A stretch of DNA of 64,000 nucleotides from a virus. Below, piece after piece: positions 1 through 64,000 of the stretch. Location: the IMG/VR virus record IMGVR_UViG_3300033146_001382, positions 32,001 to 96,000 of that record; one strand, written 5' to 3'. Positions within the stretch are counted from its first letter, which is position 1. Each line of letters begins with the position of its first letter. A program made the translations under genes and the position numbers. Under the pieces are notes generated by a model that ran no database searches, was not told the origin of the DNA, and saw only the letters and a list, made by a program, of their open reading frames with translations.

Positions 1-2
1 AA

Positions 3-482
3 GTTTACTTATTGGATATGTGCTTAGATGACGCTTTAAAATTTAAAGAATTAATAGGGTTTAGATTAAAAAGAAAACAATTTATATTAAATAATTATTT
101 TCATAAAAAAGAACTTAACGTAGATAAAACTACTATACCGTATGCATTACAATTGTGTTACTCCATAACACAATACTACCATAATAAATATATCACTTCT
201 AAAAAACCCCCATTTAACATACGAATTACTAATAAAAAAGAGATAACTTACGATAGGTTAACTAGGTTTTTATCTCAATGTGAAGATATTGAACTTGCTG
301 GATTTAGTCTTATAGAGGTAAGAGAGGACATTTATAAATTAAAAGAGATACTAAAATATAATTACTATTTTGATACTGTTATTTCAATAGATGACTGGAA
401 AGGTGATTGTTACGATTTTGAAATGAATATGGAAACTGATGTTGAGCCAAATTATTTTTCTAATGGGTTTATAGCCCATAAT
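3..482 (+). mobile_element. Intein, C-terminal part (LAGLIDADG-type endonuclease tail plus C-terminal splicing blocks)
   Basis: YDFEMNMETDVEPNYFSNGFIAHN followed by Thr (His-Asn at 477-482, Thr at 483-485) is a canonical block F/G junction. The upstream FKELIGFRLKRKQ resembles the end of intein homing endonucleases. Confidence 0.88.
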
Positions 483-2033
483 ACTTTTATGTTAGGTACT
501 TTAGCAGCATTAAGTTGTTTACTATACCCAGGCTATAGAGTAGGTCTAATTGGCCCAGTCTTTAGACAATCAAAAATGATTTTTTCAGAAGTTGAAAAAT
601 TGTATGATCAGTCACCCATTCTACGAGAAGCTACTGCTAAAAAACCTACTAGGGGGTCTGATACATGTTATTTAAAATTTAAATCTGTAGCAGGCAAGAC
701 TCCATCATATATCGAAGGACTTCCTCTAGGAGATGGTAGTAAGATTCGTGGATCTAGATTTTATTTAATACTTATAGATGAGTTGGCACAAATACCAGAT
801 CAAACACTTGATATGGTTGTACGTCCAATGGGGGCTACAGCCTTAGCACCAATGGAGAGAGTTAGACGTCTAGAAGAGCAAACAAGGCTAATAAAAGCAG
901 GACTAGCTGTAGAAGAAGACTTCCAAGAAGAGAAAGTAAATAAGATGGTTATGACTTCTTCAGGTTACTATAAGTTTAACCATATGTGGCGAAGAATGAA
1001 GGATCATTGGAAAATGATGGTAGAGTATGAGGCTAAGGGTGAGGAATGCCCTTACTCTGTTTGGCAAGTCCCTTATTGGGATCTACCTGATGGGTTTTTA
1101 GATAAAGCTAATATTGCTGAAGCTAAACGTATAATGTCGTCACATGAGTACAGTATGGAGTATGAAGCCGCTATGGTGTCCGATTCAGAAGGTTTTTTTA
1201 AAGCTTCTTTATTAGAAGAATGTACTATAGACTCTGATTTTACTACTCTTCATAAAGGTGATCCAAATAAGAGTTATGTAATTGGTGTAGACCCTAATCA
1301 AGGGGGATCAGCTAGTTGTGGTGTTATAGTTACTGAAATGGGTAAACCTAACAAAATTGTAAGTGTGTTAGAATTGATGTCAAAGACTACTCAGGGATTG
1401 ACACAAGCAGTGCAATCTTTATGTGATCAGTATAAAGTAATAAGAATATTTATGGATAGAGGTGGTGGAGGTAAAGCCATCATGGATCTACTAGAAGAAG
1501 GTTATGGTAATGTTGAACCTATTATAGATAGAGGTAATCCTGATAATATTCATAAAGATGGTAGACATATTTTAGAAATGGTTAATTTTAATCCTTCTTG
1601 GATTTCTGATGCCAATTTTACTACTAAATCTATGTTTGAAGATAAGAGTTTAAGATTTCCAGAATTAACTGTGAGCGCCAACGATTTAATGGCAAGGACA
1701 TATGAGTCTATAACTACATTAAAATCTCAATTATTAAGTATAGTTGTAACACAAACTTCTACTGGCATCTTACATTTTGATACTCCCACTAAAAGTATGA
1801 ATAAGGATTTATATTCTGCTTTGATACTTGCAGCACATGGTATTAGAATGGTGGAAAGGGAACTAGAAGAAGGGGAAGAACCCATACTACATAATGATAG
1901 TGGTTTATTTAGAAGTCGTACTGGTAGTCAGGGGTTTAATTACTTAGGTTCGGCTGGTAATATGGGCCTAGGGGCACCACCTATAGGTAGATTTGGTTTG
2001 GGTTCTGCCGTGTTACATAGGAAGAAAAAGTAA
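3..2033 (+). CDS. terL: Terminase large subunit, 5'-partial, interrupted by an intein
   Basis: The frame is open to the window edge (VYLLDMC...). After the intein C-terminal junction (HN|T) come terminase ATPase motifs (RVGLIGPVFRQSKMIF; Walker B RGSRFYLILIDE; MTSS motif) and an RNase H-like nuclease (YVIGVDP, IFMDRGGGG, KDLYSA). It lies directly upstream of the portal. Confidence 0.92.
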   Translation, partial: VYLLDMCLDDALKFKELIGFRLKRKQFILNNYFHKKELNVDKTTIPYALQLCYSITQYYHNKYITSKKPPFNIRITNKKEITYDRLTRFLSQCEDIELAGFSLIEVREDIYKLKEILKYNYYFDTVISIDDWKGDCYDFEMNMETDVEPNYFSNGFIAHNTFMLGTLAALSCLLYPGYRVGLIGPVFRQSKMIFSEVEKLYDQSPILREATAKKPTRGSDTCYLKFKSVAGKTPSYIEGLPLGDGSKIRGSRFYLILIDELAQIPDQTLDMVVRPMGATALAPMERVRRLEEQTRLIKAGLAVEEDFQEEKVNKMVMTSSGYYKFNHMWRRMKDHWKMMVEYEAKGEECPYSVWQVPYWDLPDGFLDKANIAEAKRIMSSHEYSMEYEAAMVSDSEGFFKASLLEECTIDSDFTTLHKGDPNKSYVIGVDPNQGGSASCGVIVTEMGKPNKIVSVLELMSKTTQGLTQAVQSLCDQYKVIRIFMDRGGGGKAIMDLLEEGYGNVEPIIDRGNPDNIHKDGRHILEMVNFNPSWISDANFTTKSMFEDKSLRFPELTVSANDLMARTYESITTLKSQLLSIVVTQTSTGILHFDTPTKSMNKDLYSALILAAHGIRMVERELEEGEEPILHNDSGLFRSRTGSQGFNYLGSAGNMGLGAPPIGRFGLGSAVLHRKKK

Positions 2034-2038
2034 TAAAC

Positions 2039-2058
2039 TAACCTCTTTATTAAATAGA
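2039..2058 (+). promoter_or_regulatory. Candidate phage promoter motif (TAACC-N11-TAGA variant)
   Basis: aactaacc-tctttattaaa-taga lies just after the terL stop and resembles the copies at 5215, 8858, 16371 and 59976. Confidence 0.4.
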
Positions 2059-2171
2059 GCAATTACAATAATTATAATATGGTAGGGTTACAGTAAGTAG
2101 TGATGAAAATTAAGTTAAAGTTTACAAACACTGTTCCCTACCATAATTTTATATAAAAGGAGAATTACACT

Positions 2172-2378
2172 ATGGCAGATGATAAAGTAAGAAATGATTT
2201 TACTGCACCTCCTTGGTGGCTAACACCAGCTTCTAATGATTATACTAAACATAGGACTGGAGCTATAAGTTATACTATGGATGATTTAATTGGTAGGAAT
2301 GATACTACTAAATATAAGCCTGTAACTAGTGATCCTGCTACTGATACATCAGGGGCTGGAGATTTGCTAACTTCTTAG
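2172..2378 (+). CDS. Small hypothetical protein (68 aa)
   Basis: ORF with RBS AAAAGGAG, between terminase and portal. Confidence 0.7.
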   Translation: MADDKVRNDFTAPPWWLTPASNDYTKHRTGAISYTMDDLIGRNDTTKYKPVTSDPATDTSGAGDLLTS

Positions 2379-2387
2379 GATTAAAAA

Positions 2388-4394
2388 ATGACAAATGAAA
2401 TTATAGATACACATAAACTTACTGCAGAGCTTCAACAAAAATATCCTAATGCTGGTATTCAATCAGTCGATATAGATGAAACTACTGGTAAATCTACTTT
2501 TACTTTAATACCTAATAAACAGAATCTAGCTTTTATAGATAAACCTGGAATAGCTATAAAACCACATGTTCATTCTGAATCAGCTGCTACCATTAGCCGG
2601 GATTTTATGTCTAGGCAGACGTTGGATTTAGCTGTAAGCAAAAGCCCGTATGATGAAGATCCTAAAGCTCTTTTTAAAAAAGCGGATGAATTATACTATA
2701 CTGATCCATTACTAGGTTCAACTATTAATATTTTAGCCTCATTAGCTATGAAAGGGTTTGAAAATGATATTGATGATGCTAATATAAAACAATTTTTTGA
2801 TACCTGGACTTTTGATGTTAATTTTGATGAGCTTTTGGAATGGATATTTTTAGATTTTTTTAAAATAGGTCACGTTACAACATATAAAGTACTTGCTAAG
2901 TATGAGCCACGTGTATCGCACCTTTCCCCAGTTCCTGGTCAAAAAACAAAAGTTTCTAAATCACCTAAAGCGAAAGCAGAACAAGAAAGATTATTTAAAT
3001 TACATGCTAAATTTGAAAATATAAAAAAAGCTGAAGTAAAGGCTATTGTGGCACAAGCTAAAGCTAGTGGAGTATCACAAAAGGATTTAGCTAAATTTGA
3101 ACAAGCAGCCAAGAAAAATATATGGTCTAAAGGCCATTTACCGGTAGCTTACACTGTATTAAATCCACAATTAGTCACTATTGAAGGTAATTTATTATTT
3201 GATAATGTAGCAGTTAAATTGACTCCCCCACAAGAATTAGGTCAACTACTAAAGAAACCTTCTTCTAAATTAACTGAAGAGGAGAAAGCACTTATTAAAG
3301 CTTTACCTAAAGAGATAAAGGCAGCTGCAGAAAAGGGTGGAGATTTCCAACTAGACTCTAGGCTAGTTAATACTGTAACCTATAGAAAACAACCTTATGA
3401 GAGATATGCTAGACCGAGAGCTACTAGAGTATTTGATACTATTAATTATAAACAACAATTAAAGAATGCAGATATCAGTACATTGGATGGTATTTCTAAT
3501 TATATACTGAAAATAACTATAGGTAATGATGAGTTCCCAGTCACAAAACAGGCTGAGTTAGAGACTGTAGCTAAATTATTTGATACTCCATCTAAATCAT
3601 TTGATGTAGTGTGGAACCATACTTTAGATATTCAAAAAATTGTTTCACCTGAGATAGAGTCTATTTTAGGGCAAGATAAGTATAAGCAAGTCAATGAAGA
3701 TATGACTGGTGGTTTAGCTATTTCTAGGGCTATAGTAGATGGTGCTGGGGATACTAACACAGCAGAAATAGGGCTTCTTACTAAAGGTATAATGGAGGAA
3801 ATTAATTATGCTCGCCGCCAAGTAGAAAAATGGATATATAAAGAGTATAGACAAATAAGTGAGGCTATGGGTTTTGATAGGTTCCCAAAGGTTAGATGGG
3901 ACGATTCAGTATTACGTGATGAAGTATTATATATGAGTACTTTAAGTTCATTAGTGGATAGAAGGATGCTTAGTTATAATACTGCTCTAGAGGCACTAGG
4001 GTTTGATTATGAGACAGAGCTTAAAAATATGCAAACTGAGCTACCGTTGGTAGAAGATGGTATTTTTGGTATATTAGGAAGTCCATTTCAGCAGGCAGCT
4101 ACAGGTCCAGGTATCCAACCTAAACAAAAATCACCTACTGGTACCCCTAGTAAGGGTAGACCTGCAGGGGAAACTAAAACAAAGAAAACTAAGAATACTG
4201 ATCCAAGTAAGCAGCCAGGAAAAAAACCAACTAAACCTAAAAAAACAGCATCATTAGTGGCTAACAGTGAGGAACTTAGAAATATGTCTAAAGAAGCTTG
4301 GAAGTATTTTTTAAGTGGAGCTAGAAGTGAACTTTCAGATCGTGATTATGTTAGTTTTTTGGACACTGTGAGTAAGATAAGGTTTGGTAGTTAG
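2388..4394 (+). CDS. Portal protein
   Basis: Position between terL and protease; size 668 aa; portal-like segments DPLLGSTINILASLAMKGF...IFLDFFKIGHV, YRKQPYERYARP and MGFDRFPKVRWD; Lys/Pro-rich C-terminal tail. Confidence 0.85.
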   Translation: MTNEIIDTHKLTAELQQKYPNAGIQSVDIDETTGKSTFTLIPNKQNLAFIDKPGIAIKPHVHSESAATISRDFMSRQTLDLAVSKSPYDEDPKALFKKADELYYTDPLLGSTINILASLAMKGFENDIDDANIKQFFDTWTFDVNFDELLEWIFLDFFKIGHVTTYKVLAKYEPRVSHLSPVPGQKTKVSKSPKAKAEQERLFKLHAKFENIKKAEVKAIVAQAKASGVSQKDLAKFEQAAKKNIWSKGHLPVAYTVLNPQLVTIEGNLLFDNVAVKLTPPQELGQLLKKPSSKLTEEEKALIKALPKEIKAAAEKGGDFQLDSRLVNTVTYRKQPYERYARPRATRVFDTINYKQQLKNADISTLDGISNYILKITIGNDEFPVTKQAELETVAKLFDTPSKSFDVVWNHTLDIQKIVSPEIESILGQDKYKQVNEDMTGGLAISRAIVDGAGDTNTAEIGLLTKGIMEEINYARRQVEKWIYKEYRQISEAMGFDRFPKVRWDDSVLRDEVLYMSTLSSLVDRRMLSYNTALEALGFDYETELKNMQTELPLVEDGIFGILGSPFQQAATGPGIQPKQKSPTGTPSKGRPAGETKTKKTKNTDPSKQPGKKPTKPKKTASLVANSEELRNMSKEAWKYFLSGARSELSDRDYVSFLDTVSKIRFGS

Positions 4395-4421
4395 TCAGTA
4401 CAAAAATTATGGAGGGGACTA

Positions 4422-5549
4422 ATGGAAAAATATAAATTTTATTTAACTGCTAATATAAATATGGCAGAAGAAACAGAGGATTTAAAAAAAGAGGCAGCAT
4501 CAGTAATAAATTTACCTCAGGGTGCGGATAAACAACCAGACTTGAGTTATTTTTCAGCTATATTGGTTTCTACAGGGACTAATTTAAATAACGCTTGTTT
4601 TTTAGGTAGTGAGTTAGTTGCTGCAAAAGACACTATAGTTAGTAAAGCAATGGATATAGAACATGAAGAGCAAGATATAATTGGTCACATTTATTCTAGT
4701 GCTTTTACTGATGATTCTGGTGAATTTTTGAATACTATAGAGCTATCTTCTACTGAAACAGCTACTTTAGATACAAAAGATATGCATATACAGATAGGAT
4801 CTGTTGTGTATAAAAATAGGTTTGCTGATATTGCAAAAGAAATAGCAAATAATGAATGGTCTGTAAGTATGGAATGCTATTATAAGGATTTTGATATTAA
4901 GGTTGGTGACATGATTATCCCTAAGGAGGCAGCAGCAACATTAGGAATAGAAATAGCAGATGAGGCTATTTATGGTAATCATGCGAAGGTCTTTAGTAAA
5001 GGAATAGAGGTAGCAGAAGGTACAGTAGCCAGAGTATTAAGAGGAATATGTTTTTCAGGTTGTGGGATAGTTAAAAACCCTGCTAATCCTTCTTCAGTGG
5101 TTTTAGAAACTGCTAAAGATATTAGTACGGATGATTATTTAGTGTTTAATTTAGATTTACTAAATACTACTAGTAATGCTCCAGAAGAACCACAAACTAT
5201 TGAAAGTATTAATGTAACCTCTAAAGAGATAGAAGATAAACATCAACAAAAAGAAGTTTCTGATTTAGATTATAACGACACGGTAGGTATATGTGTTAGT
5301 TACAAAAAACGATTGGAAGATAAAGATGGTACGTTAGTACATGAGAAATGGTGTACTGAATTCTCGCAGATTTGTGCTTCTACATTTTTAGGAGATGCCT
5401 CTGACCAAGGTTGTCTTAGAAATAAGGTGCTTCAAACTGCAGCTTCATACGTTGAACATCTTTTTAAAAGTAAACGAACTGAGGATATTACAGTAACTTC
5501 ATTGGCTCGTTTACAGTCTGCTATAAATAAAGCAGATAAAGTAATTTAA
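4422..5549 (+). CDS. Prohead (capsid maturation) protease
   Basis: DIEH...IIGHI, WSVSMEC and FSGCGIVKNPANPSS match HK97/assemblin-type prohead proteases; position after the portal. Confidence 0.8.
   Translation: MEKYKFYLTANINMAEETEDLKKEAASVINLPQGADKQPDLSYFSAILVSTGTNLNNACFLGSELVAAKDTIVSKAMDIEHEEQDIIGHIYSSAFTDDSGEFLNTIELSSTETATLDTKDMHIQIGSVVYKNRFADIAKEIANNEWSVSMECYYKDFDIKVGDMIIPKEAAATLGIEIADEAIYGNHAKVFSKGIEVAEGTVARVLRGICFSGCGIVKNPANPSSVVLETAKDISTDDYLVFNLDLLNTTSNAPEEPQTIESINVTSKEIEDKHQQKEVSDLDYNDTVGICVSYKKRLEDKDGTLVHEKWCTEFSQICASTFLGDASDQGCLRNKVLQTAASYVEHLFKSKRTEDITVTSLARLQSAINKADKVI
5215..5233 (+). promoter_or_regulatory. Candidate phage promoter motif TAACC-N10-TAGA (inside the protease gene)
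   Basis: attaatgtaacc-tctaaagaga-taga, upstream of the scaffold/capsid block. Confidence 0.4.
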
Positions 5550-5573
5550 CTATTAGTATAAGGAGGAGTTAAT

Positions 5574-5999
5574 ATGCCACAATTAGGACAGGCTCAAACA
5601 GGTTCACTTAGAAGCACACCTAAGCAACTGAAAATGACAGCTTCAGATAAAGCTGCAGCAGTGTATAAAAATATGGGTAACAACCATAACGTACCATTTA
5701 TTTGGTCAGCTTCTGCAACTGTTTCAGGTACTGCAACAGAAGTAGAATTGGCTAACGGTCTTAAATTCTATGATATGGATTTAGCAAGTTATGCTGTTGT
5801 AACAGCAACACCTACTTCAGACCCAGGCGACACGTACTGGGTAGAACATAACACTAGCACTAATACTATTAAATTAGTAGTAGGAAGTGCTGTAGCTAGT
5901 GATGTAGAGTTCAATGTTATGTTTATGTTAGGCGCACCTATTGATGTAAGTACATTGAGTACTAGAGGTTTAGGCGCACCAGCGCAGAGTTATCCGTAA
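5574..5999 (+). CDS. Putative head-associated structural protein (141 aa)
   Basis: Strong RBS AAGGAGGAG; beta-rich sequence; lies within the head gene block. Confidence 0.55.
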   Translation: MPQLGQAQTGSLRSTPKQLKMTASDKAAAVYKNMGNNHNVPFIWSASATVSGTATEVELANGLKFYDMDLASYAVVTATPTSDPGDTYWVEHNTSTNTIKLVVGSAVASDVEFNVMFMLGAPIDVSTLSTRGLGAPAQSYP

Positions 6000-6102
6000 T
6001 TAATAAGTTAATAACAAATGGTTTTATTGAATTACCCAGGTTGGTAACCTAAAGTAACAAAAAATAACATGATTTTAATTATATAAGGAGGAAAACCTTA
6101 CT

Positions 6103-6825
6103 ATGGACGAAGCATTGAAGAAAGATATTGAAAATATGGTAAAGACCATCTTTTCTGATAAAGAAGAAGCTAGTCAGATGCAAAAAACTCAAGACGCTTT
6201 AAATGAGTCAGCAGAGACTATTGAGGCTTTAACTAATACTTTAGAAGAGACTAATACAGAGCTGGCTAATGTCAAAGATTTGGCAAAAGAGGATGCAGCT
6301 ACTAAGGATTCTAAAATTTCCGAACTTACTACTGAACTAGAGGCAGTTCAAACTAAGTTGGGTACAGCAGAGGCAGATTTACTTGTTTCTGAGGAGTCTT
6401 TAATTAACATTAAAAAAGACCGTTTGGCAGAAGCTAGAATGGTAGAATTACAAGAAGCTAAGGTAGCAATGGAGAATAATTTGGAAGTTCAGACTGCGAA
6501 AGTAAGAGAATTTTCAGATGAAGAGTTTGCTACATATAAAGAAGATAGAATTGAGCTTAGAGATTCAGTTAAGAAAGAACTAGAAGCTGCAGCTACTGCT
6601 GCCGCTGCTGAAAATAGTAATACAGGTGAAGAAAATACTCAAGAGAACACTGAAACAGCCTCTACTGAAGAGGGTAACAACACACCACCTGTAGAAGTAG
6701 CTCCTGGCCAAGCTATGGCTGCTGCTATGAATTTTGAAAATAATCCATCAGATGACATGGTGAGTAAGTATGAGGCAATGGGTAAAGCCATGGCCGCTAG
6801 TTTAGCACCTAAGTCCGATAATTAA
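6103..6825 (+). CDS. Capsid scaffolding protein
   Basis: Acidic, E/A/K-rich coiled coil of 240 aa between protease and capsid genes; RBS AAGGAGG. Confidence 0.7.
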   Translation: MDEALKKDIENMVKTIFSDKEEASQMQKTQDALNESAETIEALTNTLEETNTELANVKDLAKEDAATKDSKISELTTELEAVQTKLGTAEADLLVSEESLINIKKDRLAEARMVELQEAKVAMENNLEVQTAKVREFSDEEFATYKEDRIELRDSVKKELEAAATAAAAENSNTGEENTQENTETASTEEGNNTPPVEVAPGQAMAAAMNFENNPSDDMVSKYEAMGKAMAASLAPKSDN

Positions 6826-6843
6826 TAAGGAGGAAGAAAAGGT

Positions 6844-7473
6844 ATGTTTATTCCTAGACATTCAGTTGTAGAAAATCAATTTTGTAGTTATACCGAGTCT
6901 AATACATTCGGCGGAGCAGGTACAGGTGATGTAGTAGCATATGCAGGTTCAGTAGTTTATCTAGATCCAGCAGCTGCTAATGAAGAGCCAATGGTAAAAG
7001 CCATGGCTGGTGTTGTAACTCAAGCTCCTTTTGGTTTTATGATGCAAAAAGTTAAAGTAGGGTATCATAATGTACATCCTACTGGGTTTGTTATGCCAGG
7101 TGATTTAGGCTCTAGTGATGCAATAGCACAGCCATTATATAATACTGCTGGCGCTATAGTAGGTCATAAGTCTGTACCAGTAGGTATAGCTCATCTTGGT
7201 ATATTTGATACTGTTCATTATATATGTGAAGCTGCCGGTGGTACAGCTAGTGCAAAAATGGCTCCAGGGCAATCTTTGTATGCAGCGTCTTATCAAGCTA
7301 GAGTTACAAATTCTAGTAATAATACTCCAGCAGATGATGCTACGGGTGATACAGGTGAGAGAGCTTCTAATACAGTTGTTGCTAGAGTTGTTAAAGGGGC
7401 TAGTTTGGCTAAATGCCAAGCAAATATGGATAATGTAACACTCTATCCGATTAGAATGAAATTACTTGTTTGA
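6844..7473 (+). CDS. Capsid decoration (cement) protein
   Basis: 209 aa, Gly/Ala-rich, immediately before the major capsid gene; RBS AAGGAGG. Confidence 0.6.
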   Translation: MFIPRHSVVENQFCSYTESNTFGGAGTGDVVAYAGSVVYLDPAAANEEPMVKAMAGVVTQAPFGFMMQKVKVGYHNVHPTGFVMPGDLGSSDAIAQPLYNTAGAIVGHKSVPVGIAHLGIFDTVHYICEAAGGTASAKMAPGQSLYAASYQARVTNSSNNTPADDATGDTGERASNTVVARVVKGASLAKCQANMDNVTLYPIRMKLLV

Positions 7474-7540
7474 TAAAAAAGTTGGATTAATGTATTTTTA
7501 TAATACATCCAAAATTACTAAATATTAGGAGGAAGTATAA

Positions 7541-8608
7541 ATGGAAAGACAAGAAATGATGGAATTGTTCAAAGCTACTTCAGAGATAAATACCCCTGAA
7601 GGGATGGCTGCATACCGTGCGTTTGCTGCTGCTTTGACTACACCAATATTACAGAAAATTGAGTTAGACTCTATAATGAGGAATCTCTTTACTGTGGAAA
7701 GACTAGGTCCAGGAGCTCAGGCTGTTTATCCAGTGGCGGAAGATTTTGAGATCCCAGTTTGGGTACTACCCGGATTAGGATATGTAGCACAGAACTTTAT
7801 TGAAGGTATCGGTGAAGAGGTATACGTTCCTACGTTTACTATTGACGCTGCTGCTGATTGGAAAATAACGTATGCGCGTGATTCCAGAATAGATATTGCT
7901 TCTAGAGCTGCAAATCGTGCCGCAAAAGATCTAGCGAATTATGAGGAAGAGTGTGGATGGCGTGTAATTATGCCAGCTGCTACTTCTGCTTTCTCAGGTA
8001 AGGGGCTATTAGGCTCTAGACCAGCACCAATTTATGAAATAAATCCTGCTGCACAAGGTGCAGGATATTTATCTAAAGAGTTGATTAATAAAATGATAGT
8101 CGGATTTAAACGATTAGGTAGAACACTTACTGATTTGTATGTATCTCCAGAAGATGCTGCAGATATCAGAGAGTGGACTGATACTGATATAGATCCTATT
8201 ACTCGTAGAGAGATCTTTCAGGCTTCCGGTATGGGAAGTCTTTGGAATGTATCACTTCATGAAATTCAACATTTGGGTGCTACAGGTATGTTTAATATTA
8301 ATGGCGACGGTTCAGCTTATGGAAAATTCACAGCACCGGGTAATGTTTATAATGGGTATACACTAGACAACCCCAATATTACTGCAGCTGATGGCACCGT
8401 AGGCACTTTAGGTGAAACACAAATTCTTGGTTTTGACCTGAGTATGAATGATTCTCTAGTTATGCCAATACGTAAAGAGTATGAAGCACATGATGATCCT
8501 ACATTACTTCGTGTGCAGAAACAAGGATTTTTTGGATGGGCAGAGTTGGGTTTTGCGTGTCTAGATAGTAGAATGCTTGGTATGGGTATTATAGATAGAA
8601 GTTTATAA
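7541..8608 (+). CDS. Major capsid protein (HK97 fold)
   Basis: 355 aa; position; HK97-type segments (IMRNLFTVERLGPGAQAVYPV, LYVSPEDAADI, QGFFGWAELGFACLD); RBS AGGAGG; a hairpin follows. Confidence 0.85.
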   Translation: MERQEMMELFKATSEINTPEGMAAYRAFAAALTTPILQKIELDSIMRNLFTVERLGPGAQAVYPVAEDFEIPVWVLPGLGYVAQNFIEGIGEEVYVPTFTIDAAADWKITYARDSRIDIASRAANRAAKDLANYEEECGWRVIMPAATSAFSGKGLLGSRPAPIYEINPAAQGAGYLSKELINKMIVGFKRLGRTLTDLYVSPEDAADIREWTDTDIDPITRREIFQASGMGSLWNVSLHEIQHLGATGMFNINGDGSAYGKFTAPGNVYNGYTLDNPNITAADGTVGTLGETQILGFDLSMNDSLVMPIRKEYEAHDDPTLLRVQKQGFFGWAELGFACLDSRMLGMGIIDRSL

Positions 8609-8620
8609 TTTTTAGTGATA

Positions 8621-8662
8621 ACAGTACCTTATATAGTTTTAATTAATTATATAAGGTATTGT
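8621..8662 (+). terminator. Long hairpin after the major capsid gene (terminator or mRNA stabiliser)
   Basis: acagtaccttatata (8621-8635) pairs with tatataaggtattgt (8648-8662): a 15-bp stem with one G-U pair. There is no clear U-tract. Confidence 0.55.
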
Positions 8663-8857
8663 TATATAAGTAATACCTGTATTTTATTAATGTAAATATT
8701 TTTTCTAACTATTCATAGTATAATAGGGACAGAATTAGTATATCAAGTTAAACAATTCAGATGGGGGCCATAATATTATTTTTATTTCAACATCTTATAG
8801 TCAAAAATATTAATGGTTACATCCATAAAATATATTTGTTTAACTTAAGTAATTAAC

Positions 8858-8876
8858 TAACCATCTAATAGTTAGA
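8858..8876 (+). promoter_or_regulatory. Candidate phage promoter motif TAACC-N10-TAGA
   Basis: aattaactaacc-atctaatagt-taga abuts the ATG at 8876, which has no obvious RBS (possibly a leaderless transcript). Confidence 0.45.
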
Positions 8877-9181
8877 TGAGAATACTATTGATAATATTTG
8901 CTGCAATAATTTTTACTGAGGCCATTACTGAACTAGTAGTTAAATCAGAGCTATTTGAACCTTTAAGGAGATCTTTATTTGAGTCTAAGTATAAAGTTTT
9001 AAGATTCATACATAGTATTCTGGATTGTGGGTATTGTTTTTCAGTATGGGCAGCAACTATATCATCAGTATTATTATTTGCTCTAGATAATAAGATAATA
9101 AATTTTTTTATAATGTGTATCATTGTACATCGTTTGTCTAATTTACTCCATTTTATAATTGATAGAGTAAGAGGGCAATAA
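8876..9181 (+). CDS. Small membrane protein, DUF1360-like
   Basis: Three hydrophobic segments and ILDCGYCFSVW, similar to the CxxCxSxW motif of DUF1360-type proteins. Confidence 0.6.
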   Translation: MRILLIIFAAIIFTEAITELVVKSELFEPLRRSLFESKYKVLRFIHSILDCGYCFSVWAATISSVLLFALDNKIINFFIMCIIVHRLSNLLHFIIDRVRGQ

Positions 9182-9235
9182 TTTTAAAGATTTAAAAGGA
9201 CAAGGTAAAATCAAACAGAAAAGGAGAATTTTAGT

Positions 9236-9721
9236 ATGGAAGGTTTCGTAAAAAATAAATCGTCAGAGTGGGCATATGCAATGAAACGTTCAATTAGACC
9301 TGGAGGTGAAATACCATTAAAGGAACTATATGAACAGTATGGAAAAAAATATGATATGTTACCAGATGAGACGTTTGTTAATTGGTTGAAAGACATTAAA
9401 TTACAAGGTTCAGATAGATGGGATATAGTATTTGATTTTAAAGACACTGAGGTAAAAACAAGTACTTCTAGTACTGCTACACCCAATAAAAGTCTTAGTA
9501 ATCCATCTAATACTGATTTTACCTCCTCAGTAGCTGTTAAACAGCTACAAGTAGAGGATATTGTTAATTTAACAGTTAGAAAGGCTAGGGGCATTCTACC
9601 TAGAGTAATGGATCTAAATTTGTTAAAATATTCTTTAACAGAAGCACGACAGCTATCAGATAAGGATAGTTTATGTAGGTTATTACAAAAGAGAGTAAAA
9701 GAATTACAGATTTCTAGATAA
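9236..9721 (+). CDS. Hypothetical protein (161 aa)
   Basis: ORF with RBS AAAGGAG; two small domains separated by an S/T-rich linker. Confidence 0.7.
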   Translation: MEGFVKNKSSEWAYAMKRSIRPGGEIPLKELYEQYGKKYDMLPDETFVNWLKDIKLQGSDRWDIVFDFKDTEVKTSTSSTATPNKSLSNPSNTDFTSSVAVKQLQVEDIVNLTVRKARGILPRVMDLNLLKYSLTEARQLSDKDSLCRLLQKRVKELQISR

Positions 9722-9753
9722 CTATAATTAAAATAATAGGCGGGGTAGTATAA

Positions 9754-10080
9754 ATGATTGTTTTAAGAAAAATCAACTCAAGTTTAGTTGAAAAAACTAT
9801 ACAGCCCGGGCAGACGGAAGAATTTTTTACTCTTGATTTGGATAAGTATGACGCATTTGATTGGAATGTAAAAATTCTAAGTGATGGCAATAGCGGTATT
9901 ACTAAAATTTCAAGCTTATACAATGATAATGTTATGGAATCTACAGCGTATGCTTTTTTAGGGAAAAGGTTTAAGGCAACTACTATAATTACGGTAGTAT
10001 ATGGTACTCATTGCCAATTTAGTATTACTAATAATGAGATAGAATTAATTAAGTGTAGTGTTAAATTAAAAACTTTTTAA
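9754..10080 (+). CDS. Small virion structural protein, similar to the C-terminal domain of 10095-12218
   Basis: FDWNVKILSDGNSGITKISSLYNDNVMESTAYAFLG parallels AKWFVIAYDGSGNRYAAEIYAMHDGTTSADLTEYAILT. Confidence 0.5.
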   Translation: MIVLRKINSSLVEKTIQPGQTEEFFTLDLDKYDAFDWNVKILSDGNSGITKISSLYNDNVMESTAYAFLGKRFKATTIITVVYGTHCQFSITNNEIELIKCSVKLKTF

Positions 10081-10094
10081 GGAGGAATTAAATT

Positions 10095-12218
10095 ATGGCA
10101 CTTTTTGGTATAAAAGAAGGTCTAAAGATCTTCGGAAGTGAGTCAGACACTAGTCTACTTAATGGTACTAGTGACCCTTCTGCTGCTGCTGGTATTCCTG
10201 CGCCTCAAGGGTCCTTATACCTCAGGGCAGATGGAGTTAGTTATAAAAAAACTGGAGCGTTAGATACAGATTGGCAACCATATAGTGAAATTGAAGGTGG
10301 TGGACTTCTTTGGTCTACAATTAGTGGTGCTACCGTATTGGAGTCTAGTAAAGGTTATATATTAGATGCTGATTCTACTGCGTTTACAGTTACTATGCCA
10401 GCCGCCCCAGAAGAAGGCGATTCAATAGGTTTTGCTGGTTTAAGTGATATAGAAACAAATAATGTTACTGTTGATCTAAACGGTCTAAATATGAATGGGT
10501 CAGGTGATGACCTTGTAATAGATTTAAATTATTGTTATTTTGAGATGTTGTACACCGGTGATGCTACTACTGGTTGGGTATTATCTAATACAGATGAGTC
10601 TGGTAATGTAGATAATATTAGAACTTTTATTGGTAATAATGATAATGTTGATCCAGCAGTAACCGAGTTTACTGAAGAAAATTATATTGTAGCTGGTGAT
10701 TCTTTAGAAACTTCTATAGATAAACTTGATATGGCATTAGCTGATGCTGATACTTCTTCTTCAGGTATTAATACAGATCTTACTACATTATCAGGTAGAG
10801 TAGATGTTAATGAAGTTAACATAGCATCTAATGATATTGATATAGCTAATAATGTTACTAATATAGCTACTAATGCTTCTGGTATAGCAGTGAACGCTGC
10901 GGATATTAGTGACTTAGAGGCCTATACTGGGTCAGCAGGTGCTTCAGCCCCTGATTATAATCAAGAAAACTATATTACAGATGGCGATTCGTTAGAAGAA
11001 GCTATCAGTAAGTTAGATGCAGCTTTACAGACTGTAGATAATATAGCAGCTACCGGTGTTAACTGGCGTCAATCTATTATGGGTGCCACTGGCGATATTA
11101 TTACTACAGGCGTAGCAGATTATGCTGGTACAGATCATTTCTCTGATGATGATGTCCCATTCTGGACACATGATATGTGGGCAGATGGCGATCAAATGTT
11201 GTCATTGAATGCTTCTACTTCTGGTATAATTTATACTTGGAATGATGGAGCAGACCAATGGGTGCAAACAGACGCCTTAGGTGCTAATGACGCAGTATCC
11301 GTAAGATATGATTTTCCAGATGCCCCAGGGGGTCAGGAAGATGGTGCTTCTTATATGATGAAGTCAGATCTTACAGAATGTATTAAGATTGCTGATTTTG
11401 ATATGGAGACAGCAGCTACTATAGGATTATCTTCTGGATACACTGCAACATCAGGTACTATCTCTTCTACCGATAGTGTAGAGAGTGCGCTTGAGAAATT
11501 AGACGCTAGATCGTCTGATGCCGGTGGAGATTTAACAGCTTTAGAAGCTAGAGTAACTACTAATGAAACTAATATTTCATCTAATGATACCGATATAGCT
11601 ACTAATGCATCAGGAATAGGTGTAAATGGTGCAGATATTGATGATCTTGAAGCAGCTGTAGGCTCGTCTACTGGCTTAGCAGGTATGGATTATACCTCAA
11701 CTAGTTATGTTACTGAGGATACTTCTGCAGTAGCTGCAATTTCAGCTTTAGATGCAGCACTTACTTTAACAGACGCTACGGTTTCTGGATTAGGTGTTAC
11801 TGCTAATAATAATTACACTTATATAACTAATGTGGATACAGCACACGATAAGCTAGCTGCTGCAGTTCTTACAGAGGCTACTACTGCTGTAAGTGCCTCT
11901 TCTAGTGACACAGTGTTAGATACTGTACCTCAGGCAGGTAATTTAGGAGCTAAATGGTTCGTAATAGCTTATGATGGTAGTGGTAATAGATATGCAGCAG
12001 AAATTTATGCTATGCATGACGGCACCACCTCAGCAGATTTGACTGAGTATGCTATTCTTACTATAGGTACTAGGCTTAAAGTGGATTTTGATGTAGCTGC
12101 TAATGGTACTTCTATGAGTTTGACTGTGGATAATGGAGATACTTCTTCTGTAACCGTTAAGACTCAAAGAATAACTGTACAGACCGCTTCTGTAGATACT
12201 ACTGCAATAATTAGTTAA
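10095..12218 (+). CDS. Fibre-like virion structural protein (707 aa)
   Basis: Four repeats of the type (Y)xxxxDSLxxAIxKLDxAL, heptad Asn/Ile segments (NIASNDIDIANN) and a modular beta-rich N- and C-terminus. Confidence 0.7.
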   Translation: MALFGIKEGLKIFGSESDTSLLNGTSDPSAAAGIPAPQGSLYLRADGVSYKKTGALDTDWQPYSEIEGGGLLWSTISGATVLESSKGYILDADSTAFTVTMPAAPEEGDSIGFAGLSDIETNNVTVDLNGLNMNGSGDDLVIDLNYCYFEMLYTGDATTGWVLSNTDESGNVDNIRTFIGNNDNVDPAVTEFTEENYIVAGDSLETSIDKLDMALADADTSSSGINTDLTTLSGRVDVNEVNIASNDIDIANNVTNIATNASGIAVNAADISDLEAYTGSAGASAPDYNQENYITDGDSLEEAISKLDAALQTVDNIAATGVNWRQSIMGATGDIITTGVADYAGTDHFSDDDVPFWTHDMWADGDQMLSLNASTSGIIYTWNDGADQWVQTDALGANDAVSVRYDFPDAPGGQEDGASYMMKSDLTECIKIADFDMETAATIGLSSGYTATSGTISSTDSVESALEKLDARSSDAGGDLTALEARVTTNETNISSNDTDIATNASGIGVNGADIDDLEAAVGSSTGLAGMDYTSTSYVTEDTSAVAAISALDAALTLTDATVSGLGVTANNNYTYITNVDTAHDKLAAAVLTEATTAVSASSSDTVLDTVPQAGNLGAKWFVIAYDGSGNRYAAEIYAMHDGTTSADLTEYAILTIGTRLKVDFDVAANGTSMSLTVDNGDTSSVTVKTQRITVQTASVDTTAIIS

Positions 12219-12271
12219 TATAGTTGTATGATAAAATAATATACATAACTATAATTAGTTAAACTATTAAG

Positions 12272-12307
12272 AGGGAGGTCTATTTAATTATAGGCTTCCC
12301 TTTTTTT
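12272..12307 (+). terminator. Rho-independent terminator
   Basis: agggaggtctat / ttaatt / ataggcttccct stem-loop with G-U pairs, followed by a T-tract (12301-12307). Confidence 0.75.
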
Positions 12308-12364
12308 ATATTTAAAATTAGATTAAAAATTAAATTATAATATGTTAAATAAGGAGAAATAAAA

Positions 12365-12694
12365 ATGCCTACACTTTCTAGTTTATATCGACATGCAGAT
12401 GTACGGTGGGAAACTCTAGATTTAATTAATATATCAGATGGAGAAACTTTTTATATGGGGGCTAATATACAAGTAGTAGTAGGATCTAATTGCACTGTTG
12501 TACTTAACCCTGGTCCAGTAGTTGGTGCAGAAATATCTATAATGGTAGGAGCAGATTGGGAAGATGTGTCTTCAACTATTTCGGGGGCAGGTAATAATAT
12601 TATGTCATCTCCTGAAAACTTAGTATTGGATATTAATAATCCATTAAAATTGATTTATCAAAATGATATTCGTGGTTGGGTTTTTGGAGCTTAA
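12365..12694 (+). CDS. Small fibre-associated protein (paralog A)
   Basis: VVGSNCTVVLNPGPVVGAEISIMVGADWE; paralogous to the next gene and to a module in the 707-aa protein. Confidence 0.6.
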   Translation: MPTLSSLYRHADVRWETLDLINISDGETFYMGANIQVVVGSNCTVVLNPGPVVGAEISIMVGADWEDVSSTISGAGNNIMSSPENLVLDINNPLKLIYQNDIRGWVFGA

Positions 12695-12705
12695 GGAGGA
12701 AATAT

Positions 12706-13023
12706 ATGATAAGACAATTCGATAGAGATTGGTATTTAACTCCATGGGTAACTGTGGAGGATAACTCTACTTTTAATATAACAGAATTTTTAAATAAATT
12801 AATAGTAGGAGGTAATTGTACTATTAATTTACCTGAAATTCCTATTATAGGTACAAAAATATCCTTAGCTATTGGGGCTGATTGGGAAGTCAATAATACA
12901 ACCATATTCTCGCATGGTTCATGTATTATGGGAGTTGTTAGGGATATTACTTTAGATATTAATAAACCTATTAGTTTATTATATAAAGACTTAGATAGTG
13001 GATTTATATTTAGTAAATTTTAA
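12706..13023 (+). CDS. Small fibre-associated protein (paralog B)
   Basis: Start moved to the ATG at 12706, behind AAGGAGG; IVGGNCTINLPEIPIIGTKISLAIGADWE aligns with paralog A. Confidence 0.6.
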   Translation: MIRQFDRDWYLTPWVTVEDNSTFNITEFLNKLIVGGNCTINLPEIPIIGTKISLAIGADWEVNNTTIFSHGSCIMGVVRDITLDINKPISLLYKDLDSGFIFSKF

Positions 13024-13036
13024 AAGGGAGCATAAT

Positions 13037-14875
13037 ATGACAAAATGGAGTGATTTTTCTAAAGTATTTTCCGATAAAGTTGTGTTTGACAACTCGGAGT
13101 CTACATTGCAATCAGACGATGTAGAAACTGTAATAGTAGAACTAGATGATAAAGTTAATGGATTAGATCAAGCATTAACTGCTATCTCAGGAACGGTAGA
13201 AGAGATAGAATCTAGTGATGGTTCAAATGTGACTAAAGTTGTTAATCAAGATCAATTTAATAATCTATTCGAGCTATTCGATGCTAGATCTGAGTGCGCA
13301 CAATACGGTGTTTATAAAGTTAAGTCTGAATTCACTGATATTCTTATTGCACCAGGGAGTTATAGTGTAGAATCATTTTTAACATCCAAAGGTAATAGTA
13401 GTAATTATTGCTGCTTTATACTTCATGATAATGTGAAAACTTTTATGTGTGATATGCAGGATAAGAACTCAAAAGTAGAGATAGATTTTTATAGTAAAAG
13501 GCCCTTAGGTAATTTAGGAGCCTTAGCTATTAGACAATATGGTGCACATGTTAGAGGTATCAAGTTAACTAGGTACGAGACACAAAATGTAGTTGAGATA
13601 GGTAGTTCAGGATTTCAGTTATTAGGTGACGCAATACAATTAGAAGATTGTGAAGTGGAGAATTTTTATCGTTCAGGCGGTAGTGGTGAAAATGTGTATA
13701 GTTTTACAGGGGCTTTAACTATAGATAATCCTGATCAAAGTGGCGGTTATTACTCAGGAGAACCTATTTGGAGTCCTTGGACGTACGGTACTGATAATGG
13801 TAATATAGATACTGCGTTATGTAAACTTATCCGTTGTTCTGTATTAAATTATAATAAGGGTTTCTATCAAGTAGGTAATTTAGTAGATTGTGTAGCTAAA
13901 GAAGGGTGGGGTATAACTATTTCACCGTCAGCCTTATGTAGTAGTGTGAATAATATAGATGGGCTTCATTTGACTTCTTATACTCATTCATTAGATACAC
14001 CTTTATTTAATTATTGTAGTAATGTTAGTAATGTTACTGTAACTTTTAGAACTAATTATGCTACATGGAAAGGGGTGTTTAGTAGATGTAATAATATTAG
14101 TAATATACTTTTAGATGAGTATCATAGTGAACAAATACATTTAATGAGAGACATCCTTAAAAATTGTAATTACGTGAGAGGATTTAAGATAAACCTAGGT
14201 GATGGTGGTACTTTTAGTGGAGATAGTGTACCTTCTATTTCTAATTGCTCATATCTTCAGGAGTTAGATTTTACTTTTGGTAAAGTACATGATGACGCTA
14301 ATGAAAATGTGGCATTATTTTATGATTGTAGTAATATAAGTGAGTTTAAATTTAACTTTACCCACGCTGCTGCTAGGACTAGAATGTTTATATTTGATGA
14401 AAGTAAATTCATTAGTTCTGGTATAATTAGTAGTAGTGATCATGATAGGATGCTTACATGTTTTCATAACTCTTCTTATATTAGTTTAATACAATTAAAC
14501 TTACAAGAAGAACATTACGTAGCAGTAGGTTCTAACTATTTAAGTGATATTAAAGCTACTATGCTTAGTAGCAGTACAATTCAAAATACTAATAGTTTTT
14601 TTACTTGTAAGAATTTAACTAATTGTAGTGTTCAGTTTCCAGCCTCTTCTACACTTACTACAGGGTTTAGAGGTTGTATAATGCTTAGTACTTGTTCAGT
14701 AAATGAAGCAGTATACGGTTTTCATGGTTGTGAAAATATAGTAGCATGTAGAGTTGATAATTGTACAGCTGGTTTTACTAATTGCAAATATCTAGCAGCT
14801 TGCTCTGATTTAGATAATACTAGTTCATCAGGTAATATTAGTGTAGATTCAGATTCATGTTCTGGAATAAGTTAA
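13037..14875 (+). CDS. Tailspike/receptor-binding protein with a predicted right-handed beta-helix
   Basis: Start moved to the ATG at 13037 (RBS AAAGGGAG). The N-terminal VVFDNSESTLQSDDVETVIVELD is a fibre-anchor-type motif. The C-terminal part has Asn/Cys/Ser ladder repeats (CNNISNI, CSNISEF, CKNLTNC). Confidence 0.65.
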   Translation: MTKWSDFSKVFSDKVVFDNSESTLQSDDVETVIVELDDKVNGLDQALTAISGTVEEIESSDGSNVTKVVNQDQFNNLFELFDARSECAQYGVYKVKSEFTDILIAPGSYSVESFLTSKGNSSNYCCFILHDNVKTFMCDMQDKNSKVEIDFYSKRPLGNLGALAIRQYGAHVRGIKLTRYETQNVVEIGSSGFQLLGDAIQLEDCEVENFYRSGGSGENVYSFTGALTIDNPDQSGGYYSGEPIWSPWTYGTDNGNIDTALCKLIRCSVLNYNKGFYQVGNLVDCVAKEGWGITISPSALCSSVNNIDGLHLTSYTHSLDTPLFNYCSNVSNVTVTFRTNYATWKGVFSRCNNISNILLDEYHSEQIHLMRDILKNCNYVRGFKINLGDGGTFSGDSVPSISNCSYLQELDFTFGKVHDDANENVALFYDCSNISEFKFNFTHAAARTRMFIFDESKFISSGIISSSDHDRMLTCFHNSSYISLIQLNLQEEHYVAVGSNYLSDIKATMLSSSTIQNTNSFFTCKNLTNCSVQFPASSTLTTGFRGCIMLSTCSVNEAVYGFHGCENIVACRVDNCTAGFTNCKYLAACSDLDNTSSSGNISVDSDSCSGIS

Positions 14876-15633
14876 TGCACAATTTTGTAATAATAACTTT
14901 GGATTCTTTACGGTATGATGTGGCTATGTTAGCCAATACTCCTACATTAAATAGTTTAATGCACAAGTATCAGGTAGCAACTGATACTTGGCATAAAACT
15001 TTTGCTCATGCTACTTATACTTTACCTGCTCATGTGTCTATGTTTTCTGGTGGAAAATTTCCGTGTAATGAGGGGGATGTAGCTCCATTTAGTAGGTTGA
15101 ATAATCTTTTTGGGTATACATTTACTAAATCAAATAGTTTATTCAAGTTAACTGAAGATAATGAGTGTATTACGTGTTATTTTAAAGATAGAGACTACAG
15201 AACTATAGGCTTAGGTTCTGTTGGGTGGTTTGATGATTTATTAAGCTCTTCAAAAGATTTTTGGGGTAAGTATTTTAATGAATTTTACTATCAATCGAAT
15301 TTCTCAGTAAAAAATTCTGAAAGTTTTAGAAATCAGATAAATTTTACACGTGATTTACTAAAAAATAATACCAGTGATTTATTTTATTTTGTTAATGTAG
15401 GATCTACTCATGCACCTTATAGAGATGGTGGTACTAGTATAGATGCACAAAAGAAAGCATTAGAGTATATAGATGATAACATAGCAGAGCTTATTAGTTT
15501 ATTCGGTAGTGGTACTGATATCTTTATCTGTGGAGACCATGGTGAGTGTTTTGGGGAAGATGGTCTATGGGGACATAGTTTTTATCACCATAAGGTAATG
15601 GAAGTACCCGCGTGCTACTTGGAGATACCATGA
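14875..15633 (+). CDS. Alkaline phosphatase/sulfatase-superfamily hydrolase (STM4013/SEN3800-like)
   Basis: Start ATG overlaps the previous stop (TAATG). Metal-ligand motifs: ITLDSLRYDVA, TYTLPAHVSMFSG, NVGSTHAPY, ICGDHGECFGEDGLWGH. Confidence 0.8.
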   Translation: MHNFVIITLDSLRYDVAMLANTPTLNSLMHKYQVATDTWHKTFAHATYTLPAHVSMFSGGKFPCNEGDVAPFSRLNNLFGYTFTKSNSLFKLTEDNECITCYFKDRDYRTIGLGSVGWFDDLLSSSKDFWGKYFNEFYYQSNFSVKNSESFRNQINFTRDLLKNNTSDLFYFVNVGSTHAPYRDGGTSIDAQKKALEYIDDNIAELISLFGSGTDIFICGDHGECFGEDGLWGHSFYHHKVMEVPACYLEIP

Positions 15634-16355
15634 AGAAATTTAGTATATCTGGAAGATTTAACGCATTAGAACAAATGGATTTAATTAACTCTATACAGAC
15701 TAGATTTGAAAAATTTAAAGCACTTGGGACTATAGAATCTATTTTTGGTTGTTACATTAGTTATTCTAAGTTATATGGTGGTAGACATAATGCAAATATA
15801 TTAGATACTGATTGTATAGAGTTAATTTATAGTATAGGAGCACATGTGTCTATAACCATGTCAAATTTATTCTTTGATGGTAAATTAGATAAAAATAGTG
15901 AAAAAATACTAGATTTATTGCATACTGATGGTAACTCCATCGTAGTGGCTAATGATGAGTTGGCTAAAACGATAAGAAAATATTATCCTAAATATCTATT
16001 AAGGGCGTCTGCTACTAAACTAATTACTACTATTGAAGAAATTGATCATTTGTTAGAGTTGTATAATTTGGTAGTGTTGATGCCTAATTATAGTACAGAT
16101 ATAGTTTTTTTAGAAAAAATAAAATTTAAGGATCGTATTGTGTTGTTTGCTAATGCTAATTGTGCCTATACATGTAAGAATCATCCTTGTTATGTTAGTA
16201 TTTCTAGACAAAATAGGGGGGAGTCTAATGACGATTATCCCACATGTCCGATGAAGGATAGATCTATACGTAGAAATATAAAAACTACTTATTTTGACAT
16301 GAGCGATCCTATTTTTAATGAGTTTAATAATTTTAAATTAGTGAATTGCAAGTAA
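15630..16355 (+). CDS. Peptidase U32-like (Fe-S, TIM-barrel) protein
   Basis: ATGA overlap with the previous gene; LYGGR, SIVVANDELAKTIRKYYP, LRASATK, LFANANCAYTC and a late CP match short U32-family proteins. Confidence 0.6.
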   Translation: MKKFSISGRFNALEQMDLINSIQTRFEKFKALGTIESIFGCYISYSKLYGGRHNANILDTDCIELIYSIGAHVSITMSNLFFDGKLDKNSEKILDLLHTDGNSIVVANDELAKTIRKYYPKYLLRASATKLITTIEEIDHLLELYNLVVLMPNYSTDIVFLEKIKFKDRIVLFANANCAYTCKNHPCYVSISRQNRGESNDDYPTCPMKDRSIRRNIKTTYFDMSDPIFNEFNNFKLVNCK

Positions 16356-16370
16356 ATAAAATGAATTAAG

Positions 16371-16389
16371 TAACCATATTATTAATAGA
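16371..16389 (+). promoter_or_regulatory. Candidate phage promoter motif TAACC-N10-TAGA
   Basis: gaattaagtaacc-atattattaa-taga lies in the intergenic gap before 16413. Confidence 0.5.
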
Positions 16390-16412
16390 GCTAAGTTAAA
16401 AAAGGAGTACAT

Positions 16413-16562
16413 ATGTTTAAGTTTATTTTAAGGTTAGTGCTTTGTACTATAACACTACATAAAAAAGGGGCCAAGATACAGTCTCACAGGGAATATAATA
16501 TATACACATGCGCTAGGTGTGGTAATCTTTTCGCGGTAAAGAAGGATAAATATAAAATATAG
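16413..16562 (+). CDS. Small Cys/His zinc-finger-like protein (49 aa), absent from the ORF track
   Basis: RBS AAAGGAG; MFKFILRLVLCTITLHKKGAKIQSHREYNIYTCARCGNLFAVKKDKYKI; C-x4-H...C-x2-C. Confidence 0.7.
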   Translation: MFKFILRLVLCTITLHKKGAKIQSHREYNIYTCARCGNLFAVKKDKYKI

Positions 16563-16581
16563 TTTTAAAAGGATGAAATAA

Positions 16582-17100
16582 ATGACTAAGTATTTAAATG
16601 CCAAAAATGGTATAGAGATACTACATTCTGATGGGCTTACTCAGATTATTACAGGAAGTAGCGACCCTAGTTTAGATGGTGCTGAAGCTAATGTAGGCTC
16701 TTTATTTCTACGTAATGACTTGGGCGGGGGTATTTATAATAAAATAGGTACTCAAGATACTGATTGGGAACTACAAGTATCTTCTCCTAATACTTCTAGT
16801 AGTGGTATAACTCCTGAACAACATATAGCTCTTCATAATGGTGATAAATTTATAGAGTATATTAGAACTGGGGCTAGAGTATCAAATATAAATGAATGGT
16901 TAGATGAAACTAAAACTTATTGCATAAGTTCTACATATTTAGCTAGGGATGCTGGCAGAGTAAATCATTTTACTAAACATATTTATGATTATGCTTCTGG
17001 CTCTTATATAGTAGCTACAGTATCTGGAGTAGTTAATAGAGTAGATGGTAAAGTTATTTCAATAAAGTACTCTAGAGATAATACTATAGGGGGGTATTAA
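16582..17100 (+). CDS. Virion structural protein (fibre module)
   Basis: SDPSLDGAEANVGSLFLRND...YNKIGTQDTDW aligns with the N-terminus of the 707-aa protein (SDPSAAAGIPAPQGSLYLRAD...YKKTGALDTDW). Confidence 0.6.
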   Translation: MTKYLNAKNGIEILHSDGLTQIITGSSDPSLDGAEANVGSLFLRNDLGGGIYNKIGTQDTDWELQVSSPNTSSSGITPEQHIALHNGDKFIEYIRTGARVSNINEWLDETKTYCISSTYLARDAGRVNHFTKHIYDYASGSYIVATVSGVVNRVDGKVISIKYSRDNTIGGY

Positions 17101-17101
17101 T

Positions 17102-17527
17102 ATGGAATATGTAGTAATAGAAGGGGAAGTAGTATTAATTGATTCCAAAGGGGATATTTTATCTACTATCAGTGGGGCTAATGGTAGTAAATTAGAAGTA
17201 GCTACTGCATTAGATAATACAATTAGTGGAAGTGCTATAAAAGTAAGGGAGCAGAACTTAGATCCTGAAGGCTATATAAAGAATTCATCTCATAATATGG
17301 CACATCAAGAGGGTCATTGGGCACCTTTAAATTTAGATTCTTTAGGTAGATTGAGGGTAGTTACGGAAGTTGAAAACCTACCACACACGTTAAGTGGTAC
17401 GCAACATACAGGTATTTTAAGTGATGCTCAAATACCATTTAGTATAGTTCGAGATGATGATTTAGCTACAGTTTCTGGAGTATTAAGACAAGATATAGAT
17501 AATATTGATGGTGGAAATTTCATTTAA
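17102..17527 (+). CDS. Putative virion structural protein (141 aa)
   Basis: In the fibre cluster; ends IDGGNFI, like the VDGGTFV end of the next gene. Confidence 0.5.
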   Translation: MEYVVIEGEVVLIDSKGDILSTISGANGSKLEVATALDNTISGSAIKVREQNLDPEGYIKNSSHNMAHQEGHWAPLNLDSLGRLRVVTEVENLPHTLSGTQHTGILSDAQIPFSIVRDDDLATVSGVLRQDIDNIDGGNFI

Positions 17528-17536
17528 GGAGAAATT

Positions 17537-18586
17537 ATGACAACACAAATTAGAATAAGAAGAGGGACAAAAACACAGTTAGCTACATTAATGGCAGGGG
17601 CTACCCCATTAGCTAGTGGGGAACTTGGGTTTACGACTGATACTAAGGAAGTATTTGTATCTGATGGTAGTGCTACTCATTTAATAGGTAGGGTGTTAGT
17701 AGGACTACTAACAGCAAGACCTGCAGCAGGTCAGTCAGGTTCTATGTATCATGCTACGGATGATTCATCTACTTGGGTGGACAATGGCACTTCATGGGTA
17801 GATGTGTCTGGAGGGTTGTCTACTTTAGATGATTTAGCTGACGGCACGACGTATGGTAAAGTATTAAATACATATTTAGATAGTAATAGACCTGATGGTT
17901 TATGGGATGGTGCTGTAAAACTTACAGGTAGTGTACTTAGAACACATTTAAATACTATAGCACAACATAGAGAAATTAATGATGCAGGAGGGTCAAGTAC
18001 CGATTTATGGTCTGCAGATAAGATAACTACTGCTATAGATAATGCATTAACTGGTTTAGATTTTCAAGCTGATGTTATAGCTATACAGGGTGATGCGTCA
18101 TTAGATCCTACAGGTTCGCCTGTAGTAGGTGCTAGATATATAATTAACAATAGTTCATCTTTACACGCTAATTTTGGCACTATTACGGGTGTAGCGGACG
18201 GTGACATAGTAGAATATAATGGATCTATTTTCATAGTAAGTTATGATGTTTCCGTATCTGGGGAAGGAGCATTAGTATGGGATAGAGATACTGATACTTA
18301 TCAAAAGTGGGATGGGACTACTTGGGCTGAGTTTGGCGGATTATCTGGTATTACTGCTGGAAGTGGACTAACTAAGGCTGGAAATACTTTAAATGTAGGA
18401 CAAGGTAACGGTATAAATGTACTGGCAGATGCTATCACGGTAAAACCTGATGTAACTACTGGGGCCACAGTTGCCCCTGTAGCTGTAACTAGTGCCGGTG
18501 TAGGCGTTATACTTGATAATGACTCATTAGCACATGTAGGTGGCGCTGTAGAAGTAAAAAAAGTAGACGGTGGAACATTTGTATAA
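17537..18586 (+). CDS. Tail fibre-like protein with an Mtd_N/hyaluronidase-N-type anchor
   Basis: N-terminus QIRIRRGT...LASGELGFTTDTKEVFVSDG; DUF2793-like ARYII...IVEYNG...WDGTTW segment. Confidence 0.7.
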   Translation: MTTQIRIRRGTKTQLATLMAGATPLASGELGFTTDTKEVFVSDGSATHLIGRVLVGLLTARPAAGQSGSMYHATDDSSTWVDNGTSWVDVSGGLSTLDDLADGTTYGKVLNTYLDSNRPDGLWDGAVKLTGSVLRTHLNTIAQHREINDAGGSSTDLWSADKITTAIDNALTGLDFQADVIAIQGDASLDPTGSPVVGARYIINNSSSLHANFGTITGVADGDIVEYNGSIFIVSYDVSVSGEGALVWDRDTDTYQKWDGTTWAEFGGLSGITAGSGLTKAGNTLNVGQGNGINVLADAITVKPDVTTGATVAPVAVTSAGVGVILDNDSLAHVGGAVEVKKVDGGTFV

Positions 18587-18596
18587 GGAGTAATAT

Positions 18597-19901
18597 ATGA
18601 CTTCTGAAATTAAAATAAAAAGGGGTACAAAGTCCCAATTACCAACTTTAGAGCTAGCTGAGCCTGGGTTTGTAACTGATTCCAAGGAATTATACATAGG
18701 GGATGGTACTGGGAATATAAAAATTGGCGGGAATTCTACCTTCTTAGAACATGTGGATTCCCCGGCTACTTACACTAGCTATGCTAATAATGTGGTGGCA
18801 GTAAATAATGCTGAGTCTGGACTAGAATTTAAAAGTATAGATTTAACTCCTAGTACTTTGGCATTGATGGTGTATAATACCAATGCACAAACTGACGTTG
18901 ATACAGCAGAAAGTTTACAGTTGGAAGGTATAATAAGGTTGGATAGTGGTTTTAGTATGGGTGGTACTAATAGTACCGAAATAACTATTAGTGGTGCAGG
19001 TTGGTACGAATTTCAGTATTCTGTCGCATGGGATAGTGATTATAGTAATAGATCTACTATGCGTGTATATGTAGAACGTGCAGGTCTGTATGGCTGGGAA
19101 GCAATTAGTCAATCTTATTCTTATGAGTACTTACGACATAGTACTTATGGTAGAATGAGTAATAATACAGCATCTTTCTTTCTAAATTCATCTGAAGGAG
19201 AAAAATTTAGAGTTCGTATGGATGGCGCTACTACTGGTTCATTCCCATCAACTAGTGTTGATTCAGATACAATAAATAATCAGTGTTGGGTTACTATAAA
19301 ATCATTAGATTTTATGGGTATAAAGGGTAAAGATGGTAAAGATGGTAGTGACGGTGATGATGGGGTAGATGGTTCACCGGGCCCTCCTGGCTCTGGTTCT
19401 TCCACTAATGTTTACCATGAGGGTTCTACTATTTCTGGATCTCCATTTAGTACTATTAATTTTAATGGGTTGAATGTAGCTCCTAGTGTAACTAGCGGTA
19501 CTGTAGATGTAACACATACTCCTTCTATTTTTGGTACCTGGTATGGTTGGGAAACTTCTGAGTCTCAGAGTACGACTACAAGTACCTCTTGGCAACTAAA
19601 ATTAAGATATTCTTTAAGTGATATACCAGCTGGGTACTATAGAATAGGGTACCAGTGGGAGTGGCGAAGAAATCATGTAGGAACTGATTTTAAATCAAGA
19701 GTACAAATAGATGATACTAGTACGGTAGCTAATATGAATTATGAATCTAAAGATGTCCATTCGTGGCATTTAGATCAAGGATTTTACATAGCTAATTTAA
19801 CTGCAGGTAATCACTACATAGATATAGATTATTGTGGTGAATCAAGTTCATACACTAACTATATTAGGGCAGTTAGAATAGAATGTTATAGAGTGTCATA
19901 A
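18597..19901 (+). CDS. Tail fibre-like protein with an Mtd_N anchor, a jelly-roll/C1q-like domain and a short collagen stretch
   Basis: EIKIKRGT...LAEPGFVTDSKELYIGDG; ITISGAGWYEFQYSV; GIKGKDGKDGSDGDDGVDGSPGPPG (Gly-X-Y). Confidence 0.7.
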   Translation: MTSEIKIKRGTKSQLPTLELAEPGFVTDSKELYIGDGTGNIKIGGNSTFLEHVDSPATYTSYANNVVAVNNAESGLEFKSIDLTPSTLALMVYNTNAQTDVDTAESLQLEGIIRLDSGFSMGGTNSTEITISGAGWYEFQYSVAWDSDYSNRSTMRVYVERAGLYGWEAISQSYSYEYLRHSTYGRMSNNTASFFLNSSEGEKFRVRMDGATTGSFPSTSVDSDTINNQCWVTIKSLDFMGIKGKDGKDGSDGDDGVDGSPGPPGSGSSTNVYHEGSTISGSPFSTINFNGLNVAPSVTSGTVDVTHTPSIFGTWYGWETSESQSTTTSTSWQLKLRYSLSDIPAGYYRIGYQWEWRRNHVGTDFKSRVQIDDTSTVANMNYESKDVHSWHLDQGFYIANLTAGNHYIDIDYCGESSSYTNYIRAVRIECYRVS

Positions 19902-19914
19902 ATAGGAGAATACT

Positions 19915-20940
19915 ATGGAATACATTTATATACTAGAACAATTTATGAATAATAAGGCAGATTTTAGTAAGTTAACACGAGAGATAGGTGATGCCGATAT
20001 TATAACTGCGTTGGATTTTATATCCGGAGAAAATAATGAGGTAACTATACATTTTAAAGCTGAGTTATCATCAGGTGATTTTGCTACTCTTAGTGGTATA
20101 GTGGCCTCACATGACGGCGTAGATGATAATATTGACTACCAACCAGTTAAAATAATAGGCTCTGATGATGCTATCCATTTAAATACATGTTTAAATGATG
20201 AGTATAGGGATAGATCTGGTAAATTAAGAATTCATCAGACTTCCAGGAAGATAGGTACTGTAATTGTATGGACTGGAGAAGGAGATGATCACACTGATCC
20301 CTCATGTGTTGGTGGTGGAGAACCATTTTCTTTTAATTATACTATGGGGCAATCAGATCCTTTAATTAAGTATATAGATTTTAATATGATAGAGAATGAG
20401 ACATGGTTACATGAAGGTTATATAACTTGGAGTAATTGTAGTTTAGATACATTAGATTTACTATTGGTGACTAGAGCTACCCCCTTTATTACAGCTAGTG
20501 GTACTAATTTTAATTTGTATAATGGGTATTTAATTGTACCAGCAGTACCTGGTACTGGTACAATTGATATAACTACTGATTTATCAGAGCATACAGCAGG
20601 GCTGGTGTACACCCCAAAGAACGATGTAGGAGTACGTCCAACTGCTTTTTGGGATGCTACCTGGGATAGTTCCATTCAGAAATTTGTAGACATAGTACCT
20701 AATCCTACAGGCACTGGCAAATACAATCTATTTGCAGCAGAAATACCAATAGCACATTTTATACGGAAGATGCCTTTATTAGACTCTGGCTTCATAGCGC
20801 TCAACTCATCTGATACAGATCAGTTAGGTCACGGAATGAGGTTAAAAATGATAGCTGACACTAATACTACTAGTAGTGTAGGTGATCATGATTGGTCTAT
20901 TGCCTGTACAATGTGTTTACATAGAGCTAGAACTGTATAA
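19915..20940 (+). CDS. Hypothetical virion protein (341 aa)
   Basis: ORF with RBS AGGAG in the structural cluster; beta-rich. Confidence 0.55.
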   Translation: MEYIYILEQFMNNKADFSKLTREIGDADIITALDFISGENNEVTIHFKAELSSGDFATLSGIVASHDGVDDNIDYQPVKIIGSDDAIHLNTCLNDEYRDRSGKLRIHQTSRKIGTVIVWTGEGDDHTDPSCVGGGEPFSFNYTMGQSDPLIKYIDFNMIENETWLHEGYITWSNCSLDTLDLLLVTRATPFITASGTNFNLYNGYLIVPAVPGTGTIDITTDLSEHTAGLVYTPKNDVGVRPTAFWDATWDSSIQKFVDIVPNPTGTGKYNLFAAEIPIAHFIRKMPLLDSGFIALNSSDTDQLGHGMRLKMIADTNTTSSVGDHDWSIACTMCLHRARTV

Positions 20941-20960
20941 ATTTATTTAGGAGGATAGTA

Positions 20961-21539
20961 ATGAAACATACAAAAAGTTTTACTAGAAAGTTTAAAGAAA
21001 TACTAATAGATTTTTTAGGTAATATTAGATTTTACCCTGGTGGATTAGTACTATTTGGAGATTCTAAATATAAATTAAAGGGGCCAGATTGGAGGGCTAT
21101 TTTAGATATTATAAAACCAGGAGATGTGATAGGAAGTGCACATAATCATTACGTTAGTTCATGGTTCATAAAAGGTGATTTTGGTCATGTAGGTCTATAT
21201 GTTGGCAATAATAAGATTATTCATGTAAGAACTGATGGTATAGTAGAAGAAGACATACTTACATTTTTAAGGGCCGACAATGCTTTTGTAGTTAGACCTA
21301 CTAATGTAGAATTAGTTCCCCCTGCTATTACTAAAGCATATACACAACTAGCAAAAAATATAGAATATGATTATGATTTTAATAAACAAGATACAGAACA
21401 GTTTTATTGCTCTGAGTTTACTGATTTTTGTTATGGATACCTTTTACGTGAAGGTGTATCAAAAGATAAAAATTATATTTTTCCTGATGACTATTTAGTG
21501 CCCTCCGCACTATTTGACATTATATGGAAAAAACAGTAA
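20961..21539 (+). CDS. Permuted papain-like NlpC/P60 (YiiX/YaeF-type) amidase/acyltransferase
   Basis: KPGDVI, GDFGHVGLYVG (His before Cys, permuted order), YDYDFN...FYCSEF. Confidence 0.85.
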   Translation: MKHTKSFTRKFKEILIDFLGNIRFYPGGLVLFGDSKYKLKGPDWRAILDIIKPGDVIGSAHNHYVSSWFIKGDFGHVGLYVGNNKIIHVRTDGIVEEDILTFLRADNAFVVRPTNVELVPPAITKAYTQLAKNIEYDYDFNKQDTEQFYCSEFTDFCYGYLLREGVSKDKNYIFPDDYLVPSALFDIIWKKQ

Positions 21540-21551
21540 AGTAGGTATTAT

Positions 21552-22088
21552 ATGATAGAAGCTAATAAAAATGAGTTGTTTCCTATCACAGTTTCACTTT
21601 ATGATGAAACTACTTCTGAATTAGTACCTAATCAGTTAGTTACTTATGACATACGTACTATGGATGATATGGTATTAGCACCACCAATTAGTGGTAGTTT
21701 AAGTGAATCTACAGTAGAAGGTGGTATATATAAAACTCAACTTAGTTTACCTTACTCAGGTACTTATATATGTTATGCTTCTTGCTCTGGATTTTTGGCT
21801 GGTACTGAAGATATAGTAATAAATAATGAAAATATCTATGAAATTACAAAATCAAATAGACCCCATAATTTATCAGTAATAGATGTTCCTAGAGTTACAG
21901 TTTCTGGTGCTGCAACACCTTCTCAGATTTTGCGTAGAGTACCATTTGGTAGAACTGATTATATCACAACAATTATAAAAAATGATAGTGCGCTTGATTG
22001 GAGTAATCCAGTGAGTTCTGGGGTATCGTATGCTCATTACAAGTCTACTAGTGATGAATTACCATACATGATGGCTGGAGAGTTCTAG
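21552..22088 (+). CDS. Hypothetical virion protein with an Ig-like N-terminus
   Basis: Beta-strand pattern (GGIYKTQLSLPYSGTYICY); operon context. Confidence 0.5.
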   Translation: MIEANKNELFPITVSLYDETTSELVPNQLVTYDIRTMDDMVLAPPISGSLSESTVEGGIYKTQLSLPYSGTYICYASCSGFLAGTEDIVINNENIYEITKSNRPHNLSVIDVPRVTVSGAATPSQILRRVPFGRTDYITTIIKNDSALDWSNPVSSGVSYAHYKSTSDELPYMMAGEF

Positions 22089-22535
22089 ATGGTAGATATT
22101 AGGCCAATGGCAGCCAGAGGATTTGATATGTGGAGCCCTCAAATAATAACAACTACTGTTTCAGGCGGTGGTATGTTTGGTAAAGGCTCTATAGAACTAG
22201 AAACAGGTTGGCAGTTAGTAGCTATTCCTATTGAGCATGGTTACTGGAGTTCGGCTACTCATATGCATATACATGATGGTGTTACTAAAGCTAAGTTTAA
22301 AAACTATGTATTAGATCAAATATCCGATTTATATGGGGAGGATATAGTAGAAGTAGCCAATACTTATACTGGAGATCAGCAAGCATTTTTTAGTTTTGTA
22401 GTAGGGTCAACCCCTGCCTCATCACCACATAATTTTAATTTAGTGTATAGTGATAATATTAGTATGGAGATTGCTGGATTTTGGATCAATATTATAGGCA
22501 ATACAGGTCCATATGTGATAAGCTGGGGGGAGTAA
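22089..22535 (+). CDS. Hypothetical virion protein (148 aa)
   Basis: Abuts the previous stop; LETGWQLVAIP...GFWI resembles small Trp-containing surface modules. Confidence 0.5.
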   Translation: MVDIRPMAARGFDMWSPQIITTTVSGGGMFGKGSIELETGWQLVAIPIEHGYWSSATHMHIHDGVTKAKFKNYVLDQISDLYGEDIVEVANTYTGDQQAFFSFVVGSTPASSPHNFNLVYSDNISMEIAGFWINIIGNTGPYVISWGE

Positions 22536-22542
22536 TGACTTT

Positions 22543-22551
22543 TGGTATAAT
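22543..22551 (+). promoter_or_regulatory. Possible extended -10 (TGnTATAAT) host-sigma promoter
   Basis: TGGTATAAT 19 nt upstream of the ATG at 22570; no -35 element visible; AT-rich background. Confidence 0.25.
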
Positions 22552-22569
22552 ATACAAGGAGGCTAGTCT

Positions 22570-25197
22570 ATGAGTCTAAATATCACTTTTGATGGTTATG
22601 CCTATGATAAAGATTCAAGTATAGGTAATGCTGACATATATTATCAAGCTTATTTCTATAATAATGGTACTTCTTCCAGCACATCAAAATGGAATGATGT
22701 AAGATTAATAGAAAACTCTGGTTATTGGAACTTCAATCTAGGTGATAGTGATTTCTTAGGCCAAACTGGTGTAGTACTGTCAGGTTCAAAACTAGTAGTT
22801 GTTTTTTGGAAAGGTGCCGCAGATAGAACAGCTGATTGTGGTGTACTAACTGAGTGGGGGGCCTTTGAATTAAATATAACGTCAGCATCATTTTATACTA
22901 GTGATATTCAAACTAAAACCAATATAATTCCCAACCTAATATGGTATGACAATATCCCAACTCATGGGTATGTAAATACTAATTATAGTGTAATTAATAA
23001 TAGTACAGATATACACTTATGGAATTTTGATGGGATATTATCTACTGGAAGTGTTACTATGTATCATTGGTACACACGGTATAATCAAGTTATTAATAAT
23101 GTAAATAGAATTGAAACTACTGATTATACTTGGGGAGATGGTGAGTCATCATTAGGGGTAGCAGGTACTATAAATGGAGGACATTCTTATGATGCTGCCG
23201 GTACATATACTATTGATATAGAAGTACATGATTATTGTGGTGGTAGTTCTTCTGATTCTACTGAGGTAGATATATACTGGCATGCACCTAGTCCTAATAT
23301 ATCTAGATGTACTAATTTAGGAGCTACACAAGGTAATACTATATATCCACCAGATACTAAAGTATTTTTTAAATATGTTGGTACTGATATAGACAACACT
23401 ATAACATCTATAGAGTGGACCATCCATGATAGTGGGGTATATGGAAATACTGATACTATAATTACTACTAGTAAAGATTCTATCATAGCTCATAGTGAGG
23501 GGGATGGTACTGCATGGGATGGGCATTTAGCTACTTCTGGAGCTTTTACAAATCCAGGCACTCATGTAGTTGAATTGAAAGTGTATTGGTATGATGGGTA
23601 TGAGACTAAAGTAGTTTCTTACAGCGAAAATTTTAATCAATTAACCTTCAATGGACCCCCTGTAGCAAATTTAGTATGTAATGAGGCACAAAGTAATCAT
23701 GTAGCTATTCCTAGTACAGTAGTAACATTTGCATATACAGGTACTAATCCAGATGGTAGGTTAACTGGTATAGATTGGACTATTGATGATGGTACTACAG
23801 ATACTATTATAAATAATTCTCCTTATGATACAGTTATTAATCACACAGAAGGATTAGGAGGAAGTTGGTATGGTAATTTAAGTACTATAGGCGCATTTTC
23901 TAACCCTGGTAATCATCTCATAAGTATTAAAGTACATTGGAATGATGGTTGGGAAAATTTGGAAGTAAACTATAGTGAAAATATTACACAAGGTGTTTTT
24001 TCTGGTCCAATACTTAGTTTGGATCAGGTACCATCTAAAGCTACAGTGGCTAGTGGTGTAACATTCGTAAATACATCTACTAATACTGATAGGGTAGGAT
24101 TAGACTTATTTGATAATGAGGAATACAAATGGGTATGGGCTGATGGTTTTTTAGTTGAGTCTGAACTTGATAAGCCGTATAGTTATCAGTTTACAAAAGT
24201 ACCTACTTCAGTAGAGTGTATTGTGTATTTATATGCGGATTGGTCTGATGGTTGGGATAGTAAAACATCTTGGATAGACGTACCTGTAGTCTTTGATACT
24301 TCAGTTACTATTACTCCAGAGGACTGTTATTATAGTATTAGTATAATTGGAACTTCTTCTGATGGTTCGGCTACTAGCTATAATTGGACAGTTTCTTCTG
24401 GAGTATCAGAGGAAGGCCCATGGGATATAGTTTGGGAAAGTCCTACAGGATTAGAACAACAACAAAAAACGCTATGTTTTTCTGCTACTGGTTGGTACAA
24501 AGTAACAGGGTATGTACATGGTACTGGCAGTACTTCTAGTGCATATGATACTTTATTAATTACCGAAACATGCCCAGATTCTGCAGCAGTATATAATATT
24601 TGGAATGGTACTGGAATTTTAGATATAGGTACAGATTGGTTAAGGCTTGGAGCAGGGGAAGAAACAACGGTTTCTAAATATAGAGGTACTAATGGATTAG
24701 ATGTAGTATATAGTGGACATACTAATATAGTGGAGTTTGTTAGAACTACTGATTCAAATATTAACGACTATGATTTTTTGTCTTTTTGGATAAACACCAG
24801 AGAGTATCATAAAAGAAGTGATATTTTTATTAGATTATTTTCTTCTAACTTTACATATGGTTCAGAGTTACATTTAAGCCACTATGTGGATTTGTCTGAC
24901 ACAGATCATTGGACAAGAGCAATGATACCTATATCTAGATTTAATTTAAAAGCTCAGTTTGCAGAATTAGGTTGGCCTACTTTAATAAATATGTTACACT
25001 TTAGAACTAAAGGTCATATAAGTTTTTGGTTAGATAATGTAGCACTAAGTATGGGCGCATTAATAACTGTACCAGTATGTGCACCTATAATGGAAACTAC
25101 AGATTTAGGTGGATTAACTATGAATACAACAAATGTTGGGGAAGTTCCAATGATAGCAGCTAATATTAGGTCCTTTCCAAAGCCTATAAATATATAA
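22570..25197 (+). CDS. Large PKD/Ig-like repeat virion protein (875 aa)
   Basis: PKD signatures YTWGDG...HSYDAAGTYTI and FVNTS...YKWVW; two related units (WTIHDSG...GAFTNPGTHVVELKVYWYDG and WTIDDG...GAFSNPGNHLISIKVHWNDG); C-terminal carbohydrate-binding-like domain. Confidence 0.7.
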   Translation: MSLNITFDGYAYDKDSSIGNADIYYQAYFYNNGTSSSTSKWNDVRLIENSGYWNFNLGDSDFLGQTGVVLSGSKLVVVFWKGAADRTADCGVLTEWGAFELNITSASFYTSDIQTKTNIIPNLIWYDNIPTHGYVNTNYSVINNSTDIHLWNFDGILSTGSVTMYHWYTRYNQVINNVNRIETTDYTWGDGESSLGVAGTINGGHSYDAAGTYTIDIEVHDYCGGSSSDSTEVDIYWHAPSPNISRCTNLGATQGNTIYPPDTKVFFKYVGTDIDNTITSIEWTIHDSGVYGNTDTIITTSKDSIIAHSEGDGTAWDGHLATSGAFTNPGTHVVELKVYWYDGYETKVVSYSENFNQLTFNGPPVANLVCNEAQSNHVAIPSTVVTFAYTGTNPDGRLTGIDWTIDDGTTDTIINNSPYDTVINHTEGLGGSWYGNLSTIGAFSNPGNHLISIKVHWNDGWENLEVNYSENITQGVFSGPILSLDQVPSKATVASGVTFVNTSTNTDRVGLDLFDNEEYKWVWADGFLVESELDKPYSYQFTKVPTSVECIVYLYADWSDGWDSKTSWIDVPVVFDTSVTITPEDCYYSISIIGTSSDGSATSYNWTVSSGVSEEGPWDIVWESPTGLEQQQKTLCFSATGWYKVTGYVHGTGSTSSAYDTLLITETCPDSAAVYNIWNGTGILDIGTDWLRLGAGEETTVSKYRGTNGLDVVYSGHTNIVEFVRTTDSNINDYDFLSFWINTREYHKRSDIFIRLFSSNFTYGSELHLSHYVDLSDTDHWTRAMIPISRFNLKAQFAELGWPTLINMLHFRTKGHISFWLDNVALSMGALITVPVCAPIMETTDLGGLTMNTTNVGEVPMIAANIRSFPKPINI

Positions 25198-25213
25198 TAT
25201 TAAGGAGAGTAAT

Positions 25214-26218
25214 ATGATTGGGTTATCTTTTACAATTGACAATATATCTACCGTACTTACTGCGTATAATTATATTCAAATAGCGAAGTATACCGGTACA
25301 GAATCAGACCAACCACCTAGTCCGGCAGATGATGTGGCTAATTGGACTTCAATGTCTGGGTCGTTAGAATTTCCTATACCTGTAGCATTAGAGGCTAATA
25401 AATCATTCTACCAAGCTTATGATAATGATGGTCAGTATAATGATTGGTATAGTTCTAGATATGTGTATATAACTACTGAGAGTGGTACTAGTGTAATAGA
25501 TGCAGCTAATGGATGGTCCTCTCCAATACTTGGAGAAACAGGTGATTTATACTATGACCCTGAATTCCCAAAAGAAGTAAATTATGGTACTGCTGATCAG
25601 CGAATAATAGACAGAATAAGGCTTTATATAGGTGATCCATTATCCCTCAGACGAGAGTATGGTGAAGAAGCCATGGCATCTATACATCCTGATGGTAAAA
25701 CATATGAAATGGATGAATTAGGTTGGCCAGTGTTTGTTACTATGGGAGGTAAAGCTTTTGTGGACACCTTAAATCCCTCAGTAAATGGATACAGGTTATT
25801 AAAATTTCAGGAATACATTGATGAGATGTGCGCTACTTGTTCAGGTATAACTAATTTATGTGGTGTTGATATTGTGAAGGAGATAGATCATGGTGTGGAT
25901 ATCTGGTATTATACTTTCAGACATTCAGATAGGCAGATAATGGAAGCATACGAGTCTTGCCCAATACCACCACAATTAGATGAGCATACAGCTACTCCCT
26001 CAGTGTATATGATACAGACATCTATCGATTTATTACGACAAGAATTATTAGAAGATGCTACTGAAGATGGAGCTAAAGTAAGGGATGAGGGGTCATCATA
26101 TGACCCAGAACCAGGCCTAAAAATTAGACGAGAATTGTTAGCAGATTTAAAGAAAAGGTTAGATGAGATGATTAAGGTGCTAATGATGCAAGGTATTTCT
26201 GGTGTACTTATCGATTAA
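25214..26218 (+). CDS. Putative head-tail adaptor/neck protein
   Basis: IIDRIRLYIGD and C-terminal SYDP...LADLKKRLDEMIK are typical of adaptors; first gene of the neck block. Confidence 0.5.
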   Translation: MIGLSFTIDNISTVLTAYNYIQIAKYTGTESDQPPSPADDVANWTSMSGSLEFPIPVALEANKSFYQAYDNDGQYNDWYSSRYVYITTESGTSVIDAANGWSSPILGETGDLYYDPEFPKEVNYGTADQRIIDRIRLYIGDPLSLRREYGEEAMASIHPDGKTYEMDELGWPVFVTMGGKAFVDTLNPSVNGYRLLKFQEYIDEMCATCSGITNLCGVDIVKEIDHGVDIWYYTFRHSDRQIMEAYESCPIPPQLDEHTATPSVYMIQTSIDLLRQELLEDATEDGAKVRDEGSSYDPEPGLKIRRELLADLKKRLDEMIKVLMMQGISGVLID

Positions 26219-26230
26219 TAGGAGATTAAA

Positions 26231-26821
26231 ATGGCATATAGTGGTGTAAGTTCAAAAACAAAACGTAGATATAGAAAAGCTATGAAAAAGGTTGTTAAGA
26301 CTCTAAGTAGAAAAATAGCTGTATATAAACAACCATTAAAAGCTGAGTGTCCAAATTGTTACTATGATAAACTTACAGATAGTTCTACTGGTAAATGTAA
26401 ATGGACTCCGTTAGAAGCTAGAAGTAAACAAATGGCAATAGGACTAAGTAACGAACTACAATATAAGTTTTTTAAGGTAGGCAGGTGTCCTGTATGTAAA
26501 GGTAAGGGCTATCTAGAAACACCTAGAAAAGTTTGGGTGGATTGTTTAGTAATATGGAATCCTAATAATAGAAACAGTGTATCTTACACTCCAGCTGGCA
26601 CAGAAGGATCTACTATAGTTGAATTAAAATCAGACACCAGTAATTTTGAACTATTTAAAAATTGTGATAAATTGGTAATTGACGGTATTACTTGTAGATT
26701 ATCCAAACCTCCAATACTACGAGGACTAGGCAATCAAACAGTATTAATAATTACAGCATTTACTACTGATAAAGCTAGTATCAATAGTGATGAGATATTA
26801 AAGAATTATCTAGGTGACTAA
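26231..26821 (+). CDS. Putative head-closure protein with a Zn-binding insertion
   Basis: CPNC...C...CPVCKGKG inserted in a stopper-like beta protein (DKLVIDGITCRL). Confidence 0.5.
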   Translation: MAYSGVSSKTKRRYRKAMKKVVKTLSRKIAVYKQPLKAECPNCYYDKLTDSSTGKCKWTPLEARSKQMAIGLSNELQYKFFKVGRCPVCKGKGYLETPRKVWVDCLVIWNPNNRNSVSYTPAGTEGSTIVELKSDTSNFELFKNCDKLVIDGITCRLSKPPILRGLGNQTVLIITAFTTDKASINSDEILKNYLGD

Positions 26822-27441
26822 TGGATAGACGTATTAAAGATTCTTATAGATATACTATAGTTAAACTAGAGCAAATGTTTGAAGATAAAATACCTGAGCT
26901 TATAGAGGTAATTATGGAAGGATATGATAGTTTATCTGTTAAAGTAAGTGATTCCAATAGTAAAACTAATCCTGAGTTATTTAGGGATCAGTTTAAAGAA
27001 AAATTAGATAATTTTACATATGTATATAAAACTTTAACACAAACTAAACTAGTTGTACCTGATATGTACAATTTTAATTTTGTGGGTATACCTATAGTAG
27101 AACAAATACTGGAAGGTACAGCAGGAACATTTGTAGAAATATTACATGAGGATCTGGTTAAACTTACTGGTAAATCTACCATTAATGAGGAGCCGGTAGA
27201 TTCCTCTATAACTAAACAAAAAAGAGTTTATCTAATTAGGTATGATGATAAGGTAAGACAGGCAGAAAAAGGGGTATTAAAGAAAAAATTAATAAGGTTT
27301 CCTTTTTCTAATACACCAGCCCTAGATGCTACAGTATTTGGAGTAGCAGAAGAGTATGTTGTTGATAATATTGATAAATGGATAGATTCAACATTAAAAA
27401 CAAGTACAAAAGAGATATCACAAAAATGCGGGAAGGGGTAA
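26821..27441 (+). CDS. Putative neck/tail-completion protein
   Basis: Start overlaps the previous stop; position in the neck block. Confidence 0.4.
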   Translation: MDRRIKDSYRYTIVKLEQMFEDKIPELIEVIMEGYDSLSVKVSDSNSKTNPELFRDQFKEKLDNFTYVYKTLTQTKLVVPDMYNFNFVGIPIVEQILEGTAGTFVEILHEDLVKLTGKSTINEEPVDSSITKQKRVYLIRYDDKVRQAEKGVLKKKLIRFPFSNTPALDATVFGVAEEYVVDNIDKWIDSTLKTSTKEISQKCGKG

Positions 27442-27442
27442 C

Positions 27443-28414
27443 ATGAAAAATTTACGTAAAGAAGATTTGAGTTTATATAGATACATTAAAGATACAGTGT
27501 TACGAGATTTTATAGAAAAAGAGGAGATGGTACCATTAGAACTCCTTACTGAGTTGTCTTGTCAAGGTAGTTATGTCTACCAAGCTAAATCTGTAGCAAT
27601 ACCATCTCCTATTGATAGAGGTAGAGGTTGGGTTTTCTTTGATTGTCCCAATTATGACTCTGATGGTTATTGTGAATATACTACTGAGAGTTGTATACCT
27701 GAATTTGTATCAGTAGATGGTACCGACTATGGTGGTACTTTGTCTGGTACTGAGTTGCCTGGTAATAATTGTATTGGTACCCCAGAACAATCCAATAGAG
27801 TAGTACTCTATGATGAAAATTTTTCTACTATATCAGGTACTAATTATTTAATAGACTACACAGATGGTAGAATTATAATGACTACTAATGATATTATTCC
27901 TAAGTATGTTGATTACTATTGGAATTATATAAGTGTAGTAGATGAATGGGCTTCTATTGAAGCTGCAGAGCCACCAGTTGTGGTAATAGATACTAATGGT
28001 ACTGATAAAGAGCCATACCAGTTAGGTGGTGGTAAAAAAGTGAAACGAAAGGTAGAAATACATGTGTTTGCAAGTAACACTTCAGAACGTAATGATATAA
28101 TAGAAACAATACATGATGGACTATATAATAAATCTTCACCGGTGTATAATTTTGCTACTGGGGATGTACTAGATTATGATGGAACTTTTTATGGCCGCAA
28201 ATATACCTCCAATAAACTAACCTCACTATTTAATAGAACGTCTTTAAATGATTTAGGTCAGCTTCATGGAGGAATGACTTTTAATAAAGTTTCTTCTAGA
28301 CATGTCAATTTACCGTTGTTAATGTCTAGGGATCGTGGAGAGGTAATGCTAAGTGATTTAAATGCTTACAGATCTAGAATAAGTTTTGAAATAGAAACTT
28401 ATACAAGGATATAA
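27443..28414 (+). CDS. Putative tail terminator protein
   Basis: EPPVVVID...KRKVEIHVFASNTSERNDIIETI and YRSRISFEIETY resemble terminator folds; precedes the tube gene. Confidence 0.5.
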   Translation: MKNLRKEDLSLYRYIKDTVLRDFIEKEEMVPLELLTELSCQGSYVYQAKSVAIPSPIDRGRGWVFFDCPNYDSDGYCEYTTESCIPEFVSVDGTDYGGTLSGTELPGNNCIGTPEQSNRVVLYDENFSTISGTNYLIDYTDGRIIMTTNDIIPKYVDYYWNYISVVDEWASIEAAEPPVVVIDTNGTDKEPYQLGGGKKVKRKVEIHVFASNTSERNDIIETIHDGLYNKSSPVYNFATGDVLDYDGTFYGRKYTSNKLTSLFNRTSLNDLGQLHGGMTFNKVSSRHVNLPLLMSRDRGEVMLSDLNAYRSRISFEIETYTRI

Positions 28415-28519
28415 GGATAGGCTTATTGCTAGTGCTACAGCCTCGTTAATCTAGTAATAAGAAGACGTTTTAACTACCAACCTGAGTGCTGTTTTAAAAA
28501 AATAACAGGAGGAAAGACT

Positions 28520-30112
28520 ATGGCACGTAATAGAATAATTTATGCTTCCCAGAGTGTATGGGTAGATGGAGAGGTACTTTATAGAGTACAATCATTGGGG
28601 ACAACAACGTCATTTACGAGCGAGGATATATTTGAGCTCGGCCACCTCGATATAATTGACGTGGTAGATGATGTCCCAGCAGTAACAGTTACATTGAATA
28701 CTAATGATTTTGGGGATGTGAAAACATTCGCTAAATTAGCACAAGTGGCACCAGCAAAAATTGCTATGGATGCTACTGCTACTGTAAATAATGCCAATTT
28801 GGTCGCTGGCGCTACTTATTTACATGGAGTAGCTTTAGCCGATTTTGCAGTAACATGTGGTAATCTTACAGGGGTAACTCTGTGGGCACCAGTACAGGAT
28901 GAGTGCTCAATAGGTACTTTAGCTAATAACATAGATCAAACTTTATTTCTTGATGAAGTATATATTAATAGTTTGGAATATAGTTATACTACTGGAGCTA
29001 ATGCTACAGAGAATTATGGTGCAGAAACTGATAATAAAATGTGGTTATTGAATGATGGTAGATTTGTTAATTTTGAATCTACAATCTCAGGGTCACTTGG
29101 AGAGTTGGATGCTACTATGATTAGTGATGGTTATGTAGATCTTACTTTGGATGCTTCTGCTGAAATTGCAGAACTTTCAACTGGTCTAGGTTTCCTAAGG
29201 AAGGACGCTAATGGTGTTTCAGCGGTAACACATTATGCCACCTCTGGTGGTTCAGCTGAGAATGTAGCAATAGTTGTAGGTACTTTAGCAGCTCTAGATA
29301 CTTATGTATATCATAACACAGGTACAGAGCATCGTATTTATTTTCCTACAGGTACTAATGCTCCAGTAGCTGGGGATGTTATTCAAGCAGTATATTCTGC
29401 TGATGCCTATGCTGCAGCTATGAATGATTATTTTATTCCTCTAACAGAGGAGACTACTAGACCAGACGCAGTAGGTGCATTAAGACAGGGTCAAGTAGAG
29501 GTATATATAGTTGATCCAGACTCTAGTGCTACTGACTTTGATAATGCTTGGAGATTAACTGGTGCTACTATTTCTACTGATCTTACTCGTGAGCCACTTA
29601 CTGAGCTAGGACATTTAGGTCCTTATGATAGACCACTTACACTTCCAATTCCAATTACTATTAGTATTGATACTACTGCCGGTGATTTGGAGAACTGGGC
29701 TAAGTTTGCTGGGAAATTAACTGACTATGATGCGGAGACTATGCTATCAGTAGATCTTACAGATCTTATGACTAAAGATAACTTAACTCTCGTAGTTAAA
29801 GTTTTCGAACAGACTGATGAAGAAGCTGGTGGAGCTACTGGTGCTGGGCGTAAAGTACTGGCAGGTAGTAGTATGGTAGGTGATGAGTATTTCTCAGATG
29901 GTGCTATGGCAGTTTATACACCAGGTCAGCGTGAATATGCACTTAAGACTATAGTTGTTAAAAACCTTAAGATCACTGATGAGGGTATGACTCTCGATGT
30001 TGGATCTAATGCAACACAGACATTTGGTTTTAAATCCAATAATGACCTGTATGCAGTTAAAGGTGATGTGTCTTACGCTACTGTTCAAGCTAATATTATG
30101 CGTAATGCTTAA
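28520..30112 (+). CDS. Major tail tube protein with an internally duplicated tube domain
   Basis: YRVQSLGTTTSFTSEDIFELGHLDIIDVVDDVPAVTVTL vs WRLTGATISTDLTREPLTELGHLGPYDRPLTLPIPITISI; RBS AGGAGG; followed by a hairpin, chaperones and the TMP. Confidence 0.7.
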   Translation: MARNRIIYASQSVWVDGEVLYRVQSLGTTTSFTSEDIFELGHLDIIDVVDDVPAVTVTLNTNDFGDVKTFAKLAQVAPAKIAMDATATVNNANLVAGATYLHGVALADFAVTCGNLTGVTLWAPVQDECSIGTLANNIDQTLFLDEVYINSLEYSYTTGANATENYGAETDNKMWLLNDGRFVNFESTISGSLGELDATMISDGYVDLTLDASAEIAELSTGLGFLRKDANGVSAVTHYATSGGSAENVAIVVGTLAALDTYVYHNTGTEHRIYFPTGTNAPVAGDVIQAVYSADAYAAAMNDYFIPLTEETTRPDAVGALRQGQVEVYIVDPDSSATDFDNAWRLTGATISTDLTREPLTELGHLGPYDRPLTLPIPITISIDTTAGDLENWAKFAGKLTDYDAETMLSVDLTDLMTKDNLTLVVKVFEQTDEEAGGATGAGRKVLAGSSMVGDEYFSDGAMAVYTPGQREYALKTIVVKNLKITDEGMTLDVGSNATQTFGFKSNNDLYAVKGDVSYATVQANIMRNA

Positions 30113-30130
30113 TTATAAAAAATGAAGTAT

Positions 30131-30156
30131 TAAGGGAGGGGGAAACCCCTCCCTTA
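30131..30156 (+). terminator. Perfect 11-bp hairpin with a GAAA tetraloop after the tube gene
   Basis: taagggagggg-gaaa-cccctccctta; no U-tract follows on the + strand. Confidence 0.55.
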
Positions 30157-30189
30157 GGACCAGAATATAATTAAAGGAAGGTAAAGGCT

Positions 30190-30444
30190 ATGGAAGAAAG
30201 GTTTAAAAATAATAGTCGTAAAAAATTAGTACAGGCTATGAAAAAAGAAGTTACTAAGATGATGGAAAAGACTTTGGATTTTGCAGATGTAGCATGTCCA
30301 AAAGACAATTTTAAACAATTACGTTCAAAAATACTACGCGCAGGTAATGACTGTATGCGTAATCTTACTAAGGAATTTGATGGTTACATCATTGAGTATG
30401 ATAAACTTAATGAAGAAATAATCGAATTTAGAAATAAAGGATAA
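30190..30444 (+). CDS. Hypothetical helical protein (84 aa)
   Basis: ORF between the tube and chaperone genes. Confidence 0.65.
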   Translation: MEERFKNNSRKKLVQAMKKEVTKMMEKTLDFADVACPKDNFKQLRSKILRAGNDCMRNLTKEFDGYIIEYDKLNEEIIEFRNKG

Positions 30445-30456
30445 GGAGAAATTAAA

Positions 30457-31200
30457 ATGGTAGAAGAAATTAAAGGGTTAGAAGATGAGTTTGATGCGCG
30501 AAGAAGTTTTTCAACAGTGGAAGAAGAGATTGATTATTTTATAGGTACACCTAGTGCAGAGGATATACGTGGTGCGGATTGGCAGTATAGTAAAGTTTTT
30601 ACTAAGTGTCTAAATGAAGGTATACCAACTAGTGCTGAATTGACTGATATATTGAAACGTCGTGGAATAATTGGTGAAGATTTCGATAAACGTGCACAAG
30701 AACTATCTATTACATTAAATGAACTTATAAACCGACTAAATGAATCCGATGGTAATACTACTAAAGCTGAGTTAGCTTTGGAAGTTTCTAAGGCTAGAGA
30801 AGCCTTATTCCAATGGAATCAAAGATTAAGTGGACCAATGAGTAATACTTGTGAACAAATTGCTGATGATGCACGTTTGGAGTACTTAACAGCAAGTATT
30901 CTACAGCATAAAGATAAGTCTAAAGTATGGAATGACTATGATGAGTTTCTAAGTTCAACTGATCAGAGCCTTACTTTAAAAGCCAGATATGAAGTTATGT
31001 TATTTTTGCAAGGGTATGACTCTAATTTTCTAGAGAACACCCCAGAAGCTGTTGCTATGAAAGAGGTGGAAACTAATATAATTCAAGAAGCTGCAATAGC
31101 AGTAGAAAAGGAACAGGCAGCAAAGGCTTTAGAAGAAAAAAAGAGTGTAAAATCTAAAGTTAAATCTAAATCTAAATCAAAACCTAATAATAAAAAGTAA
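30457..31200 (+). CDS. Putative tail assembly chaperone
   Basis: Helical, acidic, located between tube and TMP; RBS AAGGAG. Confidence 0.55.
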   Translation: MVEEIKGLEDEFDARRSFSTVEEEIDYFIGTPSAEDIRGADWQYSKVFTKCLNEGIPTSAELTDILKRRGIIGEDFDKRAQELSITLNELINRLNESDGNTTKAELALEVSKAREALFQWNQRLSGPMSNTCEQIADDARLEYLTASILQHKDKSKVWNDYDEFLSSTDQSLTLKARYEVMLFLQGYDSNFLENTPEAVAMKEVETNIIQEAAIAVEKEQAAKALEEKKSVKSKVKSKSKSKPNNKK

Positions 31201-31216
31201 AAAGGTTTAATTATTT

Positions 31217-32224
31217 ATGTTATTAGAGGACTCTGAGGTTGAAAATCTAATTACTTGTATCTCTTCTGGGGTACATCTTAAAATTATTGATAATAAGTTA
31301 ATAGTATTTAAATTTCCTACGAATATAATTAAATTAGAGGCCGATGTCCGTTATGAAGATGAATATAAAAAAGCAATTGATAGTGGTTTACTAGATAGGT
31401 CCTCATTAGAAGAACTAATTAAAAAGCGAAATTTATTTACTAATGAGGATCAAAAGAAGTTAGATAGTTTAAAATCTAAGCTAGAAGCACAAAGAGTACT
31501 ACTAGCTAAGACTACCGTTGTAAAAGCAAATCAATCTAGAATTAAAGGTATAATTAATAAATTAACTTCGGATATAGCAGAAATAACTTTACAAAAGACT
31601 TCCAAGTTGATGATGTCAGCAGAAGTAAGGGCCAATGAAGAGAGGTCATTATTTTTATGCTGGAGATGCACTTTTATTAATGATAAATTAGTATGGGAAA
31701 CTTTTGAAGATTTTAAGCACTCTACTGATTTAGTATTTAGAGAGAATGTTTTAACTTATTTTTTAGATGTGAACGCCGGTTTACCGGCGGATAAATTAAG
31801 ATTCATAGCTCGCCATAATTTATGGCGAATTAGGTATGTAAATAGCCAGAAATTATCTGAAGCTTTATTTGGTGTACCTTCTGTAGAGTATACTACAGAT
31901 ATGCTAAGTTTAGCTTATTGGTCTAATTACTATGATAATATATACCAAATGATGGCTGAAGATAAACCAAGTGATTTAATCATAGAAGATGATGAGTCAT
32001 TAGATGCTTATATGAGAGCTTTTTATGAGGAAAGGACACGTGAGGACGCTGCAAGGCGAAGTAAAAGTAAGTCACCTGGTAAATTATCAGCATTTGATTC
32101 TGAGGAAGTGATAGTGACTGCTTCTAATGAATTGTATCAAGATATAGAGTATGACACCCCAAGAGAAGCTAAAAAGCTTAAAGAAAGAGCGGATATTAAA
32201 AAAAGGACAAAGAGGGCTGGATAG
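31217..32224 (+). CDS. Putative tail assembly chaperone 2
   Basis: Directly upstream of the TMP; its coiled-coil and CTEQ/CWRC-region layout resembles the previous gene; YDNIYQMMAEDKPSDLIIEDDESLDAYM is typical of pre-TMP genes in large phages. Confidence 0.5.
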   Translation: MLLEDSEVENLITCISSGVHLKIIDNKLIVFKFPTNIIKLEADVRYEDEYKKAIDSGLLDRSSLEELIKKRNLFTNEDQKKLDSLKSKLEAQRVLLAKTTVVKANQSRIKGIINKLTSDIAEITLQKTSKLMMSAEVRANEERSLFLCWRCTFINDKLVWETFEDFKHSTDLVFRENVLTYFLDVNAGLPADKLRFIARHNLWRIRYVNSQKLSEALFGVPSVEYTTDMLSLAYWSNYYDNIYQMMAEDKPSDLIIEDDESLDAYMRAFYEERTREDAARRSKSKSPGKLSAFDSEEVIVTASNELYQDIEYDTPREAKKLKERADIKKRTKRAG

Positions 32225-32289
32225 GTAATTAAGTAACTACTAAAGGTTTAAAGGGATTTCTTTCTCAAAAAAACTAGGAGGATACTAAC

Positions 32290-35200
32290 TTGGGAGAACA
32301 TATAGTAAGTCATGATATAAAAGACTCTAGAACATCAAGTAAAAGCGGAAATACACAAGGTGTTTCTGTTGTAGAATTATCTAAAACGGATAAAGCGAGT
32401 CAAAAGAAACTTAATGACGGTATAAAAGAAATTAGGTCTATTATTAAGAAACAGGCCAATGACACCGTAACTTCAAAATTATTAAGTTTAATAGAGAAAT
32501 TGATTAGTGCCACTAATCAAGGATCTAAAATAAGTAGTTCTGAATTAAAAACACTATTAAATTCTATTGTTAAGAATCAGTTTAAAGGGGGACAAGGTTC
32601 CCAGACTAAAGCTACATCTACAGCTTCTGGTGCTTTAAAGATAGACACTACTTCTATTATAAAACTTCTTACAGATAATACTAATTCAATAACTAGTGCA
32701 GTTATAAAAGCTCTAGAATCTAAGGGTATTTCTATAGATGATGCTTCTATAAAACAATTTCATAATACTATGACGTCTACTGTTAAAGATATTATACCCG
32801 CTAAATTATATTCTATAATAGGTGAACTTAATTCTACATTAGATGGAGTAGTTAAGTCCAATCAGGTAGTTGTTCAAGCCTTTAAGTCTATGAAGAAATT
32901 ACGTGCTAGTGGTGGTGAGTTAGGTGTGAGTGAAGTAATACCATTCATGAGAAATCTTGAGAAAGGATTTGTAGAAGTTAAGTCCTTAGTGTCCAAAGTA
33001 AATGGGCTTAGTTCTAGTATATCAGCTATTCCTAAAGAACTTAAAGGGGCTATGGATGGTATTAAAGATGAACTTTCTAAAATGAAAAAAAGAACCCAAA
33101 ATAGAACATATAGCGTAATTAAAGAGGTTTCAGATAGTCCAGCAAGTGCTACACAGGCTGTGGTTAAACAAGTTGCTAAGGAGTTAAGTAAGGTAGGAGA
33201 AAAAGCATCTGACCCTCAAATTAAGAAATTGATCACTAAAATAGATAAATTTTCAGGTTCTTTGGATGATTTTCCTAAATTTATAGATGCCTTAGATAAT
33301 TTTGCTAAGGCTGTGACTAATGCTAAAAGTTTAGATCCAAAAACTATTCAAAATATTTTGGCTCCTTTACAGCAAGTTTCAAAATTTGCTCCAAAGGGGC
33401 TAAAAGACGATGTATTAAGTAGTAAGCCATATAAACTTCTAATGTCTCAAATGAATAAGCTTATAGAAGTAACTAAACAAATAACTATTAAGTTTAATGT
33501 AAAAACTAATAATTTAGACAAACAAATAGATAAGGTTATTACTAAAAAAGAACGTTCTGTAGATATTACTTTAAAATCTAAGAACTCTGATACTGTTGTT
33601 AAAGAGTTAGAAGATATTTCTAAACCTAGAGAAGTTATAATTACACCTGTCATAGCTACTAAAAAAGTAGTACAATCTAGTGTTACACCTTCTAGGGCAA
33701 ATTCAAATAAAAATGTGCCTCAAAATGTATTACAGGCTAATAAAAGACAATTAGCCTGCAAAGAAAAATCAAATATATATAGTCCTGACGAAGTTAAACA
33801 ATGGTCTAATACACTGAATAGTAAAGTGGATGTATTAATAGGATCTTTAACTAAAGCAGCTAATAGCAGAGGCGCAGCAATTAATGATGCAGATTTTGTT
33901 CTACCTCCTGTAGTGGAAAGTTCAATAATTAAATTGATAGCTATCATAGATGGTATATCTAGTAGAAGAGAGAATCCTTCTGAACTTAGAAAATATATGG
34001 ATAATTTATCTGCTAATTCACGGTATACCCCCTGCATCTCCACTCAGTCAAAACGGGACATTAAAGAGGTTTATGATGTATTACACTCTGTAACTACTGA
34101 CGCTTTTAGTGACATAGTAAAGGCTTCTGAAGAGGTAGTTAAAAATTTTGAGAAACTTAAAAAATTTCCAGATCCTGTTACAAATGTAACTAAAGATACT
34201 AAACTTAGTGTTGCTAAGACTACTGAACCAGTTAAATCAATTCAACAAACTAAACCAGTTAAGTCTACAGAACCTAGTAAACCTAGTAAACCTATAAAAA
34301 CTACTAAAACTACTAAATCTACTGAGTCTAATAAAGATGCTATAGACAGTACAGCAAAGCGTAATTTAGCTCAAACAAATGGTTCTGTTATACCACGTAA
34401 ACCAGGAGCAAATGAAAATCGAGGTATACCTAGTTCTACACAACAAGATATTTATCAATATACTGAACGTAATATAGATCCTGGAACCACTACATTTACT
34501 AGTGGAGCTGATATAGGGGTAGGTGAAAAGACTAAACAAATAGTACTTGATCATGTGGCAGATTTATCAAAATCTCTTTTAGATTTACAACAATATATAG
34601 TAACTACACTTGATGAAGAATTTACTAAAGTACGAGACAAGTCTAATAAGAAGAACTGGAAGATTGTAGGTAAGACTGATACAAATCCTATTTCAGACTA
34701 TTTTAAATTAACTGAAGGGTATAATAGGAAAAAGTCTGGGAAGCAATATAGTTTTAAAATAGCTAATATTAAAGCTTTACAAGGTAAAACTGGTAGTGAT
34801 TTAGAAGATCCGACTTCTTTAATAAATAAGTTTAAAGAAGATGTATCTAAAGAGTTATTAAACGCTAATAAATTTAATTTAGCAGAATCAGTGGGTAAGT
34901 GGCTTAAACGTTTCTCTACGTCTGATATATCTAACTGGAAGGGGTTAGGCACTGATACTTCACGTAGATTAGTAGGTATCAAAACTAAACATGATTTAGG
35001 TAAAGGAACTTCCCCTTCTAAGGGTATGGTTAAGGCACTAAAAGGACTTGGTAACGATAGATTAATAAATATATTTGAAAAGACTATTAGTGAGATAGAG
35101 TCAGACCGTAGGCTTAGCGAAGAGAAATTTAAAAGGTCTCCATTACTCAGAACTATTGCTATACCTGCGGCACGTTTGACTTCCACAGGTGCTACAACTT

Positions 35201-38200
35201 TTGATACTGCTTCAGGGAGTAAACGTGTAATACCTAAATTTGCGACATATAAGACTGGTTTTGAAAATATTTTTGAGTCCTTACAAAAAACTAAATCTCT
35301 AGATATAGACAAAAGCTATGCTTCAAAGATACGTAAATTAGGAATTAGGCCTTCTGGTTCTAATTTTGAAGAAGCTAATAAGTTATCTAAATCAATGTTA
35401 ATAGATTTATCTAGTGTTAAAGATGTAGTAGATCCTGACGGTAAAAAAAGCGTAAATGCTGATGATGTGAGAGCTGACTTAGCTAAAAAGTTAGAGGCCT
35501 CGGTAGTAATAAAAGCAGGAAAATTAGCTAAAGCTAAACATGTAAATAGCCCAGAAGATATATTAAGTAAAATAGATACTAGTATTTATACTGAATTTGC
35601 TAATGGTACTAAAACTATGGAAGAATTTATAGCTGCCACTAGTGCTGCTGGGGTAGCTGCTTATGATTTAGTTAAAGGGATGGAGAGCGTTGAATTTAAA
35701 AATATTTACCAAATAATTAAAAAGTTACTGGAAGGCTCAGCAGACACCAGCACTCCTTTAAGAACATTAGGTAATAATCCCGTTTATTCTAAAAATATTC
35801 GTGATTTTGATTCAACTATTGGAAAACTTATTGGTACAATACCTATCGCTGAGGCTGCTAGGCCTAGACGGTCAACGCACCAAGAAAAAATAATAAACTT
35901 GATGAGTATGAGTACGCCTATATATAGAGAAAAAGGTGCTATAGGTCTGCAAGGTACAGAGGCTGAAGGCCAAAAACAGTTTCTTAGAGACTTAAATCTG
36001 AATCTTGCTGAGTTTGTGTCCAATACAAAAATATTAACAACTGCAGGTATGGGCAAAGATAGACTACCTTCAGATGTAAAAACTTTTTCTAGTTTAGGTA
36101 TACCTGATGGACAGGCTGGTACTATTTTAGAGTATAGGAAAGATTTTAGACATGAAGATTCAAAGTATTTAGCACCTCTTAATGCTACTAATGTAAAGCT
36201 GTATTCAGATTCATTAGCTGAGTTGTCTCCAGCAGGTGCTCAGTTTACACAGTTAGGTAGAAATACTGCTAATGTTAATAATGCTTTAGCATATAGAAGT
36301 GGAGGTGTCGGAACTGATTTTCCTAGTTTACGTTCCAATAGAGAGTCAGAGTTAATTGCTGGGGGAAGGTATGGTACTCAAGGATATGGCTTTAATGTTA
36401 CAGCTGAATTACGTAATACACCTAATACGTTCGAAGATCAAATAGTTGTATCAGGTAAATTAGCTGATGTCCTTACATCCATAACTAAAACTATAATGCA
36501 GCCAGATAAACTAGGTAGATTAGCTCTAATAGGGAGTGATGGACAAATAGCTGATACACCAGAAGGCTCTGTTAGTGATATTGTACCACAACAATTAGTA
36601 AGTGTAATTGAACAGGCTAATAGGGTATTTCAAGATGTATTAGGAATAAAACAAGAGTATAAAGGACGTGCTGAGGATGCACTAATAAAAGAGGTTACAA
36701 GCGTATTAACTACTGTAAGAGGAAAGGATGTACAGGTTCAATCAGCTAAATTAGCGGAAGTATTTTTTAATTACTATGGTAGGAAATTTACTACTAGATA
36801 TGGCTCTAAAGGTGTATCTATAACGGCTCAAGGGGGAAAAGAAGAATTAACTGGGAAGCAGCTCAATGATTTATTTGCAAATAAGAAAGTAAAAGTATTA
36901 AACCGAGAAGAGCGAGCTACTGCTGGCTTAGGAACAGCTGCACTACCTAAGAGTATGGGCCAGCTTGTGCAAGAAATATATAAAGAATACGCACAAGAGT
37001 TAGAACTTTCAAAGTCAGATTTAAAGCTTTCAAGTCAAGCACTTGTAAATAGTGGTAATAAATTTATGTTAAGTATGTTCTCTGATGCCTCTTATGGGGT
37101 TGTGTCTGATGAATTAGATCTTACAGAGCAAAATAGTTTATTTGAGGAAACAAAAAAAGCCCTAGCTAAATTAGATTTAGATTTAGCTAAGGATATTAAA
37201 GGTATAGAGGGATTAAAAGAATTTTATTCTAATATGTCTGGGGCGCAGTTGTACACTGAAAAACCTATAGACATTAGAATTAGTTCACATGGTATTGCTA
37301 AACGTGGGCTTCAAGGTGAGAACATCGAAGCCATTATGAATAATGTTATTAATTCTGGTGAAGAAGAACATACTTCTTTAGTAACTAAATTCTCACCTAC
37401 TGCATATAGGCATTTGTTAGGTACATCTACTGATACCTCTGGCAAGTTCCCAAGTTTAAATGAGTTGAGTAAGGCTCTAGGTTTTGAGAGTCAGGCAAAA
37501 GGTAAAGACAGGGCTACAGTTGTAGAAGATATGATGAAGCTACTTAAATCTAGGCATATTAAAGGTTCTTCTGAGGAACTAACAACACAAGCTAATAAGT
37601 TGGCAGATTTAGAAATAAATTCTAATTTTTATAGTAGTATACGGGATGAGTTTGGTGAAAGTAGAAAAAGTTTGGTGGGCTCAAAATTTGTAGAACTAAT
37701 AGAAGAGCCTCATGCAAATCCAGCATGGAGTGAGACTGATATAAAGAAGCAGGTAGCAGGCCAACGTTTAAATATACCTGCATTTGGGGCTTATGCTACA
37801 GTATTTGGAGAGCAATCAAAGTTTATAAAGCAGTTAACTTCGGATGTACCATTAGAGGCTAAAAAACATTGGGAGTATTTAAAAGCCCTTCAAGTGTTAA
37901 ATACTGACAGTTCAGATATGGTAGATAGCCTTATGGCATCTGCACAGGTAGTAGATGTGTCAGATTTACGTAGTTTTACTAAGTCTACAGGTAAATTTAT
38001 ACCAGCATCACAGATGGTTAATATTGATTCAATGTCAGAAGAGGAAGCAGGTAGGGTGATGAATAACTCCATCTTAGACACTGCTAAATATCCTGGCCCG
38101 ATGAATTTACAAATTCCAAATACTAAAGACCCATCTAAACGTGAGTCATTTTACGTCCCTGGGGCTCTTGCTAGAGTTACTTATCCAGAACCTAATATAG

Positions 38201-41200
38201 CAGGAGAGCGTGGACTAGATGTAGTAGCTAGACGATTGCAGTCTATTGTAAATGCAGCAAATAAGGTAGATAGTGTTAAGGGGAAGACTGGAGAAGATGG
38301 CAGTACTAAACGTTGGGATACTATAGCTAGAATAAAGGCTAAATTAAATGATTATAGATCAAGAGTTACTGAGATAGTAGGGCCTGACCCACAAACTAAA
38401 AATTTATCTTCTAATGAGGTTGGTCAACTTGAAGGGATTCTACAGAAACTATTAAAAGTATTAGACCAAGCTCCTGCTGATAATAGAATGCTTTATAGTA
38501 ATCAGAAGTATTTAAGTGGTAGTACAAGGGGTGAGGTTGTTAGGGATATTTATAAGACTAGAGGAGCAGATCAATCTCAAGCTAAAGTATACCAAACTAC
38601 TATAAATAGTGCTGTGGATCAACTTATAGGACCAGATGGAGCCCCAAACCCTAAAATGCCTCAATTTGCACAAAGATATGAACCTGATGCTAATTTATTA
38701 GGAGCTAAAGATGCATTAGGTGTCACTTCACTATCTAATTTTGCACTTAGTTTGGATGTAAAACCTGCTTCTGGAGAGGACAAACTAAAGGACGCATTAA
38801 AATCATTAGAACGCGCAAAAATTGAATATTATAATACATTAGCTAAGTCAGTTCTTGGCAAAACTGGTTCTGTACAGGAATTTTTATTTAATAGAAAACT
38901 GCCCGCTGTTATGGGTAAAGCTATAAATGCTACAGTAGATAAAACTAAAGATTTAGAAACTTTTAGTAAAGAACTTCTTTCTATAAGTAATTCTTCAGGT
39001 GATATAGGTGTAGATTTAAGTTCTTTAAGTGAAGCAGCTAGTACTATAGATGAAATAAAGATAAGTCACGCTAAGAATGTAGAAAAATCTAAAGCTAAAG
39101 GTCTACCCGTCTTGCAACAGCATGAGATAGGGATACCAGAAAATTATGCAGCTAAGCTTCCAACATCTTTTGTAAAGAGATATGATATTAATGAAGGAAG
39201 AGTAAAGGAATTACCAAAACCTATTTTTGAAAAGTCCAACTTAGCGAAAATGTTAACATATAGAGAAGAAGTAAAAGCTGCAATGCCCAGTACTGCTCCA
39301 GATATGCAGACAAAGATGAAAGCTTATCTTTCTTCTGAGTTATCTCCTTATATAGAAAGTTTACGTTTTCCGGTCACTGGGGTCTCTTCTATTCAACCTT
39401 ATGAGGCTAAATTACTTAAACCAAATGAGGACGGTACACGTCAGATGGCTAAGCACTCTTTGATGGTACCAGGAGTACCAGATTTCGATACTAGTAAATT
39501 TGATACTATAAAGGTTAAAGTAGAAGCCGTGATAGAAGGCTTAGTAGAAGATAGGGAAGCAGAATACAATAAAGACACTCCTGATTTGAGTAGAGTAGAC
39601 AAATTAACTACTACTATTTCAAGTTTAGATAAAGCATTATTTGATGTACTACCAAAATATACTGCTGCGCAACAAAATCTAGATTTTGATGGTGATCAAA
39701 TTCAATTACATGCAGCCAAAAAATCATTAGCTAGACAAGAAATAACACAGCATTTTAAAACTATAACAGATTATGATAGCCAAAAAGATACTACTGCTCA
39801 AGCTTTGAGATCTGATTTTACTTATGATGCTTTGATCCCATCTACAGGTAATTATACATTAGCAGAACAACAACTAGCTTTTGAAAAGAAATTTCCATCA
39901 GAAGAAGGTTTTGGTTTCATGACCAAACCTTTCTTAACAAAAGATTTAGAGTATTTGAAACCTGCAGAGCAGCTAGACATTTTAAGTAATTATCCAGGAA
40001 CTGAAGGTGCAGAAGTAACTCCATTAACTGTACTAGATAATTTATTACCAGAGTTATTTAGAAATGCAAAGCAGATGAGTAAAATAATGGAAACTTTAGA
40101 AGCAGTAGTACCAGGTGTAGATGATGAGGGTAAGTCTACTTATAGTAAGGACCTCCTAACTGCTTTAAGCAATATGAAATCTCCAGATGGTAAGACTAAT
40201 GGTACACAGGTTGATGTATTTAAAGAAGGTATAAAAAATAAGTTATACGACACTAAAATGACTAATGCTATTAATGCTAACTTCTTTAAGTTAAATACTG
40301 GACAAGATACTGAGGCACTTAATAGGCAATTAAAACTATTTGAAAGAAATTTAGGTTATGGTGGTGGCCTTATAAGACAAGGTGCAAAATATAATCCAAC
40401 TGAAAACCTAGCTCAAAGGTTTCCATTAGACTTAAAATCAATGGGAAATATTATAGGTGAAGAATTACATACTATGGTTAATGAGTTTGTTCGTTTTGGT
40501 GAACAGAAAGGGCTAGATGTAAAACATGCTGGATCTTTACCAGTAGCTACTGAGATGGCACAATTAATATCACAAGGAAGCTCTGGAGTAAAAAAGTTGA
40601 TTGATAAAATAAATACTAAGGGTGGTTCTTATGGAGAGCTAGCTGATTTTAAGGATGCTAACTATAAAGTTTTAAATCATAGGTTAGGCGCTATGTCTAC
40701 TGAAGATTTATACACAGATGCTACCAAAATTGCAAGTGGTAGAGGAGAACCAACAGCTAAACTTGATTCTAGTAGTAGAGACCAACTAAAAGAGTATATC
40801 ATTAGCTCTATTGGTTTTGAAGGTTTTTTATATGAATTAAGTAATCAAGTTATAGAAGGAGCACAGGAGGGATTAAAAGCAGCTATTAGTACTTGGTCAG
40901 AGTCCAAAAAACAGAAAGAATTTAAAGGTATGAATGAGGATAATTATGTAAAGTCTATTATTAGAAAACAACTTAAAGGTGGTGGGGTAAATATATCAGG
41001 CACCGCTGAAAATCCTTTAATGCCTTTATACAAAATGAGGACTTCTTCAGCTTCAGGGTATGGCCAAAGAAAATTACATATGGATAAGTATGGCGATCCT
41101 GAAGTACCAGAATTAGATGGTATTTTTGAAGGAGATGAAGCCAAAGCTTATGTATCTAAACTTAAAGAGGCAAAAGCTGTGGCAAAGAATATTCAAGATG

Positions 41201-44200
41201 CTTTAACTGATTTTAGTGCTAATAAACTAGGTAATCGTAGAGGCAGCTATAATATGCTTTTAGCTAGTGATATAGACAATATTTACAATGATCAACGTAT
41301 AATCCAAGAGTTAGTAAAATCACTTGAAGGTAAAGAAGATACTATAGAATCTAGTGTAGCGGATAGGTTAAGTGGTAATAGCCCTATGAGTAATTTAGCT
41401 ATTGAGGCATTAAGTAAGCCAAATAACACAGTTAGAAAAGAATTTCTAGAGATTAAGGGTAGAGCTGTATCAGTCCCTAGTATAGGTCAAGAGTCAGCAG
41501 CTATTTCGAACGAGGAGTATATTACCACTGCTTCTATGTTAGCTGAAAGGGATCTACCTATGCCTGTACAAGGTGATACTACTAATAAAGAGTATGCTGC
41601 CATTCTTATCGAGCATGAAAAAGCTGTAGATAAATTAAAAGATAAATACTTAGCTGATGCACTGGTTATAGCTCAAACTGATACAATATTGAAAGCTGCA
41701 ATGAGTAGGGCAGAAGAAATAGGTTTTGTAACTAGATTATTACCCGAGGATGCTAGATCCTACAATGACCGTAGGCAGAGGGTTACTCAAGCAGCTCAGG
41801 AAAGTGCTAATAATGCTAATCAGAGTACTAACACTAATAGTAACTTAGGGGTGGATATACTTCAAAGGTCTATGCCAGCTGGAGGTGCTGGTACTCCAGA
41901 AGGTAGTTTAGTTAAATTTAGTGGAGGCCCGGCAGTTGACGTACGTATTGTAGCTGTAGCTGAGGGAGTAGGTATTTTCTTAGGTAAAACTGCTGGTATA
42001 GCACAGACTACTGAAGAACAACAACCTAGATTTAGTATTTCCTCCGAGTTGGAAGAAAAAATAAAAAAAGCAGAAAATATAGTTAAAGACATAACTGGAG
42101 GGTTGAATAACGCAAAAGGCGATAGTTTTGCTAATAAGTATAGAGCTAGTGGCCTAAAAGGTGGGTATGGTAATCGTCAAATTTCTGAAATAAAAAAACA
42201 AATGCAGGGTTTTCAAGCTAACGAAGACATTTTGGACTCTACCTCTTTATTAGGTACAGGTATTCATGCTAAATTAGAGGGAGGCTACCAGAGTAAGGGG
42301 TATGCTACTGAAAAGCCTGTGAGATACGACTCACCAGAAGGGGAAATTTCAGGCACTGTAGACGCTATTAAATATGAAAATGGTAAAGCCAAACATATAG
42401 TTGATATTAAAACTACTAGTGCTCTTAATTATGAGGATTTACATAGAGGAGTGGCTCGATTCCAAGAGAAGACTGGTAAAAAAACACCTACCTTAGAAGA
42501 GATTAAACCTTATGTAGGGAAAGCCCTGAGTAGTACTAAATTGGATGATGTAGCTTCTCAGTTAAATTTGTATCTCAGAGCTACTAATACTAATGCTAAA
42601 GCATCAGCACATTTCTATAGTAGGGAAGATCCAGACCTAGAACCTATAAAACTAGATCAATTTTTTGATGCAGATAGATTGAAAGCAGATGTTACGGCTA
42701 TAGGACAAGCTAGAAAGGAGATTAAACGTGAAGGTGGTACGTTTGCACCTACAGCTTCTTATGAAGAAGCTAAAATTATAGCTAAAGAAACTAAACCAGT
42801 AACACCAGAAAGAATAGAAGAATTAATTTCTATAGCTACTGAATACTATAATTCAGTTAAGCAGGGGCAACATACACAGAAGAATATGCCAGCTTCTGGT
42901 GGGTTAAGGGATAATGAACTATATACTATAGGTATAAGGGCTAGGGAATACCAAAGCCAATCTAAAGCTTTTGATGATATGGTAAGAGCTACACCTGTAG
43001 TAGAGGGTAAAGAAACTTATAATGTACACCAGAATTTAACAACTTTGCATGAAAGAGCCAGAATTACACAACAAAAAAGAGGTGTAGAGACTTCAGGGCC
43101 TCAATTTAATAAATTCAATGAGGAAGTGCAGAGTAAAATAACCGAAGCCTCAAAAAAAGGACCTGCAGGTGCCGAATTTAGTGCTTTAATAACACATCTT
43201 AAAGATACCTCACAAATTGATGGTAGCAAGATAAATGCAGCATGGAAAGCTTATCGTGTGGCAGTAGGGGATTATTTTGTAAAAGAAATGGCAGAGGCAA
43301 GAAGGCAGCTAACTAATGACTCTGCTAATGATGATAACATTGTACCTCGTTTTGGCGAGTATAGTAAGGTAGTAAAGAATTTCCAACGGTTTGTAAAGCA
43401 AGGTATTGGTAAAAAAACTGATATATACACAGCTAATTCTCAGTATTTTAATCCTGAGTCAGCTAGAGGCGCAGGTGTATATATGGATACTGATGATTTG
43501 ATAAAAAAATCTTCTAAGCCTTTGGGTGAAGACACTAAATTAATTAGTCTTTTTAAACGTATAACCTCATTGGAAGAAAATGAAGTACCTATACCTAGGG
43601 ATGCAATTAGGGATGTACTAGAAGATTTAATGGATATGGATCATGCATTAATTAGCTTGTATACTGATGCTGAATTAGTAGCTAAAATAGGTCCTAAAAT
43701 AAAGAATGGTTGGAGGTTTGACAGACTTAAAGGTGGTTTGTCAAAAATGCGAGCAGCACTTGAGTTACAACTAAATCAACCTGTAAAAGAGTTATATGAT
43801 GAAGACCAAATAGCTTATTTGAAACAGGTATTAAAAGAGTTGAAAAGTCTAGAGACTGTTTATATCGACTTAGATTTAGATACTGACTCATTTGAAAATA
43901 CCCTTGGTGAATATAAATTTCCTACATTAATACCAGTTCCTAAACAATTACCTAGGAATCAGCAATTGGCTTCTCACTATAAGAACGTTGAGGGTTTAAA
44001 ATCTCATTATAGAACTCCAGAAGCTCAAGGTGGTGCAAAAACTGGAGATTCCTTTGTTTATCCTATTAAAACCTATGGTCCAAGTGGTAAACTTATGGAT
44101 AACCAGAGATTTGTTATTTCTAAGTGGGGAGAAACTATTAATTCTGCAGGAGATTCTATACCTGTTTTAAAAAGTAGACTAGATGATTTAAATAAATCAC

Positions 44201-47200
44201 TGGTTGATGGTAATAGAACATTTAGTGTGGCTATAGAAAGGGTAGTTAAGTGGGGAGCTGCTGCTACTTTAGTATATGGTGGGATGAGTTATATTAAAGA
44301 TGCAGTTAACCATATGGCAGATGTAGAGACAGCTATGGCTAGGTTGAGAATGGTGATGAATCCATTAACTACTGATTTTGATGCTCTACAGAAATCAGCA
44401 TTAGGGTTTGCTCAGCAATATGGTGTAGAGACAACAGATGTTTTAGGTAGTATGAAGGTATTTGCTCAGCAGGGGTTATCACAAGGTGAGGTACAAGATA
44501 GGACTCAGACTTCTACATTAGCTGCTAATGTTACTACTTTAAGTGCTACAGATGCTACTGAAGCATTAACTGCTTCTATGAAAGTGTTCAGGTCTGAGGG
44601 CGAAAATTCTATGAGATTTCTAGATTCTTGGAGCCAAGTAGAGGCTAGAGCAGCAATTACAGCTGGAGATCTTGCTGACGCTATAAAAAAATCAGCATCA
44701 GCTGGTAAAAATGCAGGATTTACTTTTGATGAACTAAATGGTATGATAGCTGCTATAGGTTCAGTAACTCGTAAATCAGGTAAAGAGATTGGTACTTCTT
44801 TGAGATTCATTTTTAGACGTATTTCAGCTGATAAAGCTCCTAAAGCTCTTAAAAATGTAGGGGTAAGCACTACTACAGATAAAGGGGAACTTAGGTCTGG
44901 TTTTGCTGTTTTAGGCGACTTAGCTAGTGAGTGGGATAACTTAGCTCAAGCACAAAAATTAAGTATTGCCCAAGCAATAGGTGGTACTCGTCAATATAAT
45001 CAAGTACTAGTTTTAATGGATAATTGGGATCAGGTAGTTAAAAGTTTAGGGGATAGTTTAGACGCCAAAGGTTCAGCCGAGAGACGTAATCTTCAGTTAA
45101 TGAAGACTTATACTAAACAGTTAGAACAAACTAAGGCAGTTTTTTCAGCTTTAAAGATAGAGGTAGGTAAAGTAGTACTACCTAGTTTTAAAGTAGCTAT
45201 GAGTGGTATAAGAGGCCTCATTGAAGTAGTAAATAATGTACCTGAGTCTATAAAACTAGCTGGTGCTGGTATAGTTTTATTCGTAGGTTATATTACTAAG
45301 GGAGCTTCTGCTCTTAATTATATTATAAACATGGTGGATAGAACTAAATTATCGTTTGCTGCCTTAAAGGATGATTTTGCTAAAGGACTTGGGCAAGGTC
45401 TGTTTGAATCTTTTGGTAAAGGTAGTCCTGAGCTAGATTCTAATTTATTTGGATTGTCTAGTTTGGGGGATTCTGGTACTAGGAATATTAATGATATGAC
45501 TAGTTCAATGGGTAAGTTAGCCTTTGGTGTATTAGCAGCAGGGCAAGCTTTTAATAAATTTTCTGGTATAGTAGTTAAAGATACTGGAGGAGCTTCTAAG
45601 GTAGTTGCAAAATACCTAAAGACAGCAGGTAAGTTAGTTTCAGCTGTAGGCACTGGAGCACTTTTAGCGCCAATACCTGGTCCAGTTGATGATATTATAG
45701 GAGGTGCCACTGAGTTCGCTGGGGAAGCTTTAAAAGGGACTGCAGGAACTTTTGATTTCCTAGGTGATACTATGGGTAAAGGGGCCCAAGCATGGATAGA
45801 GAATTTTGCGTCTAGTAACTCTTCTGCCGTAAAGTCAGTAATGCCATTAATGGCAACTCTTGGAGGATTAGCAGCAATGGCACCTATAGTCAGTACTGCT
45901 TTTAAAAATTTAACTCAGACCGCTAAAGATTATAAAGATGAGCAACTGAATAGACTTGAAGTAGATGCTAAAGAAATAGATTCTATACAAGGGCTTATTA
46001 CTTCATATAAAGACCTTCAGTCTCAAAAACAAAGAATCGCAAAATTGTCTACCCCAGAGGAGCAGGCAAAGAATATTAAACAAGGTGACTACAAAAGTCC
46101 GGTGTTTGAAGAAATAGATAGTTTAAAGACTACTAGAAAATTTAATGCTTCCTTAAGTGGTTTAGATTCCAATATGGTTGATGGCTTTGATGAGTTTGGG
46201 CGAGTTATAATTAATAACAAAGGTAATTTAAAGGAATACTTAGAAGAATTAAAACGGGCTAAAACGATTTCTTTGGCCTTGTCAAAAATTAAAATTACTT
46301 CTAGATTTACAGAAGACTTGACTAAGACAGATGGTAATCAAGAGTGGAAGTACCAAGTTCAACAGCTTGCTAAGGAATTCCCTTTAATAGGTGATATGCT
46401 AGCTAAGGGTATATCAGTAGGGCCTAAGAAAGCTTTGGAAGTGTTACAAACTGAGCTAACTCAGCTTTTAGACGCAAAAGCTGAAAATCCTATGTCCACA
46501 GCGTTTGATCAAGATATAAAGACAGCACTTACTGCTCATTCTAAAATACTGAAAACATTTGCTTCTGAATACTCTGAAATTTCTAAAACTTTAAGTGGTA
46601 TTAGTATTAGTGGTACTACTTTATCTGATGTAACTAATTTATTTAATTCAGGGGATGCCTTGGCTACTTTTGATTTACAAGCAGCATATGAAGATAAATA
46701 CAATATTGCTAGTGTGAAAGGTACTGTTAGTGGTAAGGATATAGCGGCATCCAAAATACTATCTACCCAAGCAGGTGGAAATTCATCATATGTAGAGGCT
46801 TCTCGCTTATTAACAGAGAATAATTTATTTAGTGCAGGTAGGCTACCTAGAGCTCCAGATGCTACTGGAAATATTTCAGTAGAGAATAATGATTTTGTAA
46901 CACTCAATAAGGATTTTGCTAAAGCGCATAATATAGCTACCGAACAAGCTATTTTAATAATAGATAAAAATAACCATACGTTTCTGCAGTATATAGATTC
47001 TATTTCTGGTGCACCTAAGACTAAAAAGATTTCTAAATGGGATCTAGCGAGAGCTGCCAGGGGATTTTTTCCAGCAGAGGCTATCTTACGAAAAACTAAA
47101 GCAGATATAACTAAATTAAATACATTCATCTCTGGGGCTTCAGCAGGCTTAATAGGAATTTCTGATAAGGGGTTAAAAAAACGTCAATTTAGTTTAGGAG

Positions 47201-50200
47201 AGAAATTTTTTGACCAGGTGTCTACTGATACTTTGTTACAATCTAATAAGGGTTTTGATATTACTAATAGAACTTTTGGTGAACCTAAGTATAAAGAAAA
47301 TCAGTCAAAAGATTTTATAAAGAAATACTATGATCCATTACAAGAGTACAACTCACTTAAATCAAGGCTAGGTGGGGAGGAGTCAACTCCGAAGGATGGG
47401 GATCGTTTGGGCAGTACTGCTAAAAGGTTTAAAGAGCTACAGGATATACTTAAAAATAACTCTGTTGCATTTCAATATAAAGCTGCAATAGAAGATTTAT
47501 CGAAAACACTTTATGCTGGGGAGCGGGCCATACGTAAAAATATTGAGGCAGAGAAGTCTAGACAGACTATAGACAAAGAGACGTCTGGATTCCTACAGGG
47601 TAAGACTAAAGGGATTAGTTCCCTTAATTTAGGTGTTAGGGATTATAAAGACTTAAATCCACAGCAAAAGGCCTCAGTAAAATTCAAAAGTTATGATAGT
47701 GTAGCTAAAAGTATATTAGTACAAGAGACAAATTTAGAGGGGTTACTTAATAACTATAAAGAGTTAGCCAACACATATGCAGATGTAAAGGAGATAAAGT
47801 TAGTATCTAAGGCATTCGGTGCAGTAATGCAGCCAAAAAGACATACAGAGTTATTATCCGCTATGGATAAAGTAGGTGGGGATAAAGGTACTGCTCAGTT
47901 ATATTTAAAGATGTCAGAGTTAAAATCCCCATTAGATGACATTAATATTAATACAGCTAAAACAGTTGATTTGCTAGATAAAGATAGTGCTAAAGTTACT
48001 AAGGCTAAAAATATAGTAAATTTAAATTTAGAAGAGGCTAATAAAAAGAAATTACGTGGTGAGAGGCTGAATACCTTTAAAACCGAGTTTTCACCTGGAG
48101 TAGTCATTATTAAAAATTTAGATATGTTATTAACTAAAAGAGATTCAGCTGCTAAAGTTGGGGACAAAGCTACTGTAAAAATGTTAGATTCTTATTTGAC
48201 TAAGTCATATGGTAAGCTCATAAAAACGTTTGGTGTAGCAAATACAGTTAAATTAGCTAAAGAACTTTATTATAAGGATGAGACTAGGTCACGTACGTCA
48301 AGGGTTTTAAGTTTAGGTCTCCACGGGTTGGGTACAGACCCTACTAGGTTGACACAGGTGATAGAATCAAAAAAACTTTCTGACGCTGCAAGTGTTGGTA
48401 ATAAATTAACTAAATTATTTTCTAAAGATCATCCTTGGAAGTCCTATATAGATAAAAGATTTACTAACTATACACCTAAAAAGACATCAGAGGCTATGAA
48501 TTTAGAATCTACTTATTCAAAGAAAGCTAAGTCTCCTTGGTTTGCGCCAAAAACTTTTGAAAAGGCACTATTGGTGGGTAATATAGTTACGGCATTTAAA
48601 GGAGCCTCACTTAAAGAGAAAAGAGACACTGTATTAGATAATATAGTTAAATTACAAAAAAGAAAGTCTGCACTATCTACTAATGACGAAACTACTAAAT
48701 CTAGAATTGATGAAGAAATAACTACTAATAAGTCACTTTTAAAAAGGGATTTAGATCCTAAAATTTATTTAAATAATATTCTAAAATCAACTGCTAGAGC
48801 TGCGTTTGTGGCTTATGAGGGTGCTGACACTTTTAAAGTGTCAGCAACCAATAAAGAAAATCTAGCAGTTACTGCTGGTGGCATTTTTATGTTGATGAAG
48901 GGGTTAGAGGGAAAGATAGGAAAAGAAAATATGCCAGAGTATTTTAAGAAATTCTCTAAAAAAGTAGGCCCAGCTTTTACAGAAGCAGCAACATCAGGGG
49001 ATTTTTCTAAAGTTACATCCTTAGGCTCTGACACAAAATCGTTTTTGGGTGAATTTACAGGATCTATGAAAGAGCAGTTTAAGGAATTTAAAGATGGTAG
49101 TAAGTCATCCGGCACAGTTAAAGATGATAGGAGTGATTCTGAAAAATTAAGGGAGTTGTCTAAATTAAAAAAGTCAGAGCAGGCGTTAGCCGATCTTAAA
49201 AAGCAACTATCTGCTGGTAATACAGGGGCACTAAGATCTATTGAAGCAGCACTTTATGCTTTTGGTGGTGTAGCTACATTAGGTTGGAAAGCTTCTAAAG
49301 GTGAAACAGCTGCTAAAATTAAAGATGATAAAAAGTTAGCTGAGGCACAATCAAAAGCTATGCTAGAATATACAATTAAAAATGCATCGGAGGTAGATAA
49401 TTATATACTTAATAATGAAAAATCAAAGAAAGAGAAAAAATCAAATATAGCTGCTAAGCCTGCCGGAAAGCCAGATGACATTATTATGGATACCAATAAA
49501 AATTTTATTGATATTGTAGAAACACTAAAGGCTTCTGGAGGCAGTTATCTAGAGGTAATTAAAAAACTACAAGATGTACTAGGAAATGATAAGTCATTTG
49601 CAAATCTTATAGTAGATGTTACTAGGATTCAATCCTCCTTAGAGAACTTTAGAGGTGAACTTATAAAGACATTCAGTACTTTTGATGATAAGAGAATACT
49701 AGCGCCTATTAGGTCTTTAAATGGTAAATTGACTGGGTTTGGTGGTGATATACAACTACCGGTTAGTGAAAGAGAAATGTCCCCACAACAAAGATTTTAT
49801 GCTGGTGGATCAAAAGAGTTACAGAGTATCTTTACACTAATGTCAAAAGCTGCCATGGTACAAGAAACTAATTTAAGAGCTATTGGTTCTGTAAGATCTG
49901 AAATTAGTACTATTACTCAAAATCTTTCTAAAAGTACTGAATCCGGAGCTTCTGAAAAAGATATAGTTTATTGGGAAGAAGAGTTATTACGACTTAATGC
50001 TATATTAAATAAATTAAAGCAAGATACTGGTAAACTTAATGAACAAACACAGACATTAAGTACTACTATGCGTGCAGCTAATAAATATGCTAATGCTATT
50101 TATAAATTAAATGATGCATTAGAAGACATAACGGTAGATCACATTGTTTCAGGTTTAACAGGTTTAAAGACTTATTTTAAGTCGTTTAATAAATTAATGG

Positions 50201-53200
50201 GAGGGTCAGATTCATTAGCAGTACAGCCTATAACTCCAGAGCAACAAAGAATGGGGACTAAAGTAGGGGTACCATTAGAATTTAATATATCTACTAATAA
50301 GGATATAGAGAAGGCACAATTACGTACTGAACTTAAGAACGCTTCTGATACTAAATCTAAAGCGGCCGCTCAACGTAAAATAAATGATTTAGAAGAAAAG
50401 TATAGACGATTGGAGTTGGAGCAGTCACAGAAAGAAGAGAATTCACGATTAACTTCCAATATGCGGCCATATACAGATTTTTACAAAGAGATAACTCGTC
50501 TACAGGTCAGTGGTGGTTTAAATGACAAACAAATTAGTGACATAGAAGAAGTTAAAGTAATAATTAATAAAGCTATAGGTGGTGCTACTAAACCTATACC
50601 AATAGAAGATGCTATAAAACGATTAAAAACTAATGAAGATAGTATGGGTAACACTCAGTTTAAAATGGCTATGAATGAGTTACTTAAATTTAAGGAGACA
50701 GGCACTGAGTTTGTTTACCAGGGTGTCGCTGACTCAAATGAGCTTCAAGATGCTATAAATAGATTACGTATAGCATATGAAGATGAATTAAAGACTATTG
50801 CAGCTGATAATGGGGAAACTACTATATCTACCGCATTAAGAGATGAGGTAGCAGATCCTATAGTTGGAGTTATAAATTTATCTAATAAATTATTAGAAGA
50901 GTTAGTTACTGAGTTTGTGGGGCAAACAGCTACGGATATGGTATTAAAGGAATTTGAGAAAAAACAAGTAGTGCCTAGTTATCTTAAGGCTGTTTCATCT
51001 TCTAAAGAGTTAAGTACATCACCTAAGAGTAAAGTATTTAGAAATAGTTTTACTACCCCAGCTGATGAATTAAAACCATTACCTTCTGTCATAGATACTG
51101 ATTTTAATAAAGTATTTAATGATAAAAAATTCTTGGCTCAATCACCTGTAGAGCGCACCGAGTATAATAATAGAGGGGCAACTCCTAATATGTTTGAAAA
51201 AATTGAAGGGTTTATTAATCCTAATAAGACGATTAAGACATATGAAAAGCCTTCTATTATGGAGAATGTGTATATTCCATCTAGTACGCAAGATAATATA
51301 GAAACTAATGAAATGGCTAATGGTATTCTAATTTCAAAATCACAGGATATTTCTACAATGTCTGGAAACCCTCAAAAAATTATTACTGATCAAGAGACCA
51401 AAGACATTCTAAAAGAGATAGCTGTAAACAGTAAGGCAGTAGACAAAGAACAACCAAAAGAAGCCCTAAAAAAAGCTATAGGTGGTAGAATATTTGGTGA
51501 AGGTGGGCCAAGAGAAGATAAAGTCCCGGCTTATTTAAGTCCTGGGGAATTTGTTATACGTGCTGCTTCTGCACAGCAGATAGGCTATCAGAATCTGGAT
51601 GTAATGAATAAGAAGGGTAGAGTACCATTAAAGTTTAAAGATGGAGGACTAACACCAGAACTTATAGGTAAGGCTCATACATACTTTACTGACCCAGATG
51701 CTGAAGCGCCTATACCTACATTTGATTCAAAGAATGAAGAAAAATTTAATTCTAAGTTAACCAAAAAGTACCTTGATTTATATAGATCATTATTACCTGA
51801 AGAAGCTAGAGAAAATGAGTCTATTAAGTTGGCATCTACTTTTCGTGGTTTTTATAATACTTTAATAGATTTAAATGAGGCTGAGGTTTTTTCAGACGAC
51901 GAACTATTTGCTGTAGATGCTTCTATGATGTTAAATAAGTTTAAAGAGATGCAAAGTAATAAAGGTATATTAGGCTTTATGCAACGTTCATTAAGTAAGA
52001 AGACTGGGGCTACAGCAGGTGCAAGAGCACTCACAGGTTTGGATAAAGTTGATTTGCTAAAGGAAATAAATACTTATGCTGACGGTGGGAAAGCTATTAG
52101 TACTATTACAGGTAAACCTATTCCTACTGCTGAAGAAAAAGAAGTAGGTATGTCAAAGATGCGTGAGGCCTTAGGATTCGTAGCGTCAGTTGCTCATCCT
52201 TATACTTCTATCCCTACCTCTATTTATGGTATGTACCAGGGATTTAAAGAAAGTGGTTTTAATATGAAGTCTATGGTAGAAGGGGCCGGTATTCTAGAGA
52301 TAATGAATTTTATACCACAAGCTAAAAAACTAGGTAAAGTTGGGAAATTTTTAAGTAAAGGAGTAGGTAAATATGTAGATAACGCTGGAGATATTAATGA
52401 TTATTTTAATATTACTGGTAAATTAACTAAAGCCCCAGAAACGTATAAAGTGACAAAACCTATACATAGGGACTTTGGGCCATTAAGTGCATCATTTAAA
52501 GATGGCGGTTCAGTACTTTCTGAAGAAAAACAAAATGAACACGATGCTTTATATTCAAGGTTTCCAAGTAATACTGAATCTAATTATAACTCAAAAAGTA
52601 CTGTTAATTTAAATAAAGTGAGAAGTTTTATAGGTGACTCTACAGGAGTAGCAGAAGTTGACGCTTCATTATTTAATAAGAGGCTTAATACTTCTATTGG
52701 AAGTCGTAGATCTGTAGCTAGACTACTTAAAGATTCTTATATGGCCCCAGATAAAAATAATGAAGTAATGAATACTGATGTTTTAAAGTTAACAGCTAAA
52801 TCTAATAGTAAGCTAATGAATAATAAAGTACGAAATTTTATAGGTGATTCTACTGGTGCAGTAGAGGTAGATGATACTTTATTTAATCGTAGGCTTAATT
52901 CTTCGGATGACTTACAGTCAGTAGCTGATTTACTTAAAAATAATTATAATAAAATTGATACTAATAATGAAAAATTAAATACTGATGTTTTAAAACTTAC
53001 TGAAGAACCAACTAAACCTTTAAATATTAAGAACTTACATGCTAAGTATCCTAAATCAAATAGCAGATTATTAGCTAATAATAAGGAAGCTACTACATCA
53101 TATCATATCCCTATGGGGGATGGAAGTAGTGAGATATCTACTAATGATTGGCCTCCATCCCAAAATCTACTTGACTTAATTAGAAATAACTGGAGTTCGT

Positions 53201-55560
53201 CTGCAAAAGTTAATAATAAGGAAGCTACTACATCATATTATACTCCTACTAGTACTGGTTATAGTCAAGTATCTAAAGAGTACTGGCCCTTTATGAATAA
53301 CAAAGAGCAGATTGAGAAGTTTAATGCGGGTGGTCAACCTAAGAGCTCTTCTACTGAGCAAGAAAAATATAATACTGGTACTATTAATTCTTTACTTAAG
53401 GATGATGAGAAAACCAAGGGGTTAGTAGATGAGGATCAGAATCATATTAAAAAATGGGGGGCAACTACTGCTAAAAAAGTTGGGGATATATTTACTACAG
53501 AGGCTCAAAATTCTGCTGATTTTAGGGGTTTAGATGCTATGTCTAGAAAACAAGATTTTGAGAGGGCCTTAACTGAACAAGGACATGGTAGATCTAGTGT
53601 TTATGAGATATTAAAAAATAATAGTTATATATCTAGAGAGTTACAAAGAAGTTATTTACATACTCCAGATAAACAACGAGGGCTGAATATCTTAAGAGAT
53701 AAGAATTCTGGTGTTACTGGTGGGAGGGTTGCTATTGAGTCATATCGTACACCTGATGAATCTTATAGACCAAAAGGTAAAGATAGTATTAAAACTACTG
53801 TTCATGACCCCTCTGCTTTATACCCTGGCAACGAAACTACAAGGTACCGTAAGTACAAACGTGATATTGATATTAGGGGTAAACAACTTACTAATAAGAT
53901 GGCTACTTTGGACTCAGAGAGTGATTCATATTCTAAGTTGGCCAAGGAATATAAACAAGTTCAAAAAAATTCAAAAGCAGCAGCGACTATATTAGAGGTA
54001 TTAGGAGAAGGAGGTAATATTTATGATGATGCGAGATTACAGCATAGAGTAAAAGATTTTTTACCTGCCTCTGAAACTTGGGGAGTTGGTAAAAATGCAT
54101 TTAAGTTTCAACCTTCTCCTGAAAAAAGGTATACTTCTGATCTAGAAGATGTAAAAAATGCAGCACTTAATGCTAGACAATATCTTGAAGAATCAGTTGG
54201 TGGTGCTAAAGTATCATCTATAAAAACTCTTATGCCTTTATCCAAAAAGTTAGCTAATAAAGGTACTGTTTTACAGGACTACGCTATGCAAGGGGCATCT
54301 AAAAGTGAAGCAGATAAGATTATAGATGAATTTAGCCTTGAAGAGATAAAAAAGTTTCTAGACTCTGGAGATCATAGTTCAGTGTCAAGGGATACTTTAA
54401 GGAAATTAAAACAGAGTATTAATGCGCAGGAGTATAATGTGGGCGGGGTTGCTACTAGATCTATGCCAGTTAAACATTTTGGCGGTGTTATTACTCAGAC
54501 TGGCCCAGTTTTTGCTGAAAAGGGTGAGTACATTATACCTAAAGGGTATAAAGATGGTACTTCTGGGGTGGGGGCACTACCCTCTATGCCAGTAGCTAAA
54601 TCTTTGACTTCTAGTTCTACGGTACTTGATTTGACTGCCCTGTTATCTGATTTAACTAATATAAGACTTAAAGTAGATCCATCAGCATTGAATGGTATAA
54701 GTCTACCAGTAAAAGACACAGTACTAGAAGTAGATAAAACTCCTATTCCTATAGATTCTAGTAGTTTAGATGGGGTAGTACTAAATGTGGATCAGACTCC
54801 AATTACTTTAAATTCTAGTAGTTTAAATGATCTTACTTTATCTGTAGATAAAACTCCTATTCCTATAGATTCTAGTAGTTTAGATGGGGTAGTATTAGAA
54901 GTAGATAAAACTTCTATTCCCATAGATTCTAGTAGTTTAGATGGGGTAGTATTAGAAGTAGATAAAACACCTATATTTGTTGATTCTAGTAGTTTAGATG
55001 GGGTAGTACTAAATGTAGACCAAACACCTATAATAATTGATACGAGCGGGTTATTAGAAAAATTAGCGAGTTTAACATTATCTGTGGATAAAACCCCATT
55101 ACCAATTGATTCTGGTAGTTTGAGCGAATTTAAACTCAACATAGGGGATGCACCTGAAAAATTAGCTGCTGCTATTAATAATAGTTTAAATGCAGCTGTT
55201 GTAAATATCAAGGTTGATTCCTCTGAGGTTGGAGGCTCCGTAGGTGCGGAGAAGTTTAATCAGTTAGCACAAACTGTATCTGATGTAAATGATAAGTTAT
55301 TAAATAGTTCAGTAATTATAGAAGATAGAATTACATTATTAGAGGGTGGTATAGATGTAGTAATAGATAATAGTGTGGAACGTAAACTGGCATCTAAATT
55401 AGTAGGTATAAATGAAGACGTAGCTACTGCTATTAGGGGGGTAGCGTCTTTAACTAATAATGTAACCACTCAAATAGATAGTATAAGAAGAGAGTCAACT
55501 AATGTAAAATATCTAGCACATTTAGCTTTAAATGCTAGAGGTACAGGAAATATAACTTAA
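32290..55560 (+). CDS. Giant tape measure protein fused to a two-barrel (beta+beta'-type) RNA polymerase and a PD-(D/E)xK nuclease (7,756 aa)
   Basis: TTG start with AGGAGG RBS. Ordered RNAP motifs at aa ~1320-2750 (FED, RYGSKG, DIRISSHGIAKR, GQR, GKTG, RFP, NLDFDGD). Nuclease at aa ~3320-3430. TP901-type TMP core from aa ~3978. TMP C-terminal GG...DKVPAYLSPGEFVI motif. Position between chaperones and tail-tip genes. Confidence 0.92.
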   Translation: MGEHIVSHDIKDSRTSSKSGNTQGVSVVELSKTDKASQKKLNDGIKEIRSIIKKQANDTVTSKLLSLIEKLISATNQGSKISSSELKTLLNSIVKNQFKGGQGSQTKATSTASGALKIDTTSIIKLLTDNTNSITSAVIKALESKGISIDDASIKQFHNTMTSTVKDIIPAKLYSIIGELNSTLDGVVKSNQVVVQAFKSMKKLRASGGELGVSEVIPFMRNLEKGFVEVKSLVSKVNGLSSSISAIPKELKGAMDGIKDELSKMKKRTQNRTYSVIKEVSDSPASATQAVVKQVAKELSKVGEKASDPQIKKLITKIDKFSGSLDDFPKFIDALDNFAKAVTNAKSLDPKTIQNILAPLQQVSKFAPKGLKDDVLSSKPYKLLMSQMNKLIEVTKQITIKFNVKTNNLDKQIDKVITKKERSVDITLKSKNSDTVVKELEDISKPREVIITPVIATKKVVQSSVTPSRANSNKNVPQNVLQANKRQLACKEKSNIYSPDEVKQWSNTLNSKVDVLIGSLTKAANSRGAAINDADFVLPPVVESSIIKLIAIIDGISSRRENPSELRKYMDNLSANSRYTPCISTQSKRDIKEVYDVLHSVTTDAFSDIVKASEEVVKNFEKLKKFPDPVTNVTKDTKLSVAKTTEPVKSIQQTKPVKSTEPSKPSKPIKTTKTTKSTESNKDAIDSTAKRNLAQTNGSVIPRKPGANENRGIPSSTQQDIYQYTERNIDPGTTTFTSGADIGVGEKTKQIVLDHVADLSKSLLDLQQYIVTTLDEEFTKVRDKSNKKNWKIVGKTDTNPISDYFKLTEGYNRKKSGKQYSFKIANIKALQGKTGSDLEDPTSLINKFKEDVSKELLNANKFNLAESVGKWLKRFSTSDISNWKGLGTDTSRRLVGIKTKHDLGKGTSPSKGMVKALKGLGNDRLINIFEKTISEIESDRRLSEEKFKRSPLLRTIAIPAARLTSTGATTFDTASGSKRVIPKFATYKTGFENIFESLQKTKSLDIDKSYASKIRKLGIRPSGSNFEEANKLSKSMLIDLSSVKDVVDPDGKKSVNADDVRADLAKKLEASVVIKAGKLAKAKHVNSPEDILSKIDTSIYTEFANGTKTMEEFIAATSAAGVAAYDLVKGMESVEFKNIYQIIKKLLEGSADTSTPLRTLGNNPVYSKNIRDFDSTIGKLIGTIPIAEAARPRRSTHQEKIINLMSMSTPIYREKGAIGLQGTEAEGQKQFLRDLNLNLAEFVSNTKILTTAGMGKDRLPSDVKTFSSLGIPDGQAGTILEYRKDFRHEDSKYLAPLNATNVKLYSDSLAELSPAGAQFTQLGRNTANVNNALAYRSGGVGTDFPSLRSNRESELIAGGRYGTQGYGFNVTAELRNTPNTFEDQIVVSGKLADVLTSITKTIMQPDKLGRLALIGSDGQIADTPEGSVSDIVPQQLVSVIEQANRVFQDVLGIKQEYKGRAEDALIKEVTSVLTTVRGKDVQVQSAKLAEVFFNYYGRKFTTRYGSKGVSITAQGGKEELTGKQLNDLFANKKVKVLNREERATAGLGTAALPKSMGQLVQEIYKEYAQELELSKSDLKLSSQALVNSGNKFMLSMFSDASYGVVSDELDLTEQNSLFEETKKALAKLDLDLAKDIKGIEGLKEFYSNMSGAQLYTEKPIDIRISSHGIAKRGLQGENIEAIMNNVINSGEEEHTSLVTKFSPTAYRHLLGTSTDTSGKFPSLNELSKALGFESQAKGKDRATVVEDMMKLLKSRHIKGSSEELTTQANKLADLEINSNFYSSIRDEFGESRKSLVGSKFVELIEEPHANPAWSETDIKKQVAGQRLNIPAFGAYATVFGEQSKFIKQLTSDVPLEAKKHWEYLKALQVLNTDSSDMVDSLMASAQVVDVSDLRSFTKSTGKFIPASQMVNIDSMSEEEAGRVMNNSILDTAKYPGPMNLQIPNTKDPSKRESFYVPGALARVTYPEPNIAGERGLDVVARRLQSIVNAANKVDSVKGKTGEDGSTKRWDTIARIKAKLNDYRSRVTEIVGPDPQTKNLSSNEVGQLEGILQKLLKVLDQAPADNRMLYSNQKYLSGSTRGEVVRDIYKTRGADQSQAKVYQTTINSAVDQLIGPDGAPNPKMPQFAQRYEPDANLLGAKDALGVTSLSNFALSLDVKPASGEDKLKDALKSLERAKIEYYNTLAKSVLGKTGSVQEFLFNRKLPAVMGKAINATVDKTKDLETFSKELLSISNSSGDIGVDLSSLSEAASTIDEIKISHAKNVEKSKAKGLPVLQQHEIGIPENYAAKLPTSFVKRYDINEGRVKELPKPIFEKSNLAKMLTYREEVKAAMPSTAPDMQTKMKAYLSSELSPYIESLRFPVTGVSSIQPYEAKLLKPNEDGTRQMAKHSLMVPGVPDFDTSKFDTIKVKVEAVIEGLVEDREAEYNKDTPDLSRVDKLTTTISSLDKALFDVLPKYTAAQQNLDFDGDQIQLHAAKKSLARQEITQHFKTITDYDSQKDTTAQALRSDFTYDALIPSTGNYTLAEQQLAFEKKFPSEEGFGFMTKPFLTKDLEYLKPAEQLDILSNYPGTEGAEVTPLTVLDNLLPELFRNAKQMSKIMETLEAVVPGVDDEGKSTYSKDLLTALSNMKSPDGKTNGTQVDVFKEGIKNKLYDTKMTNAINANFFKLNTGQDTEALNRQLKLFERNLGYGGGLIRQGAKYNPTENLAQRFPLDLKSMGNIIGEELHTMVNEFVRFGEQKGLDVKHAGSLPVATEMAQLISQGSSGVKKLIDKINTKGGSYGELADFKDANYKVLNHRLGAMSTEDLYTDATKIASGRGEPTAKLDSSSRDQLKEYIISSIGFEGFLYELSNQVIEGAQEGLKAAISTWSESKKQKEFKGMNEDNYVKSIIRKQLKGGGVNISGTAENPLMPLYKMRTSSASGYGQRKLHMDKYGDPEVPELDGIFEGDEAKAYVSKLKEAKAVAKNIQDALTDFSANKLGNRRGSYNMLLASDIDNIYNDQRIIQELVKSLEGKEDTIESSVADRLSGNSPMSNLAIEALSKPNNTVRKEFLEIKGRAVSVPSIGQESAAISNEEYITTASMLAERDLPMPVQGDTTNKEYAAILIEHEKAVDKLKDKYLADALVIAQTDTILKAAMSRAEEIGFVTRLLPEDARSYNDRRQRVTQAAQESANNANQSTNTNSNLGVDILQRSMPAGGAGTPEGSLVKFSGGPAVDVRIVAVAEGVGIFLGKTAGIAQTTEEQQPRFSISSELEEKIKKAENIVKDITGGLNNAKGDSFANKYRASGLKGGYGNRQISEIKKQMQGFQANEDILDSTSLLGTGIHAKLEGGYQSKGYATEKPVRYDSPEGEISGTVDAIKYENGKAKHIVDIKTTSALNYEDLHRGVARFQEKTGKKTPTLEEIKPYVGKALSSTKLDDVASQLNLYLRATNTNAKASAHFYSREDPDLEPIKLDQFFDADRLKADVTAIGQARKEIKREGGTFAPTASYEEAKIIAKETKPVTPERIEELISIATEYYNSVKQGQHTQKNMPASGGLRDNELYTIGIRAREYQSQSKAFDDMVRATPVVEGKETYNVHQNLTTLHERARITQQKRGVETSGPQFNKFNEEVQSKITEASKKGPAGAEFSALITHLKDTSQIDGSKINAAWKAYRVAVGDYFVKEMAEARRQLTNDSANDDNIVPRFGEYSKVVKNFQRFVKQGIGKKTDIYTANSQYFNPESARGAGVYMDTDDLIKKSSKPLGEDTKLISLFKRITSLEENEVPIPRDAIRDVLEDLMDMDHALISLYTDAELVAKIGPKIKNGWRFDRLKGGLSKMRAALELQLNQPVKELYDEDQIAYLKQVLKELKSLETVYIDLDLDTDSFENTLGEYKFPTLIPVPKQLPRNQQLASHYKNVEGLKSHYRTPEAQGGAKTGDSFVYPIKTYGPSGKLMDNQRFVISKWGETINSAGDSIPVLKSRLDDLNKSLVDGNRTFSVAIERVVKWGAAATLVYGGMSYIKDAVNHMADVETAMARLRMVMNPLTTDFDALQKSALGFAQQYGVETTDVLGSMKVFAQQGLSQGEVQDRTQTSTLAANVTTLSATDATEALTASMKVFRSEGENSMRFLDSWSQVEARAAITAGDLADAIKKSASAGKNAGFTFDELNGMIAAIGSVTRKSGKEIGTSLRFIFRRISADKAPKALKNVGVSTTTDKGELRSGFAVLGDLASEWDNLAQAQKLSIAQAIGGTRQYNQVLVLMDNWDQVVKSLGDSLDAKGSAERRNLQLMKTYTKQLEQTKAVFSALKIEVGKVVLPSFKVAMSGIRGLIEVVNNVPESIKLAGAGIVLFVGYITKGASALNYIINMVDRTKLSFAALKDDFAKGLGQGLFESFGKGSPELDSNLFGLSSLGDSGTRNINDMTSSMGKLAFGVLAAGQAFNKFSGIVVKDTGGASKVVAKYLKTAGKLVSAVGTGALLAPIPGPVDDIIGGATEFAGEALKGTAGTFDFLGDTMGKGAQAWIENFASSNSSAVKSVMPLMATLGGLAAMAPIVSTAFKNLTQTAKDYKDEQLNRLEVDAKEIDSIQGLITSYKDLQSQKQRIAKLSTPEEQAKNIKQGDYKSPVFEEIDSLKTTRKFNASLSGLDSNMVDGFDEFGRVIINNKGNLKEYLEELKRAKTISLALSKIKITSRFTEDLTKTDGNQEWKYQVQQLAKEFPLIGDMLAKGISVGPKKALEVLQTELTQLLDAKAENPMSTAFDQDIKTALTAHSKILKTFASEYSEISKTLSGISISGTTLSDVTNLFNSGDALATFDLQAAYEDKYNIASVKGTVSGKDIAASKILSTQAGGNSSYVEASRLLTENNLFSAGRLPRAPDATGNISVENNDFVTLNKDFAKAHNIATEQAILIIDKNNHTFLQYIDSISGAPKTKKISKWDLARAARGFFPAEAILRKTKADITKLNTFISGASAGLIGISDKGLKKRQFSLGEKFFDQVSTDTLLQSNKGFDITNRTFGEPKYKENQSKDFIKKYYDPLQEYNSLKSRLGGEESTPKDGDRLGSTAKRFKELQDILKNNSVAFQYKAAIEDLSKTLYAGERAIRKNIEAEKSRQTIDKETSGFLQGKTKGISSLNLGVRDYKDLNPQQKASVKFKSYDSVAKSILVQETNLEGLLNNYKELANTYADVKEIKLVSKAFGAVMQPKRHTELLSAMDKVGGDKGTAQLYLKMSELKSPLDDININTAKTVDLLDKDSAKVTKAKNIVNLNLEEANKKKLRGERLNTFKTEFSPGVVIIKNLDMLLTKRDSAAKVGDKATVKMLDSYLTKSYGKLIKTFGVANTVKLAKELYYKDETRSRTSRVLSLGLHGLGTDPTRLTQVIESKKLSDAASVGNKLTKLFSKDHPWKSYIDKRFTNYTPKKTSEAMNLESTYSKKAKSPWFAPKTFEKALLVGNIVTAFKGASLKEKRDTVLDNIVKLQKRKSALSTNDETTKSRIDEEITTNKSLLKRDLDPKIYLNNILKSTARAAFVAYEGADTFKVSATNKENLAVTAGGIFMLMKGLEGKIGKENMPEYFKKFSKKVGPAFTEAATSGDFSKVTSLGSDTKSFLGEFTGSMKEQFKEFKDGSKSSGTVKDDRSDSEKLRELSKLKKSEQALADLKKQLSAGNTGALRSIEAALYAFGGVATLGWKASKGETAAKIKDDKKLAEAQSKAMLEYTIKNASEVDNYILNNEKSKKEKKSNIAAKPAGKPDDIIMDTNKNFIDIVETLKASGGSYLEVIKKLQDVLGNDKSFANLIVDVTRIQSSLENFRGELIKTFSTFDDKRILAPIRSLNGKLTGFGGDIQLPVSEREMSPQQRFYAGGSKELQSIFTLMSKAAMVQETNLRAIGSVRSEISTITQNLSKSTESGASEKDIVYWEEELLRLNAILNKLKQDTGKLNEQTQTLSTTMRAANKYANAIYKLNDALEDITVDHIVSGLTGLKTYFKSFNKLMGGSDSLAVQPITPEQQRMGTKVGVPLEFNISTNKDIEKAQLRTELKNASDTKSKAAAQRKINDLEEKYRRLELEQSQKEENSRLTSNMRPYTDFYKEITRLQVSGGLNDKQISDIEEVKVIINKAIGGATKPIPIEDAIKRLKTNEDSMGNTQFKMAMNELLKFKETGTEFVYQGVADSNELQDAINRLRIAYEDELKTIAADNGETTISTALRDEVADPIVGVINLSNKLLEELVTEFVGQTATDMVLKEFEKKQVVPSYLKAVSSSKELSTSPKSKVFRNSFTTPADELKPLPSVIDTDFNKVFNDKKFLAQSPVERTEYNNRGATPNMFEKIEGFINPNKTIKTYEKPSIMENVYIPSSTQDNIETNEMANGILISKSQDISTMSGNPQKIITDQETKDILKEIAVNSKAVDKEQPKEALKKAIGGRIFGEGGPREDKVPAYLSPGEFVIRAASAQQIGYQNLDVMNKKGRVPLKFKDGGLTPELIGKAHTYFTDPDAEAPIPTFDSKNEEKFNSKLTKKYLDLYRSLLPEEARENESIKLASTFRGFYNTLIDLNEAEVFSDDELFAVDASMMLNKFKEMQSNKGILGFMQRSLSKKTGATAGARALTGLDKVDLLKEINTYADGGKAISTITGKPIPTAEEKEVGMSKMREALGFVASVAHPYTSIPTSIYGMYQGFKESGFNMKSMVEGAGILEIMNFIPQAKKLGKVGKFLSKGVGKYVDNAGDINDYFNITGKLTKAPETYKVTKPIHRDFGPLSASFKDGGSVLSEEKQNEHDALYSRFPSNTESNYNSKSTVNLNKVRSFIGDSTGVAEVDASLFNKRLNTSIGSRRSVARLLKDSYMAPDKNNEVMNTDVLKLTAKSNSKLMNNKVRNFIGDSTGAVEVDDTLFNRRLNSSDDLQSVADLLKNNYNKIDTNNEKLNTDVLKLTEEPTKPLNIKNLHAKYPKSNSRLLANNKEATTSYHIPMGDGSSEISTNDWPPSQNLLDLIRNNWSSSAKVNNKEATTSYYTPTSTGYSQVSKEYWPFMNNKEQIEKFNAGGQPKSSSTEQEKYNTGTINSLLKDDEKTKGLVDEDQNHIKKWGATTAKKVGDIFTTEAQNSADFRGLDAMSRKQDFERALTEQGHGRSSVYEILKNNSYISRELQRSYLHTPDKQRGLNILRDKNSGVTGGRVAIESYRTPDESYRPKGKDSIKTTVHDPSALYPGNETTRYRKYKRDIDIRGKQLTNKMATLDSESDSYSKLAKEYKQVQKNSKAAATILEVLGEGGNIYDDARLQHRVKDFLPASETWGVGKNAFKFQPSPEKRYTSDLEDVKNAALNARQYLEESVGGAKVSSIKTLMPLSKKLANKGTVLQDYAMQGASKSEADKIIDEFSLEEIKKFLDSGDHSSVSRDTLRKLKQSINAQEYNVGGVATRSMPVKHFGGVITQTGPVFAEKGEYIIPKGYKDGTSGVGALPSMPVAKSLTSSSTVLDLTALLSDLTNIRLKVDPSALNGISLPVKDTVLEVDKTPIPIDSSSLDGVVLNVDQTPITLNSSSLNDLTLSVDKTPIPIDSSSLDGVVLEVDKTSIPIDSSSLDGVVLEVDKTPIFVDSSSLDGVVLNVDQTPIIIDTSGLLEKLASLTLSVDKTPLPIDSGSLSEFKLNIGDAPEKLAAAINNSLNAAVVNIKVDSSEVGGSVGAEKFNQLAQTVSDVNDKLLNSSVIIEDRITLLEGGIDVVIDNSVERKLASKLVGINEDVATAIRGVASLTNNVTTQIDSIRRESTNVKYLAHLALNARGTGNIT
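36230..37830 (+). other. RNA polymerase beta-like region within the giant protein
   Basis: QLGRNT (~Rpb2 QSPRNT); GFNVTAELRNTPNTFEDQIVVS (~[23 protein letters not shown]); GRKFTTRYGSKGV (~GDKMAGRHGNKGV); KPIDIRISSHGIAKRGLQGENIE (~[23 protein letters not shown]); VAGQRLN (~FGGQRFG). All occur in canonical order. Confidence 0.9.
38140..40540 (+). other. RNA polymerase beta'-like region within the giant protein
   Basis: FYVPGALAR...LDVVARRLQSIVN (~LPVLPPDLR...LNDLYRRVIN); LAKSVLGKTGSVQEFLFNRKL (~[21 protein letters not shown]); LQQHEIGIP (~LRLHQCGLP); LRFPVTGVSSIQPY (~NRAPTLHRLGIQAF); NLDFDGDQIQLH (~NADFDGDQMAVH); candidate bridge helix at 40288-40353 and trigger loop GEQKGLDVKHAG at 40498-40533. 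Confidence 0.9.
42135..42720 (+). other. PD-(D/E)xK (RecB/Cas4-like) nuclease domain within the giant protein
   Basis: YRASGL, GTGIHAKLE, YATEKPV, ISGTVDAI, IVDIKT and SQLNLY are the full RecB-family motif set. Confidence 0.85.
44221..45400 (+). other. TP901-family tape measure core domain
   Basis: DVETAMARLRMVM...LQKSALGFAQQYG...FAQQGLS...TLAANV...DATEALTASMKVF...LADAIKKSASAGKNAGFTFDELNGMIAAIGSVTRKSGKEIGTSLRFIF. Confidence 0.9.
52612..53001 (+). repeat. Tandem 210-bp (70-aa) in-frame duplication
   Basis: NKVRSFIGDSTGVAEVD...NTDVLKLT at 52612 and NKVRNFIGDSTGAVEVD...NTDVLKLT at 52822. Confidence 0.9.
53076..53300 (+). repeat. 135-bp (45-aa) in-frame duplication
   Basis: taataataaggaagctactacatcatat occurs exactly at 53076 and 53211 (NNKEATTSY...WP twice). 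Confidence 0.85.
54727..55140 (+). repeat. 57-bp (19-aa) tandem repeats, about 7 copies
   Basis: [ESN]VD[KQ]TPIPIDSSSLDGVVL units; VD codons start at 54730, 54787, 54844, 54901, 54958 and 55015. Confidence 0.92.
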
Positions 55561-55579
55561 AAAAGGAATATGTATATAT

Positions 55580-57598
55580 ATGTCGAATCCAGAGTGTGTA
55601 AATAGTTTTTGGGAAGCCTATGGTAATTCAGCCATGCTGGTTGAAATTGAAGCTGAGGGCCCCTCTGGAAGTTTAGCATTGCATGTATTGGATGTTTTTA
55701 ATATAGATGTTGCAGCTTCAACTCGTATAGGTGGTAATTTAAAAGGGCTAGATATAAAGCATATGGATGCAATGGCGGTCATAAATTTATCACTATTAGA
55801 AGAATTAGCTGACCGGTCAGGAGGGATGTTCGAGGCTATTGTAAATCCTGATGGAGAGGTAGAGTTTGTAGAGATAGGTGGGTCTATAGCTAGTTTAAGT
55901 TCTATATATTATCAAGTTCAGTCTTTTACTTACGTTGAAGAGTGTAAAGGTGTTTTACTTCGTGGGGGTAATATTATGCCTTCTTGGAAAGAACTAGATT
56001 GGAAACTAATATGGGGTAATGGAGAAGGTAAAGATATATTTCATACAACTCAAATGGTTACTAATTGTATGTATGATGATTTTAGTACTCATGCTACAAT
56101 TACCTTTAATGATCCTCACTTAGATAGTGAGTATGATGACGGTATAAATAATTTATACGAAATAGACAGTCCTTGGAATAAAATTATAGGCTATGCTAGA
56201 TTTATAGATTGTCCTAATGCCACTGAAGGCACTAAAATAGTATTAAACTCTTCTACTGTTATACCTATAGAGATAGGTGGTAATGGCGGGGCTAATGGTC
56301 CATACATGGGAACTTTAAAATCTAGACCTTCCCACGACCCTGATGCTGCAGACTACGCAGATTGTTGGCAATGGACTGAAGGTGGTGTTATAGGCACTGC
56401 CTCTGAGGGGGTAAGGATTGATTTGCCAAGCTCTTTACGTTTTCAAAATGTATCAGGACAAGTAGTAGATAAATTTGTTAAAGTAGAGGAAATACTTCTT
56501 GTAGGGCAAGAACTTTCAATGGTACACTCTGGAGCACTAAGCGATTCAGTGGCTGCAACCCAGGAGCCCTCAGATATAAATTCTATAGCATTAATCTCTA
56601 TTGACACTAAGAATCAATCTATCTTTAAACTAGAGGGGGGTAAGCATTATGCTATACTTTATGAAGATGAAGACGGCTTTAAACAACCTTATGTACTCTT
56701 TGCAAAAGACGCTAGATCTAATGAGTTTAAAGAATATGGTCAAAATACATCGTATATTATAAGTCAAACAGGGGCAGAGGGGCTAGTTCATGCTGGTGAG
56801 ACTGGTGTAGGCACTATTTTTCCTTTAGCCGATAACAGAGGAGTTTTAGTACAACAGATATTTGCACAAGTTTCTTTGGACACTCCAGCTATTACTGTAT
56901 TTGATCCGGAAATGGATGAACGTCATAACCAGACTAGAGCATTAGATTTAGCAGAAGAACTTAAATTTTGGGTTACACCTCTTATGGTAGAGGAACCTCC
57001 ATCTACCATAGCGTTTAATGGCACGATAATAGATCAACGTCCAGCAGTACAAGATAATGATCCTACAGTACCTCAGAATTTTGAGGACACCCCATTAGAG
57101 TTAGTTTATGATACGTTAGATGGTGGAAGTGGTATGGAACTCACTTTACCATTTTTTAATTCAGTAGAAGACGATGCTAAATTAGCTAGTTTATCTGCAT
57201 CTTTATATGACTTCATGAATTCAGGTACTGGTATTGATACTACCTATGTTTGTGGCCCAGATGTGGATGTGTCTTTAGGAGAAGTTGGTCCGGCAGGTGG
57301 AGTAATAAATAGTATTTCTTACTCATACACTGATTCTGGGTCTTATACTATCTCAGTTAATGAAGGCCCTAGAGTCATTAAAAACTTTTCAGGTGGTGGC
57401 CCAGCAGGTCCATCATTTAAAGCTTCAGAGTCTTTTAGTGCCAGAGGTACTATTATAGCTTCTCTAGGTAATGGTATGTTTTTTAAAGTTAGAATTGATG
57501 GATATGGGGAGAGAGTAGCTATAAATATGGCACCTTCTATTTTAAAAGTAGGTGATGTAGTACAATGTTCTGTACATAATAATCCGGCGGAGGTGTAA
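55580..57598 (+). CDS. Putative tail-tip hub/baseplate protein
   Basis: First gene after the TMP; C-terminal INSISYSYTDSGSYTISVNEGP is a hub-like beta motif, followed by an OB-like end (GTIIASLGNGMFFKVRIDG...LKVGDVV). Confidence 0.5.
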   Translation: MSNPECVNSFWEAYGNSAMLVEIEAEGPSGSLALHVLDVFNIDVAASTRIGGNLKGLDIKHMDAMAVINLSLLEELADRSGGMFEAIVNPDGEVEFVEIGGSIASLSSIYYQVQSFTYVEECKGVLLRGGNIMPSWKELDWKLIWGNGEGKDIFHTTQMVTNCMYDDFSTHATITFNDPHLDSEYDDGINNLYEIDSPWNKIIGYARFIDCPNATEGTKIVLNSSTVIPIEIGGNGGANGPYMGTLKSRPSHDPDAADYADCWQWTEGGVIGTASEGVRIDLPSSLRFQNVSGQVVDKFVKVEEILLVGQELSMVHSGALSDSVAATQEPSDINSIALISIDTKNQSIFKLEGGKHYAILYEDEDGFKQPYVLFAKDARSNEFKEYGQNTSYIISQTGAEGLVHAGETGVGTIFPLADNRGVLVQQIFAQVSLDTPAITVFDPEMDERHNQTRALDLAEELKFWVTPLMVEEPPSTIAFNGTIIDQRPAVQDNDPTVPQNFEDTPLELVYDTLDGGSGMELTLPFFNSVEDDAKLASLSASLYDFMNSGTGIDTTYVCGPDVDVSLGEVGPAGGVINSISYSYTDSGSYTISVNEGPRVIKNFSGGGPAGPSFKASESFSARGTIIASLGNGMFFKVRIDGYGERVAINMAPSILKVGDVVQCSVHNNPAEV

Positions 57599-57599
57599 A

Positions 57600-58169
57600 A
57601 TGACTATTGAATTAGTTCCAATAAGGGCAGTTATTAAAATAGGGGATTTAGAAGTTAGGACTCCTTTTGTACAATCCTTTAATGTAAGAAAAACTAGAGG
57701 TCAACTTAGTACTTTTGATGCTACTTTAAAAGTAGATCATTCACAGATTTCTAGTAGTAATATTGGTGGTTTTGTAACTATTAGTGCTGGTAGTAATAGG
57801 ATACGAAAAATTTATACAGGTATTTTAAAAAAGTCAACAGTTTCACCTTGTTGGGATGACCCTGGTTATGTTTTATTAAATATTAGTGGTACTGATATTT
57901 TAAGTCATTTACAGGGAAAGAAGTATACTAGAAGATGTAGAGCTACTAAAAGTACATGGATTAGTATAGACTCTGTTACTAGGGAGGGACTAAGAGATGG
58001 TAAATTTAAAAAAGACTATCAAGTCTTAGAGTCACTACCTACTTCTATTGAGAAGGCTAAAGAAGTTATTAAAACACCTATGCCGACACATGTGGCAACG
58101 CCACAAAATTCACCTACAGAAAAAGTAGTTCTTATAAATGTTACTTCAGTAGTTACACCTACTGGATAA
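57600..58169 (+). CDS. Putative tail-tip protein (hub N-terminal-like)
   Basis: FVQSFNVRKTRGQLSTFDATLKV...KIYTGILK...LLNISGTDILSHL. Confidence 0.45.
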   Translation: MTIELVPIRAVIKIGDLEVRTPFVQSFNVRKTRGQLSTFDATLKVDHSQISSSNIGGFVTISAGSNRIRKIYTGILKKSTVSPCWDDPGYVLLNISGTDILSHLQGKKYTRRCRATKSTWISIDSVTREGLRDGKFKKDYQVLESLPTSIEKAKEVIKTPMPTHVATPQNSPTEKVVLINVTSVVTPTG

Positions 58170-58185
58170 ATGGGGGATTGAATAA

Positions 58186-58578
58186 ATGGCTAATATAACA
58201 AATATTTCAGTGAATCTTAGTGCAGGACAAACTTATACTATTATGGTGCCTGTTAATATGTCTAATAATATGGGGTATTTCCCAAGACGAGGAAATATTA
58301 CTTTAGAGAATGGAGAAACTATTACCTTTCAACAAGGATTTTATGTAGAAAATGAAGAGGTAGGTGAGATAGTTACAGTACATAGTGATAAAGTAGCCAT
58401 AGATTATAAGTACAAGCTTCCCGAGCAAACCTCTATTTGGTTTGTAGCTCATACAGGTGAACGTGCTAGAATTATTATTTCTAGTATGCAGGTACATGAT
58501 CATGCTTCTATTGTAACTGGCGGTCCTGCATATAGCACATATTTTAGTGATACAGACGCACCAGAGGAGTCAATTTAA
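58186..58578 (+). CDS. Hypothetical tail-tip region protein
   Basis: ORF with overlapping stop/start in the operon. Confidence 0.55.
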   Translation: MANITNISVNLSAGQTYTIMVPVNMSNNMGYFPRRGNITLENGETITFQQGFYVENEEVGEIVTVHSDKVAIDYKYKLPEQTSIWFVAHTGERARIIISSMQVHDHASIVTGGPAYSTYFSDTDAPEESI

Positions 58579-59177
58579 TGAGCGGTTGCTGTAATTTAGT
58601 AGGTAATTTTTTATCAGAAACAGGTTTACAACTTCCAGGTGGTTGTTTTATTTCTGTTAATACTAATATAAACACTGAATATTCAGATCAAGGATGTGAT
58701 TCTATGTTAGGAGGCTACACTGTTGGGTCTATGAATTTATCAGCCTATGTGAGTACTGAAGTGTATACTGGATGTGGAGGGAGGGCTGGAGCTCAGGTAA
58801 TTTGGATACGTAAGTATGATTGTGAATTAGATTTACTTCATTTTATATTTGCTGGTGAAGGTAGGTCATTTTTATCTGACGATATTAGTGGGTTTGGAAC
58901 TATTTCGTTAAATAATACTTATCCAAATCGCACTAGATCTTTAAGTGCCTCTGCTCAATCAGGCCCAACAAGTTTTTATACGGATGTTATTCAAATAGAA
59001 GGTAAAGGTATGGCTTATAGTGGGGGTCCTATTAGTTTTGACACTTCAAACCAGGCTGGATGCACATTAGCAAATATGGGGTTGGGAGTAAGTGATTATT
59101 ATTTACAAAATTTTAGCATAGAATTAGTACCAGGGGCTATCCCTGTAGCTAATTATACATTTGCCTACACCCCTTAA
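58578..59177 (+). CDS. Hypothetical tail-tip region protein (tube-fold-like)
   Basis: Beta-rich; ends LQNFSIELVPGAIPVANYTFAY. Confidence 0.45.
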   Translation: MSGCCNLVGNFLSETGLQLPGGCFISVNTNINTEYSDQGCDSMLGGYTVGSMNLSAYVSTEVYTGCGGRAGAQVIWIRKYDCELDLLHFIFAGEGRSFLSDDISGFGTISLNNTYPNRTRSLSASAQSGPTSFYTDVIQIEGKGMAYSGGPISFDTSNQAGCTLANMGLGVSDYYLQNFSIELVPGAIPVANYTFAYTP

Positions 59178-59191
59178 GGAGGAATTTAATA

Positions 59192-59476
59192 ATGGCTGTT
59201 AGTGATATAGGTATTCAATATAAATTAAGAGCAGGTAGTCCTATGCCTACTGCTACTCTAGGTAATTTTGTACTACATTCTTTTATGGCATCAATTTCTG
59301 AAGTTAGGGTAGATAATTGTATAGCAAGCTTACCGTCTAGTAGTGACTTTAGAGGACAAGGTGGGTCATATATGTCAGCTAGTTACTCCAGGCTTCCTTT
59401 GTCAGAAGAGAGATTTAAAGGTAAAATAAATGATAGTGGTGCTTATGTAGATGAACATATGGGAGGTTATAATTAG
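59192..59476 (+). CDS. Hypothetical protein (94 aa)
   Basis: RBS AAGGAGG. Confidence 0.6.
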   Translation: MAVSDIGIQYKLRAGSPMPTATLGNFVLHSFMASISEVRVDNCIASLPSSSDFRGQGGSYMSASYSRLPLSEERFKGKINDSGAYVDEHMGGYN

Positions 59477-59482
59477 TTAGTT

Positions 59483-59728
59483 ATGCCTACTTTTATAGAG
59501 TGTGAGTCTTTATCAATAAGTTATAATGAAATGGGGATAGCTACTATTAATTATACTTTAATATCCACAGAGGAATCCCCAAGTTTTAATTATAATAGTA
59601 TTGAAGCCGGACAACTTTTATTTACTGGAGTAGTCACTGATGTGTATTCTCAAATTATACCTAATACTGAGAATGCTACTAATGGTCCATGGTTTTCTAT
59701 AAATGTTACATTATTAGCTACTAGTTGA
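59483..59728 (+). CDS. Hypothetical protein (81 aa)
   Basis: Operon context; beta-rich. Confidence 0.55.
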   Translation: MPTFIECESLSISYNEMGIATINYTLISTEESPSFNYNSIEAGQLLFTGVVTDVYSQIIPNTENATNGPWFSINVTLLATS

Positions 59729-59745
59729 TATAGGAGGAATAAATT

Positions 59746-59970
59746 ATGGCATGTGGTGGATGTGGTAGACGAAGAAAAGCTCCTAATACCAGGGCAGTTA
59801 CTCCAGAAGCGTATGATTTAACAGGAGGTATGGATGTTAGGAGTTTAAATAATAGACAAATAAAGGCAAGATTAGAAGTATTTAAGCGTAAATTTTGTAA
59901 AACATGTAGTATTAGGTACTTATGTGATTATACTACTTATTTAGAGTGTAAAGGGCTTAACCCACAGTAA
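59746..59970 (+). CDS. Small Cys-rich protein (74 aa)
   Basis: RBS AGGAGG; MACGGCGRRR...FCKTC...LC...EC. Confidence 0.65.
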   Translation: MACGGCGRRRKAPNTRAVTPEAYDLTGGMDVRSLNNRQIKARLEVFKRKFCKTCSIRYLCDYTTYLECKGLNPQ

Positions 59971-59975
59971 TTAAG

Positions 59976-59994
59976 TAACCTAATATATTATAGA
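59976..59994 (+). promoter_or_regulatory. Candidate phage promoter motif TAACC-N10-TAGA
   Basis: taattaagtaacc-taatatatta-taga directly before the RBS of 60010. Confidence 0.5.
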
Positions 59995-60009
59995 AAGGAG
60001 AAATAAAAT

Positions 60010-60690
60010 ATGAGTATTCAAGTTATCATAGGACAAGCTACCAATGTATCTCTGGATGGTACAGTATGTGCCATTTCAGCGAATTGGGGTTTTGAGCCTG
60101 GAAAGCAGGACGCTTTTTGTTTAGGTAGTTGGACACCTAGTACTGAGCATATGATTTTTAAGCCTCAACAAACACTAAGTATCACCTTATATGCCCCCGG
60201 CCCAACACACAGTGTTATACCATCAAATTCTTGTGATATGTCAGATACTATAGCAGCATCAGTGTCCCCTGCTACTTGTAATGGTGTCATAGAGGGATTA
60301 TCTGGAGATTGGATGGTTACTAGTTATAATTATTCTAAAGAAGCTAAAGATCAACCAGCTCAAGAGAGTTGGTCACTTATTAAATATATCGGGGCTAGTG
60401 CATATTTATCTGGTCAAGCAGCATCAAGAGCAGTAGAACCTTCTACTATTTTGAGAGGTATTTCTCAAGGGCAGACTACTGATACTGCAGTAACTGGTAT
60501 AATATTTGATAGTGCAGGGGCTTATGCTACTTCTGTAAATGGTAGTGTATCAGCGGGGGCTATAGGTAAGTCTACTACAATGCAACATGGGGTAGTTGAA
60601 TCTATTGGTGGGGGTTCAAGTAGTGTTTCTGTGCAAGGAACTGGAAGTGCATCTATTCCTTTAAACCCCATTTATTCGGATATAACTTAA
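60010..60690 (+). CDS. Putative tube-like/distal tail protein
   Basis: ISANWGFEPGKQDAFCLG...KPQQTLSITLY resembles tube-fold strand order; RBS AAAGGAG. Confidence 0.4.
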   Translation: MSIQVIIGQATNVSLDGTVCAISANWGFEPGKQDAFCLGSWTPSTEHMIFKPQQTLSITLYAPGPTHSVIPSNSCDMSDTIAASVSPATCNGVIEGLSGDWMVTSYNYSKEAKDQPAQESWSLIKYIGASAYLSGQAASRAVEPSTILRGISQGQTTDTAVTGIIFDSAGAYATSVNGSVSAGAIGKSTTMQHGVVESIGGGSSSVSVQGTGSASIPLNPIYSDIT

Positions 60691-60692
60691 TT

Positions 60693-61127
60693 ATGCGTGA
60701 ATTTTTATTATCAGAGCAGTTTAAGTTAGAACTACATTGGAAAACAGCTATGTATAATCAACCAGGTATATGTGTATTAGATGGAGCCTACTTTATGGGC
60801 CCTGTATTACAAGTAGCTGCTAAGATTGAACCTAATGACTACATGATGTTGGACTTATATTCTCAGTACATAATGTTGGTAAAAGGTGCTTATGTAGTTA
60901 AGTTTTTATGGGATGAAGTTACTTATAATTCAGATAGTTCAAAAGTTTTTTTAACTAATGCTAGATTAGAACATGAGATGGATTTAAATACTACACCTAA
61001 TTTAAAGTCTAGTGACTATTTTGTTATTGATACTAGCGATCATGAAATTAGTGTACATAAGTATCATTTAGTATATAAAACCTTCTTAATTAACCCTGAC
61101 AATACTTTGTATAGGTTTAATAAATGA
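60693..61127 (+). CDS. Hypothetical protein (144 aa)
   Basis: Operon context. Confidence 0.6.
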   Translation: MREFLLSEQFKLELHWKTAMYNQPGICVLDGAYFMGPVLQVAAKIEPNDYMMLDLYSQYIMLVKGAYVVKFLWDEVTYNSDSSKVFLTNARLEHEMDLNTTPNLKSSDYFVIDTSDHEISVHKYHLVYKTFLINPDNTLYRFNK

Positions 61128-61618
61128 GTTATAAAGAGAAACTTTGTGCACCTGTATCTGGTATGTCTAATGAAGATATTTGGAGAGAGATACGTGCTTT
61201 AGTTGGGGGCACTACAGTTGATACACCAGACGCTATAGCTAGAATGAATCAAGAAATAGTAGACTATAATATATGGGTAGCTCAGAATGGTGTAGTGCCT
61301 TTTGATAGATGGTTAAGGTGGTTAATAAGGATAGGCACTACTAGATATAATAATTTAGCTACTACTAAAGTAAATGAGGGCAAAGTAGGCCATGGGTATG
61401 CGCCATGTCCCTACTCTTTACAGAGTGGTGAAGTTAGAACTAGACTTATGTTAGGACTTACAGATAGTGATCCTTTACCTGTAAGAACTAATCATATAGA
61501 CTCAGGTATAACTTATTTTTTAAGTACAACATCCAAAGGGAGTAGGTGGGGCCAAGGGTGTACATTTATTGGTTGCCCCTATTATATTTTAAATGGATCA
61601 CAATTTTTTTATGTTTAA
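61124..61618 (+). CDS. Hypothetical protein (164 aa)
   Basis: ATGA overlap with the previous gene. Confidence 0.6.
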   Translation: MSYKEKLCAPVSGMSNEDIWREIRALVGGTTVDTPDAIARMNQEIVDYNIWVAQNGVVPFDRWLRWLIRIGTTRYNNLATTKVNEGKVGHGYAPCPYSLQSGEVRTRLMLGLTDSDPLPVRTNHIDSGITYFLSTTSKGSRWGQGCTFIGCPYYILNGSQFFYV

Positions 61619-61670
61619 ATACTATCGAATAATAAAGAGTTAAAAACAACTATTAAAGGAGGAATTTAAA

Positions 61671-62651
61671 TTGGCAATTAATATAGACACACAGGACCTA
61701 GAAAATTTTCCTGGCACAACAAAGAGAATTACAATTGATTTAAGTAGCATAGTACCTATAGGTGCAGAGGGGGATGAGAAATTTGTATTAAGTACAGCTA
61801 CTAATTCGTATAGTGATAATGAGGAGCGTACTCGTATACAAGAACTTTATATTACTGATATGGTAGCAGGGTGGTGTAAAAGTTCTGGCTTTGCTGGATC
61901 TGCAGGTAAATTCTATTTGGATGATACCCATAATAGTTTAAAAGTACGTATGGACGCTACAGTAAGTGGTATTGATGGTAGTGGTTTTTATACTATAGCA
62001 TTAACCCCGAATGACGACAACACCCCAGTAGCAGGTGAAGTTGTAGCTGCAGAGTTAGAAATTAAAATAAGGGCTATTAGTGACATACTGGCTCCAGTGG
62101 ATGCAGGATTTTCTATGGCGTATAAAAACGCTTCAGTTGAATTTAAGAATGGTAAGTTTTGGGTAATTTCAGGCAGTATAAGTCATTATTATTCAGGCAA
62201 TTTACGATCTTCAGTAGTCATAATAGATGCCGATACTAATGGGTGCTCTCAGGTCCTAGGCTTTGATTTACCTACTACTAGTTTTGACTTATCAAACGTA
62301 GCTGTTAAAGAAACTTTACTTAACTCAGATTATACATCTGACTCTACGACTTTAAGTGTAAATACTGGAACAGGGGCAACCGCAGGGATGTCTTTTATGA
62401 TTACTGATGGTATTAATACGGAATATTTCACTGCATTGTCTGGAACTACAGATTCAAGTATAAAAGTAGCTACTTTAGGTGTAAATGGGTATACAGGAAT
62501 AACTAACTCATATACGGCTAATAACGCTAAGCTGCAGCTTATGAGGGAACAAGATCCAGAGAGTGTTCCTACCAATTGGTATACTTCTATTGATCAATTA
62601 GTACGTTATGGTATAAAGGTAATGGCAAGTCAGATTGATTATAGTAGTTAA
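61671..62651 (+). CDS. Putative virion structural protein (326 aa)
   Basis: TTG start with AAGGAGG; S/T/G-rich beta protein. Confidence 0.55.
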   Translation: MAINIDTQDLENFPGTTKRITIDLSSIVPIGAEGDEKFVLSTATNSYSDNEERTRIQELYITDMVAGWCKSSGFAGSAGKFYLDDTHNSLKVRMDATVSGIDGSGFYTIALTPNDDNTPVAGEVVAAELEIKIRAISDILAPVDAGFSMAYKNASVEFKNGKFWVISGSISHYYSGNLRSSVVIIDADTNGCSQVLGFDLPTTSFDLSNVAVKETLLNSDYTSDSTTLSVNTGTGATAGMSFMITDGINTEYFTALSGTTDSSIKVATLGVNGYTGITNSYTANNAKLQLMREQDPESVPTNWYTSIDQLVRYGIKVMASQIDYSS

Positions 62652-62670
62652 TTTTTAAGAGGTAATTATT

Positions 62671-63093
62671 ATGAAAGTATATGAATTTTGGAATAGGTTA
62701 TGTATTGACTTAGATTATAGGGTTTTTTCAGGTGTACCAATAAAAGAATTAAAGACTATTTATGAGTCTATGTCCCCAGAATTTTTGCATTTTATTCCTA
62801 CACTAACTGAAGAAATAGCTCTAGGCTTAATTAGTGGCGCAAAAATTACAGGAACTAAGGGTGTAGTTATGGTAGCAGCAGAAGCATTTGATAGTTTTAA
62901 TGCTCAATTTAAGAGATTTAATTGTGCGTTTGAAATTCCGGTGTTATTTATTGTGGAAACTGAGTATAACCCATTGAATTTATACTGTAAAGTGTTAGCA
63001 GATGATCTCAGTGTTATTGATACTTTGATAGATCATATGGATACTACTAATGAGTCTGTTATTTTAGTAGTAAAAGAAGGAGTTTTGGTATGA
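62671..63093 (+). CDS. Degenerate ThDP-dependent decarboxylase alpha/PYR-domain-like protein (ComD or phosphonopyruvate decarboxylase N-half)
   Basis: FSGVP...EEIALGLISGAKITG...VVMV...FEIPVLFIV follows the ComD/AepY pattern, but the QNSG motif is replaced by AAEA. Confidence 0.65.
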   Translation: MKVYEFWNRLCIDLDYRVFSGVPIKELKTIYESMSPEFLHFIPTLTEEIALGLISGAKITGTKGVVMVAAEAFDSFNAQFKRFNCAFEIPVLFIVETEYNPLNLYCKVLADDLSVIDTLIDHMDTTNESVILVVKEGVLV

Positions 63094-63725
63094 TTATTAC
63101 TAGGAAGAGGGTTTTAACTGGTATAAAAGATTTAGTATCTCAGGATGACATAGTTTTTTGTATTGGTAAGACATTAAGTAAAGAAGCTAGCATTTTTACA
63201 GAACATACTATTTTTATAGATGATAATTTTGTAGATTTTTTGTCGATAATTACGGGTCTGGCTATGACTACTGAGAGACGAGTACTTATTATAATTGAAG
63301 ATCAGTATATGCTTAAATATTTTAATACTATTTTACAGATAGCTGTTAGTAAGTGTACTAATTTATTTATAATTACTATAGTTACCTCATTATATGATGT
63401 AGTTATACCTCAAACTAATTTATTTAATACTTTAAGATCTATTAAGGGGATATTATTTAATTCTGGTATTTTAACCCATGAGTATACTAAATACTTTGAA
63501 ACTAAAGCGTCTGTAAAACAATTAAAAGGTATATATGATAGTACTATTGGTCCAGTTATAGGTTTGGTAGCAATATCTAGTAATAGATTATATAATGTAG
63601 GAGACAATGTGTCCACTTTTAAAGATTTATCTGATTTAGGTGAATATATACAAACAACTCCTACTGCTAATTTATTTTCTAAAGACAAAGTTTCTAGTTT
63701 AGATGATATTATGATGGATAAATAA
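63090..63725 (+). CDS. Degenerate ThDP-dependent decarboxylase beta/PP-domain-like protein (ComE-like)
   Basis: TRKRVL...DDIVFCIG...SKE...SIITGLAM...RVLIIIEDQYML...NLFIITIVTSLY..VIPQ follows the ComE pattern, but GDG is replaced by EDQ and the DN motif is absent; ATGA overlap. Confidence 0.6.
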   Translation: MIITRKRVLTGIKDLVSQDDIVFCIGKTLSKEASIFTEHTIFIDDNFVDFLSIITGLAMTTERRVLIIIEDQYMLKYFNTILQIAVSKCTNLFIITIVTSLYDVVIPQTNLFNTLRSIKGILFNSGILTHEYTKYFETKASVKQLKGIYDSTIGPVIGLVAISSNRLYNVGDNVSTFKDLSDLGEYIQTTPTANLFSKDKVSSLDDIMMDK

Positions 63726-64000
63726 ATGGCACATATATTAGTTAAAAATAGTCTAAGTAACTATAAAGCAGCATTAGTAGATATTAATTTTCCAATAGTC
63801 GTTACTACTGATTCAGAAGGGGACCCAAAATGGGTATTAGAGACTGCTTCTACGTACCCATCAGCTAGTGGTACTAAGATTAACCCTGTTTATGCACATA
63901 AGATTACAGCATTTAATAGCTTAGACGATGCGGTAGCCAAGGCTATTTCAGAAATAGCTAAGCAAATAGATTGGGACCCTTTAGTTGTTGATGCTACTTC
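63726..64000 (+). CDS. Hypothetical protein, 3'-partial
   Basis: ATG at 63726 directly after the previous stop; the frame stays open (MAHILVKNSLSNYKAALVDINFP...) to the window end. Confidence 0.65.
   Translation, partial: MAHILVKNSLSNYKAALVDINFPIVVTTDSEGDPKWVLETASTYPSASGTKINPVYAHKITAFNSLDDAVAKAISEIAKQIDWDPLVVDAT

Follow-up and report, generated by a model that had tools for sequence, protein, structure and literature searches.

A predicted two-barrel RNA polymerase and an exonuclease-type domain embedded in the giant tape measure protein of a large, uncultured phage

Introduction

N4-like and crAss-like podophages inject a large polymerase-bearing virion protein that starts early transcription. 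A different arrangement, in which a virion RNA polymerase is fused to the tape measure protein of the tail, has been published for gp96 of the Thermus phage P23-45 and also concerns phages P74-26, G20c and TSP4 (Chaban et al. 2024, PMC10770324). Delivery of such a tape-measure polymerase through the tail has so far been demonstrated experimentally in P23-45 alone, a phage that possesses a pair of virion and non-virion polymerases, and the authors propose that the virion polymerase remains linked to the tape measure pore (PMC10770324).

Here we analyse a stretch of 64,000 nt (the window) from the record IMGVR_UViG_3300033146_001382, which is 189 kb long with a completeness estimate of ~72%. It derives from an uncultured large phage, and a giant gene within it encodes a tail tape measure protein. 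An earlier reading of the sequence alone had placed a polymerase and a nuclease in the same chain as the tape measure, and had interpreted the two enzymes as an N-terminal payload for which no described precedent was known.

Results

The uninterrupted 23.3-kb ORF of the sequence-only reading was confirmed. A single open frame spans 32290-55560 on the plus strand, where all features described below also lie, and encodes 7,756 aa; it starts with a TTG codon located 8 nt downstream of an AGGAGG ribosome-binding site (32276-32281). GC content and skew are even across the whole ORF, and the protein contains 2 cysteines, none of them past residue 1000. The gene occupies the tape measure slot of a phage late module, being preceded on the same strand by genes for terminase, portal, major head protein and tail tube and by two small ORFs. 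The tail tube protein (530 aa, 28520-30112) was recognized through ESM Atlas feature and structure matches to Phage_tube_2 and Phi812 tail tube clusters. The two ORFs between tube and giant gene (247 and 335 aa, 30457-32224) matched no family; their position is kept in the relatives L031 and L051, and from this position they are possible tail assembly chaperones.

Whether the architecture is a conserved family, and whether stop codons separate the domains, were questions raised by the sequence-only reading. Our first search returned 61 giant homologues, all of which display the collinear domain order given in that reading, and this agreement far exceeds chance. The total was 149 matches among 1.84 billion representatives, mostly giants or fragments, and a search for shorter homologues gave three matches. 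The collinear protein, 6,400-8,000 aa in length, is present in more than 60 independent assemblies (ENA, JGI, Logan and NCBI), long open frames were found in 43 IMG/VR loci, and the fusion is retained in every intact relative. Some relatives look split, insofar that L031 reads as four ORFs and P0063 (2,461 aa) ends just past the DFDGD motif of the polymerase. However, L031 is interrupted by two in-frame TAG codons and a frameshift in a poly-A run, and P0063 by a frameshift in an A6 run, directly after which homologous sequence resumes; the few split forms examined are all of these two kinds. No match was obtained in 50,697 phage records by megablast of the ORF, or by tblastn of either aa 1300-3600 or the stand-alone phage polymerase P0149.

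The tape measure core of the TP901 family (Pfam PF10145, PhageMin_Tail) lies at aa 4034-4232 (44389-44985; E 3.3e-28), with 99.4 bits against a cut-off of 33.2 and a full-length match to model positions 1-201. It is the most conserved segment of the protein, displaying 52-87% identity among relatives, and matches to 12 PHROG tape-measure families begin at about aa 3959. The core is followed by a Gly-rich stretch (aa 4300-4540, 45187-45909) with a hydrophobic, membrane-like segment at 4516-4538, and then by the long C-terminal ruler region (aa 4541-7756, 45910-55557), assigned from PHROG tape-measure matches. The ruler contains a conserved GGPREDKVPAYLSPGEFV module at aa 6398-6425, a related module at aa 7398-7417 and, near the C-terminus, a 57-nt (19-aa) tandem repeat of 5.5 copies (54720-55031).

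Four further regions separate or precede these domains. The first 749 residues (32290-34536) are rich in Lys, Ser and Thr and weakly conserved, with 20-39% identity or no BLAST match in relatives, and no Pfam or PHROG family passes. Residues 750-1340 (34537-36309) form a conserved N-terminal region (alignment A8), which gave no match to PDB sequences, Pfam, E. coli beta or P0149. Between polymerase and nuclease lies a variable linker (aa 2931-3269, 41080-42096) with a Gly-rich 'GG...V(P/R)...' module at ~3195-3235. The segment immediately before the tape measure core (aa 3490-3980, 42757-44229; alignment A7) is conserved and mainly helical; it has no PDB sequence match, and a fold search of its structure model gave weak helical matches only, none of them informative.

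The fused enzyme is, as predicted from motifs and structure models, a single-chain, cell-type two-barrel RNA polymerase in which a beta-like half precedes a beta-prime-like half. The beta-like half (aa 1341-1870, 36310-37899), with the second catalytic barrel, was recognized by invariant motifs and by hhalign. Its FED motif (aa 1381-1383, nt 36430-36438) and KR motif (aa 1671-1672) are invariant in the family, as are R1498-K1499...K1507-G1508 of the GRKFTTRYGSKG motif (aa 1497-1508, nt 36778-36813). Across 26-31 relatives of only 25-35% mean column identity, FED, R-K..K-G and K-R are invariant together with RxP and L-D-x-D-G-D of the following half. When alignment A6 was compared with P0149 by hhalign, the beta motifs were aligned over 396 columns (Prob 98.75, E 1.5e-16), and P0149 and its kin pass Pfam RNA_pol_Rpb2_6 and match solved beta subunits. 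The same Pfam profile found no match in the window's own record, and hhalign against E. coli beta gave a sole match at its 1062-1076 motif (E 0.16). The motifs point to a beta-type barrel with an ED pair and two catalytic lysines; since the barrel core is not structurally resolved in the AlphaFold model (pLDDT 30-47), this assignment rests on sequence only.

The beta-prime-like half (aa 1872-2930, 37903-41079) was assigned from both motifs and a fold match, and contains a beta-prime-type barrel with a DxDxD metal-binding loop. The Mg-binding motif NLDFDGD (aa 2463-2469, nt 39676-39696) is invariant in the aligned relatives, DFDGD or a DxD[GAS]D variant is retained in 60 of the 61 homologues, and RxP of the upstream RFP motif (aa 2359-2361) is invariant across aligned relatives. 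Conserved motifs at ~2667-2671 and 2731-2748 resemble a bridge helix and a trigger loop. Sequence profiles fail to reach cellular polymerases directly. Neither aa 1300-3600 alone nor the beta and beta-prime profiles retrieved a polymerase from the PDB sequences, Pfam RNA_pol_Rpb1_2 matched weakly and below its cut-off at aa 2431-2487 (E 2e-4), and the hhalign matches to E. coli subunits are confined to motifs, the one in beta-prime falling at 457-480 (E 0.0096).

The fold of this half was approached with an AlphaFold model of the polymerase (~1,200 residues; pLDDT 72, pTM 0.48). Foldseek of the whole model was weak, with nothing at E <= 0.001 and polymerase chains merely enriched among the weak rows, and VIA-align was needed. 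With this method model residues 532-1177 match RNA polymerase largest subunits at a Z of about 12, and such subunits constitute the top 4 among 48,161 representative chains. When Foldseek's candidates were realigned, all 50 rows listed were RNA polymerase largest subunits, including E. coli beta-prime at 346-504 with 20-21% identity. The model also matches designed DPBB proteins (Z 9.1). Model residues 532-860 align to the N-terminal clamp region of beta-prime/Rpb1 and to an isolated archaeal clamp, 3qqc (Z 9.1), as judged from the predicted model with its pTM of 0.48.

The third module, at aa 3270-3486 (42097-42747), is a PD-(D/E)xK exonuclease domain of the Cas4/RecB/lambda-exonuclease type, as indicated by motifs, profiles and fold. 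Its motifs comprise G3322..H3326, E3341, D3358, D3372-I-K3374-T and SQLNLY (3423-3428), of which D3358, D3372-I-K3374 and Q3424..Y3428 are invariant among 22 aligned relatives (SQxNxY pattern). PHROG 1706 matches 14 of these 22 domains (the window's own at E 1.8e-5) and Pfam PDDEXK_1 matches 6, and in hhalign the D and DxK fall on RecB D1067 and D1080-x-K1082. The structure model (pLDDT about 90) has the alpha-beta-beta-beta-alpha-beta core fold, with a Z of 12.4 to Cas4 SSO0001 (4ic1, 162/206 residues) and, over the whole domain, 11.5 to the phage exonuclease 3k93 and 10.8 to lambda exonuclease. About three in four giant relatives have the nuclease and about one in four lack it, which makes it an accessory rather than a core part of the protein, and its loss at no fewer than seven scattered tips of the family tree indicates that it is dispensable.

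Discussion

The interpretation that we regard as probable is that this tape measure protein, with a two-barrel RNA polymerase and an exonuclease ahead of a TP901-type core, serves as a tail-delivered start-up kit for infection. We infer virion presence, delivery, enzyme activity, timing and the role of the nuclease, and the proposed delivery mechanism follows the one put forward for P23-45 gp96 (PMC10770324). According to this proposal the giant protein would be built into the tail and exit from it upon infection, whereupon the injected polymerase would transcribe the first phage genes during DNA entry, with no need for the host enzyme. At least in some relatives, transcription would afterwards pass to a second, stand-alone phage polymerase. 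The nuclease would travel along with the polymerase and probably act on DNA ends; that its target is the entering phage genome or host DNA is a guess. A point against delivery is that a folded polymerase of ~1,600 residues, with an apparent clamp-like part, would have to be stored in or passed through a tail.

A more far-reaching version of this hypothesis, which we put forward as speculation and consider doubtful as a whole, is that the fusion arose independently of the Thermus phages, in a widespread lineage of large phages that attached a cell-type, single-chain RNA polymerase together with a lambda-exonuclease-like nuclease to a tape measure of the TP901 type. The tail would then deliver a 'resect and transcribe' machine, whose exonuclease processes the end of the entering genome or host DNA and thereby creates the template or promoter form for the injected polymerase.

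As for the sequence-only interpretation, all three modules exist, are joined in one chain, are conserved and evolve under purifying selection. The placement of the payload at the N-terminus did not hold, since the polymerase is internal and preceded by ~1,340 residues, and neither did the full lack of precedent.

Among the alternatives, the protein could be a polyprotein that is cut during assembly, such that the polymerase and the nuclease are packaged in the head or neck as free internal or ejection proteins, in analogy with the virion polymerases of N4 and crAss-like phages, and the C-terminal half alone acts as the ruler. Some tape measure proteins are indeed cleaved in tail maturation. 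Moreover, ruler-type sequence starts only at ~aa 3959, the linkers are variable, and short Gly-rich modules recur at domain borders (~3195, 6398 and 7398), all of which would be compatible with processing. However, neither a cleavage site nor a dedicated protease could be identified, and a fusion kept in every intact relative is less easily explained by selection for co-translation alone. The persistent link to the tape measure pore proposed by the P23-45 authors (PMC10770324) also argues for an uncut chain, and we consider the processed form rather unlikely.

It could also be hypothesized that the enzyme-like domains are catalytically dead relics retained as bulk, for instance as a plug or anchor at the tail end nearest the head. 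The extreme divergence from all characterised polymerases and the lack of zinc-binding cysteines, in a protein with 2 Cys in total, would favor such a view. Yet the residues whose only importance is catalytic, i.e. FED, the beta Lys pair, all three aspartates of DFDGD and D/DxK/QxxxY of the nuclease, show no or hardly any variation among relatives at 25-35% identity, and loss of activity is in our judgement very improbable. Finally, an artefact in which an assembly chimera or adjacent genes are read as one, as the split relatives might suggest, is close to refuted by the collinear protein in so many independent assemblies, the nature of the breaks and the uniform composition, and the giant ORF is not an assembly chimera.

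If the start-up kit reading is correct, and the polymerase is both delivered and active, injection by the tail ruler would not be the curiosity of one thermophilic group but a solution that recurs in large uncultured phages, where both the polymerase branch and the tape measure family differ. These phages would then provide a second, much larger system for how folded enzymes are stored in and passed through tails, how the earliest transcription is tied to DNA entry, and what an exonuclease contributes when delivered along with the polymerase. The finding also matters for the annotation of these giant genes: current database labels give only 'TP901 family tape measure protein' or leave them unnamed, and the polymerase and the nuclease are therefore invisible in databases.

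Compared with other known systems, the fused polymerase differs from the N4 virion enzyme, which is T7-like and not two-barrel, and from phi14:2 gp66, which belongs to the QDE-1-like branch, lies outside any tape measure and appeared as a weak Foldseek row only. The nuclease shares a whole-domain fold match (Z 9.3-12.4), D...(D/E)xK and QxxxY with lambda exonuclease, RecE, Cas4 and the RecB nuclease domain; unlike these it is embedded in a tape measure protein, and unlike Cas4 it lacks the four Fe-S cysteines, having no Cys. Homologous polymerases, beta-like then beta-prime-like and with NLDFDGD, exist as stand-alone phage proteins (P0149, P0161 and kin, ~1,000-1,180 aa, uncharacterised and metagenomic). 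These, however, are unfused, their genes lie at a distance from the tail module, beside replication and nucleotide-metabolism genes, and they have only ~230 residues ahead of the first barrel and neither ruler nor nuclease. Two near-complete, giant-bearing relatives, G003 (268,764 bp, 100% complete) and G001, encode the fused polymerase plus a stand-alone one of 1,109 or 1,180 aa, and thus mirror the virion/non-virion pair of P23-45; in the window's own, incomplete record neither a stand-alone or T7-like polymerase nor a sigma region 2 was found.

The closest described system is P23-45 gp96, the paper on which was the only match in a literature search for nuclease- or polymerase-bearing tape measures. 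The sequence-only claim that no tape measure with both enzymes was known therefore holds only in part: the polymerase fusion had already been published, and the added nuclease and this lineage are the only elements that did not turn up in the literature searched. Shared with gp96 are the giant size, the position in the tape measure slot and a two-barrel RNA polymerase whose metal site reads DFDGD, as well as, here in some relatives, a second, stand-alone two-barrel polymerase. No similarity between gp96 and either the fused polymerase or the ruler part was detectable (hhalign Prob 0.4, BLASTP matches at chance level). The gp96 polymerase sits at the extreme N-terminus (DFDGD at 779), whereas the one described here lies behind ~1,340 residues (DFDGD at 2465); gp96 has Pfam Peptidase_M23 without PF10145 and no nuclease, whereas the present protein has PF10145 without M23. 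Moreover, gp96 has been described as clamp-less and grouped with phage/QDE-1-type polymerases, whereas the window polymerase keeps cell-type beta motifs (RYGSKG vs RHGNKG) and, as far as its predicted model indicates, aligns with the N-terminal clamp region of beta-prime/Rpb1.

Results

The giant ORF (32290-55560, + strand) is a single open frame of 7,756 aa with a TTG start, 8 nt before which lies an AGGAGG site, and both GC content (0.32-0.38) and GC skew are even across it. It belongs to a one-strand late module that runs from the terminase large subunit (12-2033) through the portal (2388-4394), the major head protein (7541-8608) and further virion structural proteins to a 530-aa tail tube protein (28520-30112), followed by two small ORFs and then the giant gene. 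The source record, G000, is a linear virus contig from IMG/VR, 189,441 bp long, with a CheckV completeness estimate of ~72%. These neighbours, together with the size and completeness of the record, put the giant gene where a large, long-tailed and probably jumbo phage has its tape measure. No sheath gene was recognised near the giant gene, where most neighbours are without a family match, and the 189-kb record, which represents ~72% of the genome, yielded no tRNA gene. The same genome encodes, before the window, a 947-aa hybrid sensor kinase (L044:8716-11559) with solute-binding, PAS, HisKA, HATPase and receiver domains, an unusual cargo in a phage. Beyond the window, a further giant protein, 3,409 aa long (L047:429-10658), combines Laminin_G_3 with F5/8 type C domains and is a probable fibre or adhesin; more large discoidin-domain proteins lie downstream of it.

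A search with aa 1300-3500 recovered 61 other clusters (4,271-7,998 aa, identity from 68% down to 22%), whose contigs, up to 325 kb long, derive from ENA, JGI, Logan and NCBI assemblies. PF10145 is present in all of them, and segment-by-segment BLAST gave the identical domain order in 61 of 61; the same long frames occur at 43 IMG/VR loci. The sequence-only reading, that polymerase, nuclease and tape measure share one chain, is thus confirmed, and the architecture is that of a conserved family. Since the fusion recurs in independent assemblies, an assembly chimera is very unlikely. That reading also held that stop codons between the domains would speak against a single chain. Breaks do occur in two relatives. 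The giant gene of an IMG/VR relative (L031:6314-25029) has in-frame TAG codons at 11834-11836 and 12851-12853, directly after each of which homologous sequence resumes, and near 20400 a poly-A run shifts the frame once more. The TAGs may point to recoding of amber in that phage, or they may be errors of sequencing. The ENA relative P0063 (L051:10001-26783) was called as two ORFs because the frame shifts within an A6 run six residues past DFDGDQ, beyond which homologous sequence continues in the next frame; the break resembles a long-read homopolymer error or a pseudogene and not a functional split. Because homology continues across these TAGs and homopolymer frameshifts, we rejected both cases as separate genes.

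The fusion reaches well beyond the 7,000-aa family, since the polymerase profile described below also recovered a group of shorter tape measure proteins of 4,000-5,600 aa (P0062, P0111, P0127, P0144, P0147, P0152-P0155, P0160 and P0170), in which NLDFDGD falls within the first third and the ruler core is PF10145-like (39-49% identity). The nuclease is absent from this group.

Three lines of evidence, namely motifs, fold and a sequence bridge through a stand-alone polymerase, establish the polymerase part. The sole Pfam polymerase match in the giant protein is a sub-threshold RNA_pol_Rpb1_2 at aa 2431-2487, and PDB sequence searches, family profiles included, found no polymerase. In alignments of 26-31 relatives (25-41% mean column identity), however, FED 1381-1383, R1498-K1499...K1507-G1508, K1671-R1672, R2359-x-P2361 and L-D-F-D-G-D 2464-2469 are invariant or nearly so. 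The second of these lies inside GRKFTTRYGSKG, where E. coli beta has GDKMAGRHGNKG, and DFDGD or a close variant is found in 60 of 61 homologues. Direct hhalign comparison gave one weak match to each E. coli subunit, in both cases at the catalytic motif (beta 1062-1076, E 0.16; beta-prime 457-480, E 0.0096).

The AlphaFold model of aa 1341-2540 has a mean pLDDT of 72, with ~80-90 for model residues 500-1200 and poor values for the first 210. Foldseek alone returned no significant match for this model; when its top candidates were re-aligned with VIA-align, all 50 matches listed were RNA polymerase largest subunits (Z ~12), with model residues 862-1175 falling on E. coli beta-prime 346-504 at 20-21% identity. 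A second search, independent of Foldseek, of 48,161 representative chains ranked Pol I, Pol II and archaeal largest subunits as the top four (Z 11.5-12.2, 256-271 residues aligned). Next came Vaccinia, ASFV, Pol III/IV/V, Mtb beta-prime, QDE-1, AR9 and designed DPBB proteins, interleaved with helical-bundle noise.

The sequence bridge came from a profile of aa 1341-2540, which matched only 149 of 1.84 billion representative proteins. Among these were stand-alone proteins of ~1,000-1,180 aa with NLDFDGDV[IL]Y that pass the Pfam RNA_pol_Rpb2_6 cut-off (P0149, E 3.7e-10), fall just under that of RNA_pol_Rpb1_2, and match solved bacterial beta subunits. The fused-family profile aligned with P0149 in hhalign over 396 columns (Prob 98.75, E 1.5e-16), pairing TFEDQ with NYEDQ and GRKFTTRYGSKGV with GFKITNRHGNKGV, as well as the K-R strand. 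By domain identity the polymerase part is a genuine single-chain, beta-then-beta-prime enzyme. The sequence alignments support a beta-like barrel, for which the model is of low confidence, and the conserved motifs suggest that a bridge helix and trigger loop would also be present.

The nuclease domain (aa 3270-3486) contains G..H, E3341, D3358, D3372-I-K3374-T and S-Q-L-N-L-Y 3423-3428, all invariant in 22 aligned relatives. PHROG 1706 (Cas4-like) matched 14 of these 22 members (best E 3e-9; 1.8e-5 for the window's own domain) and Pfam PDDEXK_1 matched 6, and in hhalign the D and DxK fall on the RecB catalytic residues D1067 and D1080-x-K1082. A model of aa 3270-3980 (pLDDT 82, ~90 within the nuclease) had all its fold matches on model residues 1-217: Cas4 SSO0001 (Z 12.4, 162 of 206 residues), LHK-Exo (11.8), a phage-related exonuclease (11.5) and lambda exonuclease (10.8), as well as RecE, MGME1, EXO5, Dna2 and AdnAB. 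Only 2 of the 7,756 residues of the giant protein are cysteines, and both lie ahead of residue 1000, so that the polymerase is without zinc-binding cysteine clusters and the nuclease without an Fe-S cluster. With no cysteine in the domain, an Fe-S Cas4 identity is ruled out, and the nuclease is a lambda-exonuclease/RecB-like member of that clade.

A local nuclease HMM matched 70 of 95 giant proteins. When plotted on a tree built from the polymerase region and rooted at its midpoint, the nuclease occurs throughout most of the 7,000-aa group, but seven or more scattered tips and the outgroup of shorter proteins lack it. In proteins without it, polymerase and ruler core lie ~390 residues closer together (1,087 vs 1,479). 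Provided that the rooting holds, this pattern is most simply read as a single gain at the base of that group followed by repeated clean losses.

The tape measure part is marked by PF10145 (PhageMin_Tail, the TP901 family core) at aa 4034-4232, with 99.4 bits against a cut-off of 33.2, and by 12 PHROG tape-measure families matching from ~aa 3959 onward. After the core follow a Gly-rich stretch with a hydrophobic segment (aa 4516-4538) and ~3,200 residues of ruler-like sequence, near the C-terminal end of which a 19-aa repeat occurs in 5.5 copies. The motif [FYM]x[DNAV]GG was observed seven times in the giant ORF (aa 3195, 5836, 6449, 6596, 6736, 7011 and 7382) against 0.6 expected. Longer 'GGP..D.VPA.LSPGEFV'-like modules recur as well, among them those at aa 6398-6425 and 7398-7417 and one shortly ahead of the nuclease; these motifs and modules may mark domain borders. 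In the variable N-terminal region, 5.9 copies of the 9-nt repeat AACCTACTA (34271-34323) encode a Lys/Pro/Thr-rich tract.

Two near-complete relatives, G003 (268,764 bp, 100% complete) and G001 (237,910 bp, 87%), have a second polymerase besides the fused one: a stand-alone single chain, 1,109 or 1,180 aa long (E 3e-174), at locus L054 (G003:C1:44379-47375, - strand) and at loci L055 and L058 (G001:C1:113213-116335). It is absent from two other near-complete relatives (89% and 97% complete). In record G000, which lacks about a quarter of the genome, we found no stand-alone polymerase, T7-like polymerase or sigma region 2.

Discussion

The sequence-only reading pictured the tape measure as an injection vehicle with an enzymatic payload at its N-terminus. 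The domain identities, the conserved catalytic residues, the position in the tail module and the conserved fusion are observed and support this picture in part; the polymerase, however, is internal and not N-terminal. By analogy with P23-45 and with general tape measure biology, the giant protein would become part of the assembling tail and be ejected upon infection. Once delivered, the polymerase could start phage transcription independently of the host, with a later takeover by the stand-alone phage polymerase where present, or by the host enzyme. More speculatively, the exonuclease might have host DNA or the end of the incoming genome as its substrate. Both enzymes may remain attached to the chain or be cleaved off.

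In the literature searched, the sole polymerase-tape measure fusion described is gp96 of Thermus phage P23-45, the N-terminal 1,200 residues of which are an active polymerase found in virions (PMC10770324). This enzyme transcribes pre-early genes, among them the gene of the second polymerase (PMC10770324). The suggestion that no tape measure combining both enzymes had been described fits the literature searched as regards the added nuclease; the polymerase fusion itself has a precedent. The pairing of fused and stand-alone enzymes in G003 and G001 mirrors that of virion gp96 and non-virion gp64, and we infer by analogy that the window family may work like gp96. However, it is not a member of the gp96 family. 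The two share no sequence similarity in either half; gp96 has Peptidase_M23 and no PF10145, whereas the window protein has PF10145 and no Peptidase_M23; and the polymerase is N-terminal in gp96 but internal here. Moreover, the motifs of the window polymerase are those of the cell-type branch, in contrast to gp96, and its predicted model aligns with the clamp region, which is reported to be missing from gp96. Either the two fusions arose independently or they have diverged beyond recognition. A tape-measure-fused polymerase was already known from gp96; to this the window family adds a fusion that shows no sequence similarity to it and is equipped with a nuclease.

Follow-up and report, generated by a model that had tools for sequence, protein, structure and literature searches.

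The locus raises the question of whether a phage tail tape measure protein can carry a cellular-type RNA polymerase (RNAP) core. The window, a DNA stretch of 64,000 nucleotides, belongs to a source record of 189 kb that is 72% complete, and contains a giant ORF, termed P0001, preceded by a ribosome binding site:

32276..32281, + strand: Shine-Dalgarno sequence AGGAGG, seen in the sequence 8 nt 5' of the TTG start
32290..55560, + strand: P0001 (7,756 aa), tape measure protein with embedded polymerase and nuclease

The order of parts in P0001 was found to be a variable N-terminal region, the polymerase, a RecB/Cas4-like nuclease and the tape-measure core, and this architecture is common to 28 homologues with lengths of 4,530-7,930 aa. 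The parts downstream of the polymerase are:

42247..42579, + strand: RecB/Cas4-like PD-(D/E)xK nuclease domain, aa ~3320-3430 (phrog_1706, E 4e-4)
44116..46710, + strand: tape-measure core, aa ~3943-4807 (PF10145 and PHROG matches)
44389-44985, + strand: PF10145 PhageMin_Tail (E 3.3e-28, 99.4 bits, cut-off 33.2)
51313..51675, + strand: tape-measure C-terminal-type segment, aa ~6342-6462 (phrog_3547, phrog_973, phrog_25241 and phrog_6090, all tape-measure)

The core matched phrog_4211 (E 6.1e-75) and 11 other tape-measure PHROGs, and a local conservation peak was found at aa 6401-6500. These matches show P0001 to be a bona fide tape measure protein, from the tail of a large phage (jumbo-range) that is uncultured. 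The prediction that annotation would recognize only a tape measure agrees with the names given to relatives in the source databases. The nuclease motifs GTxxHxK, E, GxxD, DIKT and SQxNxY were kept in about 24 of 29 homologues. P0001 contains two cysteines in total, both upstream of aa 600, and none in the nuclease region (aa 3271-3480).

The motif strings quoted in the sequence-only reading were all found at the positions given there, in a single frame and within this one ORF. They start at aa 1381 (FED), 1498 (RKFTTRYGSKG), 1658 (KPIDIRISSHGIAKR), 1824 (GQR), 2189 (LGKTG), 2278 (HEIGIP), 2359 (RFP) and 2463 (NLDFDGD), and the order of the RNAP motifs is the canonical one. Chance occurrences expected from the composition of the ORF number 0.0045 for DFDGD, 0.0003 for RYGSKG and 0.04 for FEDQ. 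GQR was found to be a chance occurrence and not an RNAP motif; the column reads KGx[KR], and 0.74 occurrences are expected from composition. The conserved block is wider than the span proposed earlier and reaches from aa ~800 to ~3000. In the following list, A4 denotes an alignment of free-standing single-chain polymerases (800-1,180 aa) from uncultured phages:

34687..36081, + strand: family-conserved region before the polymerase, aa ~800-1264 (conservation profile and consensus)
36082..37905, + strand: beta-like half, aa ~1265-1872 (hhalign to A4 polymerases)
36430..36441, + strand: FEDQ, counterpart of beta ...NFEDS..., aligning with FEDQ of the A4 polymerases
36778..36816, + strand: GRKFTTRYGSKGV motif, counterpart of beta GDKMAGRHGNKGV (family conservation and hhalign)
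37264..37314, + strand: PIDIRISSHGIAKRGLQ motif, counterpart of beta PVDIVLNPLGVPSRMNIGQ (conservation and alignment via A4)
37906..39837, + strand: beta'-like half (N-terminal part, clamp through active-site barrel), aa 1873-2516 (AlphaFold model and structure searches)
38149..38253, + strand: family-conserved FYVPG...RRLQSIVN segment, opposite beta' ~244-290 (PPDLRP...LYRRVINRNN)
38857..38868, + strand: GKTG, counterpart of beta' GKQGRFRQN (GKxG conserved; weak collinear alignment)
39124..39138, + strand: EIGIP, counterpart of beta' CGLP (ExGxP conserved; predicted strand E940-944 in model 1)
39364..39381, + strand: RFPVTG, counterpart of beta' RAPTLH (family RxPFTG invariant or nearly so)
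39676..39711, + strand: NLDFDGDQIQLH, catalytic metal-binding DxDxD loop and next strand (three Asp invariant)
39838..41289, + strand: conserved continuation, aa ~2517-3000 (conservation; expected site of bridge helix and trigger loop)

Among 29 full-length homologues, FEDQ, GRKxTTR[YF]G[ST]KGV, PIDxRISxxGxxKRGLQ, GKxG, ExGxP, RxPFTG and KLDFDGDxIxxH were invariant or near-invariant, with an overall identity of just 33-70%. The same conservation was found in 82 partial homologues, non-redundant at 85%, the identity range for both sets together being 30-70%; the E and D of FEDQ are invariant in both sets and its F and Q nearly so. As judged from these alignments, the polymerase motifs are shown to be under strong purifying selection.

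For the polymerase, direct Pfam and PDB sequence searches gave PF00623 below threshold and otherwise no match. PF00623 fell on the DxDxD site (E 2.3e-4 in P0001) and was the sole recurring family, found in 10 of 27 members; the six-frame genome scan gave E 1.6e-5 and 22.4 bits, where the cut-off is 25.3. No match to the fusion polymerase came from single-sequence searches of PDB and of GenBank phages, and none to aa ~800-1264 from Pfam and PHROG searches. The best direct hhalign matches of the fusion family to RpoB and RpoC sit exactly on GDKMAGRHGNKGV and NADFDGDQMAVH.

The beta-like half was recognized by profile comparison. The fusion-family alignment A2 matched A4 with Prob 99.8% and E 3.9e-29 over 410 columns (aa ~1265-2000), including FEDQ, GxKxTxRxGxKGV and PIDxxxS..KR, and alignment A3 matched A4 over the beta-like half with Prob 98.6% and E 1.2e-15. 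A4 members themselves passed the Pfam cut-offs, with 26.8-39.9 bits for PF00562 (Rpb2_6; cut-off 23.4) and 25.6 and 26.8 bits for PF00623 (Rpb1_2; cut-off 25.3), and A4 matched E. coli RpoB at beta 1046-1117 (Prob 90.7%, E 1.3e-6). These profile comparisons show the module and polymerases scoring above the cut-offs of the Pfam RpoB and RpoC domain models to be homologous. A4 provides the transitive link between the fusion family and the beta subunit, and profile homology and motifs suggest the beta-like identity of aa ~1265-1872. The beta-like barrel remains putative: neither AlphaFold model contained it, in both pLDDT was below 50 and helices were drawn at the FEDQ, RYGSKG and PID motifs, and fold searches with the model of this part gave no match.

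The beta'-like half was recognized by its predicted fold. With the model of aa 1873-2516, all of the 50 top VIA-align entries were RNAP largest subunits (Z 9.3-10.0, 245-291 residues aligned, 13-17% identity), and model residues 534-1177 matched E. coli beta' 23-506 with Z ~9.5-9.8 over 260-282 residues. This agrees with an unbiased search of 48,161 chains, independent of Foldseek, in which chains of Pol I, Pol II, Pol III, archaeal, bacterial, ASFV, vaccinia and AR9 enzymes were matched at Z 7.7-9.7. The predicted fold of this half is that of the region in RNAP largest subunits which comprises clamp and active site. For the FYVPG...RRLQSIVN segment, the alignment to beta' 244-374 mediated by A4 was weak (E 0.045) with the order kept. 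Neither a bridge helix nor a trigger loop was recognized 3' of DFDGD, where hhalign found no similarity of aa ~2517-3000 to A4 or RpoC. Altogether, motifs, profiles, the beta'-like fold and the tape-measure matches support the presence of a cellular-type beta/beta' polymerase core within the tape measure protein.

Clustering at 50% identity divides the fusion family into 142 clusters, of which about 60 are giant proteins with lengths of 6.5-8 thousand aa, and the family was found at 34 loci in IMG/VR and 77 in metagenomes. It is widespread in sediment metagenomes, and no description of it was found in the literature searched. Two of the genomes, G001 (268,764 bp, 100% complete) and G004 (237,910 bp, 87% complete), each encode a giant fusion and a free-standing paralogue, of 1,102 aa or 1,178 aa. 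A second polymerase was absent from the 189-kb record, itself 72% complete, in a six-frame profile scan.

We consider it likely that P0001 is a tape measure protein with a single-chain beta/beta'-type RNAP, delivered by the virion for the first phage genes. The beta-like half (aa ~1265-1872) would be joined head-to-tail to the beta'-like half, which runs from aa ~1873 to at least 2516 and probably to ~3000. Established tape-measure biology and gp96 of phage P23-45 suggest that P0001 would sit in the tail and, on infection, be expelled into the cell envelope and the cytoplasm. Its polymerase would then transcribe the first phage genes without need of the host enzyme. The N-terminal part of P0001 would adjoin the incoming DNA end, the nuclease would be delivered together with the polymerase, and the latter may help to pull in the long genome. 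In the near-complete relatives the free-standing paralogue would probably take over later, giving a virion and non-virion pair. Counted against this reading are at least one perfect sigma-70-type promoter in the phage genome, part of which the host RNAP may therefore transcribe, and the need for a folded module of ~250 kDa to pass the tail tube.

Some tape measure proteins, such as lambda gpH, are processed during assembly, and P0001 could likewise be a polyprotein from which polymerase and nuclease are cleaved during tail assembly, never to be ejected, with the polymerase acting in the producing cell (e.g. on late genes) or being discarded. Some 1,400 residues separate the polymerase from the tape core downstream of it, the linkers at aa ~3000-3300 and ~3500-3700 are poorly conserved, and the free-standing paralogue in relatives implies that polymerase function needs no fusion. 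However, more than 100 loci keep the fusion intact and free of stop codons, as do diverged subfamilies (e.g. P0133, 4,651 aa, DFDGD at aa 1388 and PF10145 at aa 2531-2725), it is not obvious why a late polymerase should be made equimolar with a tail protein of low copy number, and the enzyme carried by the P23-45 virion is the fused one (PMC10770324). We regard cleavage without ejection as unlikely.

It is quite improbable that the module is an inactive relic, no longer making RNA and acting within the tape measure as a domain for structure, DNA binding or plugging. The missing beta-like barrel in the models, the unrecognized bridge helix and trigger loop, and the lack of Zn-binding cysteines, both Cys of P0001 being outside the module, would fit such a relic. 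Catalytic residues are normally lost in relics, whereas here residues needed solely for catalysis (the three Asp of DFDGD, E and D of FEDQ, R and K of RYGSKG) show no variation at an overall identity of 30-35%. Fortuitous motifs in a long low-complexity protein with no polymerase homology are hardly credible. The empty single-sequence searches and the fortuitous GQR would fit, but the motifs are conserved and canonically ordered, and chance is contradicted by the A2-A4 match to members above the Pfam cut-offs and by the uniform VIA-align result.

The reading of P0001 as a virion-delivered polymerase can be compared with known systems. The A4 polymerases are the closest detectable relatives of the fusion polymerase and share FEDQ, R[HY]G[NS]KGV, PIDxxxS..KR and NLDFDGD with it. 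They differ in having no tape-measure fusion, although two are encoded alongside a giant fusion in the same genomes, and in lacking two inserts of the fusion polymerase, a helical one of ~150 aa between KGV and PID and one of ~60 aa before DFDGD. Their C-terminal parts have no similarity to fusion aa 2480-3300, and no match to them was found among GenBank phages. In cellular RpoB and RpoC the catalytic motifs have the same order, but P0001 is one chain instead of beta and beta', and its polymerase lacks Zn-binding cysteines. The linker from FED to RYGSKG is much shorter than in cellular RNAP, so a flap-sized insert is lacking. HMMER-level similarity to RpoB and RpoC is below threshold, and we know of no alpha or omega partners of a polymerase of this type.

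YonO of the Bacillus prophage SPbeta is a single chain with both barrels fused, as proposed for P0001, but has no virion association and no tape-measure fusion; hhalign detected no similarity to it for the fusion family or A4 (E 0.5-0.7). The crAss-like phage phi14:2 gp66, a capsid-packaged, QDE-1-like two-barrel enzyme, and the T7-like N4 virion polymerase are, as proposed for P0001, particle-borne and ejected for early genes, and are part of very large proteins, but unlike P0001 lie outside any tape measure. Foldseek gave E 0.4 for the P0001 model against gp66, and QDE-1 matched it with Z 7.8 over 144 residues in the search of 48,161 chains.

An injected tape-fused polymerase that starts transcription has so far been shown solely for one unrelated Thermus phage, P23-45, in which gp96 is a tape-measure-fused virion RNAP (Chaban et al. 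2024, PMC10770324). The same type occurs in phages P74-26, G20c and TSP4, and gp96 is described as flat, without a clamp, and as grouping with phage, plasmid and QDE-1-type enzymes (PMC10770324). The proposal that P0001 represents a distinct lineage is supported: BLASTP gave no similarity to gp96, and hhalign gave E 0.17 at an unrelated site. The gp96 polymerase is N-terminal (DFDGD 779-783 of 5,002 aa), while that of P0001 begins at ~aa 1265 (DFDGD 2465-2469 of 7,756 aa). Unlike gp96, the P0001 model aligns with cellular beta'/Rpb1 across clamp and active-site region, and the fusion family keeps beta/beta' motifs that Pfam recognizes in its paralogues. P0001 has a RecB/Cas4-like nuclease, and no metallopeptidase of the kind annotated in gp96 was found in it by Pfam and PHROG searches. 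In both proteins one giant ORF joins a tape measure to a polymerase that has a DFDGD metal site and is of the two-barrel type, putatively so in P0001; a second, free-standing polymerase, the closest relative of the fused one, is present in P23-45 and in relatives of the phage studied here; and the role proposed for both is that of an injected enzyme for pre-early genes.

A beta/beta'-type RNA polymerase module, conserved and, judging from its sequence motifs, apparently catalytically intact, lies inside the tape measure protein of this phage. The protein is encoded by one stop-free frame of 7,756 codons (window 32290-55560), with a TTG start located eight bases 3' of AGGAGG. The source record is linear, 189,441 bp long and has a CheckV completeness of 72%; the window has a G+C content of 33-38%, and every large ORF is on the + strand. 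Within the family formed by the giant ORF and its homologues, residues 1-800 are variable, while residues 800-1264 are conserved. No nuclease match (Pfam, PHROG) and no recognisable motif was found in aa 700-1300, upstream of the polymerase, and the immediate neighbour genes of the giant ORF had no Pfam or PHROG match. The features identified in and around the giant ORF were the following:

Window 17537-19901, upstream of the giant ORF: two adjacent genes with an Mtd_N (major tropism determinant N-terminal) domain, 349 and 434 aa, 43 and 52 bits.
Window 42247-42579, + strand, aa ~3320-3430: RecB/Cas4-like PD-(D/E)xK nuclease, located after the polymerase and before the tape-measure core.
aa ~3943-4807: tape-measure core, PF10145 with E 3.3e-28 and 99.4 bits (cut-off 33.2), matching the full profile 1-201.

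The giant ORF is a bona fide tape measure protein, and its core is unambiguous. Twelve tape-measure PHROGs match the core, the best being phrog_4211 (E 6.1e-75), and four more tape-measure PHROG matches at aa ~6342-6462 correspond to C-terminal regions in other families of tape measures. Tape measure proteins usually scale at ~0.15 nm per residue, and aa 3943-7756 alone would then specify a tail of about 570 nm. No tail sheath (PF04984) was detected, a result that by itself does not define the tail type. The two Mtd_N proteins are probably fibre or receptor-binding proteins; the second, of 434 aa, contains a collagen-like stretch. Near its C-terminus the tape measure carries at least five tandem 19-residue peptide repeats resembling VDKTPIPIDSSSLDGVVLE (window 54721-55059), and duplicated segments were seen at aa 6772-6830 and 6842-6900 (FIGDSTG) and at aa 6930 and 6975 (NNKEATTSY).

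The motif strings from which the sequence-only reading had proposed a polymerase were all found in the giant ORF at the residues and nucleotides assigned to them. From the composition of the ORF, DFDGD would be expected by chance 0.0045 times, RYGSKG 0.0003 times and FEDQ 0.04 times. GQR, which had been counted among the motifs, is expected 0.74 times and is not conserved in the family, and is a chance match. A word-indexed search identified 28 homologues of 4,530-7,930 aa with 33-70% identity over aa 1300-2700, all 28 of which contain PF10145. As anticipated, such relatives are annotated merely as tape measures: where source names are given, they read 'TP901 family phage tail tape measure protein'. 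Conservation in the full-length alignment peaks at aa ~800-3000 and aa 4000-4300. Fully or almost fully conserved across the 29 sequences are FEDQ, GRKxTTR[YF]G[ST]KGV and PIDxRISxxGxxKRGLQ in the beta-like half (aa ~1265-1872), and GKxG, ExGxP, RxPFTG and KLDFDGDxIxxH in the beta'-like half (aa 1873-2516). The beta-like motifs are also kept in a larger set of 82 sequences, non-redundant at 85% and drawn from IMG/VR, metagenome and MAG contigs.

When 1.84 billion representatives were searched exhaustively with the profile, 142 clusters (50% identity) were returned, ~60 of them giants with 6.5-8 thousand residues. The search also retrieved more distant giants (4-7 thousand aa) that retain DFDGD; PF10145 was found in one of the two tested (P0133). 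Polymerase and tape measure share one stop-free ORF here and at more than 100 loci. In a distant relative (G005, L034/L129; 256,335-bp record, 97% complete) the open frame with the polymerase module extends over 12,316 codons.

Direct searches against known polymerases gave little. PF00623 (Rpb1 domain 2) matched at the DFDGD site with E 2.3e-4, which is below the cut-off, and was the sole recurrent family (10 of 27 members). Single-sequence and profile searches of PDB sequences returned coiled-coil noise only and no polymerase match, and searches of GenBank phages (tblastn, megablast) gave no match, whether with the polymerase region, with the 12 kb upstream of it or with P0151, a free-standing paralogue. 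When the family was aligned to E. coli RpoB and RpoC with hhalign, the best matches fell exactly on GDKMAGRHGNKGV and NADFDGDQMAVH and were non-significant.

The decisive sequence link to RNA polymerase is transitive, through free-standing proteins. Besides the giants, the family profile picks up shorter proteins (800-1,160 aa, E 1e-16 to 1e-4), which carry FEDQ and NLDFDGD and, in several cases, RHGNKG. These proteins score 26.8-39.9 bits on RNA_pol_Rpb2_6 (PF00562) against a Pfam curated cut-off of 23.4, and two of them pass the curated cut-off of RNA_pol_Rpb1_2. An alignment of eleven free-standing single-chain polymerases, A4, was matched by the family with a probability of 99.8% and E 3.9e-29 over 410 columns spanning the FEDQ, RYGSKG and PID motifs, and by the alignment of aa 1150-1720 with 98.6% and E 1.2e-15. 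A4 in turn matched E. coli beta 1046-1117 (90.7%, E 1.3e-6). With the beta'-like part alone, the DFDGD segment matched A4 with E 3e-5, and the GKxG and RxPFTG segments were collinear and weak. Downstream of the DxDxD barrel, conserved segments are found at aa ~2655-2680 and ~2724-2752; neither a bridge helix nor a trigger loop was recognised in the conserved aa 2517-3000, and hhalign of aa 2480-3300 against A4 and RpoC returned nothing. The 7,756-residue protein has two cysteines in total, both before aa 600, and the Zn sites found in cellular beta' are therefore missing from the polymerase module.

The predicted structure was examined with an AlphaFold2 model of aa 1340-2539 (27 sequences, mean pLDDT 74.6). 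Foldseek with the whole 1,200-residue model gave no match at E <= 0.001; beta' chains were top in probability, at 0.3-0.38 only. In a VIA-align comparison with 48,161 representative chains, RNA polymerase largest subunits aligned over 226-300 residues with Z 7.7-9.7 and 9-17% identity. They came from Pol I, II, III and IV, archaea, bacteria, plastids, ASFV, vaccinia and phage AR9, and short helical-bundle matches of 90-130 residues were interspersed in the same list. When the top 1,000 Foldseek chains were re-aligned, RNA polymerase largest subunits accounted for all 50 of the 50 entries listed (Z 9.3-10.0, 245-291 residues), with residues 534-1177 of the model placed on positions 23-506 of E. 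coli beta'. An alignment over 151 residues was also obtained with the archaeal clamp domain (3qqc_A, Z 9.1), and strands flank the DFDGD loop in the model. From the VIA-align and re-alignment results, the fold predicted for aa 1873-2516 resembles the portion of beta' that runs from the clamp to the active site.

The beta-like half behaved differently. A second AlphaFold model was dedicated to aa 1150-1720 (82 sequences), and in both models the FEDQ, RYGSKG and PID segments had a pLDDT below 50 and were drawn as helices with no barrel. Wide VIA and Foldseek searches with the aa 1150-1720 model gave helical noise only, and the best score of an ESM Atlas feature search with aa 1330-1700 (0.84) was uninformative. 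The two-barrel fold that had been proposed is thus supported by the model for its beta'-type barrel, while in the beta-like half the motif segments were modelled as helical at low confidence. The broader claim, that a cellular-type polymerase resides inside the tape measure protein, is supported by the motif conservation, the profile link to A4, the beta'-like model and the presence of PF10145 in the same ORF.

The A4 search covered the records behind twelve related loci. In two related phages, G001 and G004, the giant fusion and a free-standing paralogue were found to be co-encoded in the same genome:

G001:C1:44388-47519 (L119), - strand: free-standing single-chain beta-beta' polymerase, 1,102 aa; record of 268,764 bp, 100% complete.
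G004:C1:113078-116341 (L127), + strand: free-standing single-chain beta-beta' polymerase, 1,178 aa; record of 237,910 bp, 87% complete.

The products of L119 and L127 are candidate non-virion polymerases. Only the fused copy was found in the related records G002 (89% complete) and G005 (97% complete). No second polymerase was found in the 189 kb available of the window's own genome (72% complete), in which synteny to the paralogue loci of the relatives is too weak to place a paralogue inside or outside the missing 28%. Given these three cases, the pairing holds for some relatives and may not be universal.

The nuclease domain carries an intact RecB-family motif set (motifs I-IV), with GTxxHxK, E, GxxD, DIKT and SQxNxY, which are kept in about 24 of the 29 homologues, and it matches phrog_1706 weakly (E 4e-4). 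The Cas4-type Fe-S cysteine cluster is absent. Since aa 3271-3480 contain no Cys at all, the nuclease is RecB-like in a general sense and not Cas4 proper.

Repeated k-mers were examined as candidate promoters of the phage polymerase, and only an iteron-like array with a sigma-70-type promoter was found, outside the window. At G000:C1:2560-2760 of the source record, ~29 kb before the window start, about ten CTAGTA(C/T)TA(C/T)CT repeats are followed directly by a perfect TTGACA-17 nt-TATAAT, and an inverted pair of the same 14-mer is present at 4903/4940 of G000:C1. The arrangement resembles a set of operators or iterons that controls a promoter of the host type. A perfect promoter of this kind, located close to the record's left end, points to a role for the host RNA polymerase as well. 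Three family contigs of 16-25 kb (L037, L038 and L039) are found in public MAGs labelled Woesearchaeota, Gammaproteobacteria and Fermentibacteria. Assignment of a host from these labels was rejected, as the contigs are short and the three labels mutually inconsistent; for the same reasons the contigs are probably mis-binned phage fragments.

Tape measure proteins fill the tail lumen and are the first to leave at infection. By analogy with this biology and with P23-45, the giant protein would be expelled at infection, and the polymerase would end at or near the tape-measure pore, beside the entering DNA. There it could transcribe pre-early genes without the host RNA polymerase, and its translocation along DNA may also help to internalise a very long genome. 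A virion-delivered function in early transcription is, on this analogy, plausible. We further propose, tentatively and at a little less than an even chance, that the fusion arose independently of P23-45, from a cellular-type two-barrel branch, in one clade of jumbo phages that inhabits sediment and groundwater and is distributed globally; that together with the free-standing paralogue it makes up a complete host-independent early transcription system; that the fused enzyme and the co-delivered nuclease at the tape-measure pore help to draw a genome of at least ~250 kb through a tail whose length is several hundred nm; and that tape-coupled pre-early transcription is a general, convergent strategy of very long-tailed phages.

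If the enzyme is active, a sharp question is how a cysteine-free polymerase of ~250 kDa would be stored in, and pass through, a tail tube. An active enzyme would also give structural and evolutionary studies a beta-beta' polymerase that is single-chain and Zn-free by nature. As current pipelines label such genes 'tape measure protein' only, phage-encoded polymerases are under-counted.

To our knowledge, Thermus phage P23-45 and its close kin are the only phage group with an experimentally known fusion of an injected RNA polymerase to the tail ruler. In P23-45 gp96 a virion polymerase occupies the N-terminal 1,540 residues and is joined to the tape measure (PMC10770324), and gp96 and the giant ORF are alike in that polymerase and tape measure form one polypeptide. 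The pair of fused and free-standing paralogues in G001 and G004 mirrors gp96 and gp64, the second polymerase of P23-45; there, too, the two enzymes are more closely related to each other than to any other. Published descriptions of gp96 give it a flat, clamp-less shape and place it with enzymes of phage, plasmid and QDE-1 type (PMC10770324), whereas the module described here keeps beta/beta' motifs and, as modelled, a clamp-like region. Alignment of the family profile to gp96 with hhalign gave E 0.17, off the active site, in a comparison whose power is limited by the single-sequence template, and BLASTP of gp96 against 156 collected proteins gave zero matches. With no gp96 similarity detected by either method, the suggestion that this is a lineage distinct from P23-45 is supported. 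YonO likewise had no detectable relationship to the family or to A4 (hhalign), and no description of the family was found in the literature searched. The family spans 142 clusters (50% identity) and over 100 environmental contigs; it is much larger than the P23-45 group, and apparently unrelated to it and unreported. The fused enzyme is here of the cellular beta/beta' type and lies mid-protein with a nuclease alongside, and, if it is active, coupling of early transcription to the tail would be a recurring strategy and not a curiosity.
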